DNA from: a virus
Virus record (IMG/VR): IMGVR_UViG_3300025892_000009
Strand: one strand, 5' to 3'
DNA length: 64,000 nucleotides
Shown here: positions 1-64,000 of the stretch, piece by piece
Layout: the number at the start of each line of letters is the position of its first letter
How positions within the stretch are numbered: position 1 is the first letter of the stretch
The notes under the pieces: model-generated
The model's input: only the letters and a program-made list of their open reading frames with translations
Databases searched by the model: none
Told to the model about the DNA's origin: nothing
Translations under genes and position numbers: made by a program

Positions 1-298
1 CAACAACAATGTCCACTAGACCCCAATCGGAAAGTAGTTTTGCAATACGATTACGACGTTGTAAATCATTCTGCACAATATTAGTTGGCTTGCCATCTAA
101 AGCAAACAACTCTTTAAAGTGGACAATGTAATACTTACCGCGTTTATGCAAAATATGGCAAGACTGATACAATTTACGCTCTTTGCGTGAAGCAACGCCA
201 ATTCTAGTTAGAGTTTCTCTGACTTTCAAAAAATCATCAGGCTCTTTAAGGCTAACTTCTAGCATCATATCTTGAGACCAGTTGATCTCATCACTCAT
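1..298 (-). CDS. regA: RegA translational repressor (3' end outside window; not in ORF track)
   Basis: Hand translation from ATG at 298: MSDEINWSQDMMLEVSLKEPDDFLKVRETLTRIGVASRKERKLYQSCHILHKRGKYYIVHFKELFALDG, the RegA signature. ATGA overlap with gp62 stop; T4 synteny 45-44-62-regA. Confidence 0.95.
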   Translation of the reverse strand, partial: MSDEINWSQDMMLEVSLKEPDDFLKVRETLTRIGVASRKERKLYQSCHILHKRGKYYIVHFKELFALDGKPTNIVQNDLQRRNRIAKLLSDWGLVDIVV

Positions 299-690
299 CG
301 CTTTCCTCCAGTATCTAACTTAGTTTTAATAACCTCAATCTGCTCCTTAGTCAAAATTCTCATTGCCTGACGAGCATGTTCTGTAGTGTATCCATAGTAT
401 TTCTTAACTAAGTCAAGATCACTATCTTTGGACTTCTTATCCCAAGGAGAAAATCTTTTGGATTTCCTGATACTATATAGGTAAAACTGATATTGAAGAT
501 CATTGTCTAAATGAGACGCTGCATTCATTTGATTAGCATGCATAACAGTATCAAGATGCTGTGCAAGACACTTGTTAATAACGAATGCAGGGTATTTCTT
601 CATCGCTCTCTCATCTTCGGTAAGATCACCTTGCTTCAGATTAATACTGTTAAGGTAATCCTTGAGAGGAATCTCATAATCTTTACTCAT
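295..690 (-). CDS. gp62: Clamp loader small subunit
   Basis: LKDYLNSIN...YPAFVINKCL...QYQFYLYSIRKSKRFSPW pattern; lies between gp44 and regA. Confidence 0.9.
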   Translation of the reverse strand: MSKDYEIPLKDYLNSINLKQGDLTEDERAMKKYPAFVINKCLAQHLDTVMHANQMNAASHLDNDLQYQFYLYSIRKSKRFSPWDKKSKDSDLDLVKKYYGYTTEHARQAMRILTKEQIEVIKTKLDTGGKR

Positions 691-1519
691 TGTACAATGA
701 CTCTAATGGTGAAATGTCTCTATAGTTAGTAACCAACAACTCAGTCTTGAGTTTATTATCAGGACGATGTTTCATACCATACGTGATACGAAACTCCTCT
801 TGGTTAAACTTAGAATATGATTTCTTCAATTCTTCATTTACATTATAAGTTACTAACCAGTTGTTAGGTGACTCATGGCACAATTCAATAAACCTGTCAT
901 GCTTAAACTCTTTATGCATTTCTGCTTTGGCACCATACAAGTAACTACTAATCATATATGGTGGATCCAAGAAACAGAATGTCCCATCACCTTCATGCAT
1001 TAATAGTTCTGAGTAATCATGGTTAGTAATTTCCCAGTGTTGAATAATTTCAGAGACTTCCTTTAATTTTTTAGCACCACGAGTAGAAAAGTTTTGGTTG
1101 GATGCAGATGCAGAGAAAGAAGAGTTTTCCGTTAACCCACTATAACTGCACTTATTAAGAATCCAAAACAACACTGCTGAACGAAACGTGTCTGCTTCGG
1201 AAATCTCTTCTTTAGCAGAGAGAAATAACTCTTTTGCCTTTTCTTCTGTGCTGTTTTCTTCTTTGATTGCAACAAGGATATCAGATAATTCGTCACCATG
1301 ATCTTGTAAGGTGATCCAGAAGTCATATAAATTGTCATACTTATCGTTTACCCATACAGGGATATCGGGATACTTCTGAGAAAACAGAAGTGCTACAGAC
1401 GCGCCACCGAGAAAAGGTTCTCGGAATTCTTTGATATCCCTAGGAAATTTTTCGAGTAACATAGGTGCTACTCTTGATTTTCCACCAGGATATCTCAGAG
1501 GTGTTTTCAAGTATTTCAT
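683..1519 (-). CDS. dam: DNA adenine methyltransferase (D12/Dam class)
   Basis: LRYPGGKS, EPFLGGASV (SAM-binding) and FLDPPY catalytic motif. Start moved to MKYLK at 1519 (track start 1537). Confidence 0.9.
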   Translation of the reverse strand: MKYLKTPLRYPGGKSRVAPMLLEKFPRDIKEFREPFLGGASVALLFSQKYPDIPVWVNDKYDNLYDFWITLQDHGDELSDILVAIKEENSTEEKAKELFLSAKEEISEADTFRSAVLFWILNKCSYSGLTENSSFSASASNQNFSTRGAKKLKEVSEIIQHWEITNHDYSELLMHEGDGTFCFLDPPYMISSYLYGAKAEMHKEFKHDRFIELCHESPNNWLVTYNVNEELKKSYSKFNQEEFRITYGMKHRPDNKLKTELLVTNYRDISPLESLYNE

Positions 1520-1529
1520 AGTAAAGATT

Positions 1530-2201
1530 CTACCCATTCATATTACCACGGACCTTGGGATGTTGCAATATCACATTGAGTTGTGCCATATCCCATGGTC
1601 CTACATTGACGGGACCTACGGGAAAAGCATTGAATGATACTGACCAACGATCAAAATTTTCAACTTGCCTTCCAGAATAATGCTTCAACCAAGATGGAAA
1701 AATAATTAACTTACCTGGCTCAGCATCAATCTTTGCATTGATACCCCAATCATTATCTAAACTCTCATGATGAAAAATATCTAGAGTATCATTTGTCCTA
1801 GGTGTGCATGGATCTTCAAAAAATGTAGGAGCACCATCAGTGAAATAATAGATAGCACTTAGATATGCCATTGGGTGCCTATGTAATGGATGCCCATAAC
1901 CACTATTTGCTGGAGCATAATTATACCAGCACAATGACAATGCTAAGTCATCACAATATAGTTTATAAACTTCTCTCCATTCACCTAAACAATCTTCAAA
2001 AAATTCCATGAGTAGTTGTGTCTCTGGATGATCCGTATAATGAAGATCTGGTGCTGATGTAAATACACCTTCAGGAAAGTTACTTTGCTGTGAAGGTAAA
2101 GTCTTAAAGTGCTCAATAATTTTTGAATGATTCTCAGCATCAGGATTATGATATTCTCTAACAACTACTGGAAATAAATTAATCTCTTTACCAAATGTCA
2201 T
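1530..2201 (-). CDS. 2OG-Fe(II) oxygenase-like protein (TIGR02466-type)
   Basis: HPLHRHPMAYLSAIYY, LIIFPSWLKH, DRWSVSFN double-stranded beta-helix motifs. Confidence 0.8.
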   Translation of the reverse strand: MTFGKEINLFPVVVREYHNPDAENHSKIIEHFKTLPSQQSNFPEGVFTSAPDLHYTDHPETQLLMEFFEDCLGEWREVYKLYCDDLALSLCWYNYAPANSGYGHPLHRHPMAYLSAIYYFTDGAPTFFEDPCTPRTNDTLDIFHHESLDNDWGINAKIDAEPGKLIIFPSWLKHYSGRQVENFDRWSVSFNAFPVGPVNVGPWDMAQLNVILQHPKVRGNMNG

Positions 2202-2854
2202 ACAATATCACCAAGATTTAAAGCACCCAAAGTAGTCCAACCATTTACTGAAACTTCAGCCATGGGACGATCATAACCACCTTTGTTAATAATTCCCGAT
2301 GGAAAGGTATTGAAAGCAATAGTATATCTATCAATGTCAGAAGTATTCTCAACACTAGAGTGGACAACGTAACTAGGAAAAATTACAAGACCACCTGCAC
2401 CTGGATGCACAAACGCTCTAGACTCAGATGCAGGTCCACCATCAAGATGCATCTGACCCCACTCACGATCGCGAAGTGGATCTAAGAATACTGTAGGTGG
2501 TCCTTCAGTGAGGTAGAAAATTGCACTGAGATATGACATAGGATGTCTATGTGGAGAATGACAATCTCCACTCTTAGCATCACTTCGATTGACCCAAGAC
2601 TTATTGACTATCAAACGATCGCAGTGCCAACCATTATCGGCATGTAACTGATCAACACATCGTTGAAACCATTTATGTAGATCATAAAAATTAGGATCCG
2701 AATGAATTTGATCACTGGTGCCTACACCAGAAGGCTCATTATATCTACGGTATTCTAAAAGTTTAGCTTTCTCTAAAGTTTCTTTTGTTAGTTTTTCTGG
2801 TGCTCTAAAAGTAAAAAATCTAACTGGGAAAAGAAAATCATTACTATACTTCAT
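2198..2854 (-). CDS. 2OG-Fe(II) oxygenase-like protein (TIGR02466-type), paralog of 1530-2201
   Basis: HSPHRHPMSYLSAIFY, LVIFPSYVVH, DRYTIAFN. Confidence 0.8.
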   Translation of the reverse strand: MKYSNDFLFPVRFFTFRAPEKLTKETLEKAKLLEYRRYNEPSGVGTSDQIHSDPNFYDLHKWFQRCVDQLHADNGWHCDRLIVNKSWVNRSDAKSGDCHSPHRHPMSYLSAIFYLTEGPPTVFLDPLRDREWGQMHLDGGPASESRAFVHPGAGGLVIFPSYVVHSSVENTSDIDRYTIAFNTFPSGIINKGGYDRPMAEVSVNGWTTLGALNLGDIV

Positions 2855-3798
2855 TTATATTCACACCTCACCATCAACTCTGTTAAAAATGCAACCATGT
2901 TGATCTCTTGATCAACAACAAAACTAGACTTATACTGATACTCACTAATAATTAGGACTGCTTCAGGAATAGTCTCTGGTTTAAAATAGGTGTAGAGATG
3001 ATCATAGATTTTCCTCATAATAACAGTAGGCTCATTATCAAGATTCTGAGTAACCCACTTCTTCATATTGGTAAACTCTTTCTGCTTGAGATATCCCACT
3101 ACTGAGGAAATATTAATGTCATTACTAATACCTAGTATACCAGTATCTATACTTCCAGATGATGCATACCTCTGCAACTCATTAAGAGTGCGACGGAAAT
3201 CAGGGAAGTACTTCTGGACTACTTCAGCAACTACCTTCTTATCATATTCAACATTTTCTTTAGAGAGGATATCAGTAACTCTACCAAAGAATGCAGCTGC
3301 TTGATGCTGCTTCTCCTTACCCTGCTGAGAAAACTCAACTACTGAGCATCGAGAATGTAGAGGGGAGATGATCTTATTCTTATAGTTGCAAGTAAAGATG
3401 AATCTACAATTCCCAGAAAACTCCTCCATGCAAGCACGTAGGAGCAGTTGCACATCAGGTGTAGTGTTGTCTGCCTCATCAATGATGATGACCTTGTGAC
3501 GTGCCTTAGAGGTCAGAGAGACCGTCGATGCATAAACCTTGGCACGATTGCGTACCGTATCCAGAAAACGACCTTCATCAGATCCGTTAATAACCATACA
3601 ATCGGTCCCCAACTCGCTGCAAAGGGCTTTTGCAATCGTCGTCTTTCCAACACCAGCAGGGCCAGCGAGCAAGAGATTGGGAATTTCACCTTTCTGTAGA
3701 AATCCCTCAAAGATTTTCTTAGTGGAATCTGGAAGGATGCAGTCATCGATAGTTTTCGGACGATACTTTTCAACCCAAAGGAAGAGTTTATCAGACAT
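2851..3798 (-). CDS. gp44: Clamp loader large subunit
   Basis: LWVEKYRP, Walker A GPAGVGKT, Walker B IIIDEAD, RFC SRC motif. Confidence 0.97.
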   Translation of the reverse strand: MSDKLFLWVEKYRPKTIDDCILPDSTKKIFEGFLQKGEIPNLLLAGPAGVGKTTIAKALCSELGTDCMVINGSDEGRFLDTVRNRAKVYASTVSLTSKARHKVIIIDEADNTTPDVQLLLRACMEEFSGNCRFIFTCNYKNKIISPLHSRCSVVEFSQQGKEKQHQAAAFFGRVTDILSKENVEYDKKVVAEVVQKYFPDFRRTLNELQRYASSGSIDTGILGISNDINISSVVGYLKQKEFTNMKKWVTQNLDNEPTVIMRKIYDHLYTYFKPETIPEAVLIISEYQYKSSFVVDQEINMVAFLTELMVRCEYK

Positions 3799-4321
3799 AG
3801 TTTGAATTAAGAATCACGCGGGTTTGATGGTTGACAGGAGAGTGTCCTGTATGAATTATATCCCCATCAAAGATAATAACACGGTTTGGTTTGGGCTCGA
3901 TCACTTGAGAGACAGTTAGAGTATCGGGATACTTACCATCCCATCTCTCATTATACATGACAGTTTCCCCATCACTCTCATTGACATAAAAGACAGAAGA
4001 GTAATGAGGAAACTGAAAATCAACATGAGGTGGATGTTTGATCTTGTCAGGGTGGACTACAGTCATGTCTGCTCTACACCTGAGCAACTCTTTAGCACCA
4101 CAGATATCTTTTACCTGATACATGAAAGGTAAGATCAAAGCACAATGAGGACTTCTAACCTCTTCCATGTAGAAGTTATGACTGAAGTTTACCCGTGGTG
4201 GTCCTGGAAGACCAGGAGCAAGATTGGGTTGACAATACCAGTCAAAGTCCCAACTGATGAGGAGACGATGAATCTCCTCAAAGTAAGAAGGGGTCAGAAA
4301 GTCGTCAATAACTTTGATCAA
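3791..4321 (-). CDS. 2OG-Fe(II) oxygenase family protein
   Basis: MIKVIDDFL, HPPHVD (HxD), VFYVNESDGET, EPKPNRVIIFDGDIIH, RVILNSNY. Confidence 0.8.
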   Translation of the reverse strand: MIKVIDDFLTPSYFEEIHRLLISWDFDWYCQPNLAPGLPGPPRVNFSHNFYMEEVRSPHCALILPFMYQVKDICGAKELLRCRADMTVVHPDKIKHPPHVDFQFPHYSSVFYVNESDGETVMYNERWDGKYPDTLTVSQVIEPKPNRVIIFDGDIIHTGHSPVNHQTRVILNSNYV

Positions 4322-5025
4322 TTAGTCTCAAGTGCAATAAAGTAATCCAGATTTGAATGCGTCAAGGAGTTGAAGTTAGCAATATTCTTATTGCTAATAC
4401 AGACATGATAACTACCATCCAAAAGTCTGAGGTTTTCAACCTTGAAACAATAGCAGAAGTTTTGAGAATCACCCTGTGCTTCCTTATCAAAGGTAACTTT
4501 CTTCAAGGGGAGAGAGAAGACATTAGATGTCTCATTCTTTTTATCCTTGACACAAACACTATACTCACCCTCATACCCATAGATACAAAGATCCTCTACA
4601 CCATAAACCTTTGCTGCTTGATTAAGTTGGAGCAGATCTTGCTGGGGGAGATCAAAGTGAATCTCTTTGCCAGGAAGATTGTAATCAAAATCAGGAGGAG
4701 TTAGAATGAAATCAGGATCACTGTAATAGAAGGTGGTTTTCCCCTTAGTATCTTCATCAAAGATGATGACTCGCTTACTATCAGGGAAGAAAAGTGTAGG
4801 ACTCTTGAATAGAGAAAGAGCACCTAGGAAAAGAGGAAGATCATAGATCGCCATCTGCTCAGGAATTCCTTCACGAATTTCAGTTGAAGCAATAATATTC
4901 TTATTGACCGAAATTGTCCGTAGCAATTTGCCTGGCTCGATCAAGATAGACTTATTGATTGTGCTGAAATTACGCAGAAAGTCGATGGTCTGCTTGCTGA
5001 GTTTGATCGTCTGTTGGTCTTGCAT
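4318..5025 (-). CDS. gp45: Sliding clamp
   Basis: KLSKQTIDFLRNFSTINKSI, IYDLPLFLG, YFIALE C-terminus; upstream of gp44. Confidence 0.93.
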   Translation of the reverse strand: MQDQQTIKLSKQTIDFLRNFSTINKSILIEPGKLLRTISVNKNIIASTEIREGIPEQMAIYDLPLFLGALSLFKSPTLFFPDSKRVIIFDEDTKGKTTFYYSDPDFILTPPDFDYNLPGKEIHFDLPQQDLLQLNQAAKVYGVEDLCIYGYEGEYSVCVKDKKNETSNVFSLPLKKVTFDKEAQGDSQNFCYCFKVENLRLLDGSYHVCISNKNIANFNSLTHSNLDYFIALETN

Positions 5026-5028
5026 AAT

Positions 5029-5316
5029 TTACTGAGGGTAGATTTCGGTGTTGGCGTTAACGTCGTTGAAGTGCATGAGCAACACAGCATAGTGTAACAC
5101 CTTCATGATGTCACGTCTAGATGTGCCTTTCTTATCGTATCGAGATGCATACTTAAGAATGTTGGATCTACAAAATGCCTCACCGTCTCCAACTGCTTGG
5201 ATAAGATCAAGTGTTTGAATACCGTCCATCCCTCCAGAGGAGTAGTGCTGATTGTATGTGGCAGTGATATAATCCTTCAACTCTTGAAGGATCTTTTCTT
5301 CATTGTAGCGATTCAT
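5029..5316 (-). CDS. DUF3310/SaV-like small protein
   Basis: QHY...GIQTLDLI...FCRSNILKYASRYDKKG...DIMKVLHY. Start placed at MNRYNEE (5316), just downstream of a sigma70 promoter. Confidence 0.7.
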   Translation of the reverse strand: MNRYNEEKILQELKDYITATYNQHYSSGGMDGIQTLDLIQAVGDGEAFCRSNILKYASRYDKKGTSRRDIMKVLHYAVLLMHFNDVNANTEIYPQ

Positions 5317-5338
5317 AATGTACGTGGTTTGTATAGGA

Positions 5339-5367
5339 ATAATATCATGATGACAGCAATGTGTCAA
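5339..5367 (-). promoter_or_regulatory. Host-type sigma70 promoter for the DUF3310-gp45-gp44 operon
   Basis: TTGACA (5367-5362), 17 nt, TATTAT (5344-5339). Confidence 0.75.
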
Positions 5368-6433
5368 CAGTTTCAATATCAACTTCGCCATCAATCTTGT
5401 CATACAACTCCAAGAAAGATTGCTTAGTCTCATCATCAAATCGATTGAGACACATCTTGATTGCCTTCACTCGATCAGAAAAGATACTGTAAGCACGGAT
5501 GATATGGACTAGACGACGAGTAGAGATCACTTCATCAACACCACCATCATCAAAAGTCTTACGGATGATGTCTGCCCAATTAACTAAATTGGCAATGAAT
5601 TTATCATCACAGCAATCTAGATCGGAGCAGTAGTTATTGAGCATTTTAGATTCGATCTTTGGAGTAGGATACTCTTGCTCAAAGGTTAAAGGGAAACGCT
5701 CAAGGAATGCTTCATTGAGCACATTGGTGCCAATGAAACGACCATCTTCACTACCCTTACCCTTAGTATTTGCAGTTGCAATAACAGTAAATCCATCAGC
5801 AGGTTCTACATAACGACCAATCTTTTTCAGAAAGATTCCCTTACCCTCAAGAATAGATTGAAGACAGAGAATTTTATTGGACGCCAGATCAATCTCATCC
5901 AGAAGGAGGACACATCCTCTCTCAAGAGCCTCAATGACAGGACCATTGTGCCAGACAGTATTACCATCAACCAAACGGAAACCGCCAATAAGATCATCTT
6001 CATCAGTCTCAATAGTAATGTTGACACGAATCATCTCACGTTGAGTGCGAGCACATGCTTGCTCAACGCCAAGAGTCTTACCATTACCAGACATACCAGT
6101 AATGAAGATTGGATAAAAAAGATTACTAGATACTACCTTTTTAAGGTCAGCAAAGTTGCCGAAGGGAACAAAGTTTTTATCGTTAGATGGGATCAAGTTA
6201 TCGCTAGATGTGAGAGTTACAGTTTCTTCAAGAGTCTCACGCATTTCTTCAATGGTAAGAGTCCACATGCCCCTACCAGATTTATACGACTCAAGACGTT
6301 TGGTGATGAATGGATATGAAACTTTAAAGTGGTCAGCAGCATTTAGAAGTTTAGGGACAGTTACCTTTTCGCCGTAGTTTGAAAACAGATAGTCAACAAT
6401 GAGGTCAGTGGTGATATCAGACTTGGCAGGCAT
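5345..6433 (-). CDS. cobS: MoxR/CbbQ-type AAA+ ATPase (cyanophage 'CobS'-like)
   Basis: Walker A GMSGNGKT, Walker B LLLDEID, NEAFLERF, STRRLVH. Confidence 0.85.
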   Translation of the reverse strand: MPAKSDITTDLIVDYLFSNYGEKVTVPKLLNAADHFKVSYPFITKRLESYKSGRGMWTLTIEEMRETLEETVTLTSSDNLIPSNDKNFVPFGNFADLKKVVSSNLFYPIFITGMSGNGKTLGVEQACARTQREMIRVNITIETDEDDLIGGFRLVDGNTVWHNGPVIEALERGCVLLLDEIDLASNKILCLQSILEGKGIFLKKIGRYVEPADGFTVIATANTKGKGSEDGRFIGTNVLNEAFLERFPLTFEQEYPTPKIESKMLNNYCSDLDCCDDKFIANLVNWADIIRKTFDDGGVDEVISTRRLVHIIRAYSIFSDRVKAIKMCLNRFDDETKQSFLELYDKIDGEVDIETVDTLLSS

Positions 6434-6455
6434 GGTGTTTCTCGATTACCTTGTA

Positions 6456-6511
6456 ATTATAGAGCAGGTTGCAAGGCATATTGGTCAACCCAGGACGGTT
6501 TGTGATGTGGC
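6456..6511 (-). promoter_or_regulatory. Promoter for the AAA gene: -10 TATAAT plus upstream 20-bp motif
   Basis: TATAAT at 6461-6456; GCCACATCACAAACCGTCCT at 6511-6492, 30 nt upstream; no -35 at 17-nt spacing. Confidence 0.6.
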
Positions 6512-6993
6512 ACCCTTAGATAGTTTGATGCAACCCAAGGTTTGCTAGCAATGTATCGTTGATATGCTTCTTGAGTAGAGATAGAATCATCCAGTTTCCA
6601 TTCATCAGGCATTGCCCTGGCAAAAGGTGTATGCTTTTCAGTGCATCCATGCTGATAAATTAGTCCAGCCATGGATAAACTTCTCTTACATGCATGGACT
6701 TTATCATATCGAAACTGATATTCATCACATAATGAAATACCATGTTGAAGTAGCCACGCTATATTATGATCACTTTCTGCTACCCACTTAGTGCATGGAT
6801 GATTACGGAAAGCACCTTTCTCAGTGGCATAAGGACTACCATTTGCTTTAATGATAGGTCCGATATTCTTATACCAAGTACTGTATACAACCGCCAACAT
6901 TTGACAGCACTCTAGTGGCATTTTAACTATGTGCTTGTCTGGTAATTGGTGTGCTGATAAGGTTGGATCATCATCAACAGCAAAAATATTCAT
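6457..6993 (-). CDS. Pyrimidine-dimer DNA glycosylase / endonuclease V-like protein
   Basis: MNIF...DKHIVKMPLECCQML...NHPCTKW...HAC pattern. Confidence 0.7.
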   Translation of the reverse strand: MNIFAVDDDPTLSAHQLPDKHIVKMPLECCQMLAVVYSTWYKNIGPIIKANGSPYATEKGAFRNHPCTKWVAESDHNIAWLLQHGISLCDEYQFRYDKVHACKRSLSMAGLIYQHGCTEKHTPFARAMPDEWKLDDSISTQEAYQRYIASKPWVASNYLRVPHHKPSWVDQYALQPAL

Positions 6994-9146
6994 GCAATTT
7001 GACCAATAAATGAAGAGAGAATCTTTTTGTTGCCTGCCTTTGATTTCAAAGACTTTTTAAAAGCACTTCGGATCTGAGATTTAGTTGCATCTTCAGCAAC
7101 ATCAAACTCAGCATCCATATTTATATGACTTGCGGATAAGAAATACAATTCCTGAAACCCGCCCATATTAACACAAGCACTTTTGTTTTTACTAAATTCC
7201 CGTGATGCTTTTTCTCTCAACGGAGACTTTATCCCAGAGGAATTTAGTTTGGTTGAAAACTCACGAGGAGTGCAAACACGGAAACCAAGGAAGTTACATT
7301 GTGGGAAACGTCCTTTCATATACCTTAGCAGTTGCTCAGTCAAGTAACCATAAGAAGGAGCATAAGTGTAACCTTTCTTACGATCACGAATAATAATGCC
7401 ATCACCATAAAATCCAAGTGAAGATCGAAGATGCACATCTTCACCTCTGTGATTAACAACAACCCACTTACTAGATGCCTGTGCTTCACCATCAGTAAGA
7501 ATAGTCACATGGACTTTCTCGGCACCACATTGCTTTTGAAAATTTGGAATGATAGATTGCAACGTAACAATTGCCTCATTCAACGGAGTGCCTGAAAGAC
7601 CTAATACGGGGGGCAATTCCCTAGGCGTCTTAGATACTAACTCCCAATGGTTTTCTCTATTCCTAGATGCCTGACCATAATAGATGTGGTAGTTGTAAGT
7701 AACACGCCACAAATATTTTGCCATCAGATCAAAAGTAGAATTATTGAGTTTACTGCTCAACAAATTCATAAGGAAGAAGTGCTCTGGTATAGAAAATGAT
7801 TCTGGTTTACCTTTAGCATAGAATTTTTCGCGATCATAACCTTCTGGCATTAGTGCTGCATCACACACAAAACTATACACGTCAAAAGGTATATCACTTT
7901 TGCGACAGAAATAGCAGAGAGATAGCAATTGACTATAGGTATCGTGAATGGTGGTTGCCATAGATCCAGACCAGTCTAACAGAAATATCATACCGTGATT
8001 TTTACCATCAACAGTTGAAGTAACTTTTCGGAATAGATCTTCGTTAAATTTATAAGTATGCAATTTTCTAGTATCTAAAACGCCAGTGCGAGAAGTAGAT
8101 TGCCTTGAATATGCAGTCGCTGCTTTCTTCATCTCAAACTCTTTCGCGAGATAGTTTACTTCACGACTACATTCACGTTTGAATTTAGAAAATTCAGAAT
8201 CAACAAAACTCCAATCTAATCCTCTATACATTTCTTCCTTAGGGTCAGTAAAGATTGGTCTATTCCAGTACTCTTCAATCTGATACATAACTTTTTCAGT
8301 TGAAACAACATGGTAGTCCAGATCAGTATCTAAGATGTCTACATATTTTGGATTGCCATACTGTCTAGTAATATCTTTTAGATTTTCTTGGAGAGCAGTA
8401 TCAGTATCTGATTCTAAGTCGCTATCAGACTCACCACCAGAATCAGAATAACTAGGAGTATCAAGATCAGATTGATCATCTCCTTCCGAGTCTGCATCTC
8501 CTGGTTGAGAAACCTCTTCCTCAGATTCCCCTTCAGTTTTATCCATGGGAGTATCTCCAGTGCTTCCCGTTGGACTAGTCATTGCAGGGATTTTATTTTG
8601 CTCCTGGATATCCTTCTGATAATTGAATATAGCAACAGCAGCGTCGATCGCATCAGAAAAGGTTTCAGCAATCCCTACAGCGTCTCTCAGGGCAGTCTCA
8701 GCAGCATCAAAAGGTAAGAGTAGATATGCTCCTACTTTATAGTAAAGATTAATTTTATCTACAAGTTTCAGGGTATTAAGATCTGTGTCTTCAACACTAA
8801 AGAAATCTTCATCATTAAGGTGACGGTATCCAGCATAGAAATCCTTACTAAGACCTGGAAACTTACGCTTCATTAATTTTTCAATACGAGCATCTTCAGT
8901 AACATTGACGTATGATTTGGGACATGGAAGATTATCAAGAGAGTCGTCGTCAGGGGTATACAGTGCGTGACCAACTTCATGCCCTACAAGCATGGTGTAA
9001 ACTTGATCTGTCGTATCCCATATAGGCAACGTCAGTACGCGAGTGCTAACGTTAAAGGATGCTGTTGAGCAGTTTTTGTGCTCGATCAGAAGATTCTCAG
9101 TCGCCAGTAGTTTGGCAAGTTGCCCTTTGACTTCGTTGAATTCCAT
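6990..9146 (-). CDS. Zn-metallopeptidase + vWA (CobT-like) protein
   Basis: HEVGH (HExxH) and EDARIE, acidic linker, MIDAS DWSGS, GTPL, LTDGE. Start placed at MEFNEVKG (9146). Confidence 0.8.
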   Translation of the reverse strand: MEFNEVKGQLAKLLATENLLIEHKNCSTASFNVSTRVLTLPIWDTTDQVYTMLVGHEVGHALYTPDDDSLDNLPCPKSYVNVTEDARIEKLMKRKFPGLSKDFYAGYRHLNDEDFFSVEDTDLNTLKLVDKINLYYKVGAYLLLPFDAAETALRDAVGIAETFSDAIDAAVAIFNYQKDIQEQNKIPAMTSPTGSTGDTPMDKTEGESEEEVSQPGDADSEGDDQSDLDTPSYSDSGGESDSDLESDTDTALQENLKDITRQYGNPKYVDILDTDLDYHVVSTEKVMYQIEEYWNRPIFTDPKEEMYRGLDWSFVDSEFSKFKRECSREVNYLAKEFEMKKAATAYSRQSTSRTGVLDTRKLHTYKFNEDLFRKVTSTVDGKNHGMIFLLDWSGSMATTIHDTYSQLLSLCYFCRKSDIPFDVYSFVCDAALMPEGYDREKFYAKGKPESFSIPEHFFLMNLLSSKLNNSTFDLMAKYLWRVTYNYHIYYGQASRNRENHWELVSKTPRELPPVLGLSGTPLNEAIVTLQSIIPNFQKQCGAEKVHVTILTDGEAQASSKWVVVNHRGEDVHLRSSLGFYGDGIIIRDRKKGYTYAPSYGYLTEQLLRYMKGRFPQCNFLGFRVCTPREFSTKLNSSGIKSPLREKASREFSKNKSACVNMGGFQELYFLSASHINMDAEFDVAEDATKSQIRSAFKKSLKSKAGNKKILSSFIGQIA

Positions 9147-9168
9147 ACGCTTTGCGGTCGATGCATAT

Positions 9169-9224
9169 ACTATAAGACCCCATGGAGGAATTTCCATGGG
9201 GTCTGTGACGCTTCTTAGACTGTC
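9169..9224 (-). promoter_or_regulatory. Promoter for the peptidase/vWA gene: -10 TATAGT, hairpin spacer, upstream 20-bp motif
   Basis: TATAGT at 9174-9169; 12-bp perfect inverted repeat 9175-9204; GACAGTCTAAGAAGCGTCAC at 9224-9205. Confidence 0.6.
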
Positions 9225-10924
9225 TGGAGTTTTGAGAAATCATTAACTTTCTCAAACTGGAGGGTAGTTTCAAACTTATCTAAGAGGACCTCACCCTTGT
9301 GAGATATCACAAATAGATTAGTATTCTTATCAAGACCCTTCAGGATCTTCATCAACTCATCTGTAGCAGTCGAGTCTAAAGATGAATCGAAAATTTCATC
9401 CAGAATCAAAAGATTTGTGGATGCTGAGTTTTTCATCTTAGCAATATCACGCCATGTAAACAACAGTGCTAGATCAATCTTTTGCTTCTCACCCTCTGAG
9501 AAAGAGGCATAAGAAAACTCATCACGAAACCGAGACCTAATGATCTCATTGAATCCTTCATCCAGAGTGAAGTTTACGAAGAAGTCCATACTCTGAAGAT
9601 ATTTATTAATCTGCAGATTAATAACAGGAATAAACTTACTAATGATCTTAGATTTAATACCAGTATCTTTTAGAAGATTTGATACTAATGAAAAATTTGC
9701 AAAGTCGGTATTAACATTTGCACATTTTTGCATGGTGCTATTCAACTCATCTTCATAAGATTTGAGTTTTGATTCTTCAACATCAATACCAGGAGTATCT
9801 TGATTGACCATCTCCATGATGCTAGCATTTTCTTTAAGAAGTTTAGTATTCTCCTTCTGTCGTGATGTAGTATCAAACTGCAATTCATTAATGAGTTTCA
9901 TTTTTTCCTGATACTCATTAATAATTTTAGATACTGTAGATATCTTATCACTAATTTGAGATACTCCTGCAGTAAACTTTTCTTTTTTATCTTGTGATGC
10001 TGTGATTTTATTTTTTTTAATTTCTAAAGATATATCCTGAGAGCATGTTGGACATGCATCATGATTCTCATAGAAAGCAATTTCTTTAGTTGCTTTATTT
10101 AAATTTTGATTGATCTTAGATCGCATGTCATTAAGTTGATCTTTCTCAGTATTAAACTTAGAGAGATCTGCAACCTCAGAAATAAACTGTGCTGAGTTTT
10201 TTTCATTTGCATTGACTGCATTATTATTGACAATCATACGCCGCTCATTGTCATCAAAACTTGTTTGAAGTTTAGTGATGTAATTTGAATTCATCTTCTT
10301 CAAACTATCACACGATGAACGTTGCATGTTTACCTTAGATTCACACAAAGAAACTTCATGCTCACATGATTTAACCGATTCCTTTACATCTTTAATACGA
10401 TCCTTAAGGATCATATTCATCCTAGAAAAGATTTGAATGTCAAGCAGATCTTCGATAACTTCTCTTCTATGTGCAGCAGGGAGTTGCATAAAAGGAACAA
10501 AAGTGCTACTTCCAAGAATAACAACTTGAGTGAAAGACTTGAAATTAAATTTAAGAATTGATTGCTCCAGATATTTCTGGTAGTCTCGGTTTGCAGCATC
10601 TTGATCGATTAAAGAATCGTTACGGTAGATTTCAAAGATACCAGGTTTGATACCCCGAATAATTTTATACCCCACACTACCAACAGAGAATTCAATTTCA
10701 ACTACACATTCTCTTTCGTTTATACTGTTAACAAGTTGCGGTTTATTAATTTTACGAAATGGTTTATTGAAAAGACCAAAGCACAATGCATCTAACATTG
10801 TAGATTTACCAGCACCATTAGATCCTACAATCAGATGTGTTGGAGAATCCTTTATAGCAACTTCAGTAAATTCATTACCAGTGGAAAGAAAATTCTTCCA
10901 ACGAATCTTTTCAAATAGGATCAT
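9215..10924 (-). CDS. gp46: Recombination endonuclease ATPase subunit (Rad50/SbcC-like)
   Basis: GSNGAGKS, coiled coil with CPTC zinc hook, FSEGEK signature, LILDE. Confidence 0.97.
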   Translation of the reverse strand: MILFEKIRWKNFLSTGNEFTEVAIKDSPTHLIVGSNGAGKSTMLDALCFGLFNKPFRKINKPQLVNSINERECVVEIEFSVGSVGYKIIRGIKPGIFEIYRNDSLIDQDAANRDYQKYLEQSILKFNFKSFTQVVILGSSTFVPFMQLPAAHRREVIEDLLDIQIFSRMNMILKDRIKDVKESVKSCEHEVSLCESKVNMQRSSCDSLKKMNSNYITKLQTSFDDNERRMIVNNNAVNANEKNSAQFISEVADLSKFNTEKDQLNDMRSKINQNLNKATKEIAFYENHDACPTCSQDISLEIKKNKITASQDKKEKFTAGVSQISDKISTVSKIINEYQEKMKLINELQFDTTSRQKENTKLLKENASIMEMVNQDTPGIDVEESKLKSYEDELNSTMQKCANVNTDFANFSLVSNLLKDTGIKSKIISKFIPVINLQINKYLQSMDFFVNFTLDEGFNEIIRSRFRDEFSYASFSEGEKQKIDLALLFTWRDIAKMKNSASTNLLILDEIFDSSLDSTATDELMKILKGLDKNTNLFVISHKGEVLLDKFETTLQFEKVNDFSKLQTV

Positions 10925-11187
10925 TTAGAATTGGGTGGTGGAATAACAAAATCATCTGTAGAAATAATTGTGTACTTATAACCGTATGTTTTACAGTTTT
11001 GCTTTACACTATCTTCTTCTACCTCAGTGACAACTAACTCTTTTCTATAGTTAGCCGACACTAGCATATCATAATAGCGGGTTGCATCATCTTTGTCAAC
11101 GAAGATCTGGACAACACGATCGATAGTGTCATCATCTCTGACAGCATAGACGCCCCCACTACTTTCGTCAACTAAGACAAACATCAT
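10921..11187 (-). CDS. Small conserved cyanophage protein (DUF3110-like) between gp47 and gp46
   Basis: GGVYAV...FVDKDDATRY...DFVIPP; coupled overlaps on both sides. Confidence 0.55.
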   Translation of the reverse strand: MMFVLVDESSGGVYAVRDDDTIDRVVQIFVDKDDATRYYDMLVSANYRKELVVTEVEEDSVKQNCKTYGYKYTIISTDDFVIPPPNSK

Positions 11188-12215
11188 ACCTCCAATGCTT
11201 CGACATATAATGACTTGAGAATTCCATATATTTGATCTTTATTATCAAATTCAGAAACACAAGTTTCAAGAATAGACAAAGTATCTTCAATTTCAATATC
11301 ACTGTTGACTTCTTCTAGATCATATGAAAGATCTTCAATGATCTTAAGATCTGCAAGGTTGGCAGATTGTAATAGTCTAACAACTTTATCAAACTTAACT
11401 TGATCTTCTTTAGATTCTACTACTAGTTTGACAAAAGATCCTTCAAGTTTTTGAAGGTCAGTGTCTGACAAATAGATTGAATCATTATAATAAACTTTAT
11501 TAAAAATATTATATGTGTTTTGAAAAAATTTCAAATCAACAGTATCAGTATTTAGTATATGAAACCCCCTTCTCTGCTTATAGTCATTCCAGAAGAGTTG
11601 GTAGGGATTACCCAAATAATTGATATGGTTTTTACGACTCTTCATATGGAAGTGTCCAGAGCATACCAGATCAAATTTCTCAAAGGGTGATGGATCGTCA
11701 CCATGCTCCATCAGATGACCAGGCACTGCTTCAAATCCATTCAATTCCAGATGCCCCATACAAATCTTAGCATCAGTATCTTGCAAGAGATTAGTTGCTT
11801 GCTCACGATTGCCATCACAGATCCAAGGAAGCAATAGCATCTTTGTGCCATCAAAATCTTTTTCAACTGGAGATTCAATGATATCGATGTTGTCATACCC
11901 ACCTAAGAGGAGACTTGGAGCATTGACCTTTAATGTATTACGATAGTAAATATCATGATTACCACAGAGCATGGTCATCTGAATACCACGATCTGCTAAT
12001 GGTTGAAACCACATCTCCTTAGCAGCATCTAGAGAATTAAAATTAATACTCTTACGTTTATCAAAAGTATCACCCAAACATAAAATGTGAGTAATACCTT
12101 GCTTATCGATTTGTGGTAAAACTATCTCGGAATAAAATTGCTGATACTTTTTGATGAAGTGTTGGTTATCATTACGGACACCAAAGTGCTGATCAGTTAT
12201 CAATAAAAGTTTCAT
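11184..12215 (-). CDS. gp47: Recombination endonuclease nuclease subunit (Mre11/SbcD-like)
   Basis: DQHFG, GDTFD, GNHD, GHLE, SGHFH phosphoesterase motifs. Confidence 0.97.
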   Translation of the reverse strand: MKLLLITDQHFGVRNDNQHFIKKYQQFYSEIVLPQIDKQGITHILCLGDTFDKRKSINFNSLDAAKEMWFQPLADRGIQMTMLCGNHDIYYRNTLKVNAPSLLLGGYDNIDIIESPVEKDFDGTKMLLLPWICDGNREQATNLLQDTDAKICMGHLELNGFEAVPGHLMEHGDDPSPFEKFDLVCSGHFHMKSRKNHINYLGNPYQLFWNDYKQRRGFHILNTDTVDLKFFQNTYNIFNKVYYNDSIYLSDTDLQKLEGSFVKLVVESKEDQVKFDKVVRLLQSANLADLKIIEDLSYDLEEVNSDIEIEDTLSILETCVSEFDNKDQIYGILKSLYVEALEV

Positions 12216-12378
12216 ACTGAATTACGAAGCGTTTGTATTGTGTAATACCTTTGTCATTGACCACTGTATGTGTAACGACTTTACTTTTTAGTAGCGATGC
12301 TGCCTGATTAAGTAGTTGCACTGCTTTATCTTCTGTGGAAGATGTTGGTTTAGACCAGTAATCTTGAATAGAATCCAT
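12193..12378 (-). CDS. Hypothetical protein
   Basis: 61-aa ORF filling the gp55-gp47 gap, coupled to the gp55 stop. Confidence 0.6.
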   Translation of the reverse strand: MDSIQDYWSKPTSSTEDKAVQLLNQAASLLKSKVVTHTVVNDKGITQYKRFVIQYETFIDN

Positions 12379-12860
12379 CAGTACCTCATATTAGTTTCGA
12401 TTCTATTCTTGATAGAATTCAAATCGGAATGGTTGTCATTGTCATCACTATGAAAGACTTGATCATAACCATTTTTCTCAATTAGTTTATCACGAATATC
12501 CATCTGTCGTTTTTCTTTTGCAATACGACGGAGGAATGCATAATAAATGATTTGTGTAAAATATGCAAATGGATTCTTTGACTTCTCAGGATCAAAGTTA
12601 TCGATATACTGCACACAGTTTTCAACACCATCACTAATCATGTCTTCTTTAAACATGTAGTTAATGAAGTTAGGGCGATAAGAAAGATGAGTAGCAATCT
12701 TCAGAAAGCATTCTGCTAGGTAATGTGTGATCAACGGTTTAGGTTTATCCAACATCTTTGCTTCTTTAACCTCCTGCCTATATGCAGTGATTGCTTTTAG
12801 AAACTCTTTATTATCAACATAGTGTTGTTTCTTTTTTGGAGACATTACTTTTGCTAGCAT
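12378..12860 (-). CDS. gp55: Late-transcription sigma factor
   Basis: HYVDNKEF, NFINYMFKEDMISDGVENC, NPFAYFTQIIYYAFLRRI. Confidence 0.96.
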   Translation of the reverse strand: MLAKVMSPKKKQHYVDNKEFLKAITAYRQEVKEAKMLDKPKPLITHYLAECFLKIATHLSYRPNFINYMFKEDMISDGVENCVQYIDNFDPEKSKNPFAYFTQIIYYAFLRRIAKEKRQMDIRDKLIEKNGYDQVFHSDDNDNHSDLNSIKNRIETNMRY

Positions 12861-12882
12861 ATCTTTTACATATCATGAAACC

Positions 12883-12911
12883 ATAATACTAACTAATCAA
12901 TCATATGTCAA
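12883..12911 (-). promoter_or_regulatory. sigma70 promoter for gp55
   Basis: TTGACA (12911-12906), 17 nt, TATTAT (12888-12883). Confidence 0.8.
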
Positions 12912-12913
12912 GC

Positions 12914-12960
12914 TTGACTATTCTAGTAATTATTATTATAATCAACCATGTAAGGGTTGA
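12914..12960 (+). promoter_or_regulatory. Antisense sigma70 promoter with TCAACC-N7-GGTTGA element (copy 1)
   Basis: TTGACT (12914-12919), 17 nt, TATAAT (12937-12942), then CAACCATGTAAGGGTTGA. No plus-strand gene follows. Confidence 0.7.
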
Positions 12961-12970
12961 AAAGGAACTC

Positions 12971-13393
12971 TTAAAGGTTCTTCCATTGGTCTTCTAGTTT
13001 CTTTCTCATCTCTGAAACTTTACCGACTAGACCCATATTTTCATTGATGGGTGTTTCAAACTCAGCAGTATCTTCACCTGATTCTTTTCTCAACCAAAAT
13101 TTATACATAATAATTGCTTCCATTGACATGGGTGCAATAGTCACAATATCAGATTCTCTTACAATATAAAAGTCTTCATCCGACCACATCATCCATTTAG
13201 ATAATCCCATTGCCATAACAATTTGACCATCCTTTTCAATAGGATTCATTGATGGTGTTGCTGGATCTGAAATGAAAAGTATACTCTCATCATTTTCTTC
13301 TGTAGCAATTAGATTGCCCAAGATCTCTTCTCCAGATACTAACTTAATAGTCCCGTAGAATTCGTTGTCGTGGCGGATATAATTAATTGTCAT
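12971..13393 (-). CDS. Conserved hypothetical protein downstream of uvsW (possible Sm-like beta fold)
   Basis: FYGTIKLVSGEEILG...KWM N-terminus; ATGA coupling to uvsW. Confidence 0.7.
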   Translation of the reverse strand: MTINYIRHDNEFYGTIKLVSGEEILGNLIATEENDESILFISDPATPSMNPIEKDGQIVMAMGLSKWMMWSDEDFYIVRESDIVTIAPMSMEAIIMYKFWLRKESGEDTAEFETPINENMGLVGKVSEMRKKLEDQWKNL

Positions 13394-14853
13394 TTCCTAA
13401 AATTTATTTTAGTAACTTCATAGTTAAATTTTTCTTCATCATATATTTTCATTCTTTCGACAAGATGTCTTAAAGTATAATTATGATGATTACCTTTGGA
13501 GCAATCATCTGCAATGTCATACAGCACTGCTTGTGCTTTGTTATCCCCTTTACGCAAGACACGTCCAATAGACTGGAGGTTTCTTACTCGTGATTTGGAT
13601 GGACTTGCAAAGATTACATTATGTAGATTACGAATGTTAATGCCTGTAGAGAATGTGCCATAGGATGCAAGAATGATTGCATCTTTTTCCTGCTCACATA
13701 TCCTGCGAGCCTCTTCTCTTTCAACAGCATCTACACCACCATGAATAAAGAAGATCTTTCGATTTTCATTCACCTTAGTATTTAGTAACTCCCAAAGAGG
13801 GTCTCCGTGCTTTTCAATGTAGTTGAATAGAATCAAAGTGTTACCATCCAAATCATTCGCTAAGTTACAAATTAACTTATTTCTCTTTGGATGTGATATT
13901 ATATAATCCATCTCCTGTTGATAGTGATCAAATGGCACATGACCATGTTTTAGTAGAAGGATCTTTACCTGAAGGGGAGTCAGTTGACCTTTTGCCATCA
14001 ACTCTGCCGTTGAGGTCACCTTGTCGCAGCGCCCAAATAAACCCTCAAGAACCAGTTGATGAGTGTGCATCCCATCCAACGTGCCTGTCAGCCCAACTCT
14101 ATACTTTGCGTCATAACATTTCGTCAAAATGCCAGTAAGACTTTTTGCTTTGTATAGGTGTGCTTCGTCTCCAATAACTACATCAAATTTTGCAAAAAAT
14201 TTACGAGATTCTTTATAGATGCTTTGCCATGTAGAAATTACAACAGGGGCATCAGTATACTTCTCACGTCCTCCCATAATTTGATGCACATAAGAGTCTG
14301 CTGACCACCCATAATCTTTAAAGTCATTTGTTAGTTGAGACACCAAAGATGTAGTAGGCACAATGATAAGTATTTGTCTATCCTGTTTCAGATGCCAACG
14401 AACTAATGCGTAAATAATTAATGATTTGCCTGATCCCGTGGGGGATAGTAAAAGTTTGCGACGATATTTAAGTGCTGAGAAAACTGCCTTGAGTTGGTAA
14501 TCTCGGATCTTGAAAGGTAATCCCAGAGTCCTAATAAAAAACGCTGTGCTTTCAGGTGTGACATAATCTTCCTCTACATCAGGTAATCCATAGTAGTTGT
14601 TATCTTTTATGATATATTCATACCCTTTATCTTCTAGGTATTCACACAGATAATCGTAAAGACCCACATATATTTCCCCAGTGCCAGGAGAATATAAGCG
14701 GATCTTTCCATCCCATACTCGATTTTTATATTGGGGCATAAACTTTGCACCAGGAACATCAAATGAAAAGTGCTCACTTAATTCCTTATGCAGATGCTGC
14801 TCCCCTTCAACTTTTAGGTAAACTTCATTCTTCTTACTGATAGTAACAGTCAT
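13390..14853 (-). CDS. uvsW: UvsW SF2 helicase
   Basis: SPTGSGKS, DEAH, GLTGT, QSIGRVLR. Confidence 0.97.
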   Translation of the reverse strand: MTVTISKKNEVYLKVEGEQHLHKELSEHFSFDVPGAKFMPQYKNRVWDGKIRLYSPGTGEIYVGLYDYLCEYLEDKGYEYIIKDNNYYGLPDVEEDYVTPESTAFFIRTLGLPFKIRDYQLKAVFSALKYRRKLLLSPTGSGKSLIIYALVRWHLKQDRQILIIVPTTSLVSQLTNDFKDYGWSADSYVHQIMGGREKYTDAPVVISTWQSIYKESRKFFAKFDVVIGDEAHLYKAKSLTGILTKCYDAKYRVGLTGTLDGMHTHQLVLEGLFGRCDKVTSTAELMAKGQLTPLQVKILLLKHGHVPFDHYQQEMDYIISHPKRNKLICNLANDLDGNTLILFNYIEKHGDPLWELLNTKVNENRKIFFIHGGVDAVEREEARRICEQEKDAIILASYGTFSTGINIRNLHNVIFASPSKSRVRNLQSIGRVLRKGDNKAQAVLYDIADDCSKGNHHNYTLRHLVERMKIYDEEKFNYEVTKINFRK

Positions 14854-15293
14854 CTAATACCATAATACTTCACAATATCAATAGTATTCTTAATAGCAAA
14901 TCCACGACTGTCGATCTGTTTAAGTATCCTATCAATACAATTTATACAAGTTTCAAGGTAGTCAATTTTCTGTTGTGCTTTAGTTAAGTCTGGATCGCTA
15001 TCAATGTAAATACTCAGATCACCTTTCAATACTTTCAATAGGAAGGGTTTCTCTTTATATACCGAGGCAGGTGCTTTACCTGAATAGTATTCAAACTTCT
15101 CACGCAGTAATACCTTGCGCTTTACGTCTGCTTCTGATAGCATCAGTTTGAATTGATTATAAAATTGGATATATTTTGCATGTAGTCTAGGTGTTTCCAT
15201 GCTATCATTTGCCAATAGTTCAGGCAACTCTCTATGATCAAAGAATGATTCTGAATCCTTTGCCCACATCTCCTCAATTTTTTCTAGATTCAT
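14850..15293 (-). CDS. uvsY: Recombination mediator UvsY
   Basis: LHAKY...EYYSGKA...YIDSD...RGFAIKN; upstream of uvsW. Confidence 0.9.
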   Translation of the reverse strand: MNLEKIEEMWAKDSESFFDHRELPELLANDSMETPRLHAKYIQFYNQFKLMLSEADVKRKVLLREKFEYYSGKAPASVYKEKPFLLKVLKGDLSIYIDSDPDLTKAQQKIDYLETCINCIDRILKQIDSRGFAIKNTIDIVKYYGIR

Positions 15294-15847
15294 TAACTAA
15301 GTCTCTTATCGCGAGTATTCAATTCACCTTGTCGGATTTCATATCCAAGATATCTAAATTGGACTGATGCCATGGCATACTCTGTGCCATCAATTGTAGC
15401 ATTAAATTCGAGTGCTGACAAACTTATAGGGAATAAGTCTTTAAACACCACGTTAAAATTCATGTTGAAGTTACTGTTGAGCACAGTCAACGTGCCATCA
15501 GCATATAGATCATTGTTTCCAAATAGTGCTTGCATCTTTGTGCGATACTCGGATCTTTCAAAGACCGTATCTGGAGTACCTAGACCACGCAACCAGTTGT
15601 GGAGAATCATAAAATTTTCAAGATCCTCATCAATAATAAATTGAAGTTGGAAAGGATCATATTCTGCAAACCCTTCTATTGGCAATCCACGCAGCGGTGT
15701 AGATTGATTTGCTACGTTGACGTTAATAGAAGGGATGTTTGCTGACTGAGCAAAGTAGGCAATCTTTGGGAAACGAGCTAAACTAAACTTAAATCCAATT
15801 GGAGATAAGAAGTTTTGATTCTCAATCTGTTTATTCCAGGTTGCCAT
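15293..15847 (-). CDS. gp3: Tail tube terminator / tail completion protein
   Basis: NFLSPIGFKF, FAQSANIP, FIIDEDLENF, FKDLFPISLS tube-like motifs; position before uvsY. Confidence 0.85.
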   Translation of the reverse strand: MATWNKQIENQNFLSPIGFKFSLARFPKIAYFAQSANIPSINVNVANQSTPLRGLPIEGFAEYDPFQLQFIIDEDLENFMILHNWLRGLGTPDTVFERSEYRTKMQALFGNNDLYADGTLTVLNSNFNMNFNVVFKDLFPISLSALEFNATIDGTEYAMASVQFRYLGYEIRQGELNTRDKRLS

Positions 15848-15867
15848 AAGACATACTATGCTACATC

Positions 15868-16026
15868 TTATTTATCTTCATTATGCCAGAAGTCTTCCCA
15901 GTCTTCTTTAGTTACTTCTACTTCCTTCCAACTTCCACCAACACCACCATCCATGTTGACGACAATATCTTTATCTGGTTTGATACCTTCTGGAAGTAGA
16001 TCATCAATAAAATCTAAGTCTCTCAT
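15868..16026 (-). CDS. 52-aa acidic hypothetical protein (not in track)
   Basis: Hand translation MRDLDFIDDLLPEGIKPDKDIVVNMDGGVGGSWKEVEVTKEDWEDFWHNEDK; ATGA overlap with the upstream ORF. Confidence 0.7.
   Translation of the reverse strand: MRDLDFIDDLLPEGIKPDKDIVVNMDGGVGGSWKEVEVTKEDWEDFWHNEDK
15869..15876 (-). promoter_or_regulatory. T4-type late promoter for gp3
   Basis: GATAAATA about 20 nt upstream of the gp3 ATG. Confidence 0.55.
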
Positions 16027-16187
16027 GTGCGCCATTCTTGTAGGATGTTTAAGACTTCATTATAGGCATTATGAGCACCTTTGTGGAATTCTTCATTTTT
16101 ATTTTCAGATTCCCGATCATACAATGATGTCTTCAACTTATGTATCCTACATTCTAATTCATTTTTATTCATAGGATTTCTAGGCAT
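16023..16187 (-). CDS. 54-aa hypothetical protein (not in track)
   Basis: MPRNPMNKNELECRIHKLKTSLYDRESENKNEEFHKGAHNAYNEVLNILQEWRT; GAGGA Shine-Dalgarno upstream. Confidence 0.75.
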   Translation of the reverse strand: MPRNPMNKNELECRIHKLKTSLYDRESENKNEEFHKGAHNAYNEVLNILQEWRT

Positions 16188-16198
16188 ACTGTCCTCAC

Positions 16199-16214
16199 AT
16201 TATACAGTATTTAA
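16199..16214 (-). promoter_or_regulatory. Candidate promoter (TTAAATA late-like box next to TATAAT)
   Basis: TTAAATACTGTATAAT immediately after a terminator and before the 54-aa ORF. Confidence 0.45.
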
Positions 16215-16215
16215 C

Positions 16216-16239
16216 AAAAAAGCACCCACTAGGGGTGCT
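16216..16239 (-). terminator. Rho-independent terminator
   Basis: AGCACCCC-TAGT-GGGTGCT followed by TTTTT. Confidence 0.8.
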
Positions 16240-16266
16240 GTCACAGGGTTTACTGTTAGGACATTC

Positions 16267-16425
16267 TCATATAAGTAACTCCTTACAGATTTTTTTACAT
16301 GATGTATGATTTTGAATATCGCACTCAATTAGGCATTCATAATAATCATTTAAGTTTGCCTCTTCAACAGTTTCCTCAAAATGTCTCCACTCGTTGAGTT
16401 GATTTCTTGATGTTAAATTGTGCAT
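16267..16425 (-). CDS. 52-aa twin CX3C protein (not in track)
   Basis: MHNLTSRNQLNEWRHFEETVEEANLNDYYECLIECDIQNHTSCKKICKELLI; AAGGTGG Shine-Dalgarno. Confidence 0.8.
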   Translation of the reverse strand: MHNLTSRNQLNEWRHFEETVEEANLNDYYECLIECDIQNHTSCKKICKELLI

Positions 16426-16494
16426 TTCTTCCACCTTAAGTTTAAAATATAATGTAAAGGATTTTCAGATCATGGTAGTCTCTAATTCTGTTAC

Positions 16495-16501
16495 TATTTA
16501 G
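16495..16501 (-). promoter_or_regulatory. Late promoter for the twin-CX3C gene
   Basis: CTAAATA downstream of the gp23 terminator. Confidence 0.55.
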
Positions 16502-16534
16502 TCAGCGTATGCTAACTTAATGAAGAAAAGGCAC

Positions 16535-16560
16535 AAAAAAAGAGACCCCGTAGGGTCTCT
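16535..16560 (-). terminator. gp23 terminator
   Basis: AGAGACCC-TACG-GGGTCTCT followed by a T run. Confidence 0.9.
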
Positions 16561-16580
16561 GTGAAGATTGTGATCTCTGA

Positions 16581-17948
16581 TCACATGAGGTTGGTAACCT
16601 TAACGCGACGGTAGTAGCGGTTGAGGTTAGCATTGAGAGCGCCTTGACCCTGTGTGAGACCTTCAGCGAAGGGATTTGCGACCATGCCGTAGCGGGTCTT
16701 AAATCCGATCTTGGGTTGGAAGGTGTCCTGACCCACTGCACGGACCATCTGGAGAGGCACGTAAGGGCAGTAGAAGAGACCTGCGTCATAAGCACTGCTG
16801 CCTTTGTAACCAGACACGTAGAAGTGGTTATCGGAAACGTTAGCAGAGTAAGGATCGACATACACCTTGATGCGACCGTTGAGGGTGCCCACCAGAGTGG
16901 AGGAGTTGTCGTCAACTTGACCCAATCCACCAACAGCACCAGAGATGCCACTGGAGTAGTCGAGCACGCCAGCCATGGAGAGAGCAGATGCCACATCAGC
17001 AGAGCAGATGAGGATGTTGCCTTTCCCGCGACGAGTCTCATGACCGATTGCATTCATGTCTCTCTCAATTTGGAAGAGAAGACCTTTGAATTTCTCAACA
17101 GACCAGCGACCGTTGGAGTCAACGTCGAGGTCAAACGTGCCTGCAGTTGCAGTGTTGTTCTGAGCACCAGGACGAGCAATCTTGTAAACAGTACGGACAA
17201 CCTCACGGTTGATCTCTGCCAGCACTTCAGTGCTGAGGATGTTTGCAAGCTCGCTTTCGGCATCCAGACCATGGACTGCCTTAAGGTCCTGAGCAAGCTC
17301 AAGACTGTATTCTGCTTTCAGAGCGCGTGACTTCGCAGTAACGGTGACCTTCTCGATCGAGAAGCCCATTTCGTTGAAGTGGTTGGAAGCGCCATCACCC
17401 AGTGCTTCAGACTGAGCGGTTGTCATGCCCTGACCACCAATGGTGTAGTTACCAGCAGCGTCAGCAAGCAGACCAGGATTAGATCCAGTCTGAGTGTTGG
17501 ATGCAAGACCGTTTGCACTATTCTCGGAAGAATGCTCAGAGTTAGCTTCGTTGAAGAATGCCTCAACAGCACTGTTGTTGATGTCTCTGTTGGTGCCCTG
17601 TGTGGAGCGCATCGCGAAGATGAGTCCAGTAGGACCTGTCATAGGCTGGACGCCACAGATGTCATAAGCAATAAGCTTAGGCATCGAGCGACGGATGAGA
17701 CTGATCAGCACAGGGTCGAAACCTGCAACAGGACCAGTTGCGGTGCTACCGCCACTGAAACCAGTACCGCCCAAGCTGTTGGTAGGTGCTGCTTCGTTGA
17801 TCATCCCACGCTCTTCGCGGAGGAAATTTTCTTGGTTTTCCAGGAGGACCGAGGTAACCGCCTTTCTGTATGAATCCTTAATAGGATCGAGCTCCGAATG
17901 CTCAAGAATGGGGTTCCACTTTTCCTGGAGATGTTCTGCGTTAAACAT
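16581..17948 (-). CDS. gp23: Major capsid protein
   Basis: AGFDPVLISLIRRSMP, VQPMTGPTGLIFAMR, AKSRALKAEYSLELAQDLKAVHG, YCPYVPLQM. Confidence 0.99.
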   Translation of the reverse strand: MFNAEHLQEKWNPILEHSELDPIKDSYRKAVTSVLLENQENFLREERGMINEAAPTNSLGGTGFSGGSTATGPVAGFDPVLISLIRRSMPKLIAYDICGVQPMTGPTGLIFAMRSTQGTNRDINNSAVEAFFNEANSEHSSENSANGLASNTQTGSNPGLLADAAGNYTIGGQGMTTAQSEALGDGASNHFNEMGFSIEKVTVTAKSRALKAEYSLELAQDLKAVHGLDAESELANILSTEVLAEINREVVRTVYKIARPGAQNNTATAGTFDLDVDSNGRWSVEKFKGLLFQIERDMNAIGHETRRGKGNILICSADVASALSMAGVLDYSSGISGAVGGLGQVDDNSSTLVGTLNGRIKVYVDPYSANVSDNHFYVSGYKGSSAYDAGLFYCPYVPLQMVRAVGQDTFQPKIGFKTRYGMVANPFAEGLTQGQGALNANLNRYYRRVKVTNLM

Positions 17949-17986
17949 TGGATCTCCTAGTTATTCTTTGGAATTTGGATTAGTAA

Positions 17987-19027
17987 TTACTTGCCCCAAC
18001 GGGACAGTGCCTGGACATAGACAGACATTGACTCATTGATAGGACCATTCTCAACTTGCACATCCTCAGTTACGGTAGTAACTTCTGGTTTTGTTGAGAA
18101 ATATGATTCACGGAGGGTAGAAACTTTCTCACGGAATGCTTCTTCATTTTCAAACTCAACAGCTTCTGCCAAGGATCCGAGTTTCTCACGCTGAGTGAGA
18201 CTCAAACCTTCGGAGATTTCTGTCACAATCCCATTCTTGATATAGTTGCCGACGCTCTTATTGAGACCGACGTTTTCTTCAATAGACTCGTTGAGTTTTG
18301 TTTCCATGGTCTGAAGTTGCTCTTGCATTTCGTCTACAAGATCAACTTTCTCGTCGGGAAGATCGATGAAATTCTCGACGAAAACTTGCTTGATTCCGCT
18401 CAATACAGACTCAGCCATCTCAGACTTAATGCCGTGCTCGACCGCGAGCTCGTTATTCTTCATCCAATTGGATACGGCATAAGTGAGATACTCATCAACT
18501 GATTCAGCCAGTTGAGTCTTGACGGTATCAATTTCTTCTTCAAGGACCTTTGCATAGTCCTCGTGCATACGCTCCAGTTCTTCATTGATTCTGGAAACGA
18601 CCGCTGCTTCAAAGATAGTCTTTGCTTTCTCTTTGAATTCTTCGGTAAGGTCTTCACCTTCTGTGAGTGCAGCAACATCAGCAGACAGATCCACCTCAAT
18701 GACGGTCTCTGTTGATGCTTCTGTTTCTGCGATCACTTCGCCCTCAGGCTCATGACCTGCCTTTACATCACCCTTAGCAGCAAATTCTGCTTTAGCGCCA
18801 GATGCATCAGAAGGCTTAGTTGTAGGAGCCGAAGCAAACCCACCAACTACAGTCTTCATCTTATTGCTGTCGTCATCAGGCTTACTGTTAAAGGGTGTTG
18901 GACCTCCGAGGTCTTGTACTCCAGCGAGACTACTACCGTCAGAACCCAGTTTTTGCTGAGGGTCGGCAGGTTTAGCGCCAGCAGTTACACTCGATTCATC
19001 CAGAGTTGTTTCAATCTCTTGTGACAT
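17987..19027 (-). CDS. gp22: Prohead scaffold protein
   Basis: EEFKEKAKTIFEAAV, VDEYLTY, acidic helical composition; precedes gp23. Confidence 0.93.
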   Translation of the reverse strand: MSQEIETTLDESSVTAGAKPADPQQKLGSDGSSLAGVQDLGGPTPFNSKPDDDSNKMKTVVGGFASAPTTKPSDASGAKAEFAAKGDVKAGHEPEGEVIAETEASTETVIEVDLSADVAALTEGEDLTEEFKEKAKTIFEAAVVSRINEELERMHEDYAKVLEEEIDTVKTQLAESVDEYLTYAVSNWMKNNELAVEHGIKSEMAESVLSGIKQVFVENFIDLPDEKVDLVDEMQEQLQTMETKLNESIEENVGLNKSVGNYIKNGIVTEISEGLSLTQREKLGSLAEAVEFENEEAFREKVSTLRESYFSTKPEVTTVTEDVQVENGPINESMSVYVQALSRWGK

Positions 19028-19066
19028 TATAGTCTCCGTGGTACAAACGTGCGATTTGCTATGAAT

Positions 19067-19074
19067 TATTTATA
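19067..19074 (-). promoter_or_regulatory. Late promoter for gp22-gp23
   Basis: Perfect TATAAATA. Confidence 0.8.
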
Positions 19075-19075
19075 C

Positions 19076-19723
19076 TTATAAATTTTTCAGGAATTGATGA
19101 AACGCGGAAAGTTTCATTTCTTCTAACTGATTTTGGTGGGCATTGTCAATTCTATGTTTGATTTGCTCAATGCTTTGCTCTCGGACTGCGCCTCCAGCAA
19201 GTACCCACTCCCTACCTTCCATAATGCCATTCACAAAAGCATCTGGTGCAGATGGATCTGCTACAATATCTGCAGCAGTTGCCAGCATGAAGTCGTCTGC
19301 GACAACTTTCATTCCATTTTCTTCTCTAATAGATCCTAAACCTCTAGAAGAGACGCCAAGTTTCACACCCTCATCGAGCAGAGACTTAGCAATGTTACCC
19401 ATAGGGGTATCAAGAATACGTGCTTTACCCATAAAATTATTACCCTCTCTTGTTAGAGATGTAATAAGATGAGAGACGCGATCAAGATTAAGAGTAGGAC
19501 CATCGGGATGACCCAACTCACCAAGTGCGCGACCTTTGGTAATGTAGTTCTCATTATATTTATAGACTTCTCTTTCGAGAGTTTCTACAGGATACATTCT
19601 ACCGTTACGGTTTTTGATTGCACCTTGAAGAAAAACCCCTTCGATGAAGTGATTCTTCTTACCATTTTTGCCCTCAGTAATAACTACTTTGGCAGTTTCA
19701 ATTTCTTCCCTAATCAGTTTCAT
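19076..19723 (-). CDS. gp21: Prohead protease
   Basis: NRNGRMYP, LGELGHP, GVSSRGLGS, DIVADPSAPDAFV. Confidence 0.97.
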   Translation of the reverse strand: MKLIREEIETAKVVITEGKNGKKNHFIEGVFLQGAIKNRNGRMYPVETLEREVYKYNENYITKGRALGELGHPDGPTLNLDRVSHLITSLTREGNNFMGKARILDTPMGNIAKSLLDEGVKLGVSSRGLGSIREENGMKVVADDFMLATAADIVADPSAPDAFVNGIMEGREWVLAGGAVREQSIEQIKHRIDNAHQNQLEEMKLSAFHQFLKNL

Positions 19724-19934
19724 TGTTTTCCTCTGGTGGTGCAGCGTCTACAGGTTGCTCAGTATTCTCAGGACCGTCTTCCTGTGGGGCAAATAGTTTT
19801 GCTCCCATTTCTTTTTTCTTCGCATCAATCTGGTCAACAGCAACATTTTTCATTGCAGTATCAACAAAATCTGAAAGATCTTTTTGACCTGCAAACAAAG
19901 CATTTACAATATCAAGCGCGGAATCGGTAGGCAT
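19710..19934 (-). CDS. Small acidic prohead core protein (gp67-like position)
   Basis: 74 aa, acidic tail, between gp20 and gp21. Confidence 0.6.
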   Translation of the reverse strand: MPTDSALDIVNALFAGQKDLSDFVDTAMKNVAVDQIDAKKKEMGAKLFAPQEDGPENTEQPVDAAPPEENNETD

Positions 19935-19956
19935 AATTAAAATTAATTTGTAATAC

Positions 19957-19963
19957 TATTTAG
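19957..19963 (-). promoter_or_regulatory. Late promoter
   Basis: CTAAATA overlapping the gp20 stop. Confidence 0.6.
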
Positions 19964-21564
19964 ATATTTCCTTTTTCATAGTCAGCGGGATCCAATCCTT
20001 CTTCCTCTTCAGGTTCAGGAGGTTGCAGACTTAGTGCCATTTGCTCATGCTCCATTTGCTGCATTGCCATTGGATCAATGAGTTTCCCATCATCAATTTC
20101 TTTCGACATCTGCTTGTCGATCTCATTCAACTCAGCATCAGTTTGGCGCAATATTTGACGCCGAAGATATTCCAATGAGAAATACTTACCAGCAAAGGGA
20201 TCCATCTGCTGCAGAAGAGCAAGACGAGCATTCATAATCTCTTGCTCTTTCAACTCACTGAAGTAGTTGTCGGCAACAAAATCAAATTGGATGTGCTCTT
20301 TCATGTCATCCCACTCTTCAAGAGTGGCGACACCTTTCAACACAAGTTGTGTTTTTAAAATGTCAAGGAAGAGGTCACTAAACCTCTTGCGAAGTCTAAT
20401 AACAAATTTTTGGAATTTTACTTCATCGCGGGTGATCTCTGCAGACCTACCAACGTTAAATGATGTATCTGATTCTAAACGTGACTCAGGTACGTTGAGT
20501 GATCTGTAAAGTTTCTTCTGGAAATACTTGACATCCTCCAACTCGCCTAGGTTTTGTCCACCAGGAAGAGTAGTAATTTCTGTGCCGCGTCCACCCTCTC
20601 TACGAGGTAGCCAGAAGTCTTCTAGCATAGACATGAATTTTTTATCATCACGAATCTCACCAGTGTCAGCGTTATACACCAACTTGTTTCTATAGCGAGA
20701 CATTACCTCACGAAGGTATTGCTCAGCTTTTTGTTTGGGGAGATTACCAACATCAATATAGAAAATACGACGCTCAGGTGCTCTACTTAAACGATAGATC
20801 ACCAAAGAGTCTTCAATCATTCGCAGTTGATTGACTGCTTTAATTGCTTTGTGGAGGTGTGACAGCACATAGTTGCGCTGCATATCAACTTGCCCTGAAT
20901 GGGTAAAGCAAATTGCATCAGGTGCAATTTTGATCCCATGATTCTCATACCCACGAAGACCTTTGGGTGAGTAGATAAAATACTCAATTGCTTTAGGGAC
21001 AAGAGTATTCATTGCAGGATCTGAAGGTGACAACCTATCCTTAGGCTTGTCATACTCAATAACCTTTTTGATCTTGCGAGGATCGATATATCTTAACTCT
21101 GTAATTCCTTCGGCAGGATTATCAGGGTTGATCATCTTATGATAAAAGAGGCGACCGTCGATATACCAACGACGGAAAATATCATACGCCTTCCTATCAA
21201 AGTCAAGGAGTGAAAGTACATTCCCAAACTCTTCTCTAATTCTTGTCTTGACGGTATTTGAAACTTTGAGATTAGATAACTCAATGTCTACAGGATGATC
21301 GTCAAGGTCACCTGCAATTGCTTCATTTACAATATCTGCAATTGCGGCATCTGCTTCTGGATGAAGTGACATCTCGCGGTATCTACCGACAAGATCAACT
21401 TCACTAGATTTATTAGCAGAATCTCCAAGGTCAACGTATTGACCAAAATAACCGCCAGCGGCTATGGGTTGGGCAGCATCGTCAGAATCTTTATGCACGA
21501 AAGAAGGACCCTTGTTGGAGTCCTTCTTCTTGCGATCAAGTGAATAACCAAATAGTTGTGACAT
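19960..21564 (-). CDS. gp20: Portal protein
   Basis: LRMIEDSLVIYRLSRAPERRIFYIDVGNLPK, EDFWLPRREGGRGTEI. Confidence 0.99.
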   Translation of the reverse strand: MSQLFGYSLDRKKKDSNKGPSFVHKDSDDAAQPIAAGGYFGQYVDLGDSANKSSEVDLVGRYREMSLHPEADAAIADIVNEAIAGDLDDHPVDIELSNLKVSNTVKTRIREEFGNVLSLLDFDRKAYDIFRRWYIDGRLFYHKMINPDNPAEGITELRYIDPRKIKKVIEYDKPKDRLSPSDPAMNTLVPKAIEYFIYSPKGLRGYENHGIKIAPDAICFTHSGQVDMQRNYVLSHLHKAIKAVNQLRMIEDSLVIYRLSRAPERRIFYIDVGNLPKQKAEQYLREVMSRYRNKLVYNADTGEIRDDKKFMSMLEDFWLPRREGGRGTEITTLPGGQNLGELEDVKYFQKKLYRSLNVPESRLESDTSFNVGRSAEITRDEVKFQKFVIRLRKRFSDLFLDILKTQLVLKGVATLEEWDDMKEHIQFDFVADNYFSELKEQEIMNARLALLQQMDPFAGKYFSLEYLRRQILRQTDAELNEIDKQMSKEIDDGKLIDPMAMQQMEHEQMALSLQPPEPEEEEGLDPADYEKGNI

Positions 21565-21589
21565 TGCTGTCTCGTGTTACATTATCAAT

Positions 21590-21597
21590 TATTTATA
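21590..21597 (-). promoter_or_regulatory. Late promoter for gp20
   Basis: Perfect TATAAATA. Confidence 0.8.
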
Positions 21598-21604
21598 ATA
21601 AATA

Positions 21605-22288
21605 TCAGACTGCATTTCCAGCATTGACATCGCTAGCATAAGTCCAGTATTGTACCTGGAATTCTACTGTATACTCTTCTGCTGTATCGTTGCTATCCCA
21701 TGCCAGGTCAATGGCAGAGATATTAGAAGGCCAAATGCCTTCAAACAAATACGTTCTGACTGCACCACCTTGGCGATCATACTGACGCACGTATGCGTTA
21801 GCTTGATACTCAGCAATGGTGCGAGGATCCTGCAGGTTTTGCTGCAGTGCCTGGATTCTGGTGGACCACTCTTCAAATTTGGAGCGAAGTGCAAAACCTT
21901 GATCGTTAAGCACAGTCACTGTCCAAGGTTCGAAGGTGCGATCACCAGCGATCTTGAGTGTGCGACCTCTGTAAGGCACTTCAATCACACCCACTGTAGA
22001 AGCGGGGATGTTTGCTGCCTTCACGAGGAAGGTGGACAAAGACAGCGAAGAGCTGCCACTGCCTGCTTGAGAAGCACCAGCAGATTCTTGAGACCTCTGC
22101 TCCTGAGAGCCAGGGGTGGCACCCGATGCAGGGGTGCCAGAATCTACGATGCCAGGGAAACCGATTTCAACTTGAAATAGGTTGGGGCGTGCCAGGTCAC
22201 CAATACGGTTACGGAAGTCAAAGATAGGTGCATTAATTTGTTTCCCTTCCGTTTGCCCTGGATAGACAGATGAATCGAATTGAGCCAT
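21605..22288 (-). CDS. gp19: Tail tube protein
   Basis: LARPNLFQV, YRGRTLKIAGDRTFEPWTVTV, WPSNISAIDL. Confidence 0.96.
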   Translation of the reverse strand: MAQFDSSVYPGQTEGKQINAPIFDFRNRIGDLARPNLFQVEIGFPGIVDSGTPASGATPGSQEQRSQESAGASQAGSGSSSLSLSTFLVKAANIPASTVGVIEVPYRGRTLKIAGDRTFEPWTVTVLNDQGFALRSKFEEWSTRIQALQQNLQDPRTIAEYQANAYVRQYDRQGGAVRTYLFEGIWPSNISAIDLAWDSNDTAEEYTVEFQVQYWTYASDVNAGNAV

Positions 22289-22327
22289 TGAATGTTACTC
22301 CTGTTTGATGATAATAGGAAAGGGTAG

Positions 22328-25099
22328 TTACGAAACGATTTCAGCGAAACTTGCGCCAGTTCTCGTTGCGGTGAATGTGAGAGAGATGAAGTTAATCGAG
22401 CGGGTAGGCTTAATGAAGATCTCAGCAAAGAATTCGCCACGGTCAATAGCATCTGCAGGGTTGTTGGTGCCGTCGCAAACTACAAGGAAGTCTACGATAC
22501 CACGACGGGATTGCACCGAGCGGAGGAAAGGCTCAACAGTATTCTTGAATTGTTGACGAGTAAATTCATCATTCAATTCAAACAGGATGGACTTGGCAGA
22601 ATCTGAGATTGCTTCTTCAATTACGAGGAAGAGACGACGGACATTGATCCGATCGAATGCAGACTGGAATCCCAGACCTGTCTTATCACCAAAGAGCACA
22701 ATTCCTTGTCCAGGGAATGCTACGATTGGATTCACTCTGGCAGCATATAGGAGATCTCTATGATCCTTGAGTGGTGAGTATGCAAGTTTAATTGCATTTC
22801 TCAGACGACCACGGTTGAAACCAGCAGGAGAGAACCAAGGCTCGGAATTGAGAGTTGCACTCAAGACCAGACCTGCCATATCAGCATTACATGGGAGATA
22901 ACGATAAACATCGTTATACTTGTCGTAGATATACTTGTAGTTGTTATCAAAGACAGCATACGAAGATGATGTCAGTTGATCGTAGTAGTTGACTGTCCGA
23001 GAAACAATCGTTGCAGTATTTGCTTGTCCAACAACATCTGGCTTATAGGGCGAGATGAATGCCATACAATCTTTACGTTGCTCTGCAATCGAGATGATGT
23101 GCTGTGCCTTAGCAACTGTATCAGCACTGCTATTCATCGAAGGACCCATCAGGATGTAGTCCAGTTCCACTGTTTCAGCATCGTTGAAGAGGCTGTATGC
23201 ACCGAGAATGTCAGGACGTGAGATGGTATAACCATCAACACCACCTTGCAGTGAATAACGTAACGTTGCGCGATTCTTAGTACCTAGGAGAGGCTCTGCT
23301 AATGGATTAAGTCCTGTAGGATCATCCAAGTTGTTAAGAGACTCAGCAGACTTGATCAGGTCAAACTCTTTGTTGACACCTGAGATACCCCAAGCACCAT
23401 TAGTGGTAGTGTCCTTATCATAGATGTTAGCAGTCTCATGAGCACCCCAATAGAGGTAGTTGGAATACGTCTTAATAGCATCCTTATAGTAAATGTTATC
23501 ACCTTGAGGTGATCTAGCATCATTTGCCTTAGAAACATTGAGATGCTTCTCAAGCAGAGCACCAGGAGATCCTGTCAGGGATCCGTCGCCATCGAGGACG
23601 AGGATGTGCATCAGGTCATTGTGACCGCCACGATCAGACACCCATGCGGATGTTGTAGGACGAGCAGCGATATTAGACCAACGCTGACCCTTGCCATAGA
23701 GACGGGTCTCATAATCGGAATCTACGTTAGCAACCTGCAAACTTGCAGCGTTAGCATCGGTAATAGTTTGGTTTGCTTGGAATTGAGGTGATCCTTGATT
23801 CAGAGCAACACGCAATTCGCGAGAAATTGCTTCAACATCACCACTATCTCCAGTTGCACTACCAGCAGATCCGCTGTTGTTTGCCAACTCGGAAATGGTA
23901 TCGTTAACTTCCAAGATATCGGAAGATGTGCCATCAACTGTAATTTCCAGTTTACGTGTTACAGGATCCCATGCAACAATTCTTCCAGTGAAACCACCAG
24001 AAACGGCAGTGATGAAATTATCTTTTTCAAAAGATCCGATCAATGTCGAATCATTCTTGAGGGTTACAGTGAAGGTGTAACTATAAACTTTACCGTAGAT
24101 GTTAGCAGAAGAGTATGCAACTTCAGCGTTGTTGGTAAATTCCCACTCAGTAGTAGTAGGGGCTGCCAAATACAGGACCTGATCAGGACCAGCATCGGTC
24201 ATTACAACACGAACTGAGTTGCCATACTTACCAGCAGTTTTAGATGCCCACTTCCAGTTGTTTGCTGCATTTTCTACACTGGTTTCATACTCAGCCTGAT
24301 TTTTGATCAGAGGAGCAGCAACACCAGTTGCAGTAGATTCTGCAACTTCGGTCTTGTTAGTAGTTACAGTTTGAAGAGTAACAGATGATGCATCGGTGTG
24401 TGCGCTAGCAGTAGATCCCAATACGCCACGAGTGACGCTAAGGTTATTTCCAGAAACACCTGTGATCTGCAAAAACTCGTCATCAATTCTGATGTAGGAG
24501 TTAGTGCCACCAGCAAGAGCAGTAGCAGAAGTAACAGTCAGAGTAGCATCTGCTTCTGAGAAGGTGCCACCTTCGTTGACTGTGCTGCTAGTGCCTGCTG
24601 CTTCAATCAGAGTAATCTGAGATGCAGCAGCGTGGGATGCAGCAGATGTTGCCAACTCACCGCGAGAAACAACAACGTCGCTACCAGAAATGGATTGGAC
24701 AGTCATCAACTCGGAGTCAATGAGCAACACATCAGTAACATCAAAATCAGTAGAAGATAGCACTGTAAGAGTGGTATCTGATGCACTGAAAGAAGTAACC
24801 GTAAACTGAGCGGTGTCGATTGCGTTTTTGAGCGATGCATTCATCGCACGGACAAGTTTTAGTGTGCCACCATAGAGCAGATACTGCGCGGCGGAAAACC
24901 AATACTCGTAATTGTATTCGGTAGGGCGACCAAAAATAGCGAGAAGTTCCTTCTCACTTGTAACTGTTGTGATACTTTCTACGGGACCTTTTTCAAAGGC
25001 ACCAACCATAGCGGCTACGTTATCAACGGTAGCGTTTACGACGTTGGTTAGATCCCTTTCAAGTACAACAACCCCTGGTGAAAGCTGTGTAGATGCCAT
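22328..25099 (-). CDS. gp18: Tail sheath protein with inserted accessory domains
   Basis: SPGVVVLERD, WFSPAGFNRG, FDRINVRRLF, FIKPTRSINFI; 923 aa, longer than T4 gp18. Confidence 0.97.
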   Translation of the reverse strand: MASTQLSPGVVVLERDLTNVVNATVDNVAAMVGAFEKGPVESITTVTSEKELLAIFGRPTEYNYEYWFSAAQYLLYGGTLKLVRAMNASLKNAIDTAQFTVTSFSASDTTLTVLSSTDFDVTDVLLIDSELMTVQSISGSDVVVSRGELATSAASHAAASQITLIEAAGTSSTVNEGGTFSEADATLTVTSATALAGGTNSYIRIDDEFLQITGVSGNNLSVTRGVLGSTASAHTDASSVTLQTVTTNKTEVAESTATGVAAPLIKNQAEYETSVENAANNWKWASKTAGKYGNSVRVVMTDAGPDQVLYLAAPTTTEWEFTNNAEVAYSSANIYGKVYSYTFTVTLKNDSTLIGSFEKDNFITAVSGGFTGRIVAWDPVTRKLEITVDGTSSDILEVNDTISELANNSGSAGSATGDSGDVEAISRELRVALNQGSPQFQANQTITDANAASLQVANVDSDYETRLYGKGQRWSNIAARPTTSAWVSDRGGHNDLMHILVLDGDGSLTGSPGALLEKHLNVSKANDARSPQGDNIYYKDAIKTYSNYLYWGAHETANIYDKDTTTNGAWGISGVNKEFDLIKSAESLNNLDDPTGLNPLAEPLLGTKNRATLRYSLQGGVDGYTISRPDILGAYSLFNDAETVELDYILMGPSMNSSADTVAKAQHIISIAEQRKDCMAFISPYKPDVVGQANTATIVSRTVNYYDQLTSSSYAVFDNNYKYIYDKYNDVYRYLPCNADMAGLVLSATLNSEPWFSPAGFNRGRLRNAIKLAYSPLKDHRDLLYAARVNPIVAFPGQGIVLFGDKTGLGFQSAFDRINVRRLFLVIEEAISDSAKSILFELNDEFTRQQFKNTVEPFLRSVQSRRGIVDFLVVCDGTNNPADAIDRGEFFAEIFIKPTRSINFISLTFTATRTGASFAEIVS
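24374..24793 (-). repeat. Two tandem ~60-aa repeats inside gp18
   Basis: DTTLTV...LIDSELMTV...SRGELATSAASHAAASQITL and DATLTV...RIDDEFLQI...TRGVLGSTASAHTDASSVTL. Confidence 0.8.
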
Positions 25100-25139
25100 C
25101 TGTTAATCTCCTGAATTAATCAAGTTCGGATGCTGAAAC

Positions 25140-25146
25140 TATTTAG
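25140..25146 (-). promoter_or_regulatory. Late promoter for gp18-gp19
   Basis: CTAAATA about 40 nt before the ATG; CAGGAG Shine-Dalgarno follows. Confidence 0.65.
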
Positions 25147-25187
25147 AATAATGCGTTATTTCAGAGGGGAAACAGAGCAGGAACACA

Positions 25188-25442
25188 CTACCAATCAGGA
25201 TAAATGTCTGGTCCGAATCTAGGGACAGGATCGTATGGTATATCTGGTTTGCTCTTTCGGGATTGAGTTACTCTTTTTATAGTGCATGTCTTACACACAT
25301 ATGAGTATGCAGATGCATTCTTACCACGATCAGGACGACTCTTGTAAAAGTTATCAATCAAAGAAAGTGTACGTAAACATTTTCTACATCTCCTGTCAAC
25401 AAACAGAAAATGCTCTAACTCAAACTCATTCTGAAAGTCCAT
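25188..25442 (-). CDS. Small CxxC...CxxC zinc-ribbon protein
   Basis: RRCRKC...NFY...YSYVCKTC; coupled to the gp17 stop. Confidence 0.7.
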   Translation of the reverse strand: MDFQNEFELEHFLFVDRRCRKCLRTLSLIDNFYKSRPDRGKNASAYSYVCKTCTIKRVTQSRKSKPDIPYDPVPRFGPDIYPDW

Positions 25443-27103
25443 TACTTATAGTCCCACATAAAGGACATGTCTCCATAATCCCCTACAGTTTCATCGGTAT
25501 GCCAAACTTGCCCTTCGGGATCAACTATTACTTCATCACCTAAACCATCATCCATAAATCCAAAAGGTGCCATGTCTGCTTCGATTGCTTCTTTCTGCTC
25601 GGTATACATTCTGGCACGGACATCACTATCGTGCAATTCTCTAAAGTAATCTGATGTTGCTAACCATGAAAATATAACCAGGCACATAGCAAGGTCATCA
25701 TTACACCCCTCTTCTGCTTCCCATGCTTGACCTTTTTGGATGAAAGTAGTTAACTCTGCAATAATATCATAGTCATTAAAAATTAATTTATCATCCTCAA
25801 TCAATTGCTTCATGTTTGCACATCCAGTTTTCTTAACTGTAGTGGACATCTTCACACCTAGTTGCACCTTAGACCCAGAAAATCCCTGCCCCACAACCTG
25901 ACCAGCACGTCCCCGCATTGAGCACATAAGAAGATTATCATACTCAAGATCAAACTGCATAGTGTCTGCTACTTGACCACCAATATCATTAACCTCAATC
26001 ATTACATATGCATGATTGTAATTAGACGCAACCTGATTAATAACATTGGGGAAGAGCAACGGTTTAATAGTATTGTTTCTATATTTGGCAACCATTGTAT
26101 ATGGGATAGTTGTTGTATCCATCACAACAAATGCAGAATAGTCTTTTGTCAATCCCCTAGCAACGTCAACTGTCATGCAGTATGTGTGCTCTGGTATTGG
26201 TGGTGTGAATACATCTAACCCCCCACTACGAGTTATAGGATCTTCATATACTAATGTCTTAAGTTTAGATGATGTGATCAAAGTATTAACAGATCCTAGG
26301 AATTCACATTCAAACTCTTGATTAAACTGCTCTGCCGATGTATTACGAATGGTCTGCTCTTTCCACGCAGCATCACGTCCTGGTACTTCTGACCAGTGGA
26401 CTTCAGTGGTAGTATATTCATTCTTACCTTTCTCTGCATCATGCCAGAGTTTGTAAAACATATTCATCCCCTTAGGCGTGGAGATGATAATTACCTTTGT
26501 GCTTTTACCAGAAGATATAGTAGGATAGACAGATGAAAAGAACTCATCAGCAATGTGCGTCGGAATAAACGCGAATTCGTCCAGAAAAATGATATTAAAA
26601 GACATGCCCCTGACGGCAGAAGCGGAAGTAGAGGCAGCCATGATCTTACTGCCGTTTTCCAATTCCAGACTGCCCCTGTTCCAGTTGACGACACCTTGCT
26701 GCAGCCAGTTGGGGAGGTTTTCATAACTTAATTGTAATCGTTGTAGCATCTCGCGAGCAGTCGCTGCTTTGTTGGCAAGGATTGCTACATTAACATTGTC
26801 ATTAAAAATGATATACCACAACAGATATGCAGTAACCACTGTTGACTTACCTGACTGTCGTGGTAGTTTTGCTATATTGAATCTATTCGCATGGAATCTT
26901 TCAACCATCGACTCCTGAAAGTCGTACAATGTAAATGGAATCAGACCACGATCCAGTGAGATAATTTGGATGTAGTTTTTAATAAAGTAAACGGGATCCT
27001 TAGAGCACTTGATAAATTCTTTAACGTGTTCTTCAGTAAAATCCTGTGCAACGTTAGCCCGTTTTAGATTCGGATTACCAAGATAGATTTCATTCTGAGC
27101 CAT
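25442..27103 (-). CDS. gp17: Terminase large subunit
   Basis: YLGNPNLK, PRQSGKST, IFLDEFAF, ISTPKG, DDLAMC. Confidence 0.99.
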   Translation of the reverse strand: MAQNEIYLGNPNLKRANVAQDFTEEHVKEFIKCSKDPVYFIKNYIQIISLDRGLIPFTLYDFQESMVERFHANRFNIAKLPRQSGKSTVVTAYLLWYIIFNDNVNVAILANKAATAREMLQRLQLSYENLPNWLQQGVVNWNRGSLELENGSKIMAASTSASAVRGMSFNIIFLDEFAFIPTHIADEFFSSVYPTISSGKSTKVIIISTPKGMNMFYKLWHDAEKGKNEYTTTEVHWSEVPGRDAAWKEQTIRNTSAEQFNQEFECEFLGSVNTLITSSKLKTLVYEDPITRSGGLDVFTPPIPEHTYCMTVDVARGLTKDYSAFVVMDTTTIPYTMVAKYRNNTIKPLLFPNVINQVASNYNHAYVMIEVNDIGGQVADTMQFDLEYDNLLMCSMRGRAGQVVGQGFSGSKVQLGVKMSTTVKKTGCANMKQLIEDDKLIFNDYDIIAELTTFIQKGQAWEAEEGCNDDLAMCLVIFSWLATSDYFRELHDSDVRARMYTEQKEAIEADMAPFGFMDDGLGDEVIVDPEGQVWHTDETVGDYGDMSFMWDYK

Positions 27104-27564
27104 TATTCAACCAACGTACCGTGTGCTCTCCTGATTTCTCGTAGTGCCTCAAGATTCATATCCTTGGTGCCACCATCATAGGCATGAGCATAACCTTCTG
27201 CAATCATTTGCTCGTTAAGGGACACACTGTCGTCCCCAATGTAAAGCCAACCCAGAAGACGCCCGTATTTCCCAGTGCCACCAACAAGTTCAGTCCTAAC
27301 AGACAACTCATCATCACCAGCCAACGTGCCTTCGAGTTTTTCTTTGAGCCAGTTGGTTGCGTCGATTCCAAGTGCTTTCTCCTCTAGGTTTCTGGTCCTC
27401 TTCTCTGGCGTATCAACTCCTGCAACTCTAACTCTTTCTTTCTTGTATAGATCAAACCCGAGGTCAATAGTGACATCAATAGTATCACCATCAAGGACAC
27501 GATTGATCTCCGTCACTCGGAAGTTGTAGCAGCTCTTCCTGCTCGGTGGTGTCAATGCTCCCAT
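27103..27564 (-). CDS. Thermonuclease (SNase-family) protein
   Basis: VLDGDTID, RVAGVDTPE, GKYGRLLG, NEQMIAEGYA. Confidence 0.85.
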   Translation of the reverse strand: MGALTPPSRKSCYNFRVTEINRVLDGDTIDVTIDLGFDLYKKERVRVAGVDTPEKRTRNLEEKALGIDATNWLKEKLEGTLAGDDELSVRTELVGGTGKYGRLLGWLYIGDDSVSLNEQMIAEGYAHAYDGGTKDMNLEALREIRRAHGTLVE

Positions 27565-27700
27565 CTTCTAACTCTGCAAACGCTATCCTTAATATGTATA
27601 CGATACAATAGAATGCTCCTGCAACTGCAAGTATCACCATAACGATCACTGACCACACAGGGTCAGCAACATTATCTAGTGGGCGCAAGAATAAATTCAT
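27491..27700 (-). CDS. Small single-pass membrane protein
   Basis: DPVWSVIVMVILAVAGAFYCIVYIL hydrophobic segment; 3' end overlaps the nuclease gene by 74 nt. Confidence 0.6.
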   Translation of the reverse strand: MNLFLRPLDNVADPVWSVIVMVILAVAGAFYCIVYILRIAFAELEDGSIDTTEQEELLQLPSDGDQSCP

Positions 27701-27888
27701 AATTCATGAAATTGATAATCTAAGATCATTCGGTAAAGAGAATCTCTCATATACCATAAGTGCTCTTGCTCTTCTGGTGGTCTGGCAGGAGATCCCTCCC
27801 ACATTTCTAGTCTCTTTATTACACATTGATGTAATAAACGTATATCTTCTATGGTCAAATCAACATTGTAATCAGGTTCCTGATTCAT
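27697..27888 (-). CDS. Hypothetical protein
   Basis: 63-aa ORF with ATGA overlaps on both sides. Confidence 0.7.
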   Translation of the reverse strand: MNQEPDYNVDLTIEDIRLLHQCVIKRLEMWEGSPARPPEEQEHLWYMRDSLYRMILDYQFHEL

Positions 27889-27965
27889 TTCTTAACAGGC
27901 CAAGTTAACTCCATTCCTACTGTAAGTAATAAAACAAATCCAAATACAAATATTCCACTCATCAT
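27885..27965 (-). CDS. 26-aa membrane micro-peptide (not in track)
   Basis: MMSGIFVFGFVLLLTVGMELTWPVKK; fills the gap exactly with ATGA overlaps at both ends. Confidence 0.65.
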   Translation of the reverse strand: MMSGIFVFGFVLLLTVGMELTWPVKK

Positions 27966-28138
27966 AATCGATTCTTGCTATCAGGACTTGGAATCAATTG
28001 ATATGCTAGTTTATCACGTAACGCATTGACACGATCCTCATTGTATTGTTTAAAGTTTCCTCGCTTCTCAACTTTCTTGTAGTAGTGTAATGCATTAAGA
28101 ATGATTGCATAATCATCCATGTCCAATTCAAAATTCAT
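27962..28138 (-). CDS. Hypothetical protein
   Basis: MNFELDMDDYAIILNALHYYKK...; start moved to 28138 (ATGA overlap with the upstream ORF). Confidence 0.7.
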   Translation of the reverse strand: MNFELDMDDYAIILNALHYYKKVEKRGNFKQYNEDRVNALRDKLAYQLIPSPDSKNRL

Positions 28139-28287
28139 TTGTGGAATGGTTGCCAATGTTTCCATCCGTATTTATGAACTAACTGCATACCTATAGTAGG
28201 TACTACAATTAGTGAGTAAGATAAGACCCCAACACCCAATGGGTTATTGAGGACCCTACCACAAAATCTTGCTACTTCTAAAATCAT
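28135..28287 (-). CDS. 50-aa membrane protein (not in track)
   Basis: MILEVARFCGRVLNNPLGVGVLSYSLIVVPTIGMQLVHKYGWKHWQPFHK. Confidence 0.7.
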   Translation of the reverse strand: MILEVARFCGRVLNNPLGVGVLSYSLIVVPTIGMQLVHKYGWKHWQPFHK

Positions 28288-28292
28288 TGATT

Positions 28293-28883
28293 TTACCAGT
28301 CTCTATAGATCCAACCATAATCTTGAGGATACATTACATAATCATTTTTGGTAGAGGAAGGTCTAATTCCCATTGAGATAGCATCGAAGATTGTGCGGCA
28401 TGTATCGACTGCATACTTTCCACCAGTAACCACAAGACCGTATCCATGGTCCAAACCAGAAATACCACCAACAACGCCAACATCAATATATTGCATACCC
28501 ACTTTTGGTAAGTATTCTGACCATTTCCTACTAACGTTAGCATCGCAATTGCAATAATTAATAATAATATCTCCTTCACTACAAAACTGTAGTAACTCAT
28601 CCATCACTCCACTAATTGATTCTTTAGGCATGGCAAGTTGAAAGATACCAGGATTACGTTGCACAACAGTGTCCCCTGATTTTTCACCATAGATCCAAGA
28701 TTCTTTTACTGATCTTACAAGATATTTAATATTGGTATTGACACCAGTATAATATTTCTTGTCGTATGCGTCTGAAGCCTTTTCATAATTTCTACGATAT
28801 CCATGGACTTCAATCTTATTTGAAATCAACCTACGGGAGATACTCTCTCCCAGTTGACCAAGACCAATCATTCCAACTTTCAT
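28293..28883 (-). CDS. gnd: 6-phosphogluconate dehydrogenase-like protein, NAD(P)-binding domain only
   Basis: KVGMIGLG, GYRRN, GDIII, YIDVGVVGG Rossmann pattern; stops at 196 aa before the catalytic GAGHFVKMVHNGIEY segment. Confidence 0.8.
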   Translation of the reverse strand: MKVGMIGLGQLGESISRRLISNKIEVHGYRRNYEKASDAYDKKYYTGVNTNIKYLVRSVKESWIYGEKSGDTVVQRNPGIFQLAMPKESISGVMDELLQFCSEGDIIINYCNCDANVSRKWSEYLPKVGMQYIDVGVVGGISGLDHGYGLVVTGGKYAVDTCRTIFDAISMGIRPSSTKNDYVMYPQDYGWIYRDW

Positions 28884-28892
28884 AATGTTTAA

Positions 28893-29237
28893 TTAATTTA
28901 CGTGAATTACTCCAGTCATACCTGCGCCCTGATGAGGACCACAGAAGAAATTATAGTCTCCTGGATCAGCAAATACAACATCCTGTGTTTCTCCAGGAGC
29001 AAACAATAGTGCTTCTCTGGAAAGATCTGCACGACCTTCTACAATAATGTTATGTGGAGGTAGTGCTTCATTGATGAAGTGGACCGTATCGCCTGCCGAG
29101 ATTGTAATCTCGTTAGGTTCAAATACTAGGTTGCCACCAGCACCCATTGATACATCCAAAGCGTATGCTGTCTTAGGTAGAAAGAATACCAACGCTGCGA
29201 TCGCTGCTAAAATTGTAAACCGAATAAGACTTTTCAT
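28893..29237 (-). CDS. petE: Plastocyanin
   Basis: Signal peptide ending AYA; GNLVFEP; Cu ligands PPHN and CGPHQGAGM. Confidence 0.95.
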   Translation of the reverse strand: MKSLIRFTILAAIAALVFFLPKTAYALDVSMGAGGNLVFEPNEITISAGDTVHFINEALPPHNIIVEGRADLSREALLFAPGETQDVVFADPGDYNFFCGPHQGAGMTGVIHVN

Positions 29238-29274
29238 ACTAGTTTATGCGTCTATGGTATCTATACTATCACAT

Positions 29275-29568
29275 TTAGATGTTATGATCTGCTAACTCTT
29301 CAAGCATTTTCTTTCGAGTGTCTATAGCACCTTGCACATATCCTGATCTAGATTCCCAGGTTTGTCCACCTTCGATACCTTTTTTAGGATTGATACATTG
29401 CTCATTGCCGAACCTATTACACACCAAACCAGCAAGATCTAATTCACTACTGTCATAAGATGCAGCTGTGCCTCTAAAGATATGCTGCCCATTAATCCAT
29501 GTAGCACCACACTTCTCACATTCTGATCTACTCATAGTCAGATCGGAGACTTCCTTATTACTTTCCAT
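29275..29568 (-). CDS. Cys-containing hypothetical protein upstream of petE
   Basis: CEKCGATWINGQH...LAGLVCN...CINP. Confidence 0.75.
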   Translation of the reverse strand: MESNKEVSDLTMSRSECEKCGATWINGQHIFRGTAASYDSSELDLAGLVCNRFGNEQCINPKKGIEGGQTWESRSGYVQGAIDTRKKMLEELADHNI

Positions 29569-29770
29569 AGGTTTTAAAGTGATGTAAAAAACTTGTTTTG
29601 GGAAATCCCAATTCCTTTTCTAATTTTCTTCTAATGAAAAAAGTGCGGAACAGGATAATATGCCAGCGTATTTCTAAATCTACAAATGCAAATAACTGCA
29701 TAGTAGATTCAACGCCTGCGTATGCAACCATACAGACTAAGATTGCAATTGTTAAGTAGAATGCCAACAT
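29558..29770 (-). CDS. Small protein with N-terminal transmembrane segment
   Basis: MLAFYLTIAILVCMVAYAG...; ATG at 29770 preferred to the track TTG at 29788. Confidence 0.65.
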   Translation of the reverse strand: MLAFYLTIAILVCMVAYAGVESTMQLFAFVDLEIRWHIILFRTFFIRRKLEKELGFPKTSFLHHFKTYGK

Positions 29771-29802
29771 AGTATCAAGGGGATACAAATGAAGTATAAT
29801 AC

Positions 29803-29809
29803 TATTTAC
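29803..29809 (-). promoter_or_regulatory. Late-like promoter for the petE/gnd-like island operon
   Basis: GTAAATA in the 29771-29856 gap. Confidence 0.5.
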
Positions 29810-29856
29810 CCAAATTGTCAGTTACAATGTATTACGATGTTAGCAATTCCAAGCTC

Positions 29857-30129
29857 TCAGTTTCTGCACTTCCATTTGCGACGGGCTTTCCGTAAACGAC
29901 TGTCTGGATCTTTAGCAGCTTTCGGCCACATTTTCATTTGTCCTTTACTACGAGCACAGTAAGAGTCTTTTCGTTTACCACCTTCAGGTTGAGGAGGTTT
30001 GATGTCTTGGCCTTGAGCACGTAAGGATGCACGACCTTTGTCATTTAAACCGCCTTCAGGGTTCTGACCTTCTTTTCTTGTCCAGGCTGCTCCTTCTGTT
30101 AGTTGCAAATATTCGCCAAAAGAATACAT
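29857..30129 (-). CDS. Small basic protein (AAWTRKEG...ARRKWKC type)
   Basis: 90 aa, Lys/Arg-rich, N-terminus MYSFGEYLQLTE. Confidence 0.75.
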   Translation of the reverse strand: MYSFGEYLQLTEGAAWTRKEGQNPEGGLNDKGRASLRAQGQDIKPPQPEGGKRKDSYCARSKGQMKMWPKAAKDPDSRLRKARRKWKCRN

Positions 30130-30248
30130 TATTCTCTAACCTCAGGATTTTTAGGGCAATTGGATTCATGCTTTTTGATCCACGCATCAGGTCTATGATG
30201 ACCTTTAGGTGAAGTCAATCCGCAATACTTACAAGTTTTTACTACCAT
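30129..30248 (-). CDS. 39-aa C2HC zinc-finger micro-protein (not in track)
   Basis: MVVKTCKYCGLTSPKGHHRPDAWIKKHESNCPKNPEVRE; GGAGG Shine-Dalgarno upstream; TAATG overlap downstream. Confidence 0.75.
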   Translation of the reverse strand: MVVKTCKYCGLTSPKGHHRPDAWIKKHESNCPKNPEVRE

Positions 30249-30249
30249 A

Positions 30250-31206
30250 TCATCCTCCAACAAAGTTGCCAAATGACATCATAGATTCTTTCGCATCCTT
30301 TGCATCCTTTTTGGCATATCCCTTAGGTGCAGGATTATCTTTAGTGTGAAGTTTCATCAATTTCTTGTCACTATCAAGAGCCAACTCAATAGGTGACTTT
30401 TCCTGAAGATTTACTTCTTCTTTTTTAAGACCCAATCTACCCAACAAAGATTTTTTCTTAGGTTTGATGTTGGCACCCATCGCATTCAATCTGCTAGTAG
30501 CAGTGCCAGACTTTTGCTTTGATGCCTTCTGACGCTTGGAGTAATCCATATAGGACTCACCCTTCTTCAGTTTTTTGGGATCTTCTTTGGGTTTTGCTGC
30601 ATCAGCACGATCTTCACGAGCACGAGCATTAGCACCAGGACCACCTAGTTTTTTATCCTTCTCAGGATCAGGATGCCAATAGTCACCACGCTCAGTAATT
30701 ACTTCTTCTTTTGTCAAACGTGCTTTACGTTTTGCTGCTGCCTTGGCAAGGATTCTTGCACGAGCATCATCCTGATCCTTCTTGGGGATAGGAGTTACAG
30801 CACCAACTTTCTGATCAACATCACCAGGGGCATAACCCTCAGTCTTAGTTGCTTTCTTTCTGCGATTCATTTCCTTCGTCACTCTCTTCAACATGAATTG
30901 ATTAGAGGGAAGACTCTGGTCAGCACCACTGACTTGCTTATGCAACGCTGCCAGTTTCTCATCAGACTGCTTACCCATCTTGGCATCTTCTTTGATGGCA
31001 CCTTCACCATGCTTGGCACGGATATCTGCTTTCACTTTTTCAAGTGCAGACATACCATCATATTTTGGTTTTTTCTTACCAAATGTATTCGGTGTGTTAC
31101 TAACTGGTTTGTTGTAACGTTGGTTGCCACCAACACCACCACGCTCCATGCGTCTGTCTTTGAGACCGTCCGATCCCTCTTCGTGCATTTGTGAAAAACT
31201 TTTCAT
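30250..31206 (-). CDS. Lys/Glu-rich modular protein, putative internal head protein
   Basis: Highly charged, short modules separated by ...xE junctions; N-terminus MKSFSQMHEE. Confidence 0.7.
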   Translation of the reverse strand: MKSFSQMHEEGSDGLKDRRMERGGVGGNQRYNKPVSNTPNTFGKKKPKYDGMSALEKVKADIRAKHGEGAIKEDAKMGKQSDEKLAALHKQVSGADQSLPSNQFMLKRVTKEMNRRKKATKTEGYAPGDVDQKVGAVTPIPKKDQDDARARILAKAAAKRKARLTKEEVITERGDYWHPDPEKDKKLGGPGANARAREDRADAAKPKEDPKKLKKGESYMDYSKRQKASKQKSGTATSRLNAMGANIKPKKKSLLGRLGLKKEEVNLQEKSPIELALDSDKKLMKLHTKDNPAPKGYAKKDAKDAKESMMSFGNFVGG

Positions 31207-31210
31207 TGGA

Positions 31211-31753
31211 TCAACCTGATACTTGGACTTCGTTGATATACATGGTCATGCCATTAGTGCTATCACCCTTTGCCTGAATCTTGATGCTGTTAGCAACAGT
31301 AGCGGCACCTGCAAAAGCAGCACTGGCAGACTGGTCGGAAGTGACTGTAATAGTTGTGTTAGTAACAGCAGTTACTTCAACATGAGTTACGTTGTAAGCA
31401 GCAGTATCACCACCTGTGAGAGTAACGTAATCACCAACCACGAAAGGATGAGCGGGAGTGCCACCACCACCAACAGTCAGCACACAGGGACTAGCAGCAG
31501 TTGCATCAATAATGTTTGCTTTCTTAGGTTTGGCAAGTTTGAAGATTTCAGCACCATTGACGGGCATATGGACCACCAGGTCCGTCGTTATATCAGGAGC
31601 ACCACCCCATGAAAAATGATTGCTATGACTATCAGTATTGATAAATCTGTAATATCCAGTTTTCACTGTATATGCAGCAGTTGTTTGAGCAGTATCACTA
31701 TTATCAGTGAGACTACCCAAATCCTGCACGGGTACGGTTACATTTGATGCCAT
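31211..31753 (-). CDS. Putative virion structural protein
   Basis: T/A/G-rich, contains an H-x-F-x-x-G-D-x-V-x-L beta module; follows a late promoter. Confidence 0.65.
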   Translation of the reverse strand: MASNVTVPVQDLGSLTDNSDTAQTTAAYTVKTGYYRFINTDSHSNHFSWGGAPDITTDLVVHMPVNGAEIFKLAKPKKANIIDATAASPCVLTVGGGGTPAHPFVVGDYVTLTGGDTAAYNVTHVEVTAVTNTTITVTSDQSASAAFAGAATVANSIKIQAKGDSTNGMTMYINEVQVSG

Positions 31754-31776
31754 GGTGATTGATTACTCCTACGATT

Positions 31777-32232
31777 CTATTTATCTTGTTGTTGTTTTAA
31801 AAACTTGGCGAGATCTGCTGTGCTACCCACAAACATTGTGTTATTAGTAGTATTGACTTCCTTAGTTTTCTTGGGGTTTTCAATCTCAGAAACCTTCTTC
31901 TGAAGATCAATTAGTTTGTCAGCAACATCACCCACATGTTTGATCAGCTGACCAGCAACTTCAAATGCTCTTGGTTGATCTGACTCTTGTGCTAATTCTA
32001 AAATACCATCAACCGCCTCTTGACCTTTTTCGATCAGAGAATAAAGATTGCCACGAGTATACTCGTAGTCTTTCTTCAACTGCTCTTTGGTTGAAGTAAT
32101 AAACACTTCAGGTTTTTCGATTGGTGCTGGGTCAGCAGGAACTATAGAAGTTTCAATATCAAGGGCATCCTCAATACCATCAAATTTCTTCGTCTTGTCC
32201 TGTGACGGGGTTGTATTGTTTTGCATCGACAT
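31777..32232 (-). CDS. gp16: Terminase small subunit (start uncertain)
   Basis: KDYEYTRGNLYSLIEKGQEAVDG, HPRA-like QPRAFEV, FVGSTADL. Confidence 0.92.
   Translation of the reverse strand: MSMQNNTTPSQDKTKKFDGIEDALDIETSIVPADPAPIEKPEVFITSTKEQLKKDYEYTRGNLYSLIEKGQEAVDGILELAQESDQPRAFEVAGQLIKHVGDVADKLIDLQKKVSEIENPKKTKEVNTTNNTMFVGSTADLAKFLKQQQDK
31778..31785 (-). promoter_or_regulatory. Late promoter
   Basis: GATAAATA overlapping the gp16 stop; AGGAG Shine-Dalgarno follows. Confidence 0.65.
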
Positions 32233-32989
32233 AGTTGCTAGTCATTTCATTAAAACCGAAGTCATCGCCAGGATCTGAGGATAACGGATCTGGTTGGACC
32301 GTATAACGAACCTCTCTTGGAGCGGATGTATCCACTTTAGTAGAGTAATCTACAATTGCTTTTTTAATAACTTCGTTAGTCGAATCATTAACAGGACCAT
32401 ACAAATAGGTCTTAGCAACAAATTGAAGAGTATAAATCAAAGTGCGACGGGTATCATAATCACCTTCATATTCATCATCATATGAAACAGAAGTAAGAGT
32501 TACAGGATAGTCTTTTTTATCACCCAAATCAGGCACAAGTGTCATAGTGATATTGAAACTTGGTTGGAAATAAGGAAGAATCTGCTCCAGTATTTGCAAA
32601 GAGTCGTCTTGATTTTTTGCAAGAATTGCAAGCTCAAAATTAATATTATATGGGATTGGGGCAAACATTTTAATCTGCTTGCCTTCAGAAGTAGTATTCC
32701 TAATATATTGTGTGGGTGATACTTTTCTAGTAGCATCATACGAGATACCATTGATCTCAAATGAGATCCTAGGTAACGTAATCTGCACTTGATCCTTCTC
32801 CGTCAAATCACCCACTTGGCGAAGACGTGCAAGAAACTTTTGCTTTGGTCCATATGCCAGAGGCACCTTCATCACTTCAACAACTTCTCCTGAAGAATCG
32901 GTGCGTCGTAGCTCAATATTGTTGAATAGGGTACCAAACCCCACAACAGTTTTCTTTATAATCTCGTGATATGAATAATTTCCTAACAT
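32180..32989 (-). CDS. gp15: Tail sheath stabiliser / tail terminator
   Basis: YHEIIKKTVVGFGTLFNNI, VPLAYGPKQKF, LPRISFE, QILPYFQPS. Confidence 0.95.
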   Translation of the reverse strand: MLGNYSYHEIIKKTVVGFGTLFNNIELRRTDSSGEVVEVMKVPLAYGPKQKFLARLRQVGDLTEKDQVQITLPRISFEINGISYDATRKVSPTQYIRNTTSEGKQIKMFAPIPYNINFELAILAKNQDDSLQILEQILPYFQPSFNITMTLVPDLGDKKDYPVTLTSVSYDDEYEGDYDTRRTLIYTLQFVAKTYLYGPVNDSTNEVIKKAIVDYSTKVDTSAPREVRYTVQPDPLSSDPGDDFGFNEMTSNYVDAKQYNPVTGQDEEI

Positions 32990-34110
32990 TAGTCTGCGTT
33001 ACCAAATTCGCCAAATGGGTTTGTTTCTGTGAAGTCGATAAGATTATCAGACTGTATTTCAATATTGTAGTTTTGATCTACAGTATCGGACAGATTTGTA
33101 TTATTTAGGGTGTTGTATGACTCAGGACTCCAGAGAGCACCAGAAGTTATACCCTTTACGGTTTCACCTGTATTGAAAGTGCCTGTCCTATTAATCACTT
33201 GAAGCTCTCTAGTTGCAGAGTTCCAGGACTTGACTTCTGCTCTATTGTCTTTTGGTGAGTAGTCAAATGTGGCAGTTGGAGCACTAGTGTAACCACTACC
33301 ACCAGCTGTAATAGTGATACCAGTAACAATACCTGAAGCCGAGACTGTTGTTGTTGCTGTGGCACCTGTACCGCCCCCTCCACTAATTGTAACTGATGGT
33401 GGTAAACTGCTATTATAATATTGACCCCCATCCGTGATGGCAATACCACTCACGGCATCTCCAGTCAATGTTGCAGTACCAAATGCTCTATATAGATCTC
33501 CAACAATCTCTTCACCAACAGTGAAATCTCCTGACCCACCAGGATCCATTATTAATTTAATGGACGCTGCAAAATTAGTTTGAATGGCATCAATTTCTAC
33601 GACACCTGTATCAATATCCTCGTCACTATATTCAAACAGCTCACAACGAAGACCCCAAGTATATACCTTACCCAACTGAAAGAAGGGCACTTCATGCTCA
33701 ACAAATTGAATCTCGAATGTCTTACCTACCAGAGGGAAGTGAATTAGATCACCCTCGTTAGGTCTACCTTCTACAATAAGGGTGGTATTATCATCCACTG
33801 CCTGAGTAAATCTAGTGCGAGAGATGATGAATGTAACTTGATCAGAAATTCTTACTCCAAACTTACTAAACATATCTCCATCACCACGGAAACCAGTGGC
33901 ATCTTCTAGATATGCTTCAATTAAAAATGCGTCATTAAATTGAGACAATGTATCTTCAGTAAAGATAGTGTCTTCTTTAACTAGAGTCCTTGGCACATAA
34001 TAGACGTTTTTTCCAAACATCTTAATCTGCTCGATGACCAGTGCCTCAGTAAGGTCCTGCTCACCTGTAGTGCCTTGAGTGAAATAAGGATTAAGTGCCA
34101 TATCAGCCAA
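32989..34110 (-). CDS. gp14: Neck protein with Gly-rich insertion
   Basis: EQIKMFG, RPNEGDLI, FEIQFVEHE, CELFEYS, DFTETNPFG; GGSGY..P repeats inserted. Confidence 0.93.
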   Translation of the reverse strand: MADMALNPYFTQGTTGEQDLTEALVIEQIKMFGKNVYYVPRTLVKEDTIFTEDTLSQFNDAFLIEAYLEDATGFRGDGDMFSKFGVRISDQVTFIISRTRFTQAVDDNTTLIVEGRPNEGDLIHFPLVGKTFEIQFVEHEVPFFQLGKVYTWGLRCELFEYSDEDIDTGVVEIDAIQTNFAASIKLIMDPGGSGDFTVGEEIVGDLYRAFGTATLTGDAVSGIAITDGGQYYNSSLPPSVTISGGGGTGATATTTVSASGIVTGITITAGGSGYTSAPTATFDYSPKDNRAEVKSWNSATRELQVINRTGTFNTGETVKGITSGALWSPESYNTLNNTNLSDTVDQNYNIEIQSDNLIDFTETNPFGEFGNAD

Positions 34111-34903
34111 TCATGTCCAGTGGTGGTAATTCCCATTGCGTACGCAATTGCTCATCAAGGATCTTTAATTCCTCAACAGCATCGTTATAAATCATCTCAC
34201 CATTCAATGTGATTCCCCCTGGCATTTGCACACCAGAAAACTTAGTGAGATTCTGTCCCCACTGCTTCTTAACTTTCGCAGTAGTATAATCTTTAATCCA
34301 CAATTGATTATAAATTTCAGTCCATGTATTTGGATCTAAAGCACGCCATGCTTTAATTACAATATACTGATCTACAATCGCATCTTCTGGCCAACTCCAG
34401 TCAATATAAAGACGATCCTGCACAGCATGATACCGAATAGGACTCATGCCCTCAAGCAAGAAATCAATTGTAGATAGATGCGACTGGATCATATAATAAT
34501 GATAAAATTGTGTAGATGTAAAATCATACAAGTCATTCAATCTCATCTGATATCTAATATCAAAGATGTTAGAAGATCCCTTATCACTGTATGAAAACAG
34601 ACCTTCTACCGAAAGAATATGATCTGGGATTTCAATGTATGTATTGTTTTCTATCCAGGCATCATTTCCCGCTGATGAGGTTGATCCTGCAGTAGTTTTC
34701 GATCTATCAATCACATCCTGTGTGATCTGATGTTTCAAATAGACACGCTCGCATCCATCATAATGAAACTGTTGGAATTTTTGCAATGAATAATCCACTG
34801 CATCATCCAATTGATCATCAGAAACATTGATTTCAATCACAGGGTCGCCTAGGCGACGTTTCACATATGATTTTAATTCTGCTTTAGAAGTTAGAGTTGC
34901 CAT
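34103..34903 (-). CDS. gp13: Neck protein
   Basis: RRLGDPVIEINV, KQWGQNLTKF, LPGG-like MPGGITLNG. Confidence 0.95.
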   Translation of the reverse strand: MATLTSKAELKSYVKRRLGDPVIEINVSDDQLDDAVDYSLQKFQQFHYDGCERVYLKHQITQDVIDRSKTTAGSTSSAGNDAWIENNTYIEIPDHILSVEGLFSYSDKGSSNIFDIRYQMRLNDLYDFTSTQFYHYYMIQSHLSTIDFLLEGMSPIRYHAVQDRLYIDWSWPEDAIVDQYIVIKAWRALDPNTWTEIYNQLWIKDYTTAKVKKQWGQNLTKFSGVQMPGGITLNGEMIYNDAVEELKILDEQLRTQWELPPLDMIG

Positions 34904-34909
34904 TGGTTA

Positions 34910-37900
34910 TCAGAGAGCAGCGATACGGGTCTGGAAGTCAGCAAAGTCTGCCGAAGCAGCAACTGTTGCTTTGAGAGTTGCTAATGTAATTGTCTCTGCT
35001 TGAAGTGCAGAGTCAGCAGTTGCACCTTGTGCAGCAGTAGCATAATCAGTAGAAGCAGTTGCAGCGGCAGTACCCAGAGTAGGTAGGTTAGTAAGATCAT
35101 TGTAAGATCCAGTGGTTGCTACGGTTGCCAGATCACCTGGTTGTGTAGCAGTGTCTGCCAAACCACCCTGTGCAGCAGTTGCATATGCAGTTGCATCAGT
35201 GGTGGCAGCAGTGCCGAGACCCAGAGCATTGATACCCGCTGTTACGCGAGCATCGGCACGACCATCGGTGAAGTAGAGGTTAGTGCTTCCCTCAGTAATA
35301 CCATCCGAGTCAGGTGTGGTATAAGAGAAGACGCCAGTGCCAGGAGTGTAAGACAGATCACCAGTGGCACTTACAGCACCACGAGCATCAGCAGTCTTAA
35401 AGGTGGTTACACTAAATGCACCAGTGCTAGCATTATAAGCGAGATCGCCACCAGCACTAAATGCACCCCTAGCGCGAGCGTTGGTAAAGAAGATGTTTGT
35501 GGATCCTTCTGTGACATTATCAGTATTGATATCAGATTGAGTAACAGAAAGAGTGCCTGTATTTAACTCAATACCATTGCCATACGTGAAGTGTGTTCTC
35601 GTGCGAGCAGCAGTGGTGAATAGAGCAGTAGATCCTTCTGTGATGTTGTCAGTGTTGATGTCACCCTGAGTTGCACTCAGTGTCAGGATATTACCTGCAT
35701 CATCATATGTAGCAGTGATACCAGTGCCACCTGTGATCAGAGCAGCAACACGATCATCAACTCTCTCATTAGTGAAGTAGAGGTTGCTGGTGCCTTCTGC
35801 CAGAGCATCAGTATCATGGTTAGCGATACTACCAACTTGTGACTCGAAGAATGTCAACGCACCAGTAACATTCAAGTTACCTTGGACTTCAAAGTTAGTG
35901 GTTGATCGGAAGTTAGCAACCGTCAGTCTATTAGTAGATGGATTATATGTAAGGTTTGTGGAGTCAGTGCGGATCTCAGTGTGTCCATTATTCGTGGAAA
36001 CGAATGTAGGATAGTAAGTAAGGTTAGATGTTGTAGTGTCAGTAATATCAGCAAGGTCTGACTTGTCAGCAGTACCTGTTAGGTCACCAGTTACATTACC
36101 AGTGATCTGTCCAGTAACACCCAGTGTGCCACCCATGGTGGTGTTGTTAGTAACATCAAGACTTGCAAGAGTGCTAAGACCAGTGATCTCAGCGTTACCC
36201 GTTGTGGAGTTAAGTGTAATCTTGTCAGTGCCGCTACCATTCTGCAACTTGAGAGTCTTACTAGCACCACGGAGGACAAGGTTGTCCTTAAACAGTGAGG
36301 TGCTATCGACAGTCAGGGTGCCATCTAGTTGCTGATTGCCATCAACATTAAGATCAGAATCAAAGTCTACATTCTGAGTAACATTCAGAGTGTCATCAAT
36401 GATGACTCTACCTGCAACATCCAGGGTGCCTTCAATATCAGTATTACCAGTAGATCCAGAAACAATAAACTTATTAGTGTTAACGATAATAGATCCACCA
36501 ACGTTGACGTTAGAAGTCGTGTTGATAGTTGAAATATTAGCAGTTGTGCCTGAGAATATTGATGCTGTGATTGTGCCGTCTGCAGTGATGTTACCTGTAG
36601 CACCGAAGAAGGTAATGGTTTCATTCTGGTCAGGACCAACAAAGATGTCTTCACCGAAGAAGGAGTCTTCATAGACTGCCACACCACCGTTAGGCACCAT
36701 GATTGCACAGTTGCCAGTAAGACGAGATGCAGTCTCATTCTTAGTGAATTCAACACGACCACGGAATTCCTGGTTACCTTTCTGGACGACGTTACCATCT
36801 ACCTCAAAGTTACCATAGATCTGCATGTCTCCACCAATTGCCAGATCCTGAGCAACTGATATACCACCTGCAACTTGCAGAGCACCAGAGGCAGAGAAGT
36901 TAGATCCAGTAGATGTATTAGTGGTGTCAGTGATACTAACAATATCACCCAGTGTAGATGTGCCAGAGACATCAGCGTTACCGTTGATGTCAACATTATC
37001 ATTGATAGTTGTCAGACCTTCAATCTGAGTTGTGCCAGCAATAAAGGTATTACCGTTGTCGGTGTCAACAGTAAATCTGTCAACCAGAGAAGATCTAATG
37101 ACAAAGTTTTCGTTAGTGGCATCAACCAGAAGGGTGTCATTGATAGTTGTCTGATCACTAACAACCAATGTGCCACTGACTGTAGCATTATCTGTGATGT
37201 TAACAGTGCCACCAGAAGAGTCAAGGACAAGGTTACCAGCAGTGGTGTCAATCTCGTTGGATGCAGCAACACCAATCCTCACAGAGTCGGCAGTGATGTC
37301 TGTAGAGGTGATTGCAGCGGTAAATGTAGATGTAGCGTTGACCGTTAATGTATCAGCGTTTGAATTACCAAGAGTAGAGTTGCCATCAACTGTCAGGTTA
37401 TTACTAACAGCAAGACTAGCAGTGACAGCGACGTTGTTGGCAGATGAGTCAAGGACTAGCGATCCACCATTTGCAAAAATTGCTCTGCTACCTTGGGTAG
37501 TGCCAAGACGGAGATCGTTAACGTGGATTCCATCGTTGGCAGTAATGCGTTGATTTGCAGTGACAGTGCCTGTAATAGTATGAGCATCGTCAGCAGCATC
37601 ACCGATAGTTGCACTACCGTCAACTGTCAGATTGCCATCGATCTGAGTATTTCCATCAACATTAAGGTTGCCGTCAATGTCAGCATTGTCTGTGATGTTA
37701 ACAGTGCCGCCAGCAGAATCAATAATCAGATTGCCAGAAGTGGTGCCAATTTCATTTGCAGCGTCTGTGCCAATCTTCAAGTTACGGATGTTTGCTCTCT
37801 CAGCAACAGTGAGTGCTTGGTTAAACTGGACTACACCAGTTACTACATGTGAGTCACTAGCAGCATTACCAACCGTCGTATTACCATTTACACCAAAGGT

Positions 37901-40900
37901 GCCAGCAACAAATGTATTACCTGTTTGTGCATCAACAGTGAATGTGGTAGAGACAGCGAAGTCATCGGTTACATCCAGTGTGCCTGTGATGTCAACGTTG
38001 CCACTAATTTCAGCATTTCTAGTCAGATAGAAATCTTGACCGACTCTCAGATCAATACCGATACCAGCACCACCACCAACAATCAGAGTACCTGATGAGG
38101 CATTCGTGGAATTCGTTGTATCGAAGAGTTTTACCGATCCAGCATCAATACCCGATCTAGTCCCTGAGAATGCCTCAGAAGCGTTTGTAGCACCGTTGTA
38201 GAAGGCATAACGACCTGCTGAGTTATCCCAACCATAAAAACCTAGTTTTGCAGATCCATCATAGTATCTAAATTCAACACCACGATCTTTTGCGTCGTCT
38301 GATGTAGGTGCAGTGTCTCCACCCAAAGTGATTACAGGATCATCTAGTGTGACAACAGTAGAGTTGACTGTGGTAGTAACACCATTAACAGTCAAGTTAC
38401 CTTCGATAATAGCATTACCATCAATATCAAAGTTACCGTTGATAGTAACGTTATCAGTAAATGTAGAGACGGAATTAACTGTCAACACATCAGTGTTTGC
38501 ATCACCGATAGTGGTCAGAGGACCATTGATTGTGAATTGCTCGTTAAAAGTTGCATGACCGTGGACAACAATTGCACCATCAGTAGCATTACCCTGACCA
38601 ACACGACCGATAGTTGTAAAACCAGATTCACCTAGAATTGAAAATTCAACCGTATCTAAAGTGTTAACTTTACCAACATAGAAATCATCACCAACGTGAA
38701 GATCTTGGACAATACCGACACCACCAGAAACTCTCAGGTTAGCACCAGGATCATCAGCAAAGGTTGCATTGTGTGCTGTAGTAGCACCAATATATTGACG
38801 ATAAAGAATGTCAACATTATTGAGCAATGATGGACGAGTGCGCTCAATACCAGCATCCTTAACTACTAAACGATCATCAAGATAGATATCTCCACCAATG
38901 CGAAGATCTTTTTCAATGTTAACACCACCTGCATAGGTAGCATTACCATTAGTGGTAAGAGTGATATCCGATTCAGATGTAGTTGCATCAACTGCAATGT
39001 TAGCAGTCCTCTCAAAGGTGTTAAATCCACCAATGTTTAGAGATCCTTCAATATCAGTATTACCATTTGTGGTCAATACATGGAATGTTTGATTGCTACC
39101 ATTAGTAATTGTAAAATTCTTACCAGTGACATCCATCAGGAAGTCATTATGGAAGACCACATCATCATCGACATCCAACTCAGCATTGAATGTTACGTTG
39201 CTATCAACATTAAGAGTTGAATCAAAGTCAACACCTTGGACTACATGTAGTGTCCCTTGGACATCAGTATTACCGTTATCAGAATCAACAGTAAACTTAT
39301 TGACTGATCCAGCAGTGCGGATAATAAATTCTTTGTTATCAGCAGTGATGATGAGATTATCTGTAATCTCAGTCTCAAGTTGAATATCCAGGGTGCCTTC
39401 GATAACAGTGTTACCAGTTGCACTCTCGATAGTAAACTTATCAGTAGTATTGTTTCTAACAGCGAAGTTGGCATCAATGTCAACTGTGCCGTCAATCTCA
39501 ACGTTACCAAGAAGGTGAGTCGTGCCACCGACGTTAAGATTTTCGGAGATACCTGTGCCACCAGTCACCACCAGGGTGCCAGTTGTAGGTGTCTTCCAAG
39601 TAGAAGAAGTATTTGTGGTTAGTCTGAGGTTACCAGCAATGACAGGAGCGTCTGTGCCAGAGTAAACTTCAGTAGCGTTAGTCGCGTTGTAGAGGAACCT
39701 ATACCCGCCAGTGCCAGACCAAATGTTAGAGTCTGCGTAATCTTCGTCCCAACCATAGAATCCGAATCGCTCTTCACTATCATAATACCTAAATTCGATA
39801 CCACGGTCTTTGTTATCATCTGCAACAAGAGTATCCTCACCACCCAAAGTGATGATCGGATCCTGCACTGTCATTGTCACCGAGTTTACGGTGGTTGTAG
39901 TGCCGTCAACTTGGAGATCACCGCGAATGATCATTAGACCAGTTGCAGCATCATCATCGCCTGGATCCAGAATCATCGTAGAGTTTACACTACTCAGAGT
40001 ATTCTGCTGGAAGCGATATCCTTCAACGTTAACAAAGTAAGCAGCATCAGTGCTAGAGATTGTGATCTCATTGTCAGCAGTGATGTTAATATTTGCAGTG
40101 CCACCAGCATTAGCGTTGTTGGCAGTGATATTCATGTTGCGGTTATCCGCCTCATCAACTTCCAAGTGGAAGTCTACATTGCCCGAGGTCCGCTTAATGA
40201 ACTGGTTGGTTTTTGTAACGTCAAGAGTAATATTACCAGAGATGGTAGTATCGAGGTTAATGTCAATAAGACCAGTAAGACTCGATCCCCAGTTTGCGTC
40301 ACCGTTACCGTTAGGGTCATCAGCAGCAACAGCAGGATAGGAATTGCCCTGATCCAGAATCCCAGGCTGGAAAGGATACTCAGTAGTATCGTAACCAGTG
40401 ACACGGAATACGCTACCTCCTGTCCTGTTATTAACATTAACGTGGTTAATGGCGGTAATGCCATGATAAGCATTATCAGTCGTCCTTTCGGGGTCAAGCT
40501 CAAAGGTCTCCGTTGCGTTTTGGTCGGTAAACATGAGACGACCCAACGATTGCAGTTGGGAATTCTCTACCGCATTTTCGGCGATTGTAACGTGACCATT
40601 TGCGTCTACGTCAAAATCTTCCTGGTCGAAACTCGCAATACCCTTTTGCTCGACGCCATCAGTACCCAGGTCTCTCCATCCACCCTGATCGTCGTTATCT
40701 CCGTTTTGGGTGTTATGTGATGGCTCACCAAGTCCTGCTGGGATGTCCCGAATAGCTGCCTGATATGTCCTACCATTGCTAGCAATAATCTTGCTGAATC
40801 TAGGATATACAACAGCATTACCGTAAACGGTGAAAGTCGTGCCATCCTTCGCTCCCTGTGTTGCCGTAGCAATTGGTGAAGTATTAGCATAAATGAGACG

Positions 40901-41707
40901 ACCATATCTGTCAACTTCCAAGTTGACCGTGTTGACCGTTTCGGCACCAGTTGTTGCTGAGATTTTTGGATCTACTAAAGGATCCATTGCTGTGATTGGG
41001 TTGTACTTACCCACCACAACTGTAGTATCTGCTAGGTCAACAAATGGGTTAGATGCCTGAGCATTACCATTCTGGACAATAACACGACCACTACCACCAG
41101 TAATAGTCCTAGAAACAATATTACCTTCCGCTTGGCGAGACAACATACCAAACGTAGTCATCGATGCCAGTGATGTTAAATCACTATCCAATGGTTGTGC
41201 GTCAGCAATACCAAAATCGGTGAGAGTAGATGGACTATCTGCATCAATAATACGACCACGGGAATCCACCGTGATACGAGTATATGTGCCAGTTGCATCT
41301 AGGTCGAGTGGATCGTAGTGGGGAAGTGCCACCACATAATTCAATTCTGCAGTAATAGTGAGGTTTGAGGATCCATCAAACGTGCCACTACCAGACATGT
41401 CGCCACCCAATTGGATCTGGCGAGCATTAGCAAGACGGGTTGCAGTTGCTGAATTACCAACCAATGATCCAGTAATGGCACCTGCTTCAAAGTTACCATC
41501 AGCATCTCTCTTAACAAGAGTATTTGCAGTATTTGATTCAGTTTCAAGTGGTCTCTCATATCGAAGAGAGTTCCATGCAGTGACACCATCACCGATCTTG
41601 ATACGCGAAGTATCAATCTCAATTCCCAATTCTCCTTGAGCAAGAATAGGATTGACGTTTGCCCACTGCTGGGCACCGTCACGTCTTAATTGGATTCTAT
41701 TTGCCAT
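34910..41707 (-). CDS. Large tail/neck fibre protein (2265 aa)
   Basis: N-terminal RIQLRR...W...NPILAQGELG...KIGDG fibre-head motif; long T/G/N-rich beta repeats; position just upstream of gp13. Confidence 0.85.
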   Translation of the reverse strand: MANRIQLRRDGAQQWANVNPILAQGELGIEIDTSRIKIGDGVTAWNSLRYERPLETESNTANTLVKRDADGNFEAGAITGSLVGNSATATRLANARQIQLGGDMSGSGTFDGSSNLTITAELNYVVALPHYDPLDLDATGTYTRITVDSRGRIIDADSPSTLTDFGIADAQPLDSDLTSLASMTTFGMLSRQAEGNIVSRTITGGSGRVIVQNGNAQASNPFVDLADTTVVVGKYNPITAMDPLVDPKISATTGAETVNTVNLEVDRYGRLIYANTSPIATATQGAKDGTTFTVYGNAVVYPRFSKIIASNGRTYQAAIRDIPAGLGEPSHNTQNGDNDDQGGWRDLGTDGVEQKGIASFDQEDFDVDANGHVTIAENAVENSQLQSLGRLMFTDQNATETFELDPERTTDNAYHGITAINHVNVNNRTGGSVFRVTGYDTTEYPFQPGILDQGNSYPAVAADDPNGNGDANWGSSLTGLIDINLDTTISGNITLDVTKTNQFIKRTSGNVDFHLEVDEADNRNMNITANNANAGGTANINITADNEITISSTDAAYFVNVEGYRFQQNTLSSVNSTMILDPGDDDAATGLMIIRGDLQVDGTTTTVNSVTMTVQDPIITLGGEDTLVADDNKDRGIEFRYYDSEERFGFYGWDEDYADSNIWSGTGGYRFLYNATNATEVYSGTDAPVIAGNLRLTTNTSSTWKTPTTGTLVVTGGTGISENLNVGGTTHLLGNVEIDGTVDIDANFAVRNNTTDKFTIESATGNTVIEGTLDIQLETEITDNLIITADNKEFIIRTAGSVNKFTVDSDNGNTDVQGTLHVVQGVDFDSTLNVDSNVTFNAELDVDDDVVFHNDFLMDVTGKNFTITNGSNQTFHVLTTNGNTDIEGSLNIGGFNTFERTANIAVDATTSESDITLTTNGNATYAGGVNIEKDLRIGGDIYLDDRLVVKDAGIERTRPSLLNNVDILYRQYIGATTAHNATFADDPGANLRVSGGVGIVQDLHVGDDFYVGKVNTLDTVEFSILGESGFTTIGRVGQGNATDGAIVVHGHATFNEQFTINGPLTTIGDANTDVLTVNSVSTFTDNVTINGNFDIDGNAIIEGNLTVNGVTTTVNSTVVTLDDPVITLGGDTAPTSDDAKDRGVEFRYYDGSAKLGFYGWDNSAGRYAFYNGATNASEAFSGTRSGIDAGSVKLFDTTNSTNASSGTLIVGGGAGIGIDLRVGQDFYLTRNAEISGNVDITGTLDVTDDFAVSTTFTVDAQTGNTFVAGTFGVNGNTTVGNAASDSHVVTGVVQFNQALTVAERANIRNLKIGTDAANEIGTTSGNLIIDSAGGTVNITDNADIDGNLNVDGNTQIDGNLTVDGSATIGDAADDAHTITGTVTANQRITANDGIHVNDLRLGTTQGSRAIFANGGSLVLDSSANNVAVTASLAVSNNLTVDGNSTLGNSNADTLTVNATSTFTAAITSTDITADSVRIGVAASNEIDTTAGNLVLDSSGGTVNITDNATVSGTLVVSDQTTINDTLLVDATNENFVIRSSLVDRFTVDTDNGNTFIAGTTQIEGLTTINDNVDINGNADVSGTSTLGDIVSITDTTNTSTGSNFSASGALQVAGGISVAQDLAIGGDMQIYGNFEVDGNVVQKGNQEFRGRVEFTKNETASRLTGNCAIMVPNGGVAVYEDSFFGEDIFVGPDQNETITFFGATGNITADGTITASIFSGTTANISTINTTSNVNVGGSIIVNTNKFIVSGSTGNTDIEGTLDVAGRVIIDDTLNVTQNVDFDSDLNVDGNQQLDGTLTVDSTSLFKDNLVLRGASKTLKLQNGSGTDKITLNSTTGNAEITGLSTLASLDVTNNTTMGGTLGVTGQITGNVTGDLTGTADKSDLADITDTTTSNLTYYPTFVSTNNGHTEIRTDSTNLTYNPSTNRLTVANFRSTTNFEVQGNLNVTGALTFFESQVGSIANHDTDALAEGTSNLYFTNERVDDRVAALITGGTGITATYDDAGNILTLSATQGDINTDNITEGSTALFTTAARTRTHFTYGNGIELNTGTLSVTQSDINTDNVTEGSTNIFFTNARARGAFSAGGDLAYNASTGAFSVTTFKTADARGAVSATGDLSYTPGTGVFSYTTPDSDGITEGSTNLYFTDGRADARVTAGINALGLGTAATTDATAYATAAQGGLADTATQPGDLATVATTGSYNDLTNLPTLGTAAATASTDYATAAQGATADSALQAETITLATLKATVAASADFADFQTRIAAL
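35255..35815 (-). repeat. Four TDxxxEGxxNLYFT-type repeats near the fibre C-terminus
   Basis: TDALAEGTSNLYFT, TDNITEGSTALFTT, TDNVTEGSTNIFFT, SDGITEGSTNLYFT. Confidence 0.8.
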
Positions 41708-41750
41708 TTGATTATAAGGATCCTAGCAACCGACAACAGTCTTTCTTGTT

Positions 41751-41758
41751 TATTTATG
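41751..41758 (-). promoter_or_regulatory. Late promoter for the fibre-gp13-16 operon
   Basis: CATAAATA directly after a terminator. Confidence 0.65.
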
Positions 41759-41763
41759 CCATT

Positions 41764-41783
41764 AAAAAACCCCCTTACGGGGG
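41764..41783 (-). terminator. Rho-independent terminator
   Basis: CCCCC-GTAA-GGGGG (GNRA loop) followed by TTTTTT. Confidence 0.8.
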
Positions 41784-41791
41784 ATGCAGAT

Positions 41792-42013
41792 TTATTCTGC
41801 AGCAGGAGTCTCTTCCTCTTCAGTCTCGTCAGATGAAGGGGGGGAAAGATACTCAAGAGTTTCAATCGCTCCAAGCAATTTGAGAGCGGTGGCTTCATTA
41901 TCTTTGATCTTTTTCGAGAGCTCTTGATTCTCACGAATAATATTTTGATACCGTGTTTGGAATTGCTCTAGCAATTCTTCCTGAGAAGCAGTTTCAGTCA
42001 CATCAGCAGTCAT
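41792..42013 (-). CDS. Small acidic coiled-coil protein
   Basis: 73 aa, heptad-like ELLEQFQTRYQNIIRENQELSKKI; GGAG Shine-Dalgarno. Confidence 0.7.
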   Translation of the reverse strand: MTADVTETASQEELLEQFQTRYQNIIRENQELSKKIKDNEATALKLLGAIETLEYLSPPSSDETEEEETPAAE

Positions 42014-42014
42014 G

Positions 42015-42284
42015 TTATTCTCCTTTAATTAATGATTTCAATAACGTTTTAATTTCCGACAAGTCAGATTTTAGTCCATCTACGTCTCCTTGTAAAGCCT
42101 CAAACTTCTCATCTTTCTTTTGCCGCTTACGATAAGCAGACATATATTCCTCATACTGAGTTTTATTACAATTTACAATAGCATTTGAAGATGGATCCCT
42201 ATACCACCCGTCTCTTCCCTTAACTGGGATTAGATCGGGTGAGTAAGGTTTAATATGATCTGTAGAGTCTTGGGGGCTTGACAT
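42015..42284 (-). CDS. Small conserved protein with C-terminal coiled coil
   Basis: IPVKGRDGWYRDPSSNAIVN...LKSDLSEIKTLLKSL. Confidence 0.75.
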   Translation of the reverse strand: MSSPQDSTDHIKPYSPDLIPVKGRDGWYRDPSSNAIVNCNKTQYEEYMSAYRKRQKKDEKFEALQGDVDGLKSDLSEIKTLLKSLIKGE

Positions 42285-42324
42285 AGTAACTAATAATAAT
42301 TATAATCAACCTTGTGAGCGTTGA
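42278..42324 (+). promoter_or_regulatory. Antisense sigma70 promoter with TCAAC-N9-GTTGA element (copy 2)
   Basis: TTGACA (42278-42283), 17 nt, TATAAT (42301-42306), perfect consensus; then CAACCTTGTGAGCGTTGA. Confidence 0.75.
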
Positions 42325-42336
42325 GAAACAGAGTAC

Positions 42337-45300
42337 TTAAGTAGCTAGAGCAATTGCTCTAAGGTCTGCAATTAATGGTACTCGTGCTTGGTTTTTAGAT
42401 TTCATCACAATCTTTAATTGGAATGCATTGAAGTTTAAACCTTTCTTCTCATAAGCATAATCTTTCCAGAGATATTCATCTGTAGGAGTAGAATCATACT
42501 GTTGATTTTGTGTAGATAAAGGTTCTCCAACCAATTCCCAACCAAGAGTATTGGGATCTGCAGTATCACCTGCTTTGAATGCTCTAAAGTAAACTCTTAC
42601 CTCAGTAGCAGGATGACGAGTGATTTGGAAATCAACTTTTAGAGATCTTGCTTCACTGCCCAAACGTGCTAGACGTGTGATATATACTGCATCATTCTGA
42701 TCACCTGTAGGTAGAGTAGAAACATCTTGTGTCCTATCAATGAGTCCCTGTTGACCATAAGCAGCTGGACCACCTGGCCAATAGTTGATTCTATTAGTTG
42801 TAGTAATCAATGACAATCTGTCAAGGTCAATACAAGGGGACAAAGAAGATTTTTCGGTTGTTAATTGAATTGCCATAGTCAAAGACTTATTGCCACCCAA
42901 CTTATTCTCTTCATTAATCTTAGAAGCTACCATTTGCGGAGATGCAAAAGCATTTTCTTCATTAAGGACAACATCTAAGAATTGACCATTATTGATAAAG
43001 GAGCTCTGATCGCGAGGAGCAGATCCACCTTCACCACCACCCTCACCAACTGACGTTGCCGTAGTAGTATTTACACGAGCAGTAATCTCAGTTTCTGGTA
43101 AAACCATGGTTGAAACTGTTGGTGTTAAAGTTTCAAATTGGACATTTTGAGATCCAAATACTGCTCCACCACCACCACGAATACCATTAGTTGCAACATG
43201 ATCGACTGCTAGCATATAAGTATCAATCCATGGGCACTCAATTCTTTCGTGGACTTTATTAATTTCCACTAGTGGAATGCCATCTAAGTTATAGCATTCA
43301 ACAATAGCGCCAGATGCATGAGTAGTATCTACAGTAGCATTTGAACCTCTACCACTTGTAGCAACAGTAATTACTTGACCGTTAGTAGAAATTGCAGAGT
43401 ATTGAATGATCTCATCGTCAATTTTCAAATAACCAGGATTCAAGTTTCCAGTGGCGGATCCACCAATAATTGTATGGAATTGTGATGCATCTTGGACTTG
43501 AATTGAAGTTACCCCTGCAGATAAGGATGAAGTCAATTGGGTGTTGGGCACTTCGGAGATAACTCCTTCAACCTCAACATTATTGGTCCGTTGATGCATG
43601 CCATGATTTCTATGGAAGACTGCAACTTCCTTATCATCCGCAGAATAAGAAGGTGATTGTGTTGGGAATGCAGTGTAAGAGTCTCCTGAATATGTGATAC
43701 TGGTAATTGTTGCAGACGTGCCGCCTGGATTTGTCAATGTATCTGATGCATCAAAAGAATATGTCAGATAGTTGAGGGTCAATGTATTGCTGCTTGCATC
43801 ATAAGCAGTTACAGTGCCTTGAGATCCAGAAGTAGATCCACTTACAACATCACCAACTTCAAACACTCCATTGAAGATAGCAGACAATACGAATACGCCT
43901 ACTGATTGTGAGGATGCCAAACCTTGGAAAGGCACTGAGTTAGCATCAAGGAAACCTGAAGTGAAGGTGCCTGTGATGTCCGTAATTGTAAGTTTTTGGG
44001 GATCGGAAACTGCATCAAACTCAGTGATTGTGCCCGTTGCTCCAGATGGACTCTGGACAACTCTTGCACCAATAGTAAAGTTATAAGTTTCACCAACAGA
44101 AAGTAGTAACTGTTGCTTTGGTTTAATTGTGAGAATAGGATTCTCAATCATATTGTGGATACCACCATTACCTTTACCAAGATCTGCATTATTGACAATT
44201 GCAGTACCAAGAGTAGAAGTAAACTCTGCACGATACACATTAAACTTCATATCTTCATACTGGTCAGCAGTCCAGGTAGAAGCGTTTTGTGACTTGAAGA
44301 GCACACCAGCATAGGGTTGCTCAGAGATCGTCCTTGTGCCAGATACATCGATGTCACCCATTCTGGAGATCCAGCAGTTGTATTCGTTGGAGTCAGACAG
44401 AAGCACGAAGCAGTATTCCGTTGACTGCTTGATATAAACAGGCGATCTAAATGTAAACCTAGTTGGGACTGCTGCGTTATCTGACAACTCAACCTGACTT
44501 GGATCGATGGTAATATCAGAGAAAGGTAGAATATCCTTAGTTGGATATCCATTTTCCATAGTCCTAATCTGCATAGAGATAGGAATATTTGCATCTTTTG
44601 TCTTAAAGAAGCAATCAATACCTGTTAGGAATACACCGCCTTCTTCATCAATAATGAAAGATTGTGCAAGAGGGTCATACCAACCAATCTGACGTGTTTC
44701 AGTCCTGGTTGTGATAACCGTGCGAGCATCATTAACAGTATCTCTAACCAACTCAGCATTACGGACTGCAAGAATATTTTCTCTAACAGTGCGAAGTGTG
44801 CCTACAGCACTATATGTAGTGTCCGCAGATGAAGTCACTTCATCATTTGCTCTACTATTGGTGGGCGATGTAGTGAATCTAAAGGTCCTTGTGCCTGTTG
44901 CCCAACGGGGATTTGAATCATTACCAGGATTAGGAATGAAGAATGATCCACGGAAGTTGCCGATATTATCGGTCAGCAAACGACGGTCTTTGATTACAGC
45001 ACGAGCACCTGAAGTTTCTCCAACTAGCACTTCACCCGTTTGCATATTGCCAAAGTAGTTTGGATTGACAGTTTCTGCCAATACTCCAGTATCAATATTT
45101 ACAAATGGTGTTGTAGATGCATAAGATTCTGCAAGGACTGCTGCTCCAGTGCCGTAGGGGTCGGTCTTATATGCATCATTTGCAGCTGCTACTTTAAATC
45201 TACATCCTGAATTTTGACCAACAACAGTTTCACCCACAACAAATGGAGTCTCGTTCGCACGAGGATCTGCAGTTGAGGACTTAGTTAACTCAATAACTTT

Positions 45301-48300
45301 AGGTGTAATGTAATTAGTAACATTTACGCCATCGAAGAATGCATAAATTCTTGTGCGAGGCTTCATACGATCTGTATTGAAAGATACGTTTCTGGATCTG
45401 ATCCAGGGGATTGCTGTTTGTGACAGCTCGGTATCTCCCAGTGATTTACGCTCAACCTTGGGCACAACTCTAGTCCTTACACCCTGACGTGCTTGGTTAT
45501 TAACAACCCTCCAGGTACGTCTATCATGGACGAAGAGTGGTTGACGACCCTGACCATGACCCAAACGACCTAATCTACGACCACCAGCGGCAAAACTACC
45601 AGATCTATTTCTTGTCTGAGTCCGTGAGATAAGAGACTGTCCAGTCCAGTTTGTCCTCCAAGATCCCCATTGAATAGGAGCAAAACCATTCTGGTCAATC
45701 TGCAGGTCTCTAGCAACGGCAGAGAAGTCACCTTCAACGTTTTCTACACGAGCAGGAAGACGCTTGATATCAATCCAGTCATCAGATGCAGGTGATAGAT
45801 CAATACGACCAATGAAAGTAAAGACATTAAATGGGTTAACATTTTCAGTCCTAGATGCATATGGTTGAGTAATAATTTGAAGATCGGTATATGGTAGCAA
45901 CACCATATTGCCAATAGTCTTCACAACATTAGAAGAAGAAGCTAGATTGAGTTGTAGTGGGACGTTAGTTGTATAGTGTGATGGACGTAAGAAACCTTCT
46001 TTAAAGTCCATTGAGCACTTATAGTCAACGTTGAGGACATCACCGATAGTGTGATCAGTAAAATCATCTACAACGTAACCATTCTTCAAACGGTCAAATC
46101 CATTATCATCGTAGGTCTTAGTATTTTCTGCTTGAGATTCAAGCAATGATAGGGAGGTATAATATTCAACGTGAGAAAGACGAGTCTCAAGATCCCCAAT
46201 ATCTTTCATCGTATAACGACGAATAATTTCGGGATAAATGATGATATCACGATCAACATCATAAGTATATGCTCTACATTCTAGTTGTGCCAAGAGCATT
46301 GCACTTTGAATGTTATCTGGAGGTGGCATATCTTCTGAAGATACACCTTTACTAATCTTCAATTCATTTTCATGTGTTAGATAAATTTTATCAGCACGAG
46401 GAAGATAGTAGGTATAATCCATACGGATTTCAGTTGCTACCTTAGGAATATCGAAGATGGTAGATCCACCAGCACCACCAGAGGTATCGAATTGACGAGC
46501 ACCAAAGTCCAGAGAAGCACAATTCACATAGTAAGGTGCTGTGATAGTACCCGATCCAGATGCCAATTCACCAACACCAGGACGGAAATCGACTTGATCT
46601 CTCAAGTAGTTAATAGATCCATCTAACTTATATTTTGGAATATCTTTGAATGCAATGCCAGTATAAGATTGGTTTGAGAAATAATCACCCGAAGATTCAT
46701 GCACAAAGTAGTCAAAGATAACTAGCAGTTTACGAATTGGAGGTGTATACTGAGGCAGTCTCAGCATTTTACATACATCATAGAAGTGTGCTTTCTGTCC
46801 CGATTCCAATTCGTACTGAGTAGTTACAACTTTACTTCCCTTAGATACGGATCCCTCAGCATCATCTACAATTGCAACTAGTGGGACGCCATCATCATCC
46901 ACACCATCAATAGTCTCGCCAGGTAAGAATGGAATTTCATTCAACTGCACAACATATAATTTAAGAGTGCTGTTGATGAATTGAATAACACGCCCACGAG
47001 CACCAGATGTTTTACCTACAACTACACTACCATTATCGAAGAAGGTGGACTCAGTAAGTGTTAGGAAAGGTGGCTCTGCATCAGAATCATTCTCAGATTC
47101 ATATACTGCTTGAATATTGTAAACATCATTCAGTGCAAATGAGATCTCGTCATCTTCAATACGAGTGCCATACAAGTTACCATATGCCAAACCATACTTT
47201 TGTTGGTCATTATTGATACTTGTGCGAATGACCTTCATTGCACGCATCTTAGATGCAGTTTTAATTTTCTTAGAAACAATATTCTTAGAAACTAGAGCAG
47301 TCAATTTAACAGTATTAACATTTGCCAAACCATCAATAGTGATGGACTGTCTATCGGCACCAAAACTAACTGTTAGTGACCCTGCATCATTCATCGCATC
47401 GATGTCTAGGTTTTGTCCTACACTATATGCAGATCCAGATTGACCAAGAATAGTTAAAATATAGTTTTCATTGTCTAATGATGCAAACTGCTCAGATTCT
47501 GGCAGGGATACAGTAACACCACCAGACACAACCGTTTTATTAGTGAATGTGCGATATACAAAGAATGATTCGTCAGAGATAGATCTCATCGAAACGCGAG
47601 GTGCGTCAATAGTGAGCTCACCATTCTGGTAGTCCTTCTGGAATACAAAAGGACGCATTCTGACTAGAGTGCCATATTCGCCATCAGCAACAGTACCTTT
47701 ACTCAAGGTAGTATCAATTTCTGCAGTCTGTAATAGGGAATCAAAAATAGTATCAGCAGCACCTGTTGCAGAGTTTCCTGTAATAGTTGAGATTGATGTT
47801 GGATCAACTCTTTCGATTCTTAAACTATTTTCACCTTCTGCTGTAGTATTTGTGGCAGTAATGACATCACCAGGACGCAAATCTTGAATAAATTTGGTGC
47901 GGAAACCAGTGATTCTTTGGTCGGTGGCAGAATCAATAGTTACTGTAGATGCTTCAATTTCTTTCTGGTCATTAAGTAACCAGTTAGCACCAAAGATAAC
48001 TACATTACTAGAATTTCTACCATAGCAAGATCTAGTATCTGCCAAGTTATAAGTATGTGCTGCCTCAAGAGTACCGATAACACGACCATCTCTTTCCATC
48101 ACCTCGCCATTGATAAATGTCCCTGACACTTGCTCAAGCTTACAATTAGTACCACTGCCAGCATCTGCAACAAAACCGCGAGCATTTGAGGTGCGACCTT
48201 TCAGCACATCTCCAACTGATACTGAGTTATTTCCTGACGCAAAGTTAATTGCAGTAAACATCTGAGCATCAAAGATCCACAGATCATATGTAGTATCTGT

Positions 48301-49656
48301 GTCAATTTGAATTTGAGCAATTCTAGTTCTACCAATCATTCTACCTGTAGTTGTATTAGTAGAATTCAGAGTCCAATCATCATACAATTCAATTACTTGA
48401 TATGCAGATGTAACTCCCTCTCCAGTTAGATTGGGCCAACCATAAACATCATATACTTTAATGAAGTTTCCTAAACGGAATGAGATAATACCATTTTGGA
48501 CTCCTTCAAAGTCACGGGGTTTGGGGGAATCAATATATTGAGGTGTTAGGAATTCGGTCCTGTATCCTCTTACATATGCCCTACCTGGTGAGATCTCATA
48601 CGTGATCAAATCATCAGATGGGATATTGCCTTGTGAAGTAGTTTCACCTGGACGATATACACCATTATTGAATCCATCATCCAAACACTCTCTTGCCTTA
48701 ATGCTGAATGTATCAATTACATAGTCGCCAGATTCTTCATATGTCCTACGAGCAAGAGATCTCTCTAACTCTGAGTACGCTGTATTAGTAACGAATTGCT
48801 CAACTTTACTATTGTTGATACGAAGCAATTCGATAAAGTTTTTATCAGTCTCATCATTGATTGCTTTTTTAACCAGTGTTGTTCTGATTCTAAATCTGTG
48901 AGATCCTGGAGCAGCATAATTGGATGTGCCTGCTGCATTATCATTAAGTGATGGATCGTCTTCTGGAGTTACAATAGACTCACTAACTTCAAGACCAACT
49001 CTGTATGATGGATTATTTGTATACTGCTCTAGAATCAAATACTGAGATGGGACATCAACAAAGTGTCCTCTCATAAAGTATACACCTGCATTAATATATG
49101 CAGTTGAAGCCACTGAAGTTGCATCAACAGGTAATAGTTGACCGAATGGTGATCCAACTTCAATCAGAGTTGTGCCAAACGTAATTTCATTCTCAGCAAT
49201 GATCTGCTCATTTGGCTGGAATGTTGTAATTGTAGATTCCGAAACAGTATCACCAGACTCAATGTATTTTACATACAGGGTGACATATCCTCTAGAGGAT
49301 TCTGTTGCTGGAATTGAATACAGGACCTTTGCTTTAATGCCTGTAGTCAGACCTTCAATTATTTGACCAGTGAGTTGAGTCCTATATGTCTCAAGATCAA
49401 TACCCAAGAATGATTGTTGCAAGATCACTGCTTGGACATTTAGATCATATCCCACCTGACCAGGAATAACCATCGCACCTTCTTTAAAGAAGTGCTGACC
49501 AATTGACTCTAACTGATTCTGCAGAATCGACTGCATAGTCGTAATTTCGCGAGCCTGAATTGGGTATCCAGGACGGAATAAGACTCTGTAAAAATTCTTA
49601 TCCTTATCGAAATCATCAAAATAAGGAGAGATATTTAGATTAGTATTCTGGGGCAT
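42337..49656 (-). CDS. Large virion structural protein (DUF4815/VrlC-like, 2439 aa)
   Basis: NLNISPYFDDFD...FYRVLFRPG...QAREIT, APGSHR, DPLAQSF, DLRAIA; follows gp8. Confidence 0.85.
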   Translation of the reverse strand: MPQNTNLNISPYFDDFDKDKNFYRVLFRPGYPIQAREITTMQSILQNQLESIGQHFFKEGAMVIPGQVGYDLNVQAVILQQSFLGIDLETYRTQLTGQIIEGLTTGIKAKVLYSIPATESSRGYVTLYVKYIESGDTVSESTITTFQPNEQIIAENEITFGTTLIEVGSPFGQLLPVDATSVASTAYINAGVYFMRGHFVDVPSQYLILEQYTNNPSYRVGLEVSESIVTPEDDPSLNDNAAGTSNYAAPGSHRFRIRTTLVKKAINDETDKNFIELLRINNSKVEQFVTNTAYSELERSLARRTYEESGDYVIDTFSIKARECLDDGFNNGVYRPGETTSQGNIPSDDLITYEISPGRAYVRGYRTEFLTPQYIDSPKPRDFEGVQNGIISFRLGNFIKVYDVYGWPNLTGEGVTSAYQVIELYDDWTLNSTNTTTGRMIGRTRIAQIQIDTDTTYDLWIFDAQMFTAINFASGNNSVSVGDVLKGRTSNARGFVADAGSGTNCKLEQVSGTFINGEVMERDGRVIGTLEAAHTYNLADTRSCYGRNSSNVVIFGANWLLNDQKEIEASTVTIDSATDQRITGFRTKFIQDLRPGDVITATNTTAEGENSLRIERVDPTSISTITGNSATGAADTIFDSLLQTAEIDTTLSKGTVADGEYGTLVRMRPFVFQKDYQNGELTIDAPRVSMRSISDESFFVYRTFTNKTVVSGGVTVSLPESEQFASLDNENYILTILGQSGSAYSVGQNLDIDAMNDAGSLTVSFGADRQSITIDGLANVNTVKLTALVSKNIVSKKIKTASKMRAMKVIRTSINNDQQKYGLAYGNLYGTRIEDDEISFALNDVYNIQAVYESENDSDAEPPFLTLTESTFFDNGSVVVGKTSGARGRVIQFINSTLKLYVVQLNEIPFLPGETIDGVDDDGVPLVAIVDDAEGSVSKGSKVVTTQYELESGQKAHFYDVCKMLRLPQYTPPIRKLLVIFDYFVHESSGDYFSNQSYTGIAFKDIPKYKLDGSINYLRDQVDFRPGVGELASGSGTITAPYYVNCASLDFGARQFDTSGGAGGSTIFDIPKVATEIRMDYTYYLPRADKIYLTHENELKISKGVSSEDMPPPDNIQSAMLLAQLECRAYTYDVDRDIIIYPEIIRRYTMKDIGDLETRLSHVEYYTSLSLLESQAENTKTYDDNGFDRLKNGYVVDDFTDHTIGDVLNVDYKCSMDFKEGFLRPSHYTTNVPLQLNLASSSNVVKTIGNMVLLPYTDLQIITQPYASRTENVNPFNVFTFIGRIDLSPASDDWIDIKRLPARVENVEGDFSAVARDLQIDQNGFAPIQWGSWRTNWTGQSLISRTQTRNRSGSFAAGGRRLGRLGHGQGRQPLFVHDRRTWRVVNNQARQGVRTRVVPKVERKSLGDTELSQTAIPWIRSRNVSFNTDRMKPRTRIYAFFDGVNVTNYITPKVIELTKSSTADPRANETPFVVGETVVGQNSGCRFKVAAANDAYKTDPYGTGAAVLAESYASTTPFVNIDTGVLAETVNPNYFGNMQTGEVLVGETSGARAVIKDRRLLTDNIGNFRGSFFIPNPGNDSNPRWATGTRTFRFTTSPTNSRANDEVTSSADTTYSAVGTLRTVRENILAVRNAELVRDTVNDARTVITTRTETRQIGWYDPLAQSFIIDEEGGVFLTGIDCFFKTKDANIPISMQIRTMENGYPTKDILPFSDITIDPSQVELSDNAAVPTRFTFRSPVYIKQSTEYCFVLLSDSNEYNCWISRMGDIDVSGTRTISEQPYAGVLFKSQNASTWTADQYEDMKFNVYRAEFTSTLGTAIVNNADLGKGNGGIHNMIENPILTIKPKQQLLLSVGETYNFTIGARVVQSPSGATGTITEFDAVSDPQKLTITDITGTFTSGFLDANSVPFQGLASSQSVGVFVLSAIFNGVFEVGDVVSGSTSGSQGTVTAYDASSNTLTLNYLTYSFDASDTLTNPGGTSATITSITYSGDSYTAFPTQSPSYSADDKEVAVFHRNHGMHQRTNNVEVEGVISEVPNTQLTSSLSAGVTSIQVQDASQFHTIIGGSATGNLNPGYLKIDDEIIQYSAISTNGQVITVATSGRGSNATVDTTHASGAIVECYNLDGIPLVEINKVHERIECPWIDTYMLAVDHVATNGIRGGGGAVFGSQNVQFETLTPTVSTMVLPETEITARVNTTTATSVGEGGGEGGSAPRDQSSFINNGQFLDVVLNEENAFASPQMVASKINEENKLGGNKSLTMAIQLTTEKSSLSPCIDLDRLSLITTTNRINYWPGGPAAYGQQGLIDRTQDVSTLPTGDQNDAVYITRLARLGSEARSLKVDFQITRHPATEVRVYFRAFKAGDTADPNTLGWELVGEPLSTQNQQYDSTPTDEYLWKDYAYEKKGLNFNAFQLKIVMKSKNQARVPLIADLRAIALAT

Positions 49657-49659
49657 CTT

Positions 49660-51195
49660 TTAGAACTCTACTACGATCTTAATGTCTTCGATTTGGTCTC
49701 CAGCACGAGTAATCGCGCCTCTATTATCTATGTAAATAACTTCACCCGAATTTGGATCCACTTCTGGATTTGCATATCCATTGGTAAATGCCATGCCAAG
49801 ATCATACTCAGTATTATTAATAATACGAGTTGATGCTCCAGACACAATTGGGAAGTTGATATCTGGATCGGAAGATGCACCAGATGTTGCACCAACAACA
49901 GGGTTACCACCCTGAAACTCAATTAAACTACCAGTGAATTCTGGGAAAATACCGTCAATTCTATTCTGATAATACTTAAGCACCTTAGTGGTAGCATTCC
50001 AAGAAATTACACGCCCACGAGCAGTTACTTGCTGACCACCAATTGTGCGAGATTGTGTGATAATCTCATCAGTCTGATAGTTACCTGTAAATGAAGGTGA
50101 GAAAATAACGGCTTTAGATGCTGACAGTGTAAGATCTGCAGTTAATTCTACAGTGCCATACTTATTTGGGTTGATCACTAGACCAATACGACGGTAGTCG
50201 TTATCAGTTGGGAAGTCTCCACTACCTTCAGCGTAGGTAAACTTCGTGTTGATCATTATACGGAAACCACCCAATTCCGTTTGGGGCGAAGCACCATGTC
50301 CTGTGACAGGAGGCACAACTACTTCAACGTTACCACCAGTACCTGTGCCAGCACCAATACCATTGACTTCATCAATAACGACTTTACCGAAGGTATATCC
50401 ACTACCACCAGAGGTTACAGTTGCCGATACAATACGACCACCATCGACAACTAATGATACTCTTCCACCAACACCATCTCCTTTAATTGAGACGTTTTCA
50501 TATGTGCCATTGTTATAACCTGCACCAGATGATGCAATAACAACAGTATCAATTTCACCTCCAATAGCATCCGATACCACAGCAGTATCGCTAAGGACAG
50601 GCATGTATTCGTTGGAGAAGAATTTCAATACCTGACCAACAGGGATTGTATACATATACTTCCAACGGTAACCATCAGCAGTCGTGATAACTGAAGTGGA
50701 GGTGCCAGTAGGCTCAACAGTAGAAGGTTTGCCGTTAGGATCAGAAGGACTTGTCCCGTTATAGATGCACTTATATACTTGGTAAGATGAGTTGACAACA
50801 TAGAAATCTGCATCATACAGTTTCGTAGCACCTGACGATGCCGTCTTCGTCGAGGAATAATCATGCCTATACATATCATACACATAACCCAAACCACCAG
50901 TAGTTTGCTCAGGTGGAATCCAATCGGTACGACGAATGACCTGAATAGTATCATTCGCCAACACTCTCTTCATCGAGATCATGTCGGAATAATCATCCGC
51001 AAACTCTTGAAATGAGTCGATAGGATCTGGGGGAGCATTTTCATTATCCCATGGTTGAGGACGACCAATGAAAACATATAGTCGATCTCTAGATGCTCCT
51101 GCTAATAGGTCGGACTGTGCAGGGTCGGGACCCTCCAAAGATTTCCGAAATCTTTCCGCAGTAAAGATTCTAAATTGGTCGGTTAGTAATGCCAT
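49660..51195 (-). CDS. gp8: Baseplate wedge protein
   Basis: YVFIGRPQPW, VYKCIYNG, DGYRWKYMY, YRRIGLV, SGEVIYIDNR..ITR...Q.EDIKIVVEF. Confidence 0.93.
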   Translation of the reverse strand: MALLTDQFRIFTAERFRKSLEGPDPAQSDLLAGASRDRLYVFIGRPQPWDNENAPPDPIDSFQEFADDYSDMISMKRVLANDTIQVIRRTDWIPPEQTTGGLGYVYDMYRHDYSSTKTASSGATKLYDADFYVVNSSYQVYKCIYNGTSPSDPNGKPSTVEPTGTSTSVITTADGYRWKYMYTIPVGQVLKFFSNEYMPVLSDTAVVSDAIGGEIDTVVIASSGAGYNNGTYENVSIKGDGVGGRVSLVVDGGRIVSATVTSGGSGYTFGKVVIDEVNGIGAGTGTGGNVEVVVPPVTGHGASPQTELGGFRIMINTKFTYAEGSGDFPTDNDYRRIGLVINPNKYGTVELTADLTLSASKAVIFSPSFTGNYQTDEIITQSRTIGGQQVTARGRVISWNATTKVLKYYQNRIDGIFPEFTGSLIEFQGGNPVVGATSGASSDPDINFPIVSGASTRIINNTEYDLGMAFTNGYANPEVDPNSGEVIYIDNRGAITRAGDQIEDIKIVVEF

Positions 51196-51217
51196 CTTAC
51201 AGCAATTGCCTTCTTTC

Positions 51218-51225
51218 TATTTATA
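51218..51225 (-). promoter_or_regulatory. Late promoter for gp8
   Basis: Perfect TATAAATA. Confidence 0.8.
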
Positions 51226-51230
51226 GGGAA

Positions 51231-53096
51231 TTATTCGTCCTCGTTTCTGACGAAATTAGTGTACTCAACTGATATGATGGTTGCAGTTGCAGAGCTGAGG
51301 TTGCCCTGCAATGTTTCTCCAACATTCCACTTATATGTAGGATCATTATCAACAATATTATTGACATTCAATATGTATTGATTTGCCTTTTGACCGACTA
51401 GTCTCTCAACAACTGTTGCCGTAACACCAGATGTTAGTCCTTGCACAGTCTCAGCAACATTGAATAATGTTGCACTGATATATTCAATAATGATTGTTGC
51501 TGTAGCAACATGGGCATCACCATCGCCTAATAGACCTGCCGATTGTATAGTTGCTACCAATTGAGAGGGACTGCCATCATATATTTGGTCGCCAACCTGG
51601 AAAAGGGTTGTGTTTTGACCACCAACAGTTTCTTCAATACCATAAAGTGATGATGCAAGTCCACCATCCAAGTTAATTTGATTTTCAAATTCAGTAGCAG
51701 TGTTTATGAGATCGGGAATACCGTCACCATACTGCGTTATGCCTTGCTCATCCTCATATGATTCATCATCATCTTCAAATTTTCTATTCAGAATCAAACT
51801 ATATGGTTCTGTAAAAGCAACAATATCATTACCTTCCGATTCAACTAACTCATGAGGTTGCTGTCCAGTGCCTGATGAAGATGACGATCCTGCAACAAAT
51901 GCAATCACAGTCGCCTTTTCACCAGATCTTCCAGCATCAATAAATGCCAATTCATCAATTTCAAATGTTACATAAAGTGCTCTTTCAGATTCAAACCAAT
52001 CATAAACAATAGCAACTCTATTAGTTGAGTTTTCTACTACACGTCTTACTTTATCAGTTACTTGAAAATTATAATTTGTAAGACCAGTAACAGCATCATC
52101 TTGTAGATTATCTAAAATTACTTTTTGGTCAAATCTAAAATTAATACCCCTATCAACACCAGTAAATGATGTGGAAGTTTTACCAGTGTATCTAACAATC
52201 TCTCTACCAATAAGAAGTTTACCTGATCCAGGAAATGGATCGGTTGTTTCTATATAAATTTCCTCAGAATTTGGAGTTAGATTTTTAAGTAGTCCTGATA
52301 AGTTATAAATTGTTGAGTTGAGAGATTGCCTATTTCTAGCCTCTCTAATTAGATCAGTGTCTCTAGTAAAGATAACCTGAGGGGCATTTACATATCCTGA
52401 TCCCGTGGAAAGGAGATCGATGGTCGTGATAGCACCTAAATTGATAAATGCTTCAGCAGTTGCTCCACTACCCCCACCACCAATAATTTGAATTAGGGGT
52501 GGAGTCTCAAAGAATTCACCTGCATTGGTAAGATCGATAGAAGTGACTCTACCAAATCGATTAACTGCAGCAACTCCCCTAGCACCATCTCCACCACCGC
52601 CAGAAATGATGAGGTTAATATCGTCTTCAGTGTAATTTTGTCCTTGCTGCTCAATTGATAGTCCAGTAACAGATCCAGTAACGGGTACTATTTCAGATCC
52701 AGATCCACCACCACCTCTAACTTCAACTGTAGTATTAAAGTATCCATTACCAGGGACAGTGACTTGGATGTAATCAACACCACCATCATCTTTTAGGAAA
52801 ACGTTTCCTTTAGCACTACCATTTGAATTTTCATCTACAATATCTAAACGTAGAGGATCATATCCTTCACCAGGATCTAAAATTTCTACAGCAGTAATTT
52901 CTCCAAGACTACCTTGAATAATTGGTCGCAATACTGCTTCGCGAATAGGTGTGCCGCTATTTAAAACACGAAGTCTTGGTGGGTCATTTGGATCATATCC
53001 AGACCCACTCTCCACCACATAAACATCTCTGACTCCAAAAACACTATTGAAGACAGGAGAAATTACTGCACCACTACCAGGAACTGTACGTGTCAT
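51231..53096 (-). CDS. Baseplate-region structural protein with GSGY/GGGG repeats
   Basis: Repeated V...GSGY...P...I.GGGG.GA.A units; located among baseplate genes. Confidence 0.7.
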   Translation of the reverse strand: MTRTVPGSGAVISPVFNSVFGVRDVYVVESGSGYDPNDPPRLRVLNSGTPIREAVLRPIIQGSLGEITAVEILDPGEGYDPLRLDIVDENSNGSAKGNVFLKDDGGVDYIQVTVPGNGYFNTTVEVRGGGGSGSEIVPVTGSVTGLSIEQQGQNYTEDDINLIISGGGGDGARGVAAVNRFGRVTSIDLTNAGEFFETPPLIQIIGGGGSGATAEAFINLGAITTIDLLSTGSGYVNAPQVIFTRDTDLIREARNRQSLNSTIYNLSGLLKNLTPNSEEIYIETTDPFPGSGKLLIGREIVRYTGKTSTSFTGVDRGINFRFDQKVILDNLQDDAVTGLTNYNFQVTDKVRRVVENSTNRVAIVYDWFESERALYVTFEIDELAFIDAGRSGEKATVIAFVAGSSSSSGTGQQPHELVESEGNDIVAFTEPYSLILNRKFEDDDESYEDEQGITQYGDGIPDLINTATEFENQINLDGGLASSLYGIEETVGGQNTTLFQVGDQIYDGSPSQLVATIQSAGLLGDGDAHVATATIIIEYISATLFNVAETVQGLTSGVTATVVERLVGQKANQYILNVNNIVDNDPTYKWNVGETLQGNLSSATATIISVEYTNFVRNEDE

Positions 53097-53099
53097 CTA

Positions 53100-54584
53100 T
53101 CAAACCACCACTAAGTTACCAACCATGCTGGCATGGATTGTGCATTGATAAACATATGTTGTGCCAGCACTGAGAGTTTGGGGCACTGTCCAATATTGGA
53201 CTCCAGTTATAGATCCACTAACTCCAGCAGTTACAGAAGCTCCACCATTAGTTTGTCTCAGAGCAAATGGGTGACTAGCTCCAGTTGTGTTATTGAATTT
53301 ATAAGTGAATCCCCTATAAACATAGATTGTGGGATTATTTCCTGCATCATTAAGACCACCACCTTCAAAAGTATATGCTGAAGATCCGAATGCGCTTACT
53401 GTAATTCCAATAGATGCAGATGCACTTGCTTCCCAAGCTTCACTTTGACCGTTAAAAACTACAGTGTCATTATCTGCAGGGTTTGCAATTACAATGCCAT
53501 TATTGGTAATTGTAAGTGTATTTGAAGTTGCTGCTGTGCTAATTCCTGTCCCACCAGTTATTGCTAAAGTTGAAGTTGATAATGCCGCTGTTGTAGTGCC
53601 AGTATCTCCATTAATTGTCCTATAAACCTCTTGCACCACATTGGGTGAGTCATTAGTTACTGTAAGATTTTCTCCATTAATAGCAGTACTGATTCCAGTA
53701 CCACCAACAATGTTAACTGTAGTTGATGTGGTGCTAGCAGATCTGCTTCCACTATCAGACCCAATGGTAGCAAAAATATTCTGATCAGGATCTCCTAAAG
53801 ATCCACTCATATTGATTGTTACAACATCACCAGTAATTGATGTTGTAATATTAGTGCCACCTGCAATAGTTAAGGTATCTGTTGCAGCACTTGCAGTTGT
53901 AGATCCACTATCTGCATTGAAACTTTCAAATAGGTTTTGTGTAGTGCCACTACCACCTGTACCTTCGTTGAGATCATTTGCTGGCTCAAATGCACTATTT
54001 GTAGAATTCCACTTGAGCACTTGACCTTCAGATGGACCGCCGCCAACAGTCAGATCAACGTCTGCCAACTCACCAATAGATGATCCAACATCTATCAGTT
54101 GAATCCAACTACCATGAGCGAAGTAACCATGACTTTCATCATGCACATGTGCAAACATACCATGATGTGTTGCTACATCGGGGAGGTCAGATAAAGCAGT
54201 ATATGGAGCAGACCACTTAAAGTATCCATCTGCACCATCAACATATGCTAAGGCACTGCCTGCTCCACCTTTCCAAAATTTAATATCACCCGTGCCATCA
54301 GGCATGATATTAACATCTCCGTTGTTTTCGGAAACAATCTTAAACGTCTTGACGTTTAGATCTACACTAAGTGCATCAAAATGAGACTCAGTAAACTGAG
54401 TGCCATTCCATTTCAATACTTGCCCATCAAGAGGACTACCTATACTAAGTTGTAGGTTTGTTTCATTACCAAGATTATTGTAAATTTCATCAATGACATT
54501 ATTGAGTTTGATAGCGCCATCGCGGAGACTATCACCCAACCCGTCGTTAGCTGAACTACCAATACTGAGGTTTTGCTTGGCCAT
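53100..54584 (-). CDS. Baseplate-attached fibre-like protein (gp9/gp10-type N-terminus) with C-terminal cupredoxin domain
   Basis: KQNLSIGSSANDGLGDSLRDGAIKLN N-terminus; three ~45-aa repeats; HPF...CTIHASM C-terminus. Confidence 0.8.
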   Translation of the reverse strand: MAKQNLSIGSSANDGLGDSLRDGAIKLNNVIDEIYNNLGNETNLQLSIGSPLDGQVLKWNGTQFTESHFDALSVDLNVKTFKIVSENNGDVNIMPDGTGDIKFWKGGAGSALAYVDGADGYFKWSAPYTALSDLPDVATHHGMFAHVHDESHGYFAHGSWIQLIDVGSSIGELADVDLTVGGGPSEGQVLKWNSTNSAFEPANDLNEGTGGSGTTQNLFESFNADSGSTTASAATDTLTIAGGTNITTSITGDVVTINMSGSLGDPDQNIFATIGSDSGSRSASTTSTTVNIVGGTGISTAINGENLTVTNDSPNVVQEVYRTINGDTGTTTAALSTSTLAITGGTGISTAATSNTLTITNNGIVIANPADNDTVVFNGQSEAWEASASASIGITVSAFGSSAYTFEGGGLNDAGNNPTIYVYRGFTYKFNNTTGASHPFALRQTNGGASVTAGVSGSITGVQYWTVPQTLSAGTTYVYQCTIHASMVGNLVVV

Positions 54585-54607
54585 GGATTGCTATTCTTCT
54601 ACAGTGT

Positions 54608-54614
54608 TATTTAG
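54608..54614 (-). promoter_or_regulatory. Late promoter
   Basis: CTAAATA in the intergenic gap. Confidence 0.6.
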
Positions 54615-54618
54615 GTGC

Positions 54619-56211
54619 TTAGGTGCCATCAAAAGTTTGACTCGTAGAATCAAATGTAGATGATGTGCTATCGAAACGATTTGCAACATCTCCTCCTCCA
54701 CCAGATCCAGTTACTGTTAACGTAGCAGAATTTGAATCTAAAGGAGTATTTGATGCATTATCTTGAGGAAGTGGTCCTCTAATACGACAACGATACTTAT
54801 ATCCAGTCATGTATGACAAAGCAGTGACTGAGTATGATGCTGAAGTTGCACCTGTCACTGCAGCGAAAGCGAATCCACCATCAGTAGATCTATACCATTG
54901 ATACCCAATGGATCCATCTTCAGGAAGGATCTGTGCATTTACCGTAAACGTAGCACTCTCATTTGCATTAGCGGTAGCATTTGCTGGTTGCAATGTAAAC
55001 TGTAGAGTAGGTGCTACTGGTGCAGGACCACCACCACCTGGATCCACAGGAGGAGCAACTGGATTTGCTCCGTTATTTAATGGTGTATCTATAACTTCAC
55101 GAGAAGTAATACCTACAATGTATGGAAACTCAGGATGATCAATATCTGTAGGATCAACCGATATGAAATACGCATATGTGCCATTTTGAAACTCTGGAGT
55201 TATACAAAATTTACCATTATGGATATCTAAAGTTCCTGTCCCTTCAATATATTCATAGTCCTGAACAAGAGATCCCGCTGGGGGATTATCACTAGTAGTC
55301 CCATAATCAGGTCTACCTGATACTTCAATATCTCTAACGGAATACGAGCTACTCTGGATTGATACTCCACTCAAATTGTCCCATGATGAAGTATATCCAT
55401 ATGGACCATAAATTGGAAATCCATCAAATGCATATCCAACTATTTTTGAATGTCCATCTGGGTGGCGAATATTATTACCATTAAATTGAGTTGATCCATA
55501 ATAATCATTGTATGATGCCATTATGGAATTATCTTTCCAACAATCCAAGAAATGACTATCATGGTAATGATATTGTCCTGTTTGCTCTGGATGTCCACCG
55601 CATTCATCTTCACCAAAACTATTGAAAGGCGTATGTCCAGCAGCATTCCAATTATATCCAACAGGTGGAGATCCTCCATTCCCTGCACTGGGATTGAAAA
55701 TTACTACACCATTTGCACTAATTCCAATAGTGCCTAAGGGGGTAGATGTCCTGCCATTTCTTTGATCGTAGTATTCGTATGTGCCAGAGCCTGATTCTTG
55801 ATCTGACATGATTAAATCGATACGATCGTCTGCTGCTAACCAGCATTCATCTGCAACTGAAGTAAAAGTTGTCCCTTTATAAAGAAACTTCCTTTTAATC
55901 CCATCACTAAAAACAAATAATAGATGATCACCTTCACGAATTTGATTGGTTGCACCAAACAATGAATTATCATTCGCACTTATAATAATGGATCTAATAA
56001 ATCCTGTTTGTGACCATTGGTTACTGTCAAATGTACGACTAATTCCAAATGTCCCACCACGATATTCAAAATTATGATCAAAATCTTGCTCAGTAACCGT
56101 ATTTGGGTTATTTGAATTTGGAAATGTGCCATAACTTACAGGTGCTGGCAGTCCATCTGCAGCAACTGTAAGTACTCTGGTGGCATTATTATAACTGGCG
56201 GTTGCAGTCAT
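54619..56211 (-). CDS. YHYH-domain protein with Ig-like domain
   Basis: GGHP...YHYH (55561-55572), GYAFDGFPIYGPYG, LDIHNG...GTYAYF; Ig-like YQWY...YRCRI; terminal FDSTSSTFDSTSQTFD. Confidence 0.85.
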   Translation of the reverse strand: MTATASYNNATRVLTVAADGLPAPVSYGTFPNSNNPNTVTEQDFDHNFEYRGGTFGISRTFDSNQWSQTGFIRSIIISANDNSLFGATNQIREGDHLLFVFSDGIKRKFLYKGTTFTSVADECWLAADDRIDLIMSDQESGSGTYEYYDQRNGRTSTPLGTIGISANGVVIFNPSAGNGGSPPVGYNWNAAGHTPFNSFGEDECGGHPEQTGQYHYHDSHFLDCWKDNSIMASYNDYYGSTQFNGNNIRHPDGHSKIVGYAFDGFPIYGPYGYTSSWDNLSGVSIQSSSYSVRDIEVSGRPDYGTTSDNPPAGSLVQDYEYIEGTGTLDIHNGKFCITPEFQNGTYAYFISVDPTDIDHPEFPYIVGITSREVIDTPLNNGANPVAPPVDPGGGGPAPVAPTLQFTLQPANATANANESATFTVNAQILPEDGSIGYQWYRSTDGGFAFAAVTGATSASYSVTALSYMTGYKYRCRIRGPLPQDNASNTPLDSNSATLTVTGSGGGGDVANRFDSTSSTFDSTSQTFDGT

Positions 56212-56222
56212 CTTTTTACTTT

Positions 56223-56229
56223 TATTTAG
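56223..56229 (-). promoter_or_regulatory. Late promoter
   Basis: CTAAATA overlapping the stop of the giant ORF. Confidence 0.6.
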
Positions 56230-59200
56230 TTGTCATCGAAGATGGTCGCTGGATTGAAGTTACTAATTACAGTAGCTCCAGTCTGGACACTTAGGATAGC
56301 AGATAGCGAATAGACTGGTGTTGCACCCGCTGCAGTAATTGCAACGCGATATTCATCACCATCATCAGATTGCACTGTGTTTCCAGTATCGTATACTGCT
56401 TGGTTAGCACCAATGATGTTACTCCAAGTTTGTATGCCATAATCTTTCTTCTGCCACTGATAATTCAAGGTTTCGCTATTGCTAACCGTAGCAACCACAG
56501 TGAATGAAGCAGTTGTATTTTGATTCACTGTCACGTTGACAGGATCTTGAGTGATAGAAATCGCACCAGGAGTAATCGTCGATCCTCCAGTATACTCACT
56601 ACCTTCGCCTGCGAGGATATCAAAACCACCATTGACAGGAGTGCCTTCGGGATTTACAAAATCATCGGGGACTTCATTATCAATTGCAATACTCGCTTGC
56701 GAATAACCAACACCTGGAGTCTTAACTACCATGTTGGCAATTCCAAGTTGTGCAACAATACGTGCGTCAAATCCTGTAGATGAAATAACGTCAACGTTTG
56801 GTATTGATGTATATCCATCACCAGGAGCAGTCAGACCAGCAGTTGTAACTTCTCCCGATGTCACATTAGCCAATGCGTCAGCATTACGACCCTTAACAGA
56901 TCCTGTATATTCAAATGTGATCAATGAGTTGGAAGACTCAATAAGAGCAACTTCTCTCTGAAACTCCTCACCCTCAATGACCAATTTATCGCCAGTTTCA
57001 ATTGGTGGCACAACAGTTGCTGCAACCACGTCAGCGTCACTACCAATATATGAGAATCCAACGTATGTAGATCCTGCACGAGGCACTTCAGAAAAGATGA
57101 TTCTGGATCCAACAATCTCGTATGCAACTCCAGGTTCTTGAATGATACCGTTGAGTGAGACAATAATGTTGTTTTCTGGGCGGATCACGTTAGAAGAAAC
57201 ACCTTCAGTCAATGTCAATGAATAGAAAAGTCCATCACGCTTGAGGTTGAAAGAAGATCTCAACGAATCAAACTCGAAACTAATATCGTCTAATTGACGT
57301 AGTTTACCAACATAATATCCGATAAACTCAGACCCAATATCAGGTGCTTCGGAGAATGCAATTTTGTCTGAGAATGCAACATAAGAGTTAGTTGCACCAG
57401 GTGGTTGCAGGACTCCATTCACCCATAGGAGTAGATGTCCTGCAGGATCTGGGAAGTATTGCTCACCATTTGCAATTGTAATATCGAAGGTAGTTTGGAC
57501 TCCATCAAATCCACGGAAGTAACGCTCAACGCGACCTTCAAGGACCCTGGCAGAAGAAACTGCTCCACCCCAACCATAATCAGATTTAATAGTCATATTA
57601 TCGACAAATAGACCCACTGCATTTTCAATATGGATTCTTGCAGTAATGCCCTGTTGATCAATATAAACCACACGCCCGTAAGATGTGTATCCAGTATCCA
57701 CAACTGATGTTACATTTGCGTAGATTGTTGGGAAGTTAGATCCAATATCAATCTTACCGATGTTATTGGAAGAATTTGTCAATTCGGATACTGGAGCACC
57801 AGTACCTACATCTACAGGATTAGCAATCCATAGTTTGTGGATTCCATAATTTGGATCAGAAGGATCTAGATTAGTGCCATTAATATACTGAGTAACAGTT
57901 GCACGGAAACCTGGATTTTTTTCTGTAGTGCCTTGAAGCAGGGAAACTTCATCTCCAACACGGAATGTATCACTTACACCCGTGTCGATAATTGCAATAC
58001 CAAGATTCAATTCATAGACGTTAGTGCCATGTAGGTACTGATTCAATTGGATCGCAGTGCCAGAGATACCCTTAACATCTAAGATGTAATCGGTAACGCT
58101 ACCATAAACAATATCACCAGGATTCCAAGAATTTTGGATAGTCTCAACGTCCATCGATATGCGACCACCCTGGTTACTAATAAGAGCACCAGATTTATTT
58201 ACATAACTTTCGGCATATGCTTCTGCAGAAGATTCAGAAGCAAACAACCAATCTCCTGCGGCAAAATCTCCAATCTCCAAATCCATCAAGAATCTATCAT
58301 CCGATGTGCCTGCAGTAGCAGTTGTGCCACTATCAACACCTTCAATTATATCACCATCATTAATAGTGCCAGCAACTGTCATAAGTTTTACAAATGAATT
58401 GCCATCATTGTCAGGATCTACTGTTTGTAGTACGTATCCGTTATTAGCAGTCGCACCTTGGACAACAACTTGCTCTCCATTAGTAAATCTATCATAAGTG
58501 CCTAATGTCTGAGATACGTTTGTCACTGGGAAGTTCTTGTAGATCTTGAAGATATTTGCAGAATTCAGTTGAATTCTAGAAACTTCGCTAGATGCTTCAG
58601 ATGTAGATCCATAAAGCACATCTGCAGGATTAAACCCACCTTGGATAGGAGTATCTGAGGGATCTGAAGGATAAACAGTTACATCACGAGTGATTCCACT
58701 ACGTCTCACAACTGAGAAGAGTTGTGATCCCACATTGGTAGTGTCTACTTCCAATAATCTAAAACGTCCATCGTGGATGTAATGAGCACCAATCTCAAAC
58801 CAAGTGCCTGTTGCAGACAAGACATAGAAATATGATTGTCCTGACAAACCTGTTAATGAATTTTCAGATGCAGGGATATATGAGAGGACATCACCACGAC
58901 GGAAGTAATTTCCACGGTTAATTCTAATTCTATATTCAGCACGATCAAATCCAACATCCACCAAAGGAGTCAAAGAAACCAGAGAAGGATCGGTATTATA
59001 GTCTTCACCCATCTCATATGTTGTGCTCAGATTCTGAGCATCAGTAGATGCTACAAATGTTACACTTGCTTCTGTTGGGAATGCAGATCTTTCCAATGCA
59101 AATTCTAGAGGATTCATTGAAGAATCCATAATAAATTCAGTTGCTTCTTGGAAGTAATCTATTCTTTCCTCGGGACTATATGTGATATATGAATCCCAAC

Positions 59201-62200
59201 CAGGATCAGTCTCAAGTTGATAAAGAGCACTCTTGGAAAATTCTCTAATTCTTGTTAATGCATAAATGAGATGTGATCTAATGACATCTGTAAATGCAAT
59301 GAAGTTTCCTTCACCATCAAACCAAGTCTGGGCAAGACGGAATGCTCCTGCATTACCACCTGTAATCATGTCATATCGCAATGCCTTAAGCACGGCATCT
59401 GGGAAATCGCTCGTGAGGTTAGTTGTTGCGTATGTTGCAGTAACATCATCTACAACCCTTGCCACAATTGCAGCATGGTTGAAGAGAAGTATATCTGCAA
59501 TACCCTTATCAGTATTTGCACCAGCACCAAGTGTATTTGACATAATATCAAACAACGTATCTACAGCAGATACTTCATTGTGACATGTGCCTGCCTGGTA
59601 ATTGGTATTGCCAGTAGATGCTGTGGTCTTAGTAACACTACCTGTTAGGTAGTTTACATTATTAACTGCAGCTTCTGTAATTGTGCTTATAACCATTCCA
59701 AACAAGGTATCAATCGAAGATGCCACTTGGGGACATACTTGATTCCAAGTGCTGTCGGCTTCAGATCCACCATTGGAAGTATCGTAAGTAATTGTCAGAT
59801 CTCTAATGACATTTTCAGGACTATACTTAACGGGCCAGATATATGGCAGAGAATAAGAATTTGTTGCAACTCCGCTAGGATTAGTGATGCCTCCAGTGAC
59901 AATTGCCATCAAAGTATCAATTCTTGCTTCAATCTCAGAAGTCTCAGTGCCAGTATAGTCTGGATCAACTACACGACCTCTATAGTATTCCAAGTTGCCT
60001 GTAATAGCATATTGCCAAGAAGCTGTGGGTTCTCCCGATGGCACATTACCTGCTGTGGCACCAAAACCGCCATCATTACCATCTGACCAAACACCACCGC
60101 CACTGCCAAGACCAATAACACTACCAACTCCACCACCATCACCACCACCAGGGGTATATGCAGTCCCCTGAATTTCATTGTCAATCCATAGTCTCACTCT
60201 ACCAGCACCAGTTGCCTGATTGCCACCAATACGGACTTCCCAAGTGATAGTATGTGCATTGCCATCCATAACACCTGCAGTTACCAGATCTGCAACTGGA
60301 ATATCCAACATTGCCAATCCAGTATCACTGGTGTATGAAGCACCACCAGCGTAGGTATTTCCTCCTGCACCAGCACGTAGTCTTAAGTATGTGCCACTAT
60401 CTCTAAATCCAAGGAAGGTTCCTATTGTAGATCCACCACCTTCAAAGAGGACACCATCAACTGGATTCGATGGAAGCACCGTGGTGCATTCGCAAACAAA
60501 ATCCTCATTACTGGTCATTCCAGTTGCAGAATTTGCAGAGTTATTGATATTAACTGTGCCTGATGCAAACGATCTGGTTAAAACATTATTAAAGACTGAG
60601 TTGTCAAGTCCATCAGTAATATCGTGAGGGCGAAGTTGATTGGATGGTTTTGCTGTAGCATCGAAGAAACGCTGACCAACTCCATATGCAGCAGTATTCG
60701 CAATCAGTTGATCCTTCATTGCACGTTTGACAAGATCTCTTGCCTTTTCCAAAATCCATATAGACTCAGTTGCTTGTGCAGTAATATGATCAAGTGTGCC
60801 TGCACTATTCACATAGAATTCTGTAGCATATTGCATCCAGTTTTCACCACCATATTGGAGGTTGAATACTAGAGATCTCAAGATGTCAGTAACATCATGG
60901 ACACAATCAATAACACCATTGGATACAACTGCACCTTTCTTAGCATCTACAAACGTATGCACATAACCTTGTGCCCATGCAGGAGATGCAGCAACAGACA
61001 CGGTAATTGTATCTGCAGTTACTGATGTAATTGCAATTGACTTATTGTAGTTATCATCACCAGGACGAGGATAATATTTGGTAGTTGCATTCTGATCTTG
61101 TGTGCAGGAGAATCCAATAGATTCGGGTTGAATCGTAACTCTATTTCCAGCAACCAAGGTGTGAGTGCCAATTGTTAATACTGATACTCCAGTAGCAGGA
61201 TCGTGAGTTGCAGCAGTTACATCAAATATATCTCCACCACGAATTCCACCATTGATTGACAATGAAGGATACTGTGCTTCACCCAAAGCAACTGCTTGCT
61301 CGGCAATATATCGAATATTGCCATCAATAGATTCTGCAGTGTCTCTATAATCTGTGGTAAAGGGATTCTGCTCATATGACTGGACAGGAGTGGACTCTGG
61401 AGTATTTCCTTCAATGTAATCTCTACCAAATGCATTACGCATTGTAGATAAGCAGAGATCTCTTACAATTTTATAAACGGTAACAGATGCTTCCCACTCT
61501 TTTTCAATATGCTTTAGTGAATTGTTTTCGGTCTCAATATAAAGTGCTGCTGCATCATAAGTTTTTTCATTACAATCGTGGAGGAGGTCATGGATGACAG
61601 CATTAATTGTATCTTTGACATCATCTTCGCAATTTACATGCCCACCAGGGACTTGCATAGTCCCATACTTAGACAAATCATTCATAATTGCAACTGCTTC
61701 CATTGCAATTACATTTTGATTTTCCTTAATTCTATTGACAGCATCTATGAAGCGATCATTAGAATTTCTAGTTGCTTGAGGCCATGCTTGCGGATCAATA
61801 GTGATTGTATTATCACGATATGCTGCTCTAGTGGTGTAGAGAGGTGAATAATAATCATCTTGTGCCCAAGCAGGGACACCCAATTCTGCAACTGCACTGC
61901 CAGGAGACATTAGAAGATTATTCAGTGCCTTAATACACAAATACTTGGCATACTCAAACGCATCCAACATGGGATTGAGCTCATGCTCAACATGGAGAAT
62001 ATTATCTTGAGAATCAAGGTAGTTATCAATCACATTCTTAATATTGTACGTGCCACCTGTTACGAGGTCAGCAATAACTCCAGGGAGGATATGGGTTTTA
62101 ATATCATCTTCACATGCACTTTGACCACCGCCAGGATAGACTAAGAATTGCTGTGGATTTCCATCAAGGGTCCTGGTATACTTTGCATTAATATATCCTG

Positions 62201-64000
62201 CAGTTTCTTCTGCAATGTAGTCACGATTTTTCCAAATCATTACACCAGAATCCTTGAATCCCTGATCTGTAGGTGCGATAACCTGTAAAAGATTATCAAT
62301 CAATACGCGAATTTCAGTTTGAATTGCATTAGATGCAGGAGAAGAGAAATTATTAGGAATTCTCAATCTTTGACTATAAACACCTGAAAGATCTGTGCTA
62401 GTTGTTGTGATAACATCATTAATGATATCTCCAACAGAGTCCCAAGTGAATAGTGTTTGTAGGACTTCCTTACCAATATAATTTAACTCACCACCCTTTG
62501 TTAGGTATGTGCGAGCAGTATATAAGGTGTGGTATGTGCCACCTTCTCTCAAGTCTTTAACAATCGCACCAATAATATAGTCCTTCGTATCGCGAAGGCA
62601 ATATGTAGTACCTCCATAAGAATTATTTGCAGGATCATCACCTGGCATAATGAAATCTGGGAATTGTGCCTTCATTCTTCCGACGGCTTCATCGGCAATC
62701 CAAGCATCATTCAATTCAATGATTCTTGCAGCATCCCTTTGATCTTTCCTTCCGAGGTCAACATCTTTAATGACAATAGTCTTGTCTACATAATTAATTT
62801 CCTTGGCAGTAGCACTGGATGTAAGAATTCCAGTAAATGTTGCATAAGTTTCAGTTGTAGACAGAATAAATGGATCTTCGCCATCCAGTCCTAATACAAT
62901 ATTGAGATTATTGTAATCAACTTGAGTTGGAGCAACAAATGGTGCAGAATATTTTGCTACTTTGTTATCAATGTAGAAATTATCCAGATACCCATCAAAT
63001 CCATTAGCAGCGTTGAAGTCGGCACCAATAGTTACTTTGGTATAGATATAATCATTTGTATCGGTGTAGTTGCTTCCTACCTGTGCTCCATTAACATAGA
63101 GTTGTAAGGTATTGGAAGTCCTAACCAATGCAATGTGATACCACCCATCGACAATAATAGTGCCACCAGAAATTAACTGAGTGGTGCCATTATAAACTCT
63201 CAGAGTACTACCATCCATGACCATTCGTAGTCCAAAGGTGGCAGACAAACGACGCATGTCGATCAGTGTCTGAGTGCCTGTTACTCCATTTGCTCTCCAC
63301 CAACCTTCGATTGTAAAATCATCAGTTGCTCCGAATGCATATTCAAAGGAGTCAGTTGCTGTCAAATATCCAGCAGCAGGAATCACAATACATTTAGTGC
63401 CACTCAATCTAGGACTCTTCTTGACAACACTTAAGGTGCAATTATTTTGATTGGCAAGAGTTGAGTTTGTAAGATACTCACCATCAACCATAGTCCCTGA
63501 TAACTCATCAGCAAAGATCACTTTCAGACCAGAATTAGATCCAATTGCTTGGAAAGTAGTACCCGATGTAACTCCACGGATTTGATCATTGATTGTGAAT
63601 AGACCTGAAGACTTATCCTTATATCCTAATTTAATGGTGCGGATTGTTTCTCCAGACTGGAAAGTGCCATCAGTTATAGATGCTAAGGCATTTACATTAG
63701 TGAGATTGCCAGCATTAATTGAAACTGTTGCAATATCAGTCAAAGTTGAAATATAAGACTGGACATCAGCACAGTTTGTTGCTAACTGATTACTACCATT
63801 TGCATAGTTAGCATCATAGGTAAATCCAGGAGCGGTGCCACCATAAGAAGCAGGATCGTTGAGGATTTCTAGATCTTTACCATAAAGTAAGTTATTAATT
63901 GCTAGATATGCAAGATCTCTAACTTTTTCAAATGCAGTGATAGACTCTGCAGTCTCTCCAACTAAACCGTTAGCAATAGGAGCACCCGCTGTGTCAAAAT
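56226..64000 (-). CDS. Giant baseplate-region structural protein (gp7-like locus), 5' end outside window
   Basis: Frame stays open from the track TTG (63743) to the window edge (…FDTAGAPIANGLVGET…NCADVQSYISTL). Contains a LamG-like domain, C-x-x-D helical repeats and a C-terminal Ig-like domain. Confidence 0.85.
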   Translation of the reverse strand, partial: FDTAGAPIANGLVGETAESITAFEKVRDLAYLAINNLLYGKDLEILNDPASYGGTAPGFTYDANYANGSNQLATNCADVQSYISTLTDIATVSINAGNLTNVNALASITDGTFQSGETIRTIKLGYKDKSSGLFTINDQIRGVTSGTTFQAIGSNSGLKVIFADELSGTMVDGEYLTNSTLANQNNCTLSVVKKSPRLSGTKCIVIPAAGYLTATDSFEYAFGATDDFTIEGWWRANGVTGTQTLIDMRRLSATFGLRMVMDGSTLRVYNGTTQLISGGTIIVDGWYHIALVRTSNTLQLYVNGAQVGSNYTDTNDYIYTKVTIGADFNAANGFDGYLDNFYIDNKVAKYSAPFVAPTQVDYNNLNIVLGLDGEDPFILSTTETYATFTGILTSSATAKEINYVDKTIVIKDVDLGRKDQRDAARIIELNDAWIADEAVGRMKAQFPDFIMPGDDPANNSYGGTTYCLRDTKDYIIGAIVKDLREGGTYHTLYTARTYLTKGGELNYIGKEVLQTLFTWDSVGDIINDVITTTSTDLSGVYSQRLRIPNNFSSPASNAIQTEIRVLIDNLLQVIAPTDQGFKDSGVMIWKNRDYIAEETAGYINAKYTRTLDGNPQQFLVYPGGGQSACEDDIKTHILPGVIADLVTGGTYNIKNVIDNYLDSQDNILHVEHELNPMLDAFEYAKYLCIKALNNLLMSPGSAVAELGVPAWAQDDYYSPLYTTRAAYRDNTITIDPQAWPQATRNSNDRFIDAVNRIKENQNVIAMEAVAIMNDLSKYGTMQVPGGHVNCEDDVKDTINAVIHDLLHDCNEKTYDAAALYIETENNSLKHIEKEWEASVTVYKIVRDLCLSTMRNAFGRDYIEGNTPESTPVQSYEQNPFTTDYRDTAESIDGNIRYIAEQAVALGEAQYPSLSINGGIRGGDIFDVTAATHDPATGVSVLTIGTHTLVAGNRVTIQPESIGFSCTQDQNATTKYYPRPGDDNYNKSIAITSVTADTITVSVAASPAWAQGYVHTFVDAKKGAVVSNGVIDCVHDVTDILRSLVFNLQYGGENWMQYATEFYVNSAGTLDHITAQATESIWILEKARDLVKRAMKDQLIANTAAYGVGQRFFDATAKPSNQLRPHDITDGLDNSVFNNVLTRSFASGTVNINNSANSATGMTSNEDFVCECTTVLPSNPVDGVLFEGGGSTIGTFLGFRDSGTYLRLRAGAGGNTYAGGASYTSDTGLAMLDIPVADLVTAGVMDGNAHTITWEVRIGGNQATGAGRVRLWIDNEIQGTAYTPGGGDGGGVGSVIGLGSGGGVWSDGNDGGFGATAGNVPSGEPTASWQYAITGNLEYYRGRVVDPDYTGTETSEIEARIDTLMAIVTGGITNPSGVATNSYSLPYIWPVKYSPENVIRDLTITYDTSNGGSEADSTWNQVCPQVASSIDTLFGMVISTITEAAVNNVNYLTGSVTKTTASTGNTNYQAGTCHNEVSAVDTLFDIMSNTLGAGANTDKGIADILLFNHAAIVARVVDDVTATYATTNLTSDFPDAVLKALRYDMITGGNAGAFRLAQTWFDGEGNFIAFTDVIRSHLIYALTRIREFSKSALYQLETDPGWDSYITYSPEERIDYFQEATEFIMDSSMNPLEFALERSAFPTEASVTFVASTDAQNLSTTYEMGEDYNTDPSLVSLTPLVDVGFDRAEYRIRINRGNYFRRGDVLSYIPASENSLTGLSGQSYFYVLSATGTWFEIGAHYIHDGRFRLLEVDTTNVGSQLFSVVRRSGITRDVTVYPSDPSDTPIQGGFNPADVLYGSTSEASSEVSRIQLNSANIFKIYKNFPVTNVSQTLGTYDRFTNGEQVVVQGATANNGYVLQTVDPDNDGNSFVKLMTVAGTINDGDIIEGVDSGTTATAGTSDDRFLMDLEIGDFAAGDWLFASESSAEAYAESYVNKSGALISNQGGRISMDVETIQNSWNPGDIVYGSVTDYILDVKGISGTAIQLNQYLHGTNVYELNLGIAIIDTGVSDTFRVGDEVSLLQGTTEKNPGFRATVTQYINGTNLDPSDPNYGIHKLWIANPVDVGTGAPVSELTNSSNNIGKIDIGSNFPTIYANVTSVVDTGYTSYGRVVYIDQQGITARIHIENAVGLFVDNMTIKSDYGWGGAVSSARVLEGRVERYFRGFDGVQTTFDITIANGEQYFPDPAGHLLLWVNGVLQPPGATNSYVAFSDKIAFSEAPDIGSEFIGYYVGKLRQLDDISFEFDSLRSSFNLKRDGLFYSLTLTEGVSSNVIRPENNIIVSLNGIIQEPGVAYEIVGSRIIFSEVPRAGSTYVGFSYIGSDADVVAATVVPPIETGDKLVIEGEEFQREVALIESSNSLITFEYTGSVKGRNADALANVTSGEVTTAGLTAPGDGYTSIPNVDVISSTGFDARIVAQLGIANMVVKTPGVGYSQASIAIDNEVPDDFVNPEGTPVNGGFDILAGEGSEYTGGSTITPGAISITQDPVNVTVNQNTTASFTVVATVSNSETLNYQWQKKDYGIQTWSNIIGANQAVYDTGNTVQSDDGDEYRVAITAAGATPVYSLSAILSVQTGATVISNFNPATIFDDN

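Follow-up and report, generated by a model that had tools for sequence, protein, structure and literature searches.

In our favoured reading, to which we give a probability of about 0.6, two promoters in the 64-kb window (the whole stretch of 64,000 nucleotides analysed, from a marine T4-like cyanophage) are copies of a conserved cyanomyovirus module, in which a promoter for the host RNA polymerase is joined to a box at the start site. The module would produce antisense RNA, would compete with the promoter of gp55, which encodes the late sigma factor, and would carry a box read by a factor. The evidence consists of the sequence of the two copies, their conservation in relatives, the genes around them and the way in which the boxes change in concert, from which we infer the start sites, the transcripts, the promoter competition and the trans-acting factor.

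Two promoters on the gene-free strand of the window

An earlier note on this DNA had reported two promoter copies on the strand that carries no genes. Both sequences were present where it had placed them, and the credible genes of the window were all found on the minus strand. The features of the two sites and their surroundings are the following.

12378–12860, minus strand: gp55 late sigma factor gene (phrog_234, E 1e-67; annotated as gp55 in relatives)
12883–12911, minus strand: gp55 promoter, TTGACA-17-TATTAT; 2 bp separate its -35 from that of the plus strand, and a palindrome is present at 12907–12918
12914–12942, plus strand: site 1 core promoter; -35 TTGACT at 12914–12919, 17-nt AT-rich spacer, -10 TATAAT at 12937–12942
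12944–12958, plus strand: site 1 start-site box, 15 bp, inside a 19-bp inverted repeat at 12942–12960; predicted start at about 12948–12950
12971–13393, minus strand: gene of an Sm-like domain protein (140 aa; PF16243, E 4.8e-26; phrog_471), faced by site 1
13390–14853, minus strand: uvsW helicase gene (UvsW_N, ResIII and Helicase_C domains), which the predicted plus-strand transcript of site 1 would reach next
42015–42284, minus strand: gene of a small virion structural protein (phrog_473, E 7e-32); its ATG overlaps the plus-strand -35
42278–42306, plus strand: site 2 core promoter; -35 TTGACA at 42278–42283, 17-nt spacer, -10 TATAAT at 42301–42306
42308–42322, plus strand: site 2 start-site box, a three-change variant, inside an inverted repeat at 42306–42324; predicted start at about 42312–42314
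42337–49656, minus strand: gene of a 2439-aa structural protein (DUF4815, VrlC-like), faced by site 2

Site 1 agrees with the sigma70 consensus at 11 of 12 positions and site 2 at all 12, with a spacing of 17 at both. Altogether five matches of at least 11/12 were found on the two strands of the window, and shuffled sequences gave 2.4. Three of them are on the minus strand, all TTGACA-17-TATTAT, while sites 1 and 2 are the only ones on the plus strand, in agreement with the claim that they are among the best -35/-10 matches in the window. The pattern shared by the sites (the -10 together with both arms of the repeat) occurred twice in the window, compared with 0.01 occurrences expected from shuffles. 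The two copies are direct repeats 29 kb apart, with essential genes between them.

At both sites the promoter lies opposite the 3' end of a facing gene, i.e., in cis-antisense geometry. The facing stop codon is 29–31 nt from the end of the -10, close to the roughly 30 nt noticed earlier, and 21–27 nt from the predicted start, which at both sites was inferred from the distance to the -10. The places that correspond to these starts in Syn9 and S-PM2 are on the minus strand, near 123,700 and near 84,440, respectively. Site 1 had been described as facing a late operon; this was not borne out, as the uvsW operon found there is a recombination operon. On the minus strand, the first gene past site 1 is gp55 itself. 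Public records label the Sm-like gene 'methylamine utilization'.

No plus-strand terminator was found close behind either site, the first weak candidates being at 13523 and 44828, and the predicted plus-strand RNAs had no unusual structure (z +0.45 and +0.38). A defined small RNA was rejected, since the downstream sequence contains neither a conserved structure nor a terminator. The Rfam search of the whole window yielded no hit that reached the gathering score, and around the two sites it gave noise only.

Conservation and gene contexts in relatives

The promoter recurs at 71 distinct cyanomyovirus loci, with TTGACA as the -35, a spacing of 17 and a -10 in which T1, A2 and T6 are retained in all variants (TATAAT, TATACT, TAGAAT and TACAAT), while the spacer drifts. 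When contexts were retrieved by the box only, 43 of 91 had a -35 with at most one mismatch from TTGACA together with a TAnnnT -10, as opposed to 0.2% with shuffled upstream sequence. Among these 43 promoter-bearing contexts, TTGACA was exact in 41, the -10 was always TAnnnT, and the -35/-10 spacing, on whose conservation the earlier note had let its promoter claim depend, was 17 in 42. Their spacers were of 31 distinct types with a mutual identity of only 44%. This pattern supports the view that both sites are genuine sigma70-type promoters, kept under selection on the gene-free strand.

The 71 loci form four classes, of which two are antisense (beside gp55 and at the giant structural gene) and two are sense (before cp12/cpeT and before a small, early 67-aa ORF). 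In the sense copies a start codon follows 3–10 nt past the box, and judging by this placement they clearly serve mRNAs. The element had been presented as an antisense device, a description that had to be abandoned because identical modules precede cp12/cpeT and the 67-aa ORF in sense orientation. One to three modules per complete genome were found in 15 of the 16 genomes scanned, and P-TIM40 had no module anywhere in its genome. Looser patterns gave no further copies in five genomes, and the box was on that account rejected as a general feature of early promoters. In S-WAM1, an endonuclease gene lies directly behind one module.

The promoter geometry of site 1 is kept in 33 homologous loci beside gp55. 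Every gp55-side locus that was inspected by eye had a divergent gp55 promoter, arranged back to back with the backward promoter or interdigitated with it, and an automated count gave a back-to-back pair in 21 of the 33. The backward copy beside gp55 is nearly universal among lineages, and in every case it adjoins the gp55 promoter or overlaps with it. For the site 2 core promoter, seventeen homologous loci were found in IMG/VR. In S-CAM22, S-MbCM100 and P-SSM7, the giant gene and the small gene are directly adjacent, leaving neither a gap nor a module between them, and the site 2 copy is, as judged from these genomes, an insertion specific to the clade of the window phage. The small proteins encoded next to modules matched no known fold or family, and no DNA-binding candidate was established among them.

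The start-site box

The conserved box is 15 bp long, AACC[A/T]TGTNAGGGTT, and forms a quasi-palindrome centred on position 8 that is roughly symmetric over the predicted start, with the left arm of the inverted repeat upstream of that start. The only arm bases that are always paired are AACC/GGTT, i.e., four base pairs, and pairing beyond 4 bp is not conserved. The 19-bp hairpin of the earlier note does exist as an inverted repeat, but it proved to be a lineage form of the 15-bp box with four conserved pairs. As RNA, the hairpins are weak (-6.6 kcal/mol at site 1 and -4.1 kcal/mol at site 2), and both strands fold equally well.

The box appears to be essentially restricted to modules. Ten of its 12 matches in five complete genomes are promoter-linked copies, and the combination of -10 and box gave 5 matches in 185,579 cellular genomes, which is about the chance level by our estimate; among these five matches, one belongs to a cyanophage contig in a MAG. 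The box as a binding site for a host transcription factor was rejected, because cellular genomes lack box and -10 beyond these matches. Also rejected was a start-stop mini-ORF (ATG TAA) within the box, as the variants do not keep it. A minus-strand promoter through the palindromic -10 (TTnTCA-17-TATAAT, 10/12) was dismissed too; its -35 reaches only 3–4 of 6 positions in relatives, so it would be weak at best.

Within genomes, the boxes change in concert. The mean box distance was 1.19 within genomes versus 2.58 between them, and the observed value was reached in none of 20,000 label permutations. Between S-H35 and S-RIM4, box positions 4, 5 and 9 differ at all three loci, and the flanks are 98–100% identical at two of these. 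Such concerted variants point to one of two causes, a trans factor specific to the phage or short-patch conversion, and gene conversion of this kind could produce them with no factor needed. They give indirect support to the possible operator role that the earlier note had suggested for the palindrome. Because all box copies of a genome vary together, the box probably labels a small set of co-regulated transcripts.

Proposed role and alternative readings

In the reading that we favour, the host polymerase with its primary sigma factor would start inside the box, and both window copies would yield plus-strand RNA with no gene to serve. The site 1 RNA would be antisense first to the 3'-terminal part of the Sm-like gene and then to uvsW, and the site 2 RNA would enter the giant structural gene at its 3' end. 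Since the two -35 elements are 2 bp apart at site 1, and the promoters are interdigitated in other lineages, the polymerases probably compete there. The activity of the backward promoter would set the amount of late sigma factor and would keep transcription of the upstream operon from reading through. No partner promoter was found at site 2, unlike at the gp55-side copy, so promoter competition is not a general role of the module; site 2 would probably insulate the operon end and give an anti-late RNA before late transcription begins. The box is most likely recognised, as DNA or as the 5' end of the RNA, by a factor that is specific to the phage and controls all modules of its genome together. 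In a speculative extension, which we regard as possible but not probable, the box would be the address label of a phage regulon, and a phage factor would shut the backward promoter and release the gp55 promoter, thereby timing the late shift. The adjacent, fast-evolving Sm-like protein would be one possible candidate for the specificity factor. The RNA-seq papers on P-HM2 and S-PM2 contain no phage antisense data at module loci, and a literature search of limited reach found no published description of the backward gp55 promoter.

The module resembles the PeSL (promoter-early stem-loop) cassettes described in T4-like phages (Arbiol 2010, PMC2839356; Comeau 2014, PMC4122927), in two papers that do not mention cyanophages. 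Both elements join a repeated near-consensus sigma70 promoter (TTGACA, 17 nt, TATAAT) to an inverted repeat, which in one PeSL subclass lies just downstream of the -10 as in the module, and both can appear at new intergenic sites. The module could be a PeSL-like mobile regulatory cassette, that is, a recombination substrate and portable promoter whose antisense copies are purposeless. The composite of strong sigma70-like promoter and inverted repeat is as described for PeSLs (PMC2839356), the endonuclease gene of S-WAM1 lies immediately behind a module, and the concerted box changes could be due to conversion between copies. The site 2 copy, moreover, occupies a gap that is absent from cultured relatives, suggesting that the module colonised a new site. 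However, PeSLs are numerous in a genome, occupy plastic regions flanking ORFans, are oriented in gene sense and have stable terminating stems, whereas the module occupies fixed loci in one to three copies per genome, is antisense at core-gene borders in two of these loci, and forms no dense arrays in plastic regions. Its stem is weak, mostly 4 bp, and is followed by no T run on the promoter strand, and the sequence of its 15-bp box is the same across the copies of one genome. Almost all lineages retain the gp55-side copy, invariably together with the gp55 promoter, and homology between copies extends over only about 20 bp, with 29 kb and essential genes separating those of the window. The concerted box variants and the clade-specific new site fit recombination, and they also fit selection by a trans factor. 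On balance we consider a purposeless mobile cassette unlikely.

The T4 uvsW protein removes origin R-loops, and one module lies beside uvsW. Strong host-type promoters without a gene to serve, present one to three times per genome and having a G run in the non-template strand just past the predicted start, could be R-loop replication origins of the type of T4 oriF (uvsY) and oriG (34), which are likewise few per genome and whose transcript need not encode anything, as it stays hybridised and primes DNA synthesis. Such a role is very unlikely, as the module, unlike these origins, has no downstream unwinding element, the DNA downstream being only 62–68% A+T versus 59% in the window and coding for the converging gene, and as identical modules with a start codon 3–10 nt past the box serve predicted translated mRNAs. 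It is hardly credible that the conserved feature would be an RNA hairpin of the minus strand, serving the upstream genes at their 3' end as terminator, processing site or stabiliser, with an incidental promoter match. The hairpin does lie 10–13 nt past the stop codons, followed on the minus strand by a partly U-rich tract, and the repeat folds equally on both strands, but what is kept while the spacers vary is the -35, its distance of 17 nt from the -10, and the key positions of the -10; arm pairing is not conserved past 4 bp, and before cp12/cpeT and the small ORF the module has the reverse orientation with respect to the genes. Moreover, its folding of only -4 to -6 kcal/mol differs from the clear terminators of the window (16560, 16239 and 41783), which are GC-rich stems with T runs; sites 1 and 2 were absent from terminator scans. 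Site 1 might also serve, in sense direction, a small overlapping gene of the plus strand, namely the 40-aa ORF at 13047–13169, as a homologous frame of 40–46 codons lies 76–94 nt past the box in 14 of the closest gp55-side loci. This is scarcely plausible, given that Syn9, S-SM1, S-SSM5 and other more distant gp55-side loci lack the frame or have it closed, that its ATG is not preceded by a ribosome-binding sequence, that it is the codon-aligned antisense of a conserved protein, a kind of frame that is often open by chance, and that site 2 has no equivalent ORF.

Sigma70-like promoters precede gp55 and the replication genes of T4-like cyanophages (Syn9, S-PM2), and OOP of phage lambda is a cis-antisense RNA. 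In T4-like cyanophages, sigma70-like promoters are thought to be read by unmodified host polymerase (PMC2984593). The other such promoters of cyanophages lack the start-site box, whereas the module has it and points against genes in two contexts. Antisense RNAs are described for P-SSP7 (PMC3113571), and CfrI of S-PM2 is given as a cis-antisense RNA in papers citing its description (Millard 2010, cited in PMC2984593, PMC12197685). The module shares with CfrI, OOP and the P-SSP7 RNAs the opposite-strand promoter at the 3' end of a gene. Those RNAs, however, have been detected and their ends defined, while the module is known here from its sequence and has no evident terminator; unlike their promoters, that of the module also serves ordinary genes.

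To our knowledge, T4-like cyanophages lack the T4 proteins that reprogram the host polymerase, MotA and AsiA among them, which raises the question of how they time their middle and late transcription. The module provides a concrete and testable handle on this timing, as a consensus host-type promoter that overlaps the gp55 promoter in the opposite direction and is conserved across many genera, and as the box of its gp55-side copy changes together with the promoters before cp12/cpeT and before a small early gene. In these abundant marine viruses, strong promoters that serve no gene would be a regular feature, which matters for their annotation and for the reading of metatranscriptomes.

Two probable plus-strand promoters on the gene-free strand

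The window derives from a T4-like cyanomyovirus whose minus strand carries all credible genes. On re-reading, the plus-strand promoter sequences reported at two sites by an earlier note agreed exactly with the window. The sites and their neighbors are:

12914-12942, plus, site 1 promoter, with its start-site box at 12944-12958, in a 110-nt gap between the 140-aa gene and gp55
12971-13393, minus, 140-aa gene, Sm-like domain protein (Pfam PF16243, E 4.8e-26)
12378-12860, minus, gp55, late sigma factor gene, downstream of the 140-aa gene across the site 1 gap
13390-14853, minus, uvsW, just upstream of the Sm-like gene
42278-42306, plus, site 2 promoter, with its box at 42308-42322, in a 52-nt gap flanked by the 2439-aa gene and the gene for an 89-aa virion protein
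42337-49656, minus, 2439-aa DUF4815/VrlC-like structural gene

Public cyanophage records label the Sm-like gene 'methylamine utilization'. At site 2, the ATG of the 89-aa virion protein gene overlaps the plus-strand -35. The pattern common to the two sites occurs twice in the window, with 0.01 occurrences expected. Both had been ranked among the best -35/-10 matches, and only five sites in the whole window indeed agree with at least 11 of the 12 sigma70 consensus positions: sites 1 and 2 and three minus-strand promoters of the form TTGACA-17-TATTAT, one of them the gp55 promoter. The remaining two, at 11099-11071 and 5367-5339, also lie on the gene strand and have the same unusual -10 TATTAT as the gp55 promoter; they may belong to a promoter type that serves middle genes in this phage.

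Two further regions of the window were recorded. The 733 nt of the minus-strand stretch 15848-16580 lack a long ORF; two strong terminators lie at 16560-16541 and 16239-16221, and the stretch also has several tiny ORFs and a CTAAATA that resembles a late promoter. The final codons of the 2439-aa gene hold a pair of short, perfect palindromes (42340-42365, plus strand), one spanning its stop codon; relatives retain both, which may mean no more than that the C-terminal peptide is conserved.

Conservation of the promoter and its start-site box

IMG/VR was scanned with the 15-mer box alone, which yielded 91 distinct contexts. A -35 with at most one mismatch to TTGACA, together with a TAnnnT -10 placed 0-1 nt before the box, was present in 43 of them, while shuffled upstream sequence gave the full promoter pattern in 0.2% of cases. 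Among these 43 contexts the -35 was exactly TTGACA in 41 and the spacing 17 nt in 42, the reverse of the unconserved spacing that the earlier note had named as refuting. The -10 variants were TATAAT, TATACT, TAGAAT and TACAAT, with the three positions weightiest for sigma70 recognition invariant. The 31 distinct spacers shared a mutual identity of only 44%. Fixed hexamers and spacing combined with a variable spacer sequence form the pattern expected under selection for promoter function, and we consider it highly probable (about 0.85) that the module itself is a promoter.

The inverted repeat that had been described as a shared 19-bp hairpin is present, but it is not conserved as a hairpin: only AACC and GGTT pair in every case, the longer arms of the window copies are lineage-specific, and the fold energies are weak (-6.6 and -4.1 kcal/mol). 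As transcription is predicted to start 6-8 nt past the -10, the left arm would be excluded from the plus-strand RNA. The conserved unit is instead a 15-bp box, roughly symmetric about its eighth base.

An intrinsic terminator was considered for the module and fits less well; the true terminators of the window are GC-rich stems with T runs. A T4-type R-loop origin was also considered for the module and was the poorer fit. A plus-strand ORF of 40 aa (13047-13169) begins about 98 nt past the predicted site 1 start and is open in 14 close relatives; the frame is absent or closed in distant ones. A hidden small gene at site 1 is likewise a poorer fit, and the conserved gene opposite probably gives rise to this ORF as a by-product. 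The nearest described elements are the promoter-early stem-loop (PeSL) cassettes known from T4-like coliphages and vibriophages (PMC2839356; PMC4122927). The promoter module resembles these in its strong promoter, but it has no stable terminator, its copy number is low and it is not confined to the sense orientation.

Distribution and gene contexts

Among the fetched loci, 71 distinct module instances were found, nearly all in four contexts.

Gene contexts of the module instances
gp55-side: antisense; 28 certain and 5 probable
Giant gene 3' end: antisense; 17
Directly upstream of cp12/cpeT: sense; 14
Upstream of a 67-70-aa ORF (phrog_718; Syn9 gp88): sense; 4
Outside the four contexts (unclassed): 3

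The description of the element as antisense thus holds for the gp55-side and giant-gene copies and not for the other two classes, and in the cp12/cpeT class the start codon can lie as near as 3 nt past the box. One to three modules were found in 15 of 16 complete genomes scanned (including Syn9, S-PM2, S-SM1, S-WAM1, S-MbCM6, S-H35, S-RIM4, S-SSM5, S-CAM22 and S-MbCM100), and none in the complete genome of P-TIM40. Three modules are carried by S-SM1, S-CAM22, S-MbCM100, S-H35 and S-RIM4. The starts predicted from the modules lie near 123,700 (minus strand) and 52,775 (plus strand) in Syn9, and near 84,440 (minus) and 162,770 (plus) in S-PM2. In the genomes with checked gene context, the gp55 copy was oriented opposite to the remaining copies. 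Looser patterns gave no additional copies in five genomes, so the module does not represent the general early or middle promoter. In S-CAM22, S-MbCM100 and P-SSM7 the genes flanking the site 2 position abut with zero gap; this comparison marks the context of site 2 as derived.

A search of 185,579 cellular species genomes for the -10 with the box yielded five matches, about the number estimated for chance; one of them is a contig of cyanophage origin that had been assigned to a MAG. The 27-kb contig JBJLEF010000003.1 of a 'Pirellulaceae' MAG carries a cpeT-side cyanophage module with its gene start and is probably mis-binned cyanophage DNA. In S-WAM1 (NC_031944, 14391-15013), a DNA endonuclease gene lies between the cpeT-side module and cpeT; it resembles an insertion of the homing type, placed immediately after the box.

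Matched boxes and a possible regulatory role

The copies within one genome share a box variant. The mean edit distance was 1.19 for copies from one genome and 2.58 for copies from different genomes. None of 20,000 label permutations matched the observed distance, although the test is inflated by kinship among the genomes. The congeneric pair S-H35 and S-RIM4 shows the effect most clearly: their boxes differ at positions 4, 5 and 9 at all three loci, even though the 300-nt flanks of one locus are 98% and 100% identical and the upstream flank of a second is 99% identical. In this pair the gp55/Sm-like region is the local divergence hotspot (69-83% identity versus 98% in uvsW). Spacers showed no homogenisation between loci. 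Variants shared within a genome and changed in step between these two phages indicate that box identity is matched genome-wide. A cognate factor could account for this, and so could short-patch conversion across ~20 bp of homology; a dedicated box-binding factor seems less likely than not.

Every gp55-side locus read has a sigma70-type gp55 promoter on the opposite strand. In the back-to-back form, seen in the window and, by automated count, in 21 of 33 gp55-side loci, the -35 boxes of the two promoters are 2 bp apart inside a palindrome, and two polymerases would at least crowd each other. In the interdigitated form (Syn9, S-MbCM6) each -35 lies within the spacer of the other promoter, which should make simultaneous binding impossible.

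Antisense RNAs have cyanophage precedents in CfrI of S-PM2 (PMC2984593; PMC12197685) and in those of P-SSP7 (PMC3113571). Most likely, host polymerase would start at both window sites in early or mid infection, giving RNAs antisense to the end of the uvsW/Sm-like operon (site 1) and of the giant structural gene (site 2). Firing of site 1 would compete with the gp55 promoter, probably serving to tune it, and its transcription would oppose read-through into gp55; site 2 would insulate the operon end and supply an anti-late RNA. Whether such backward transcription has a regulatory role we regard as an even question; the box would link both promoters with cp12/cpeT and the small early ORF into one co-regulated set.
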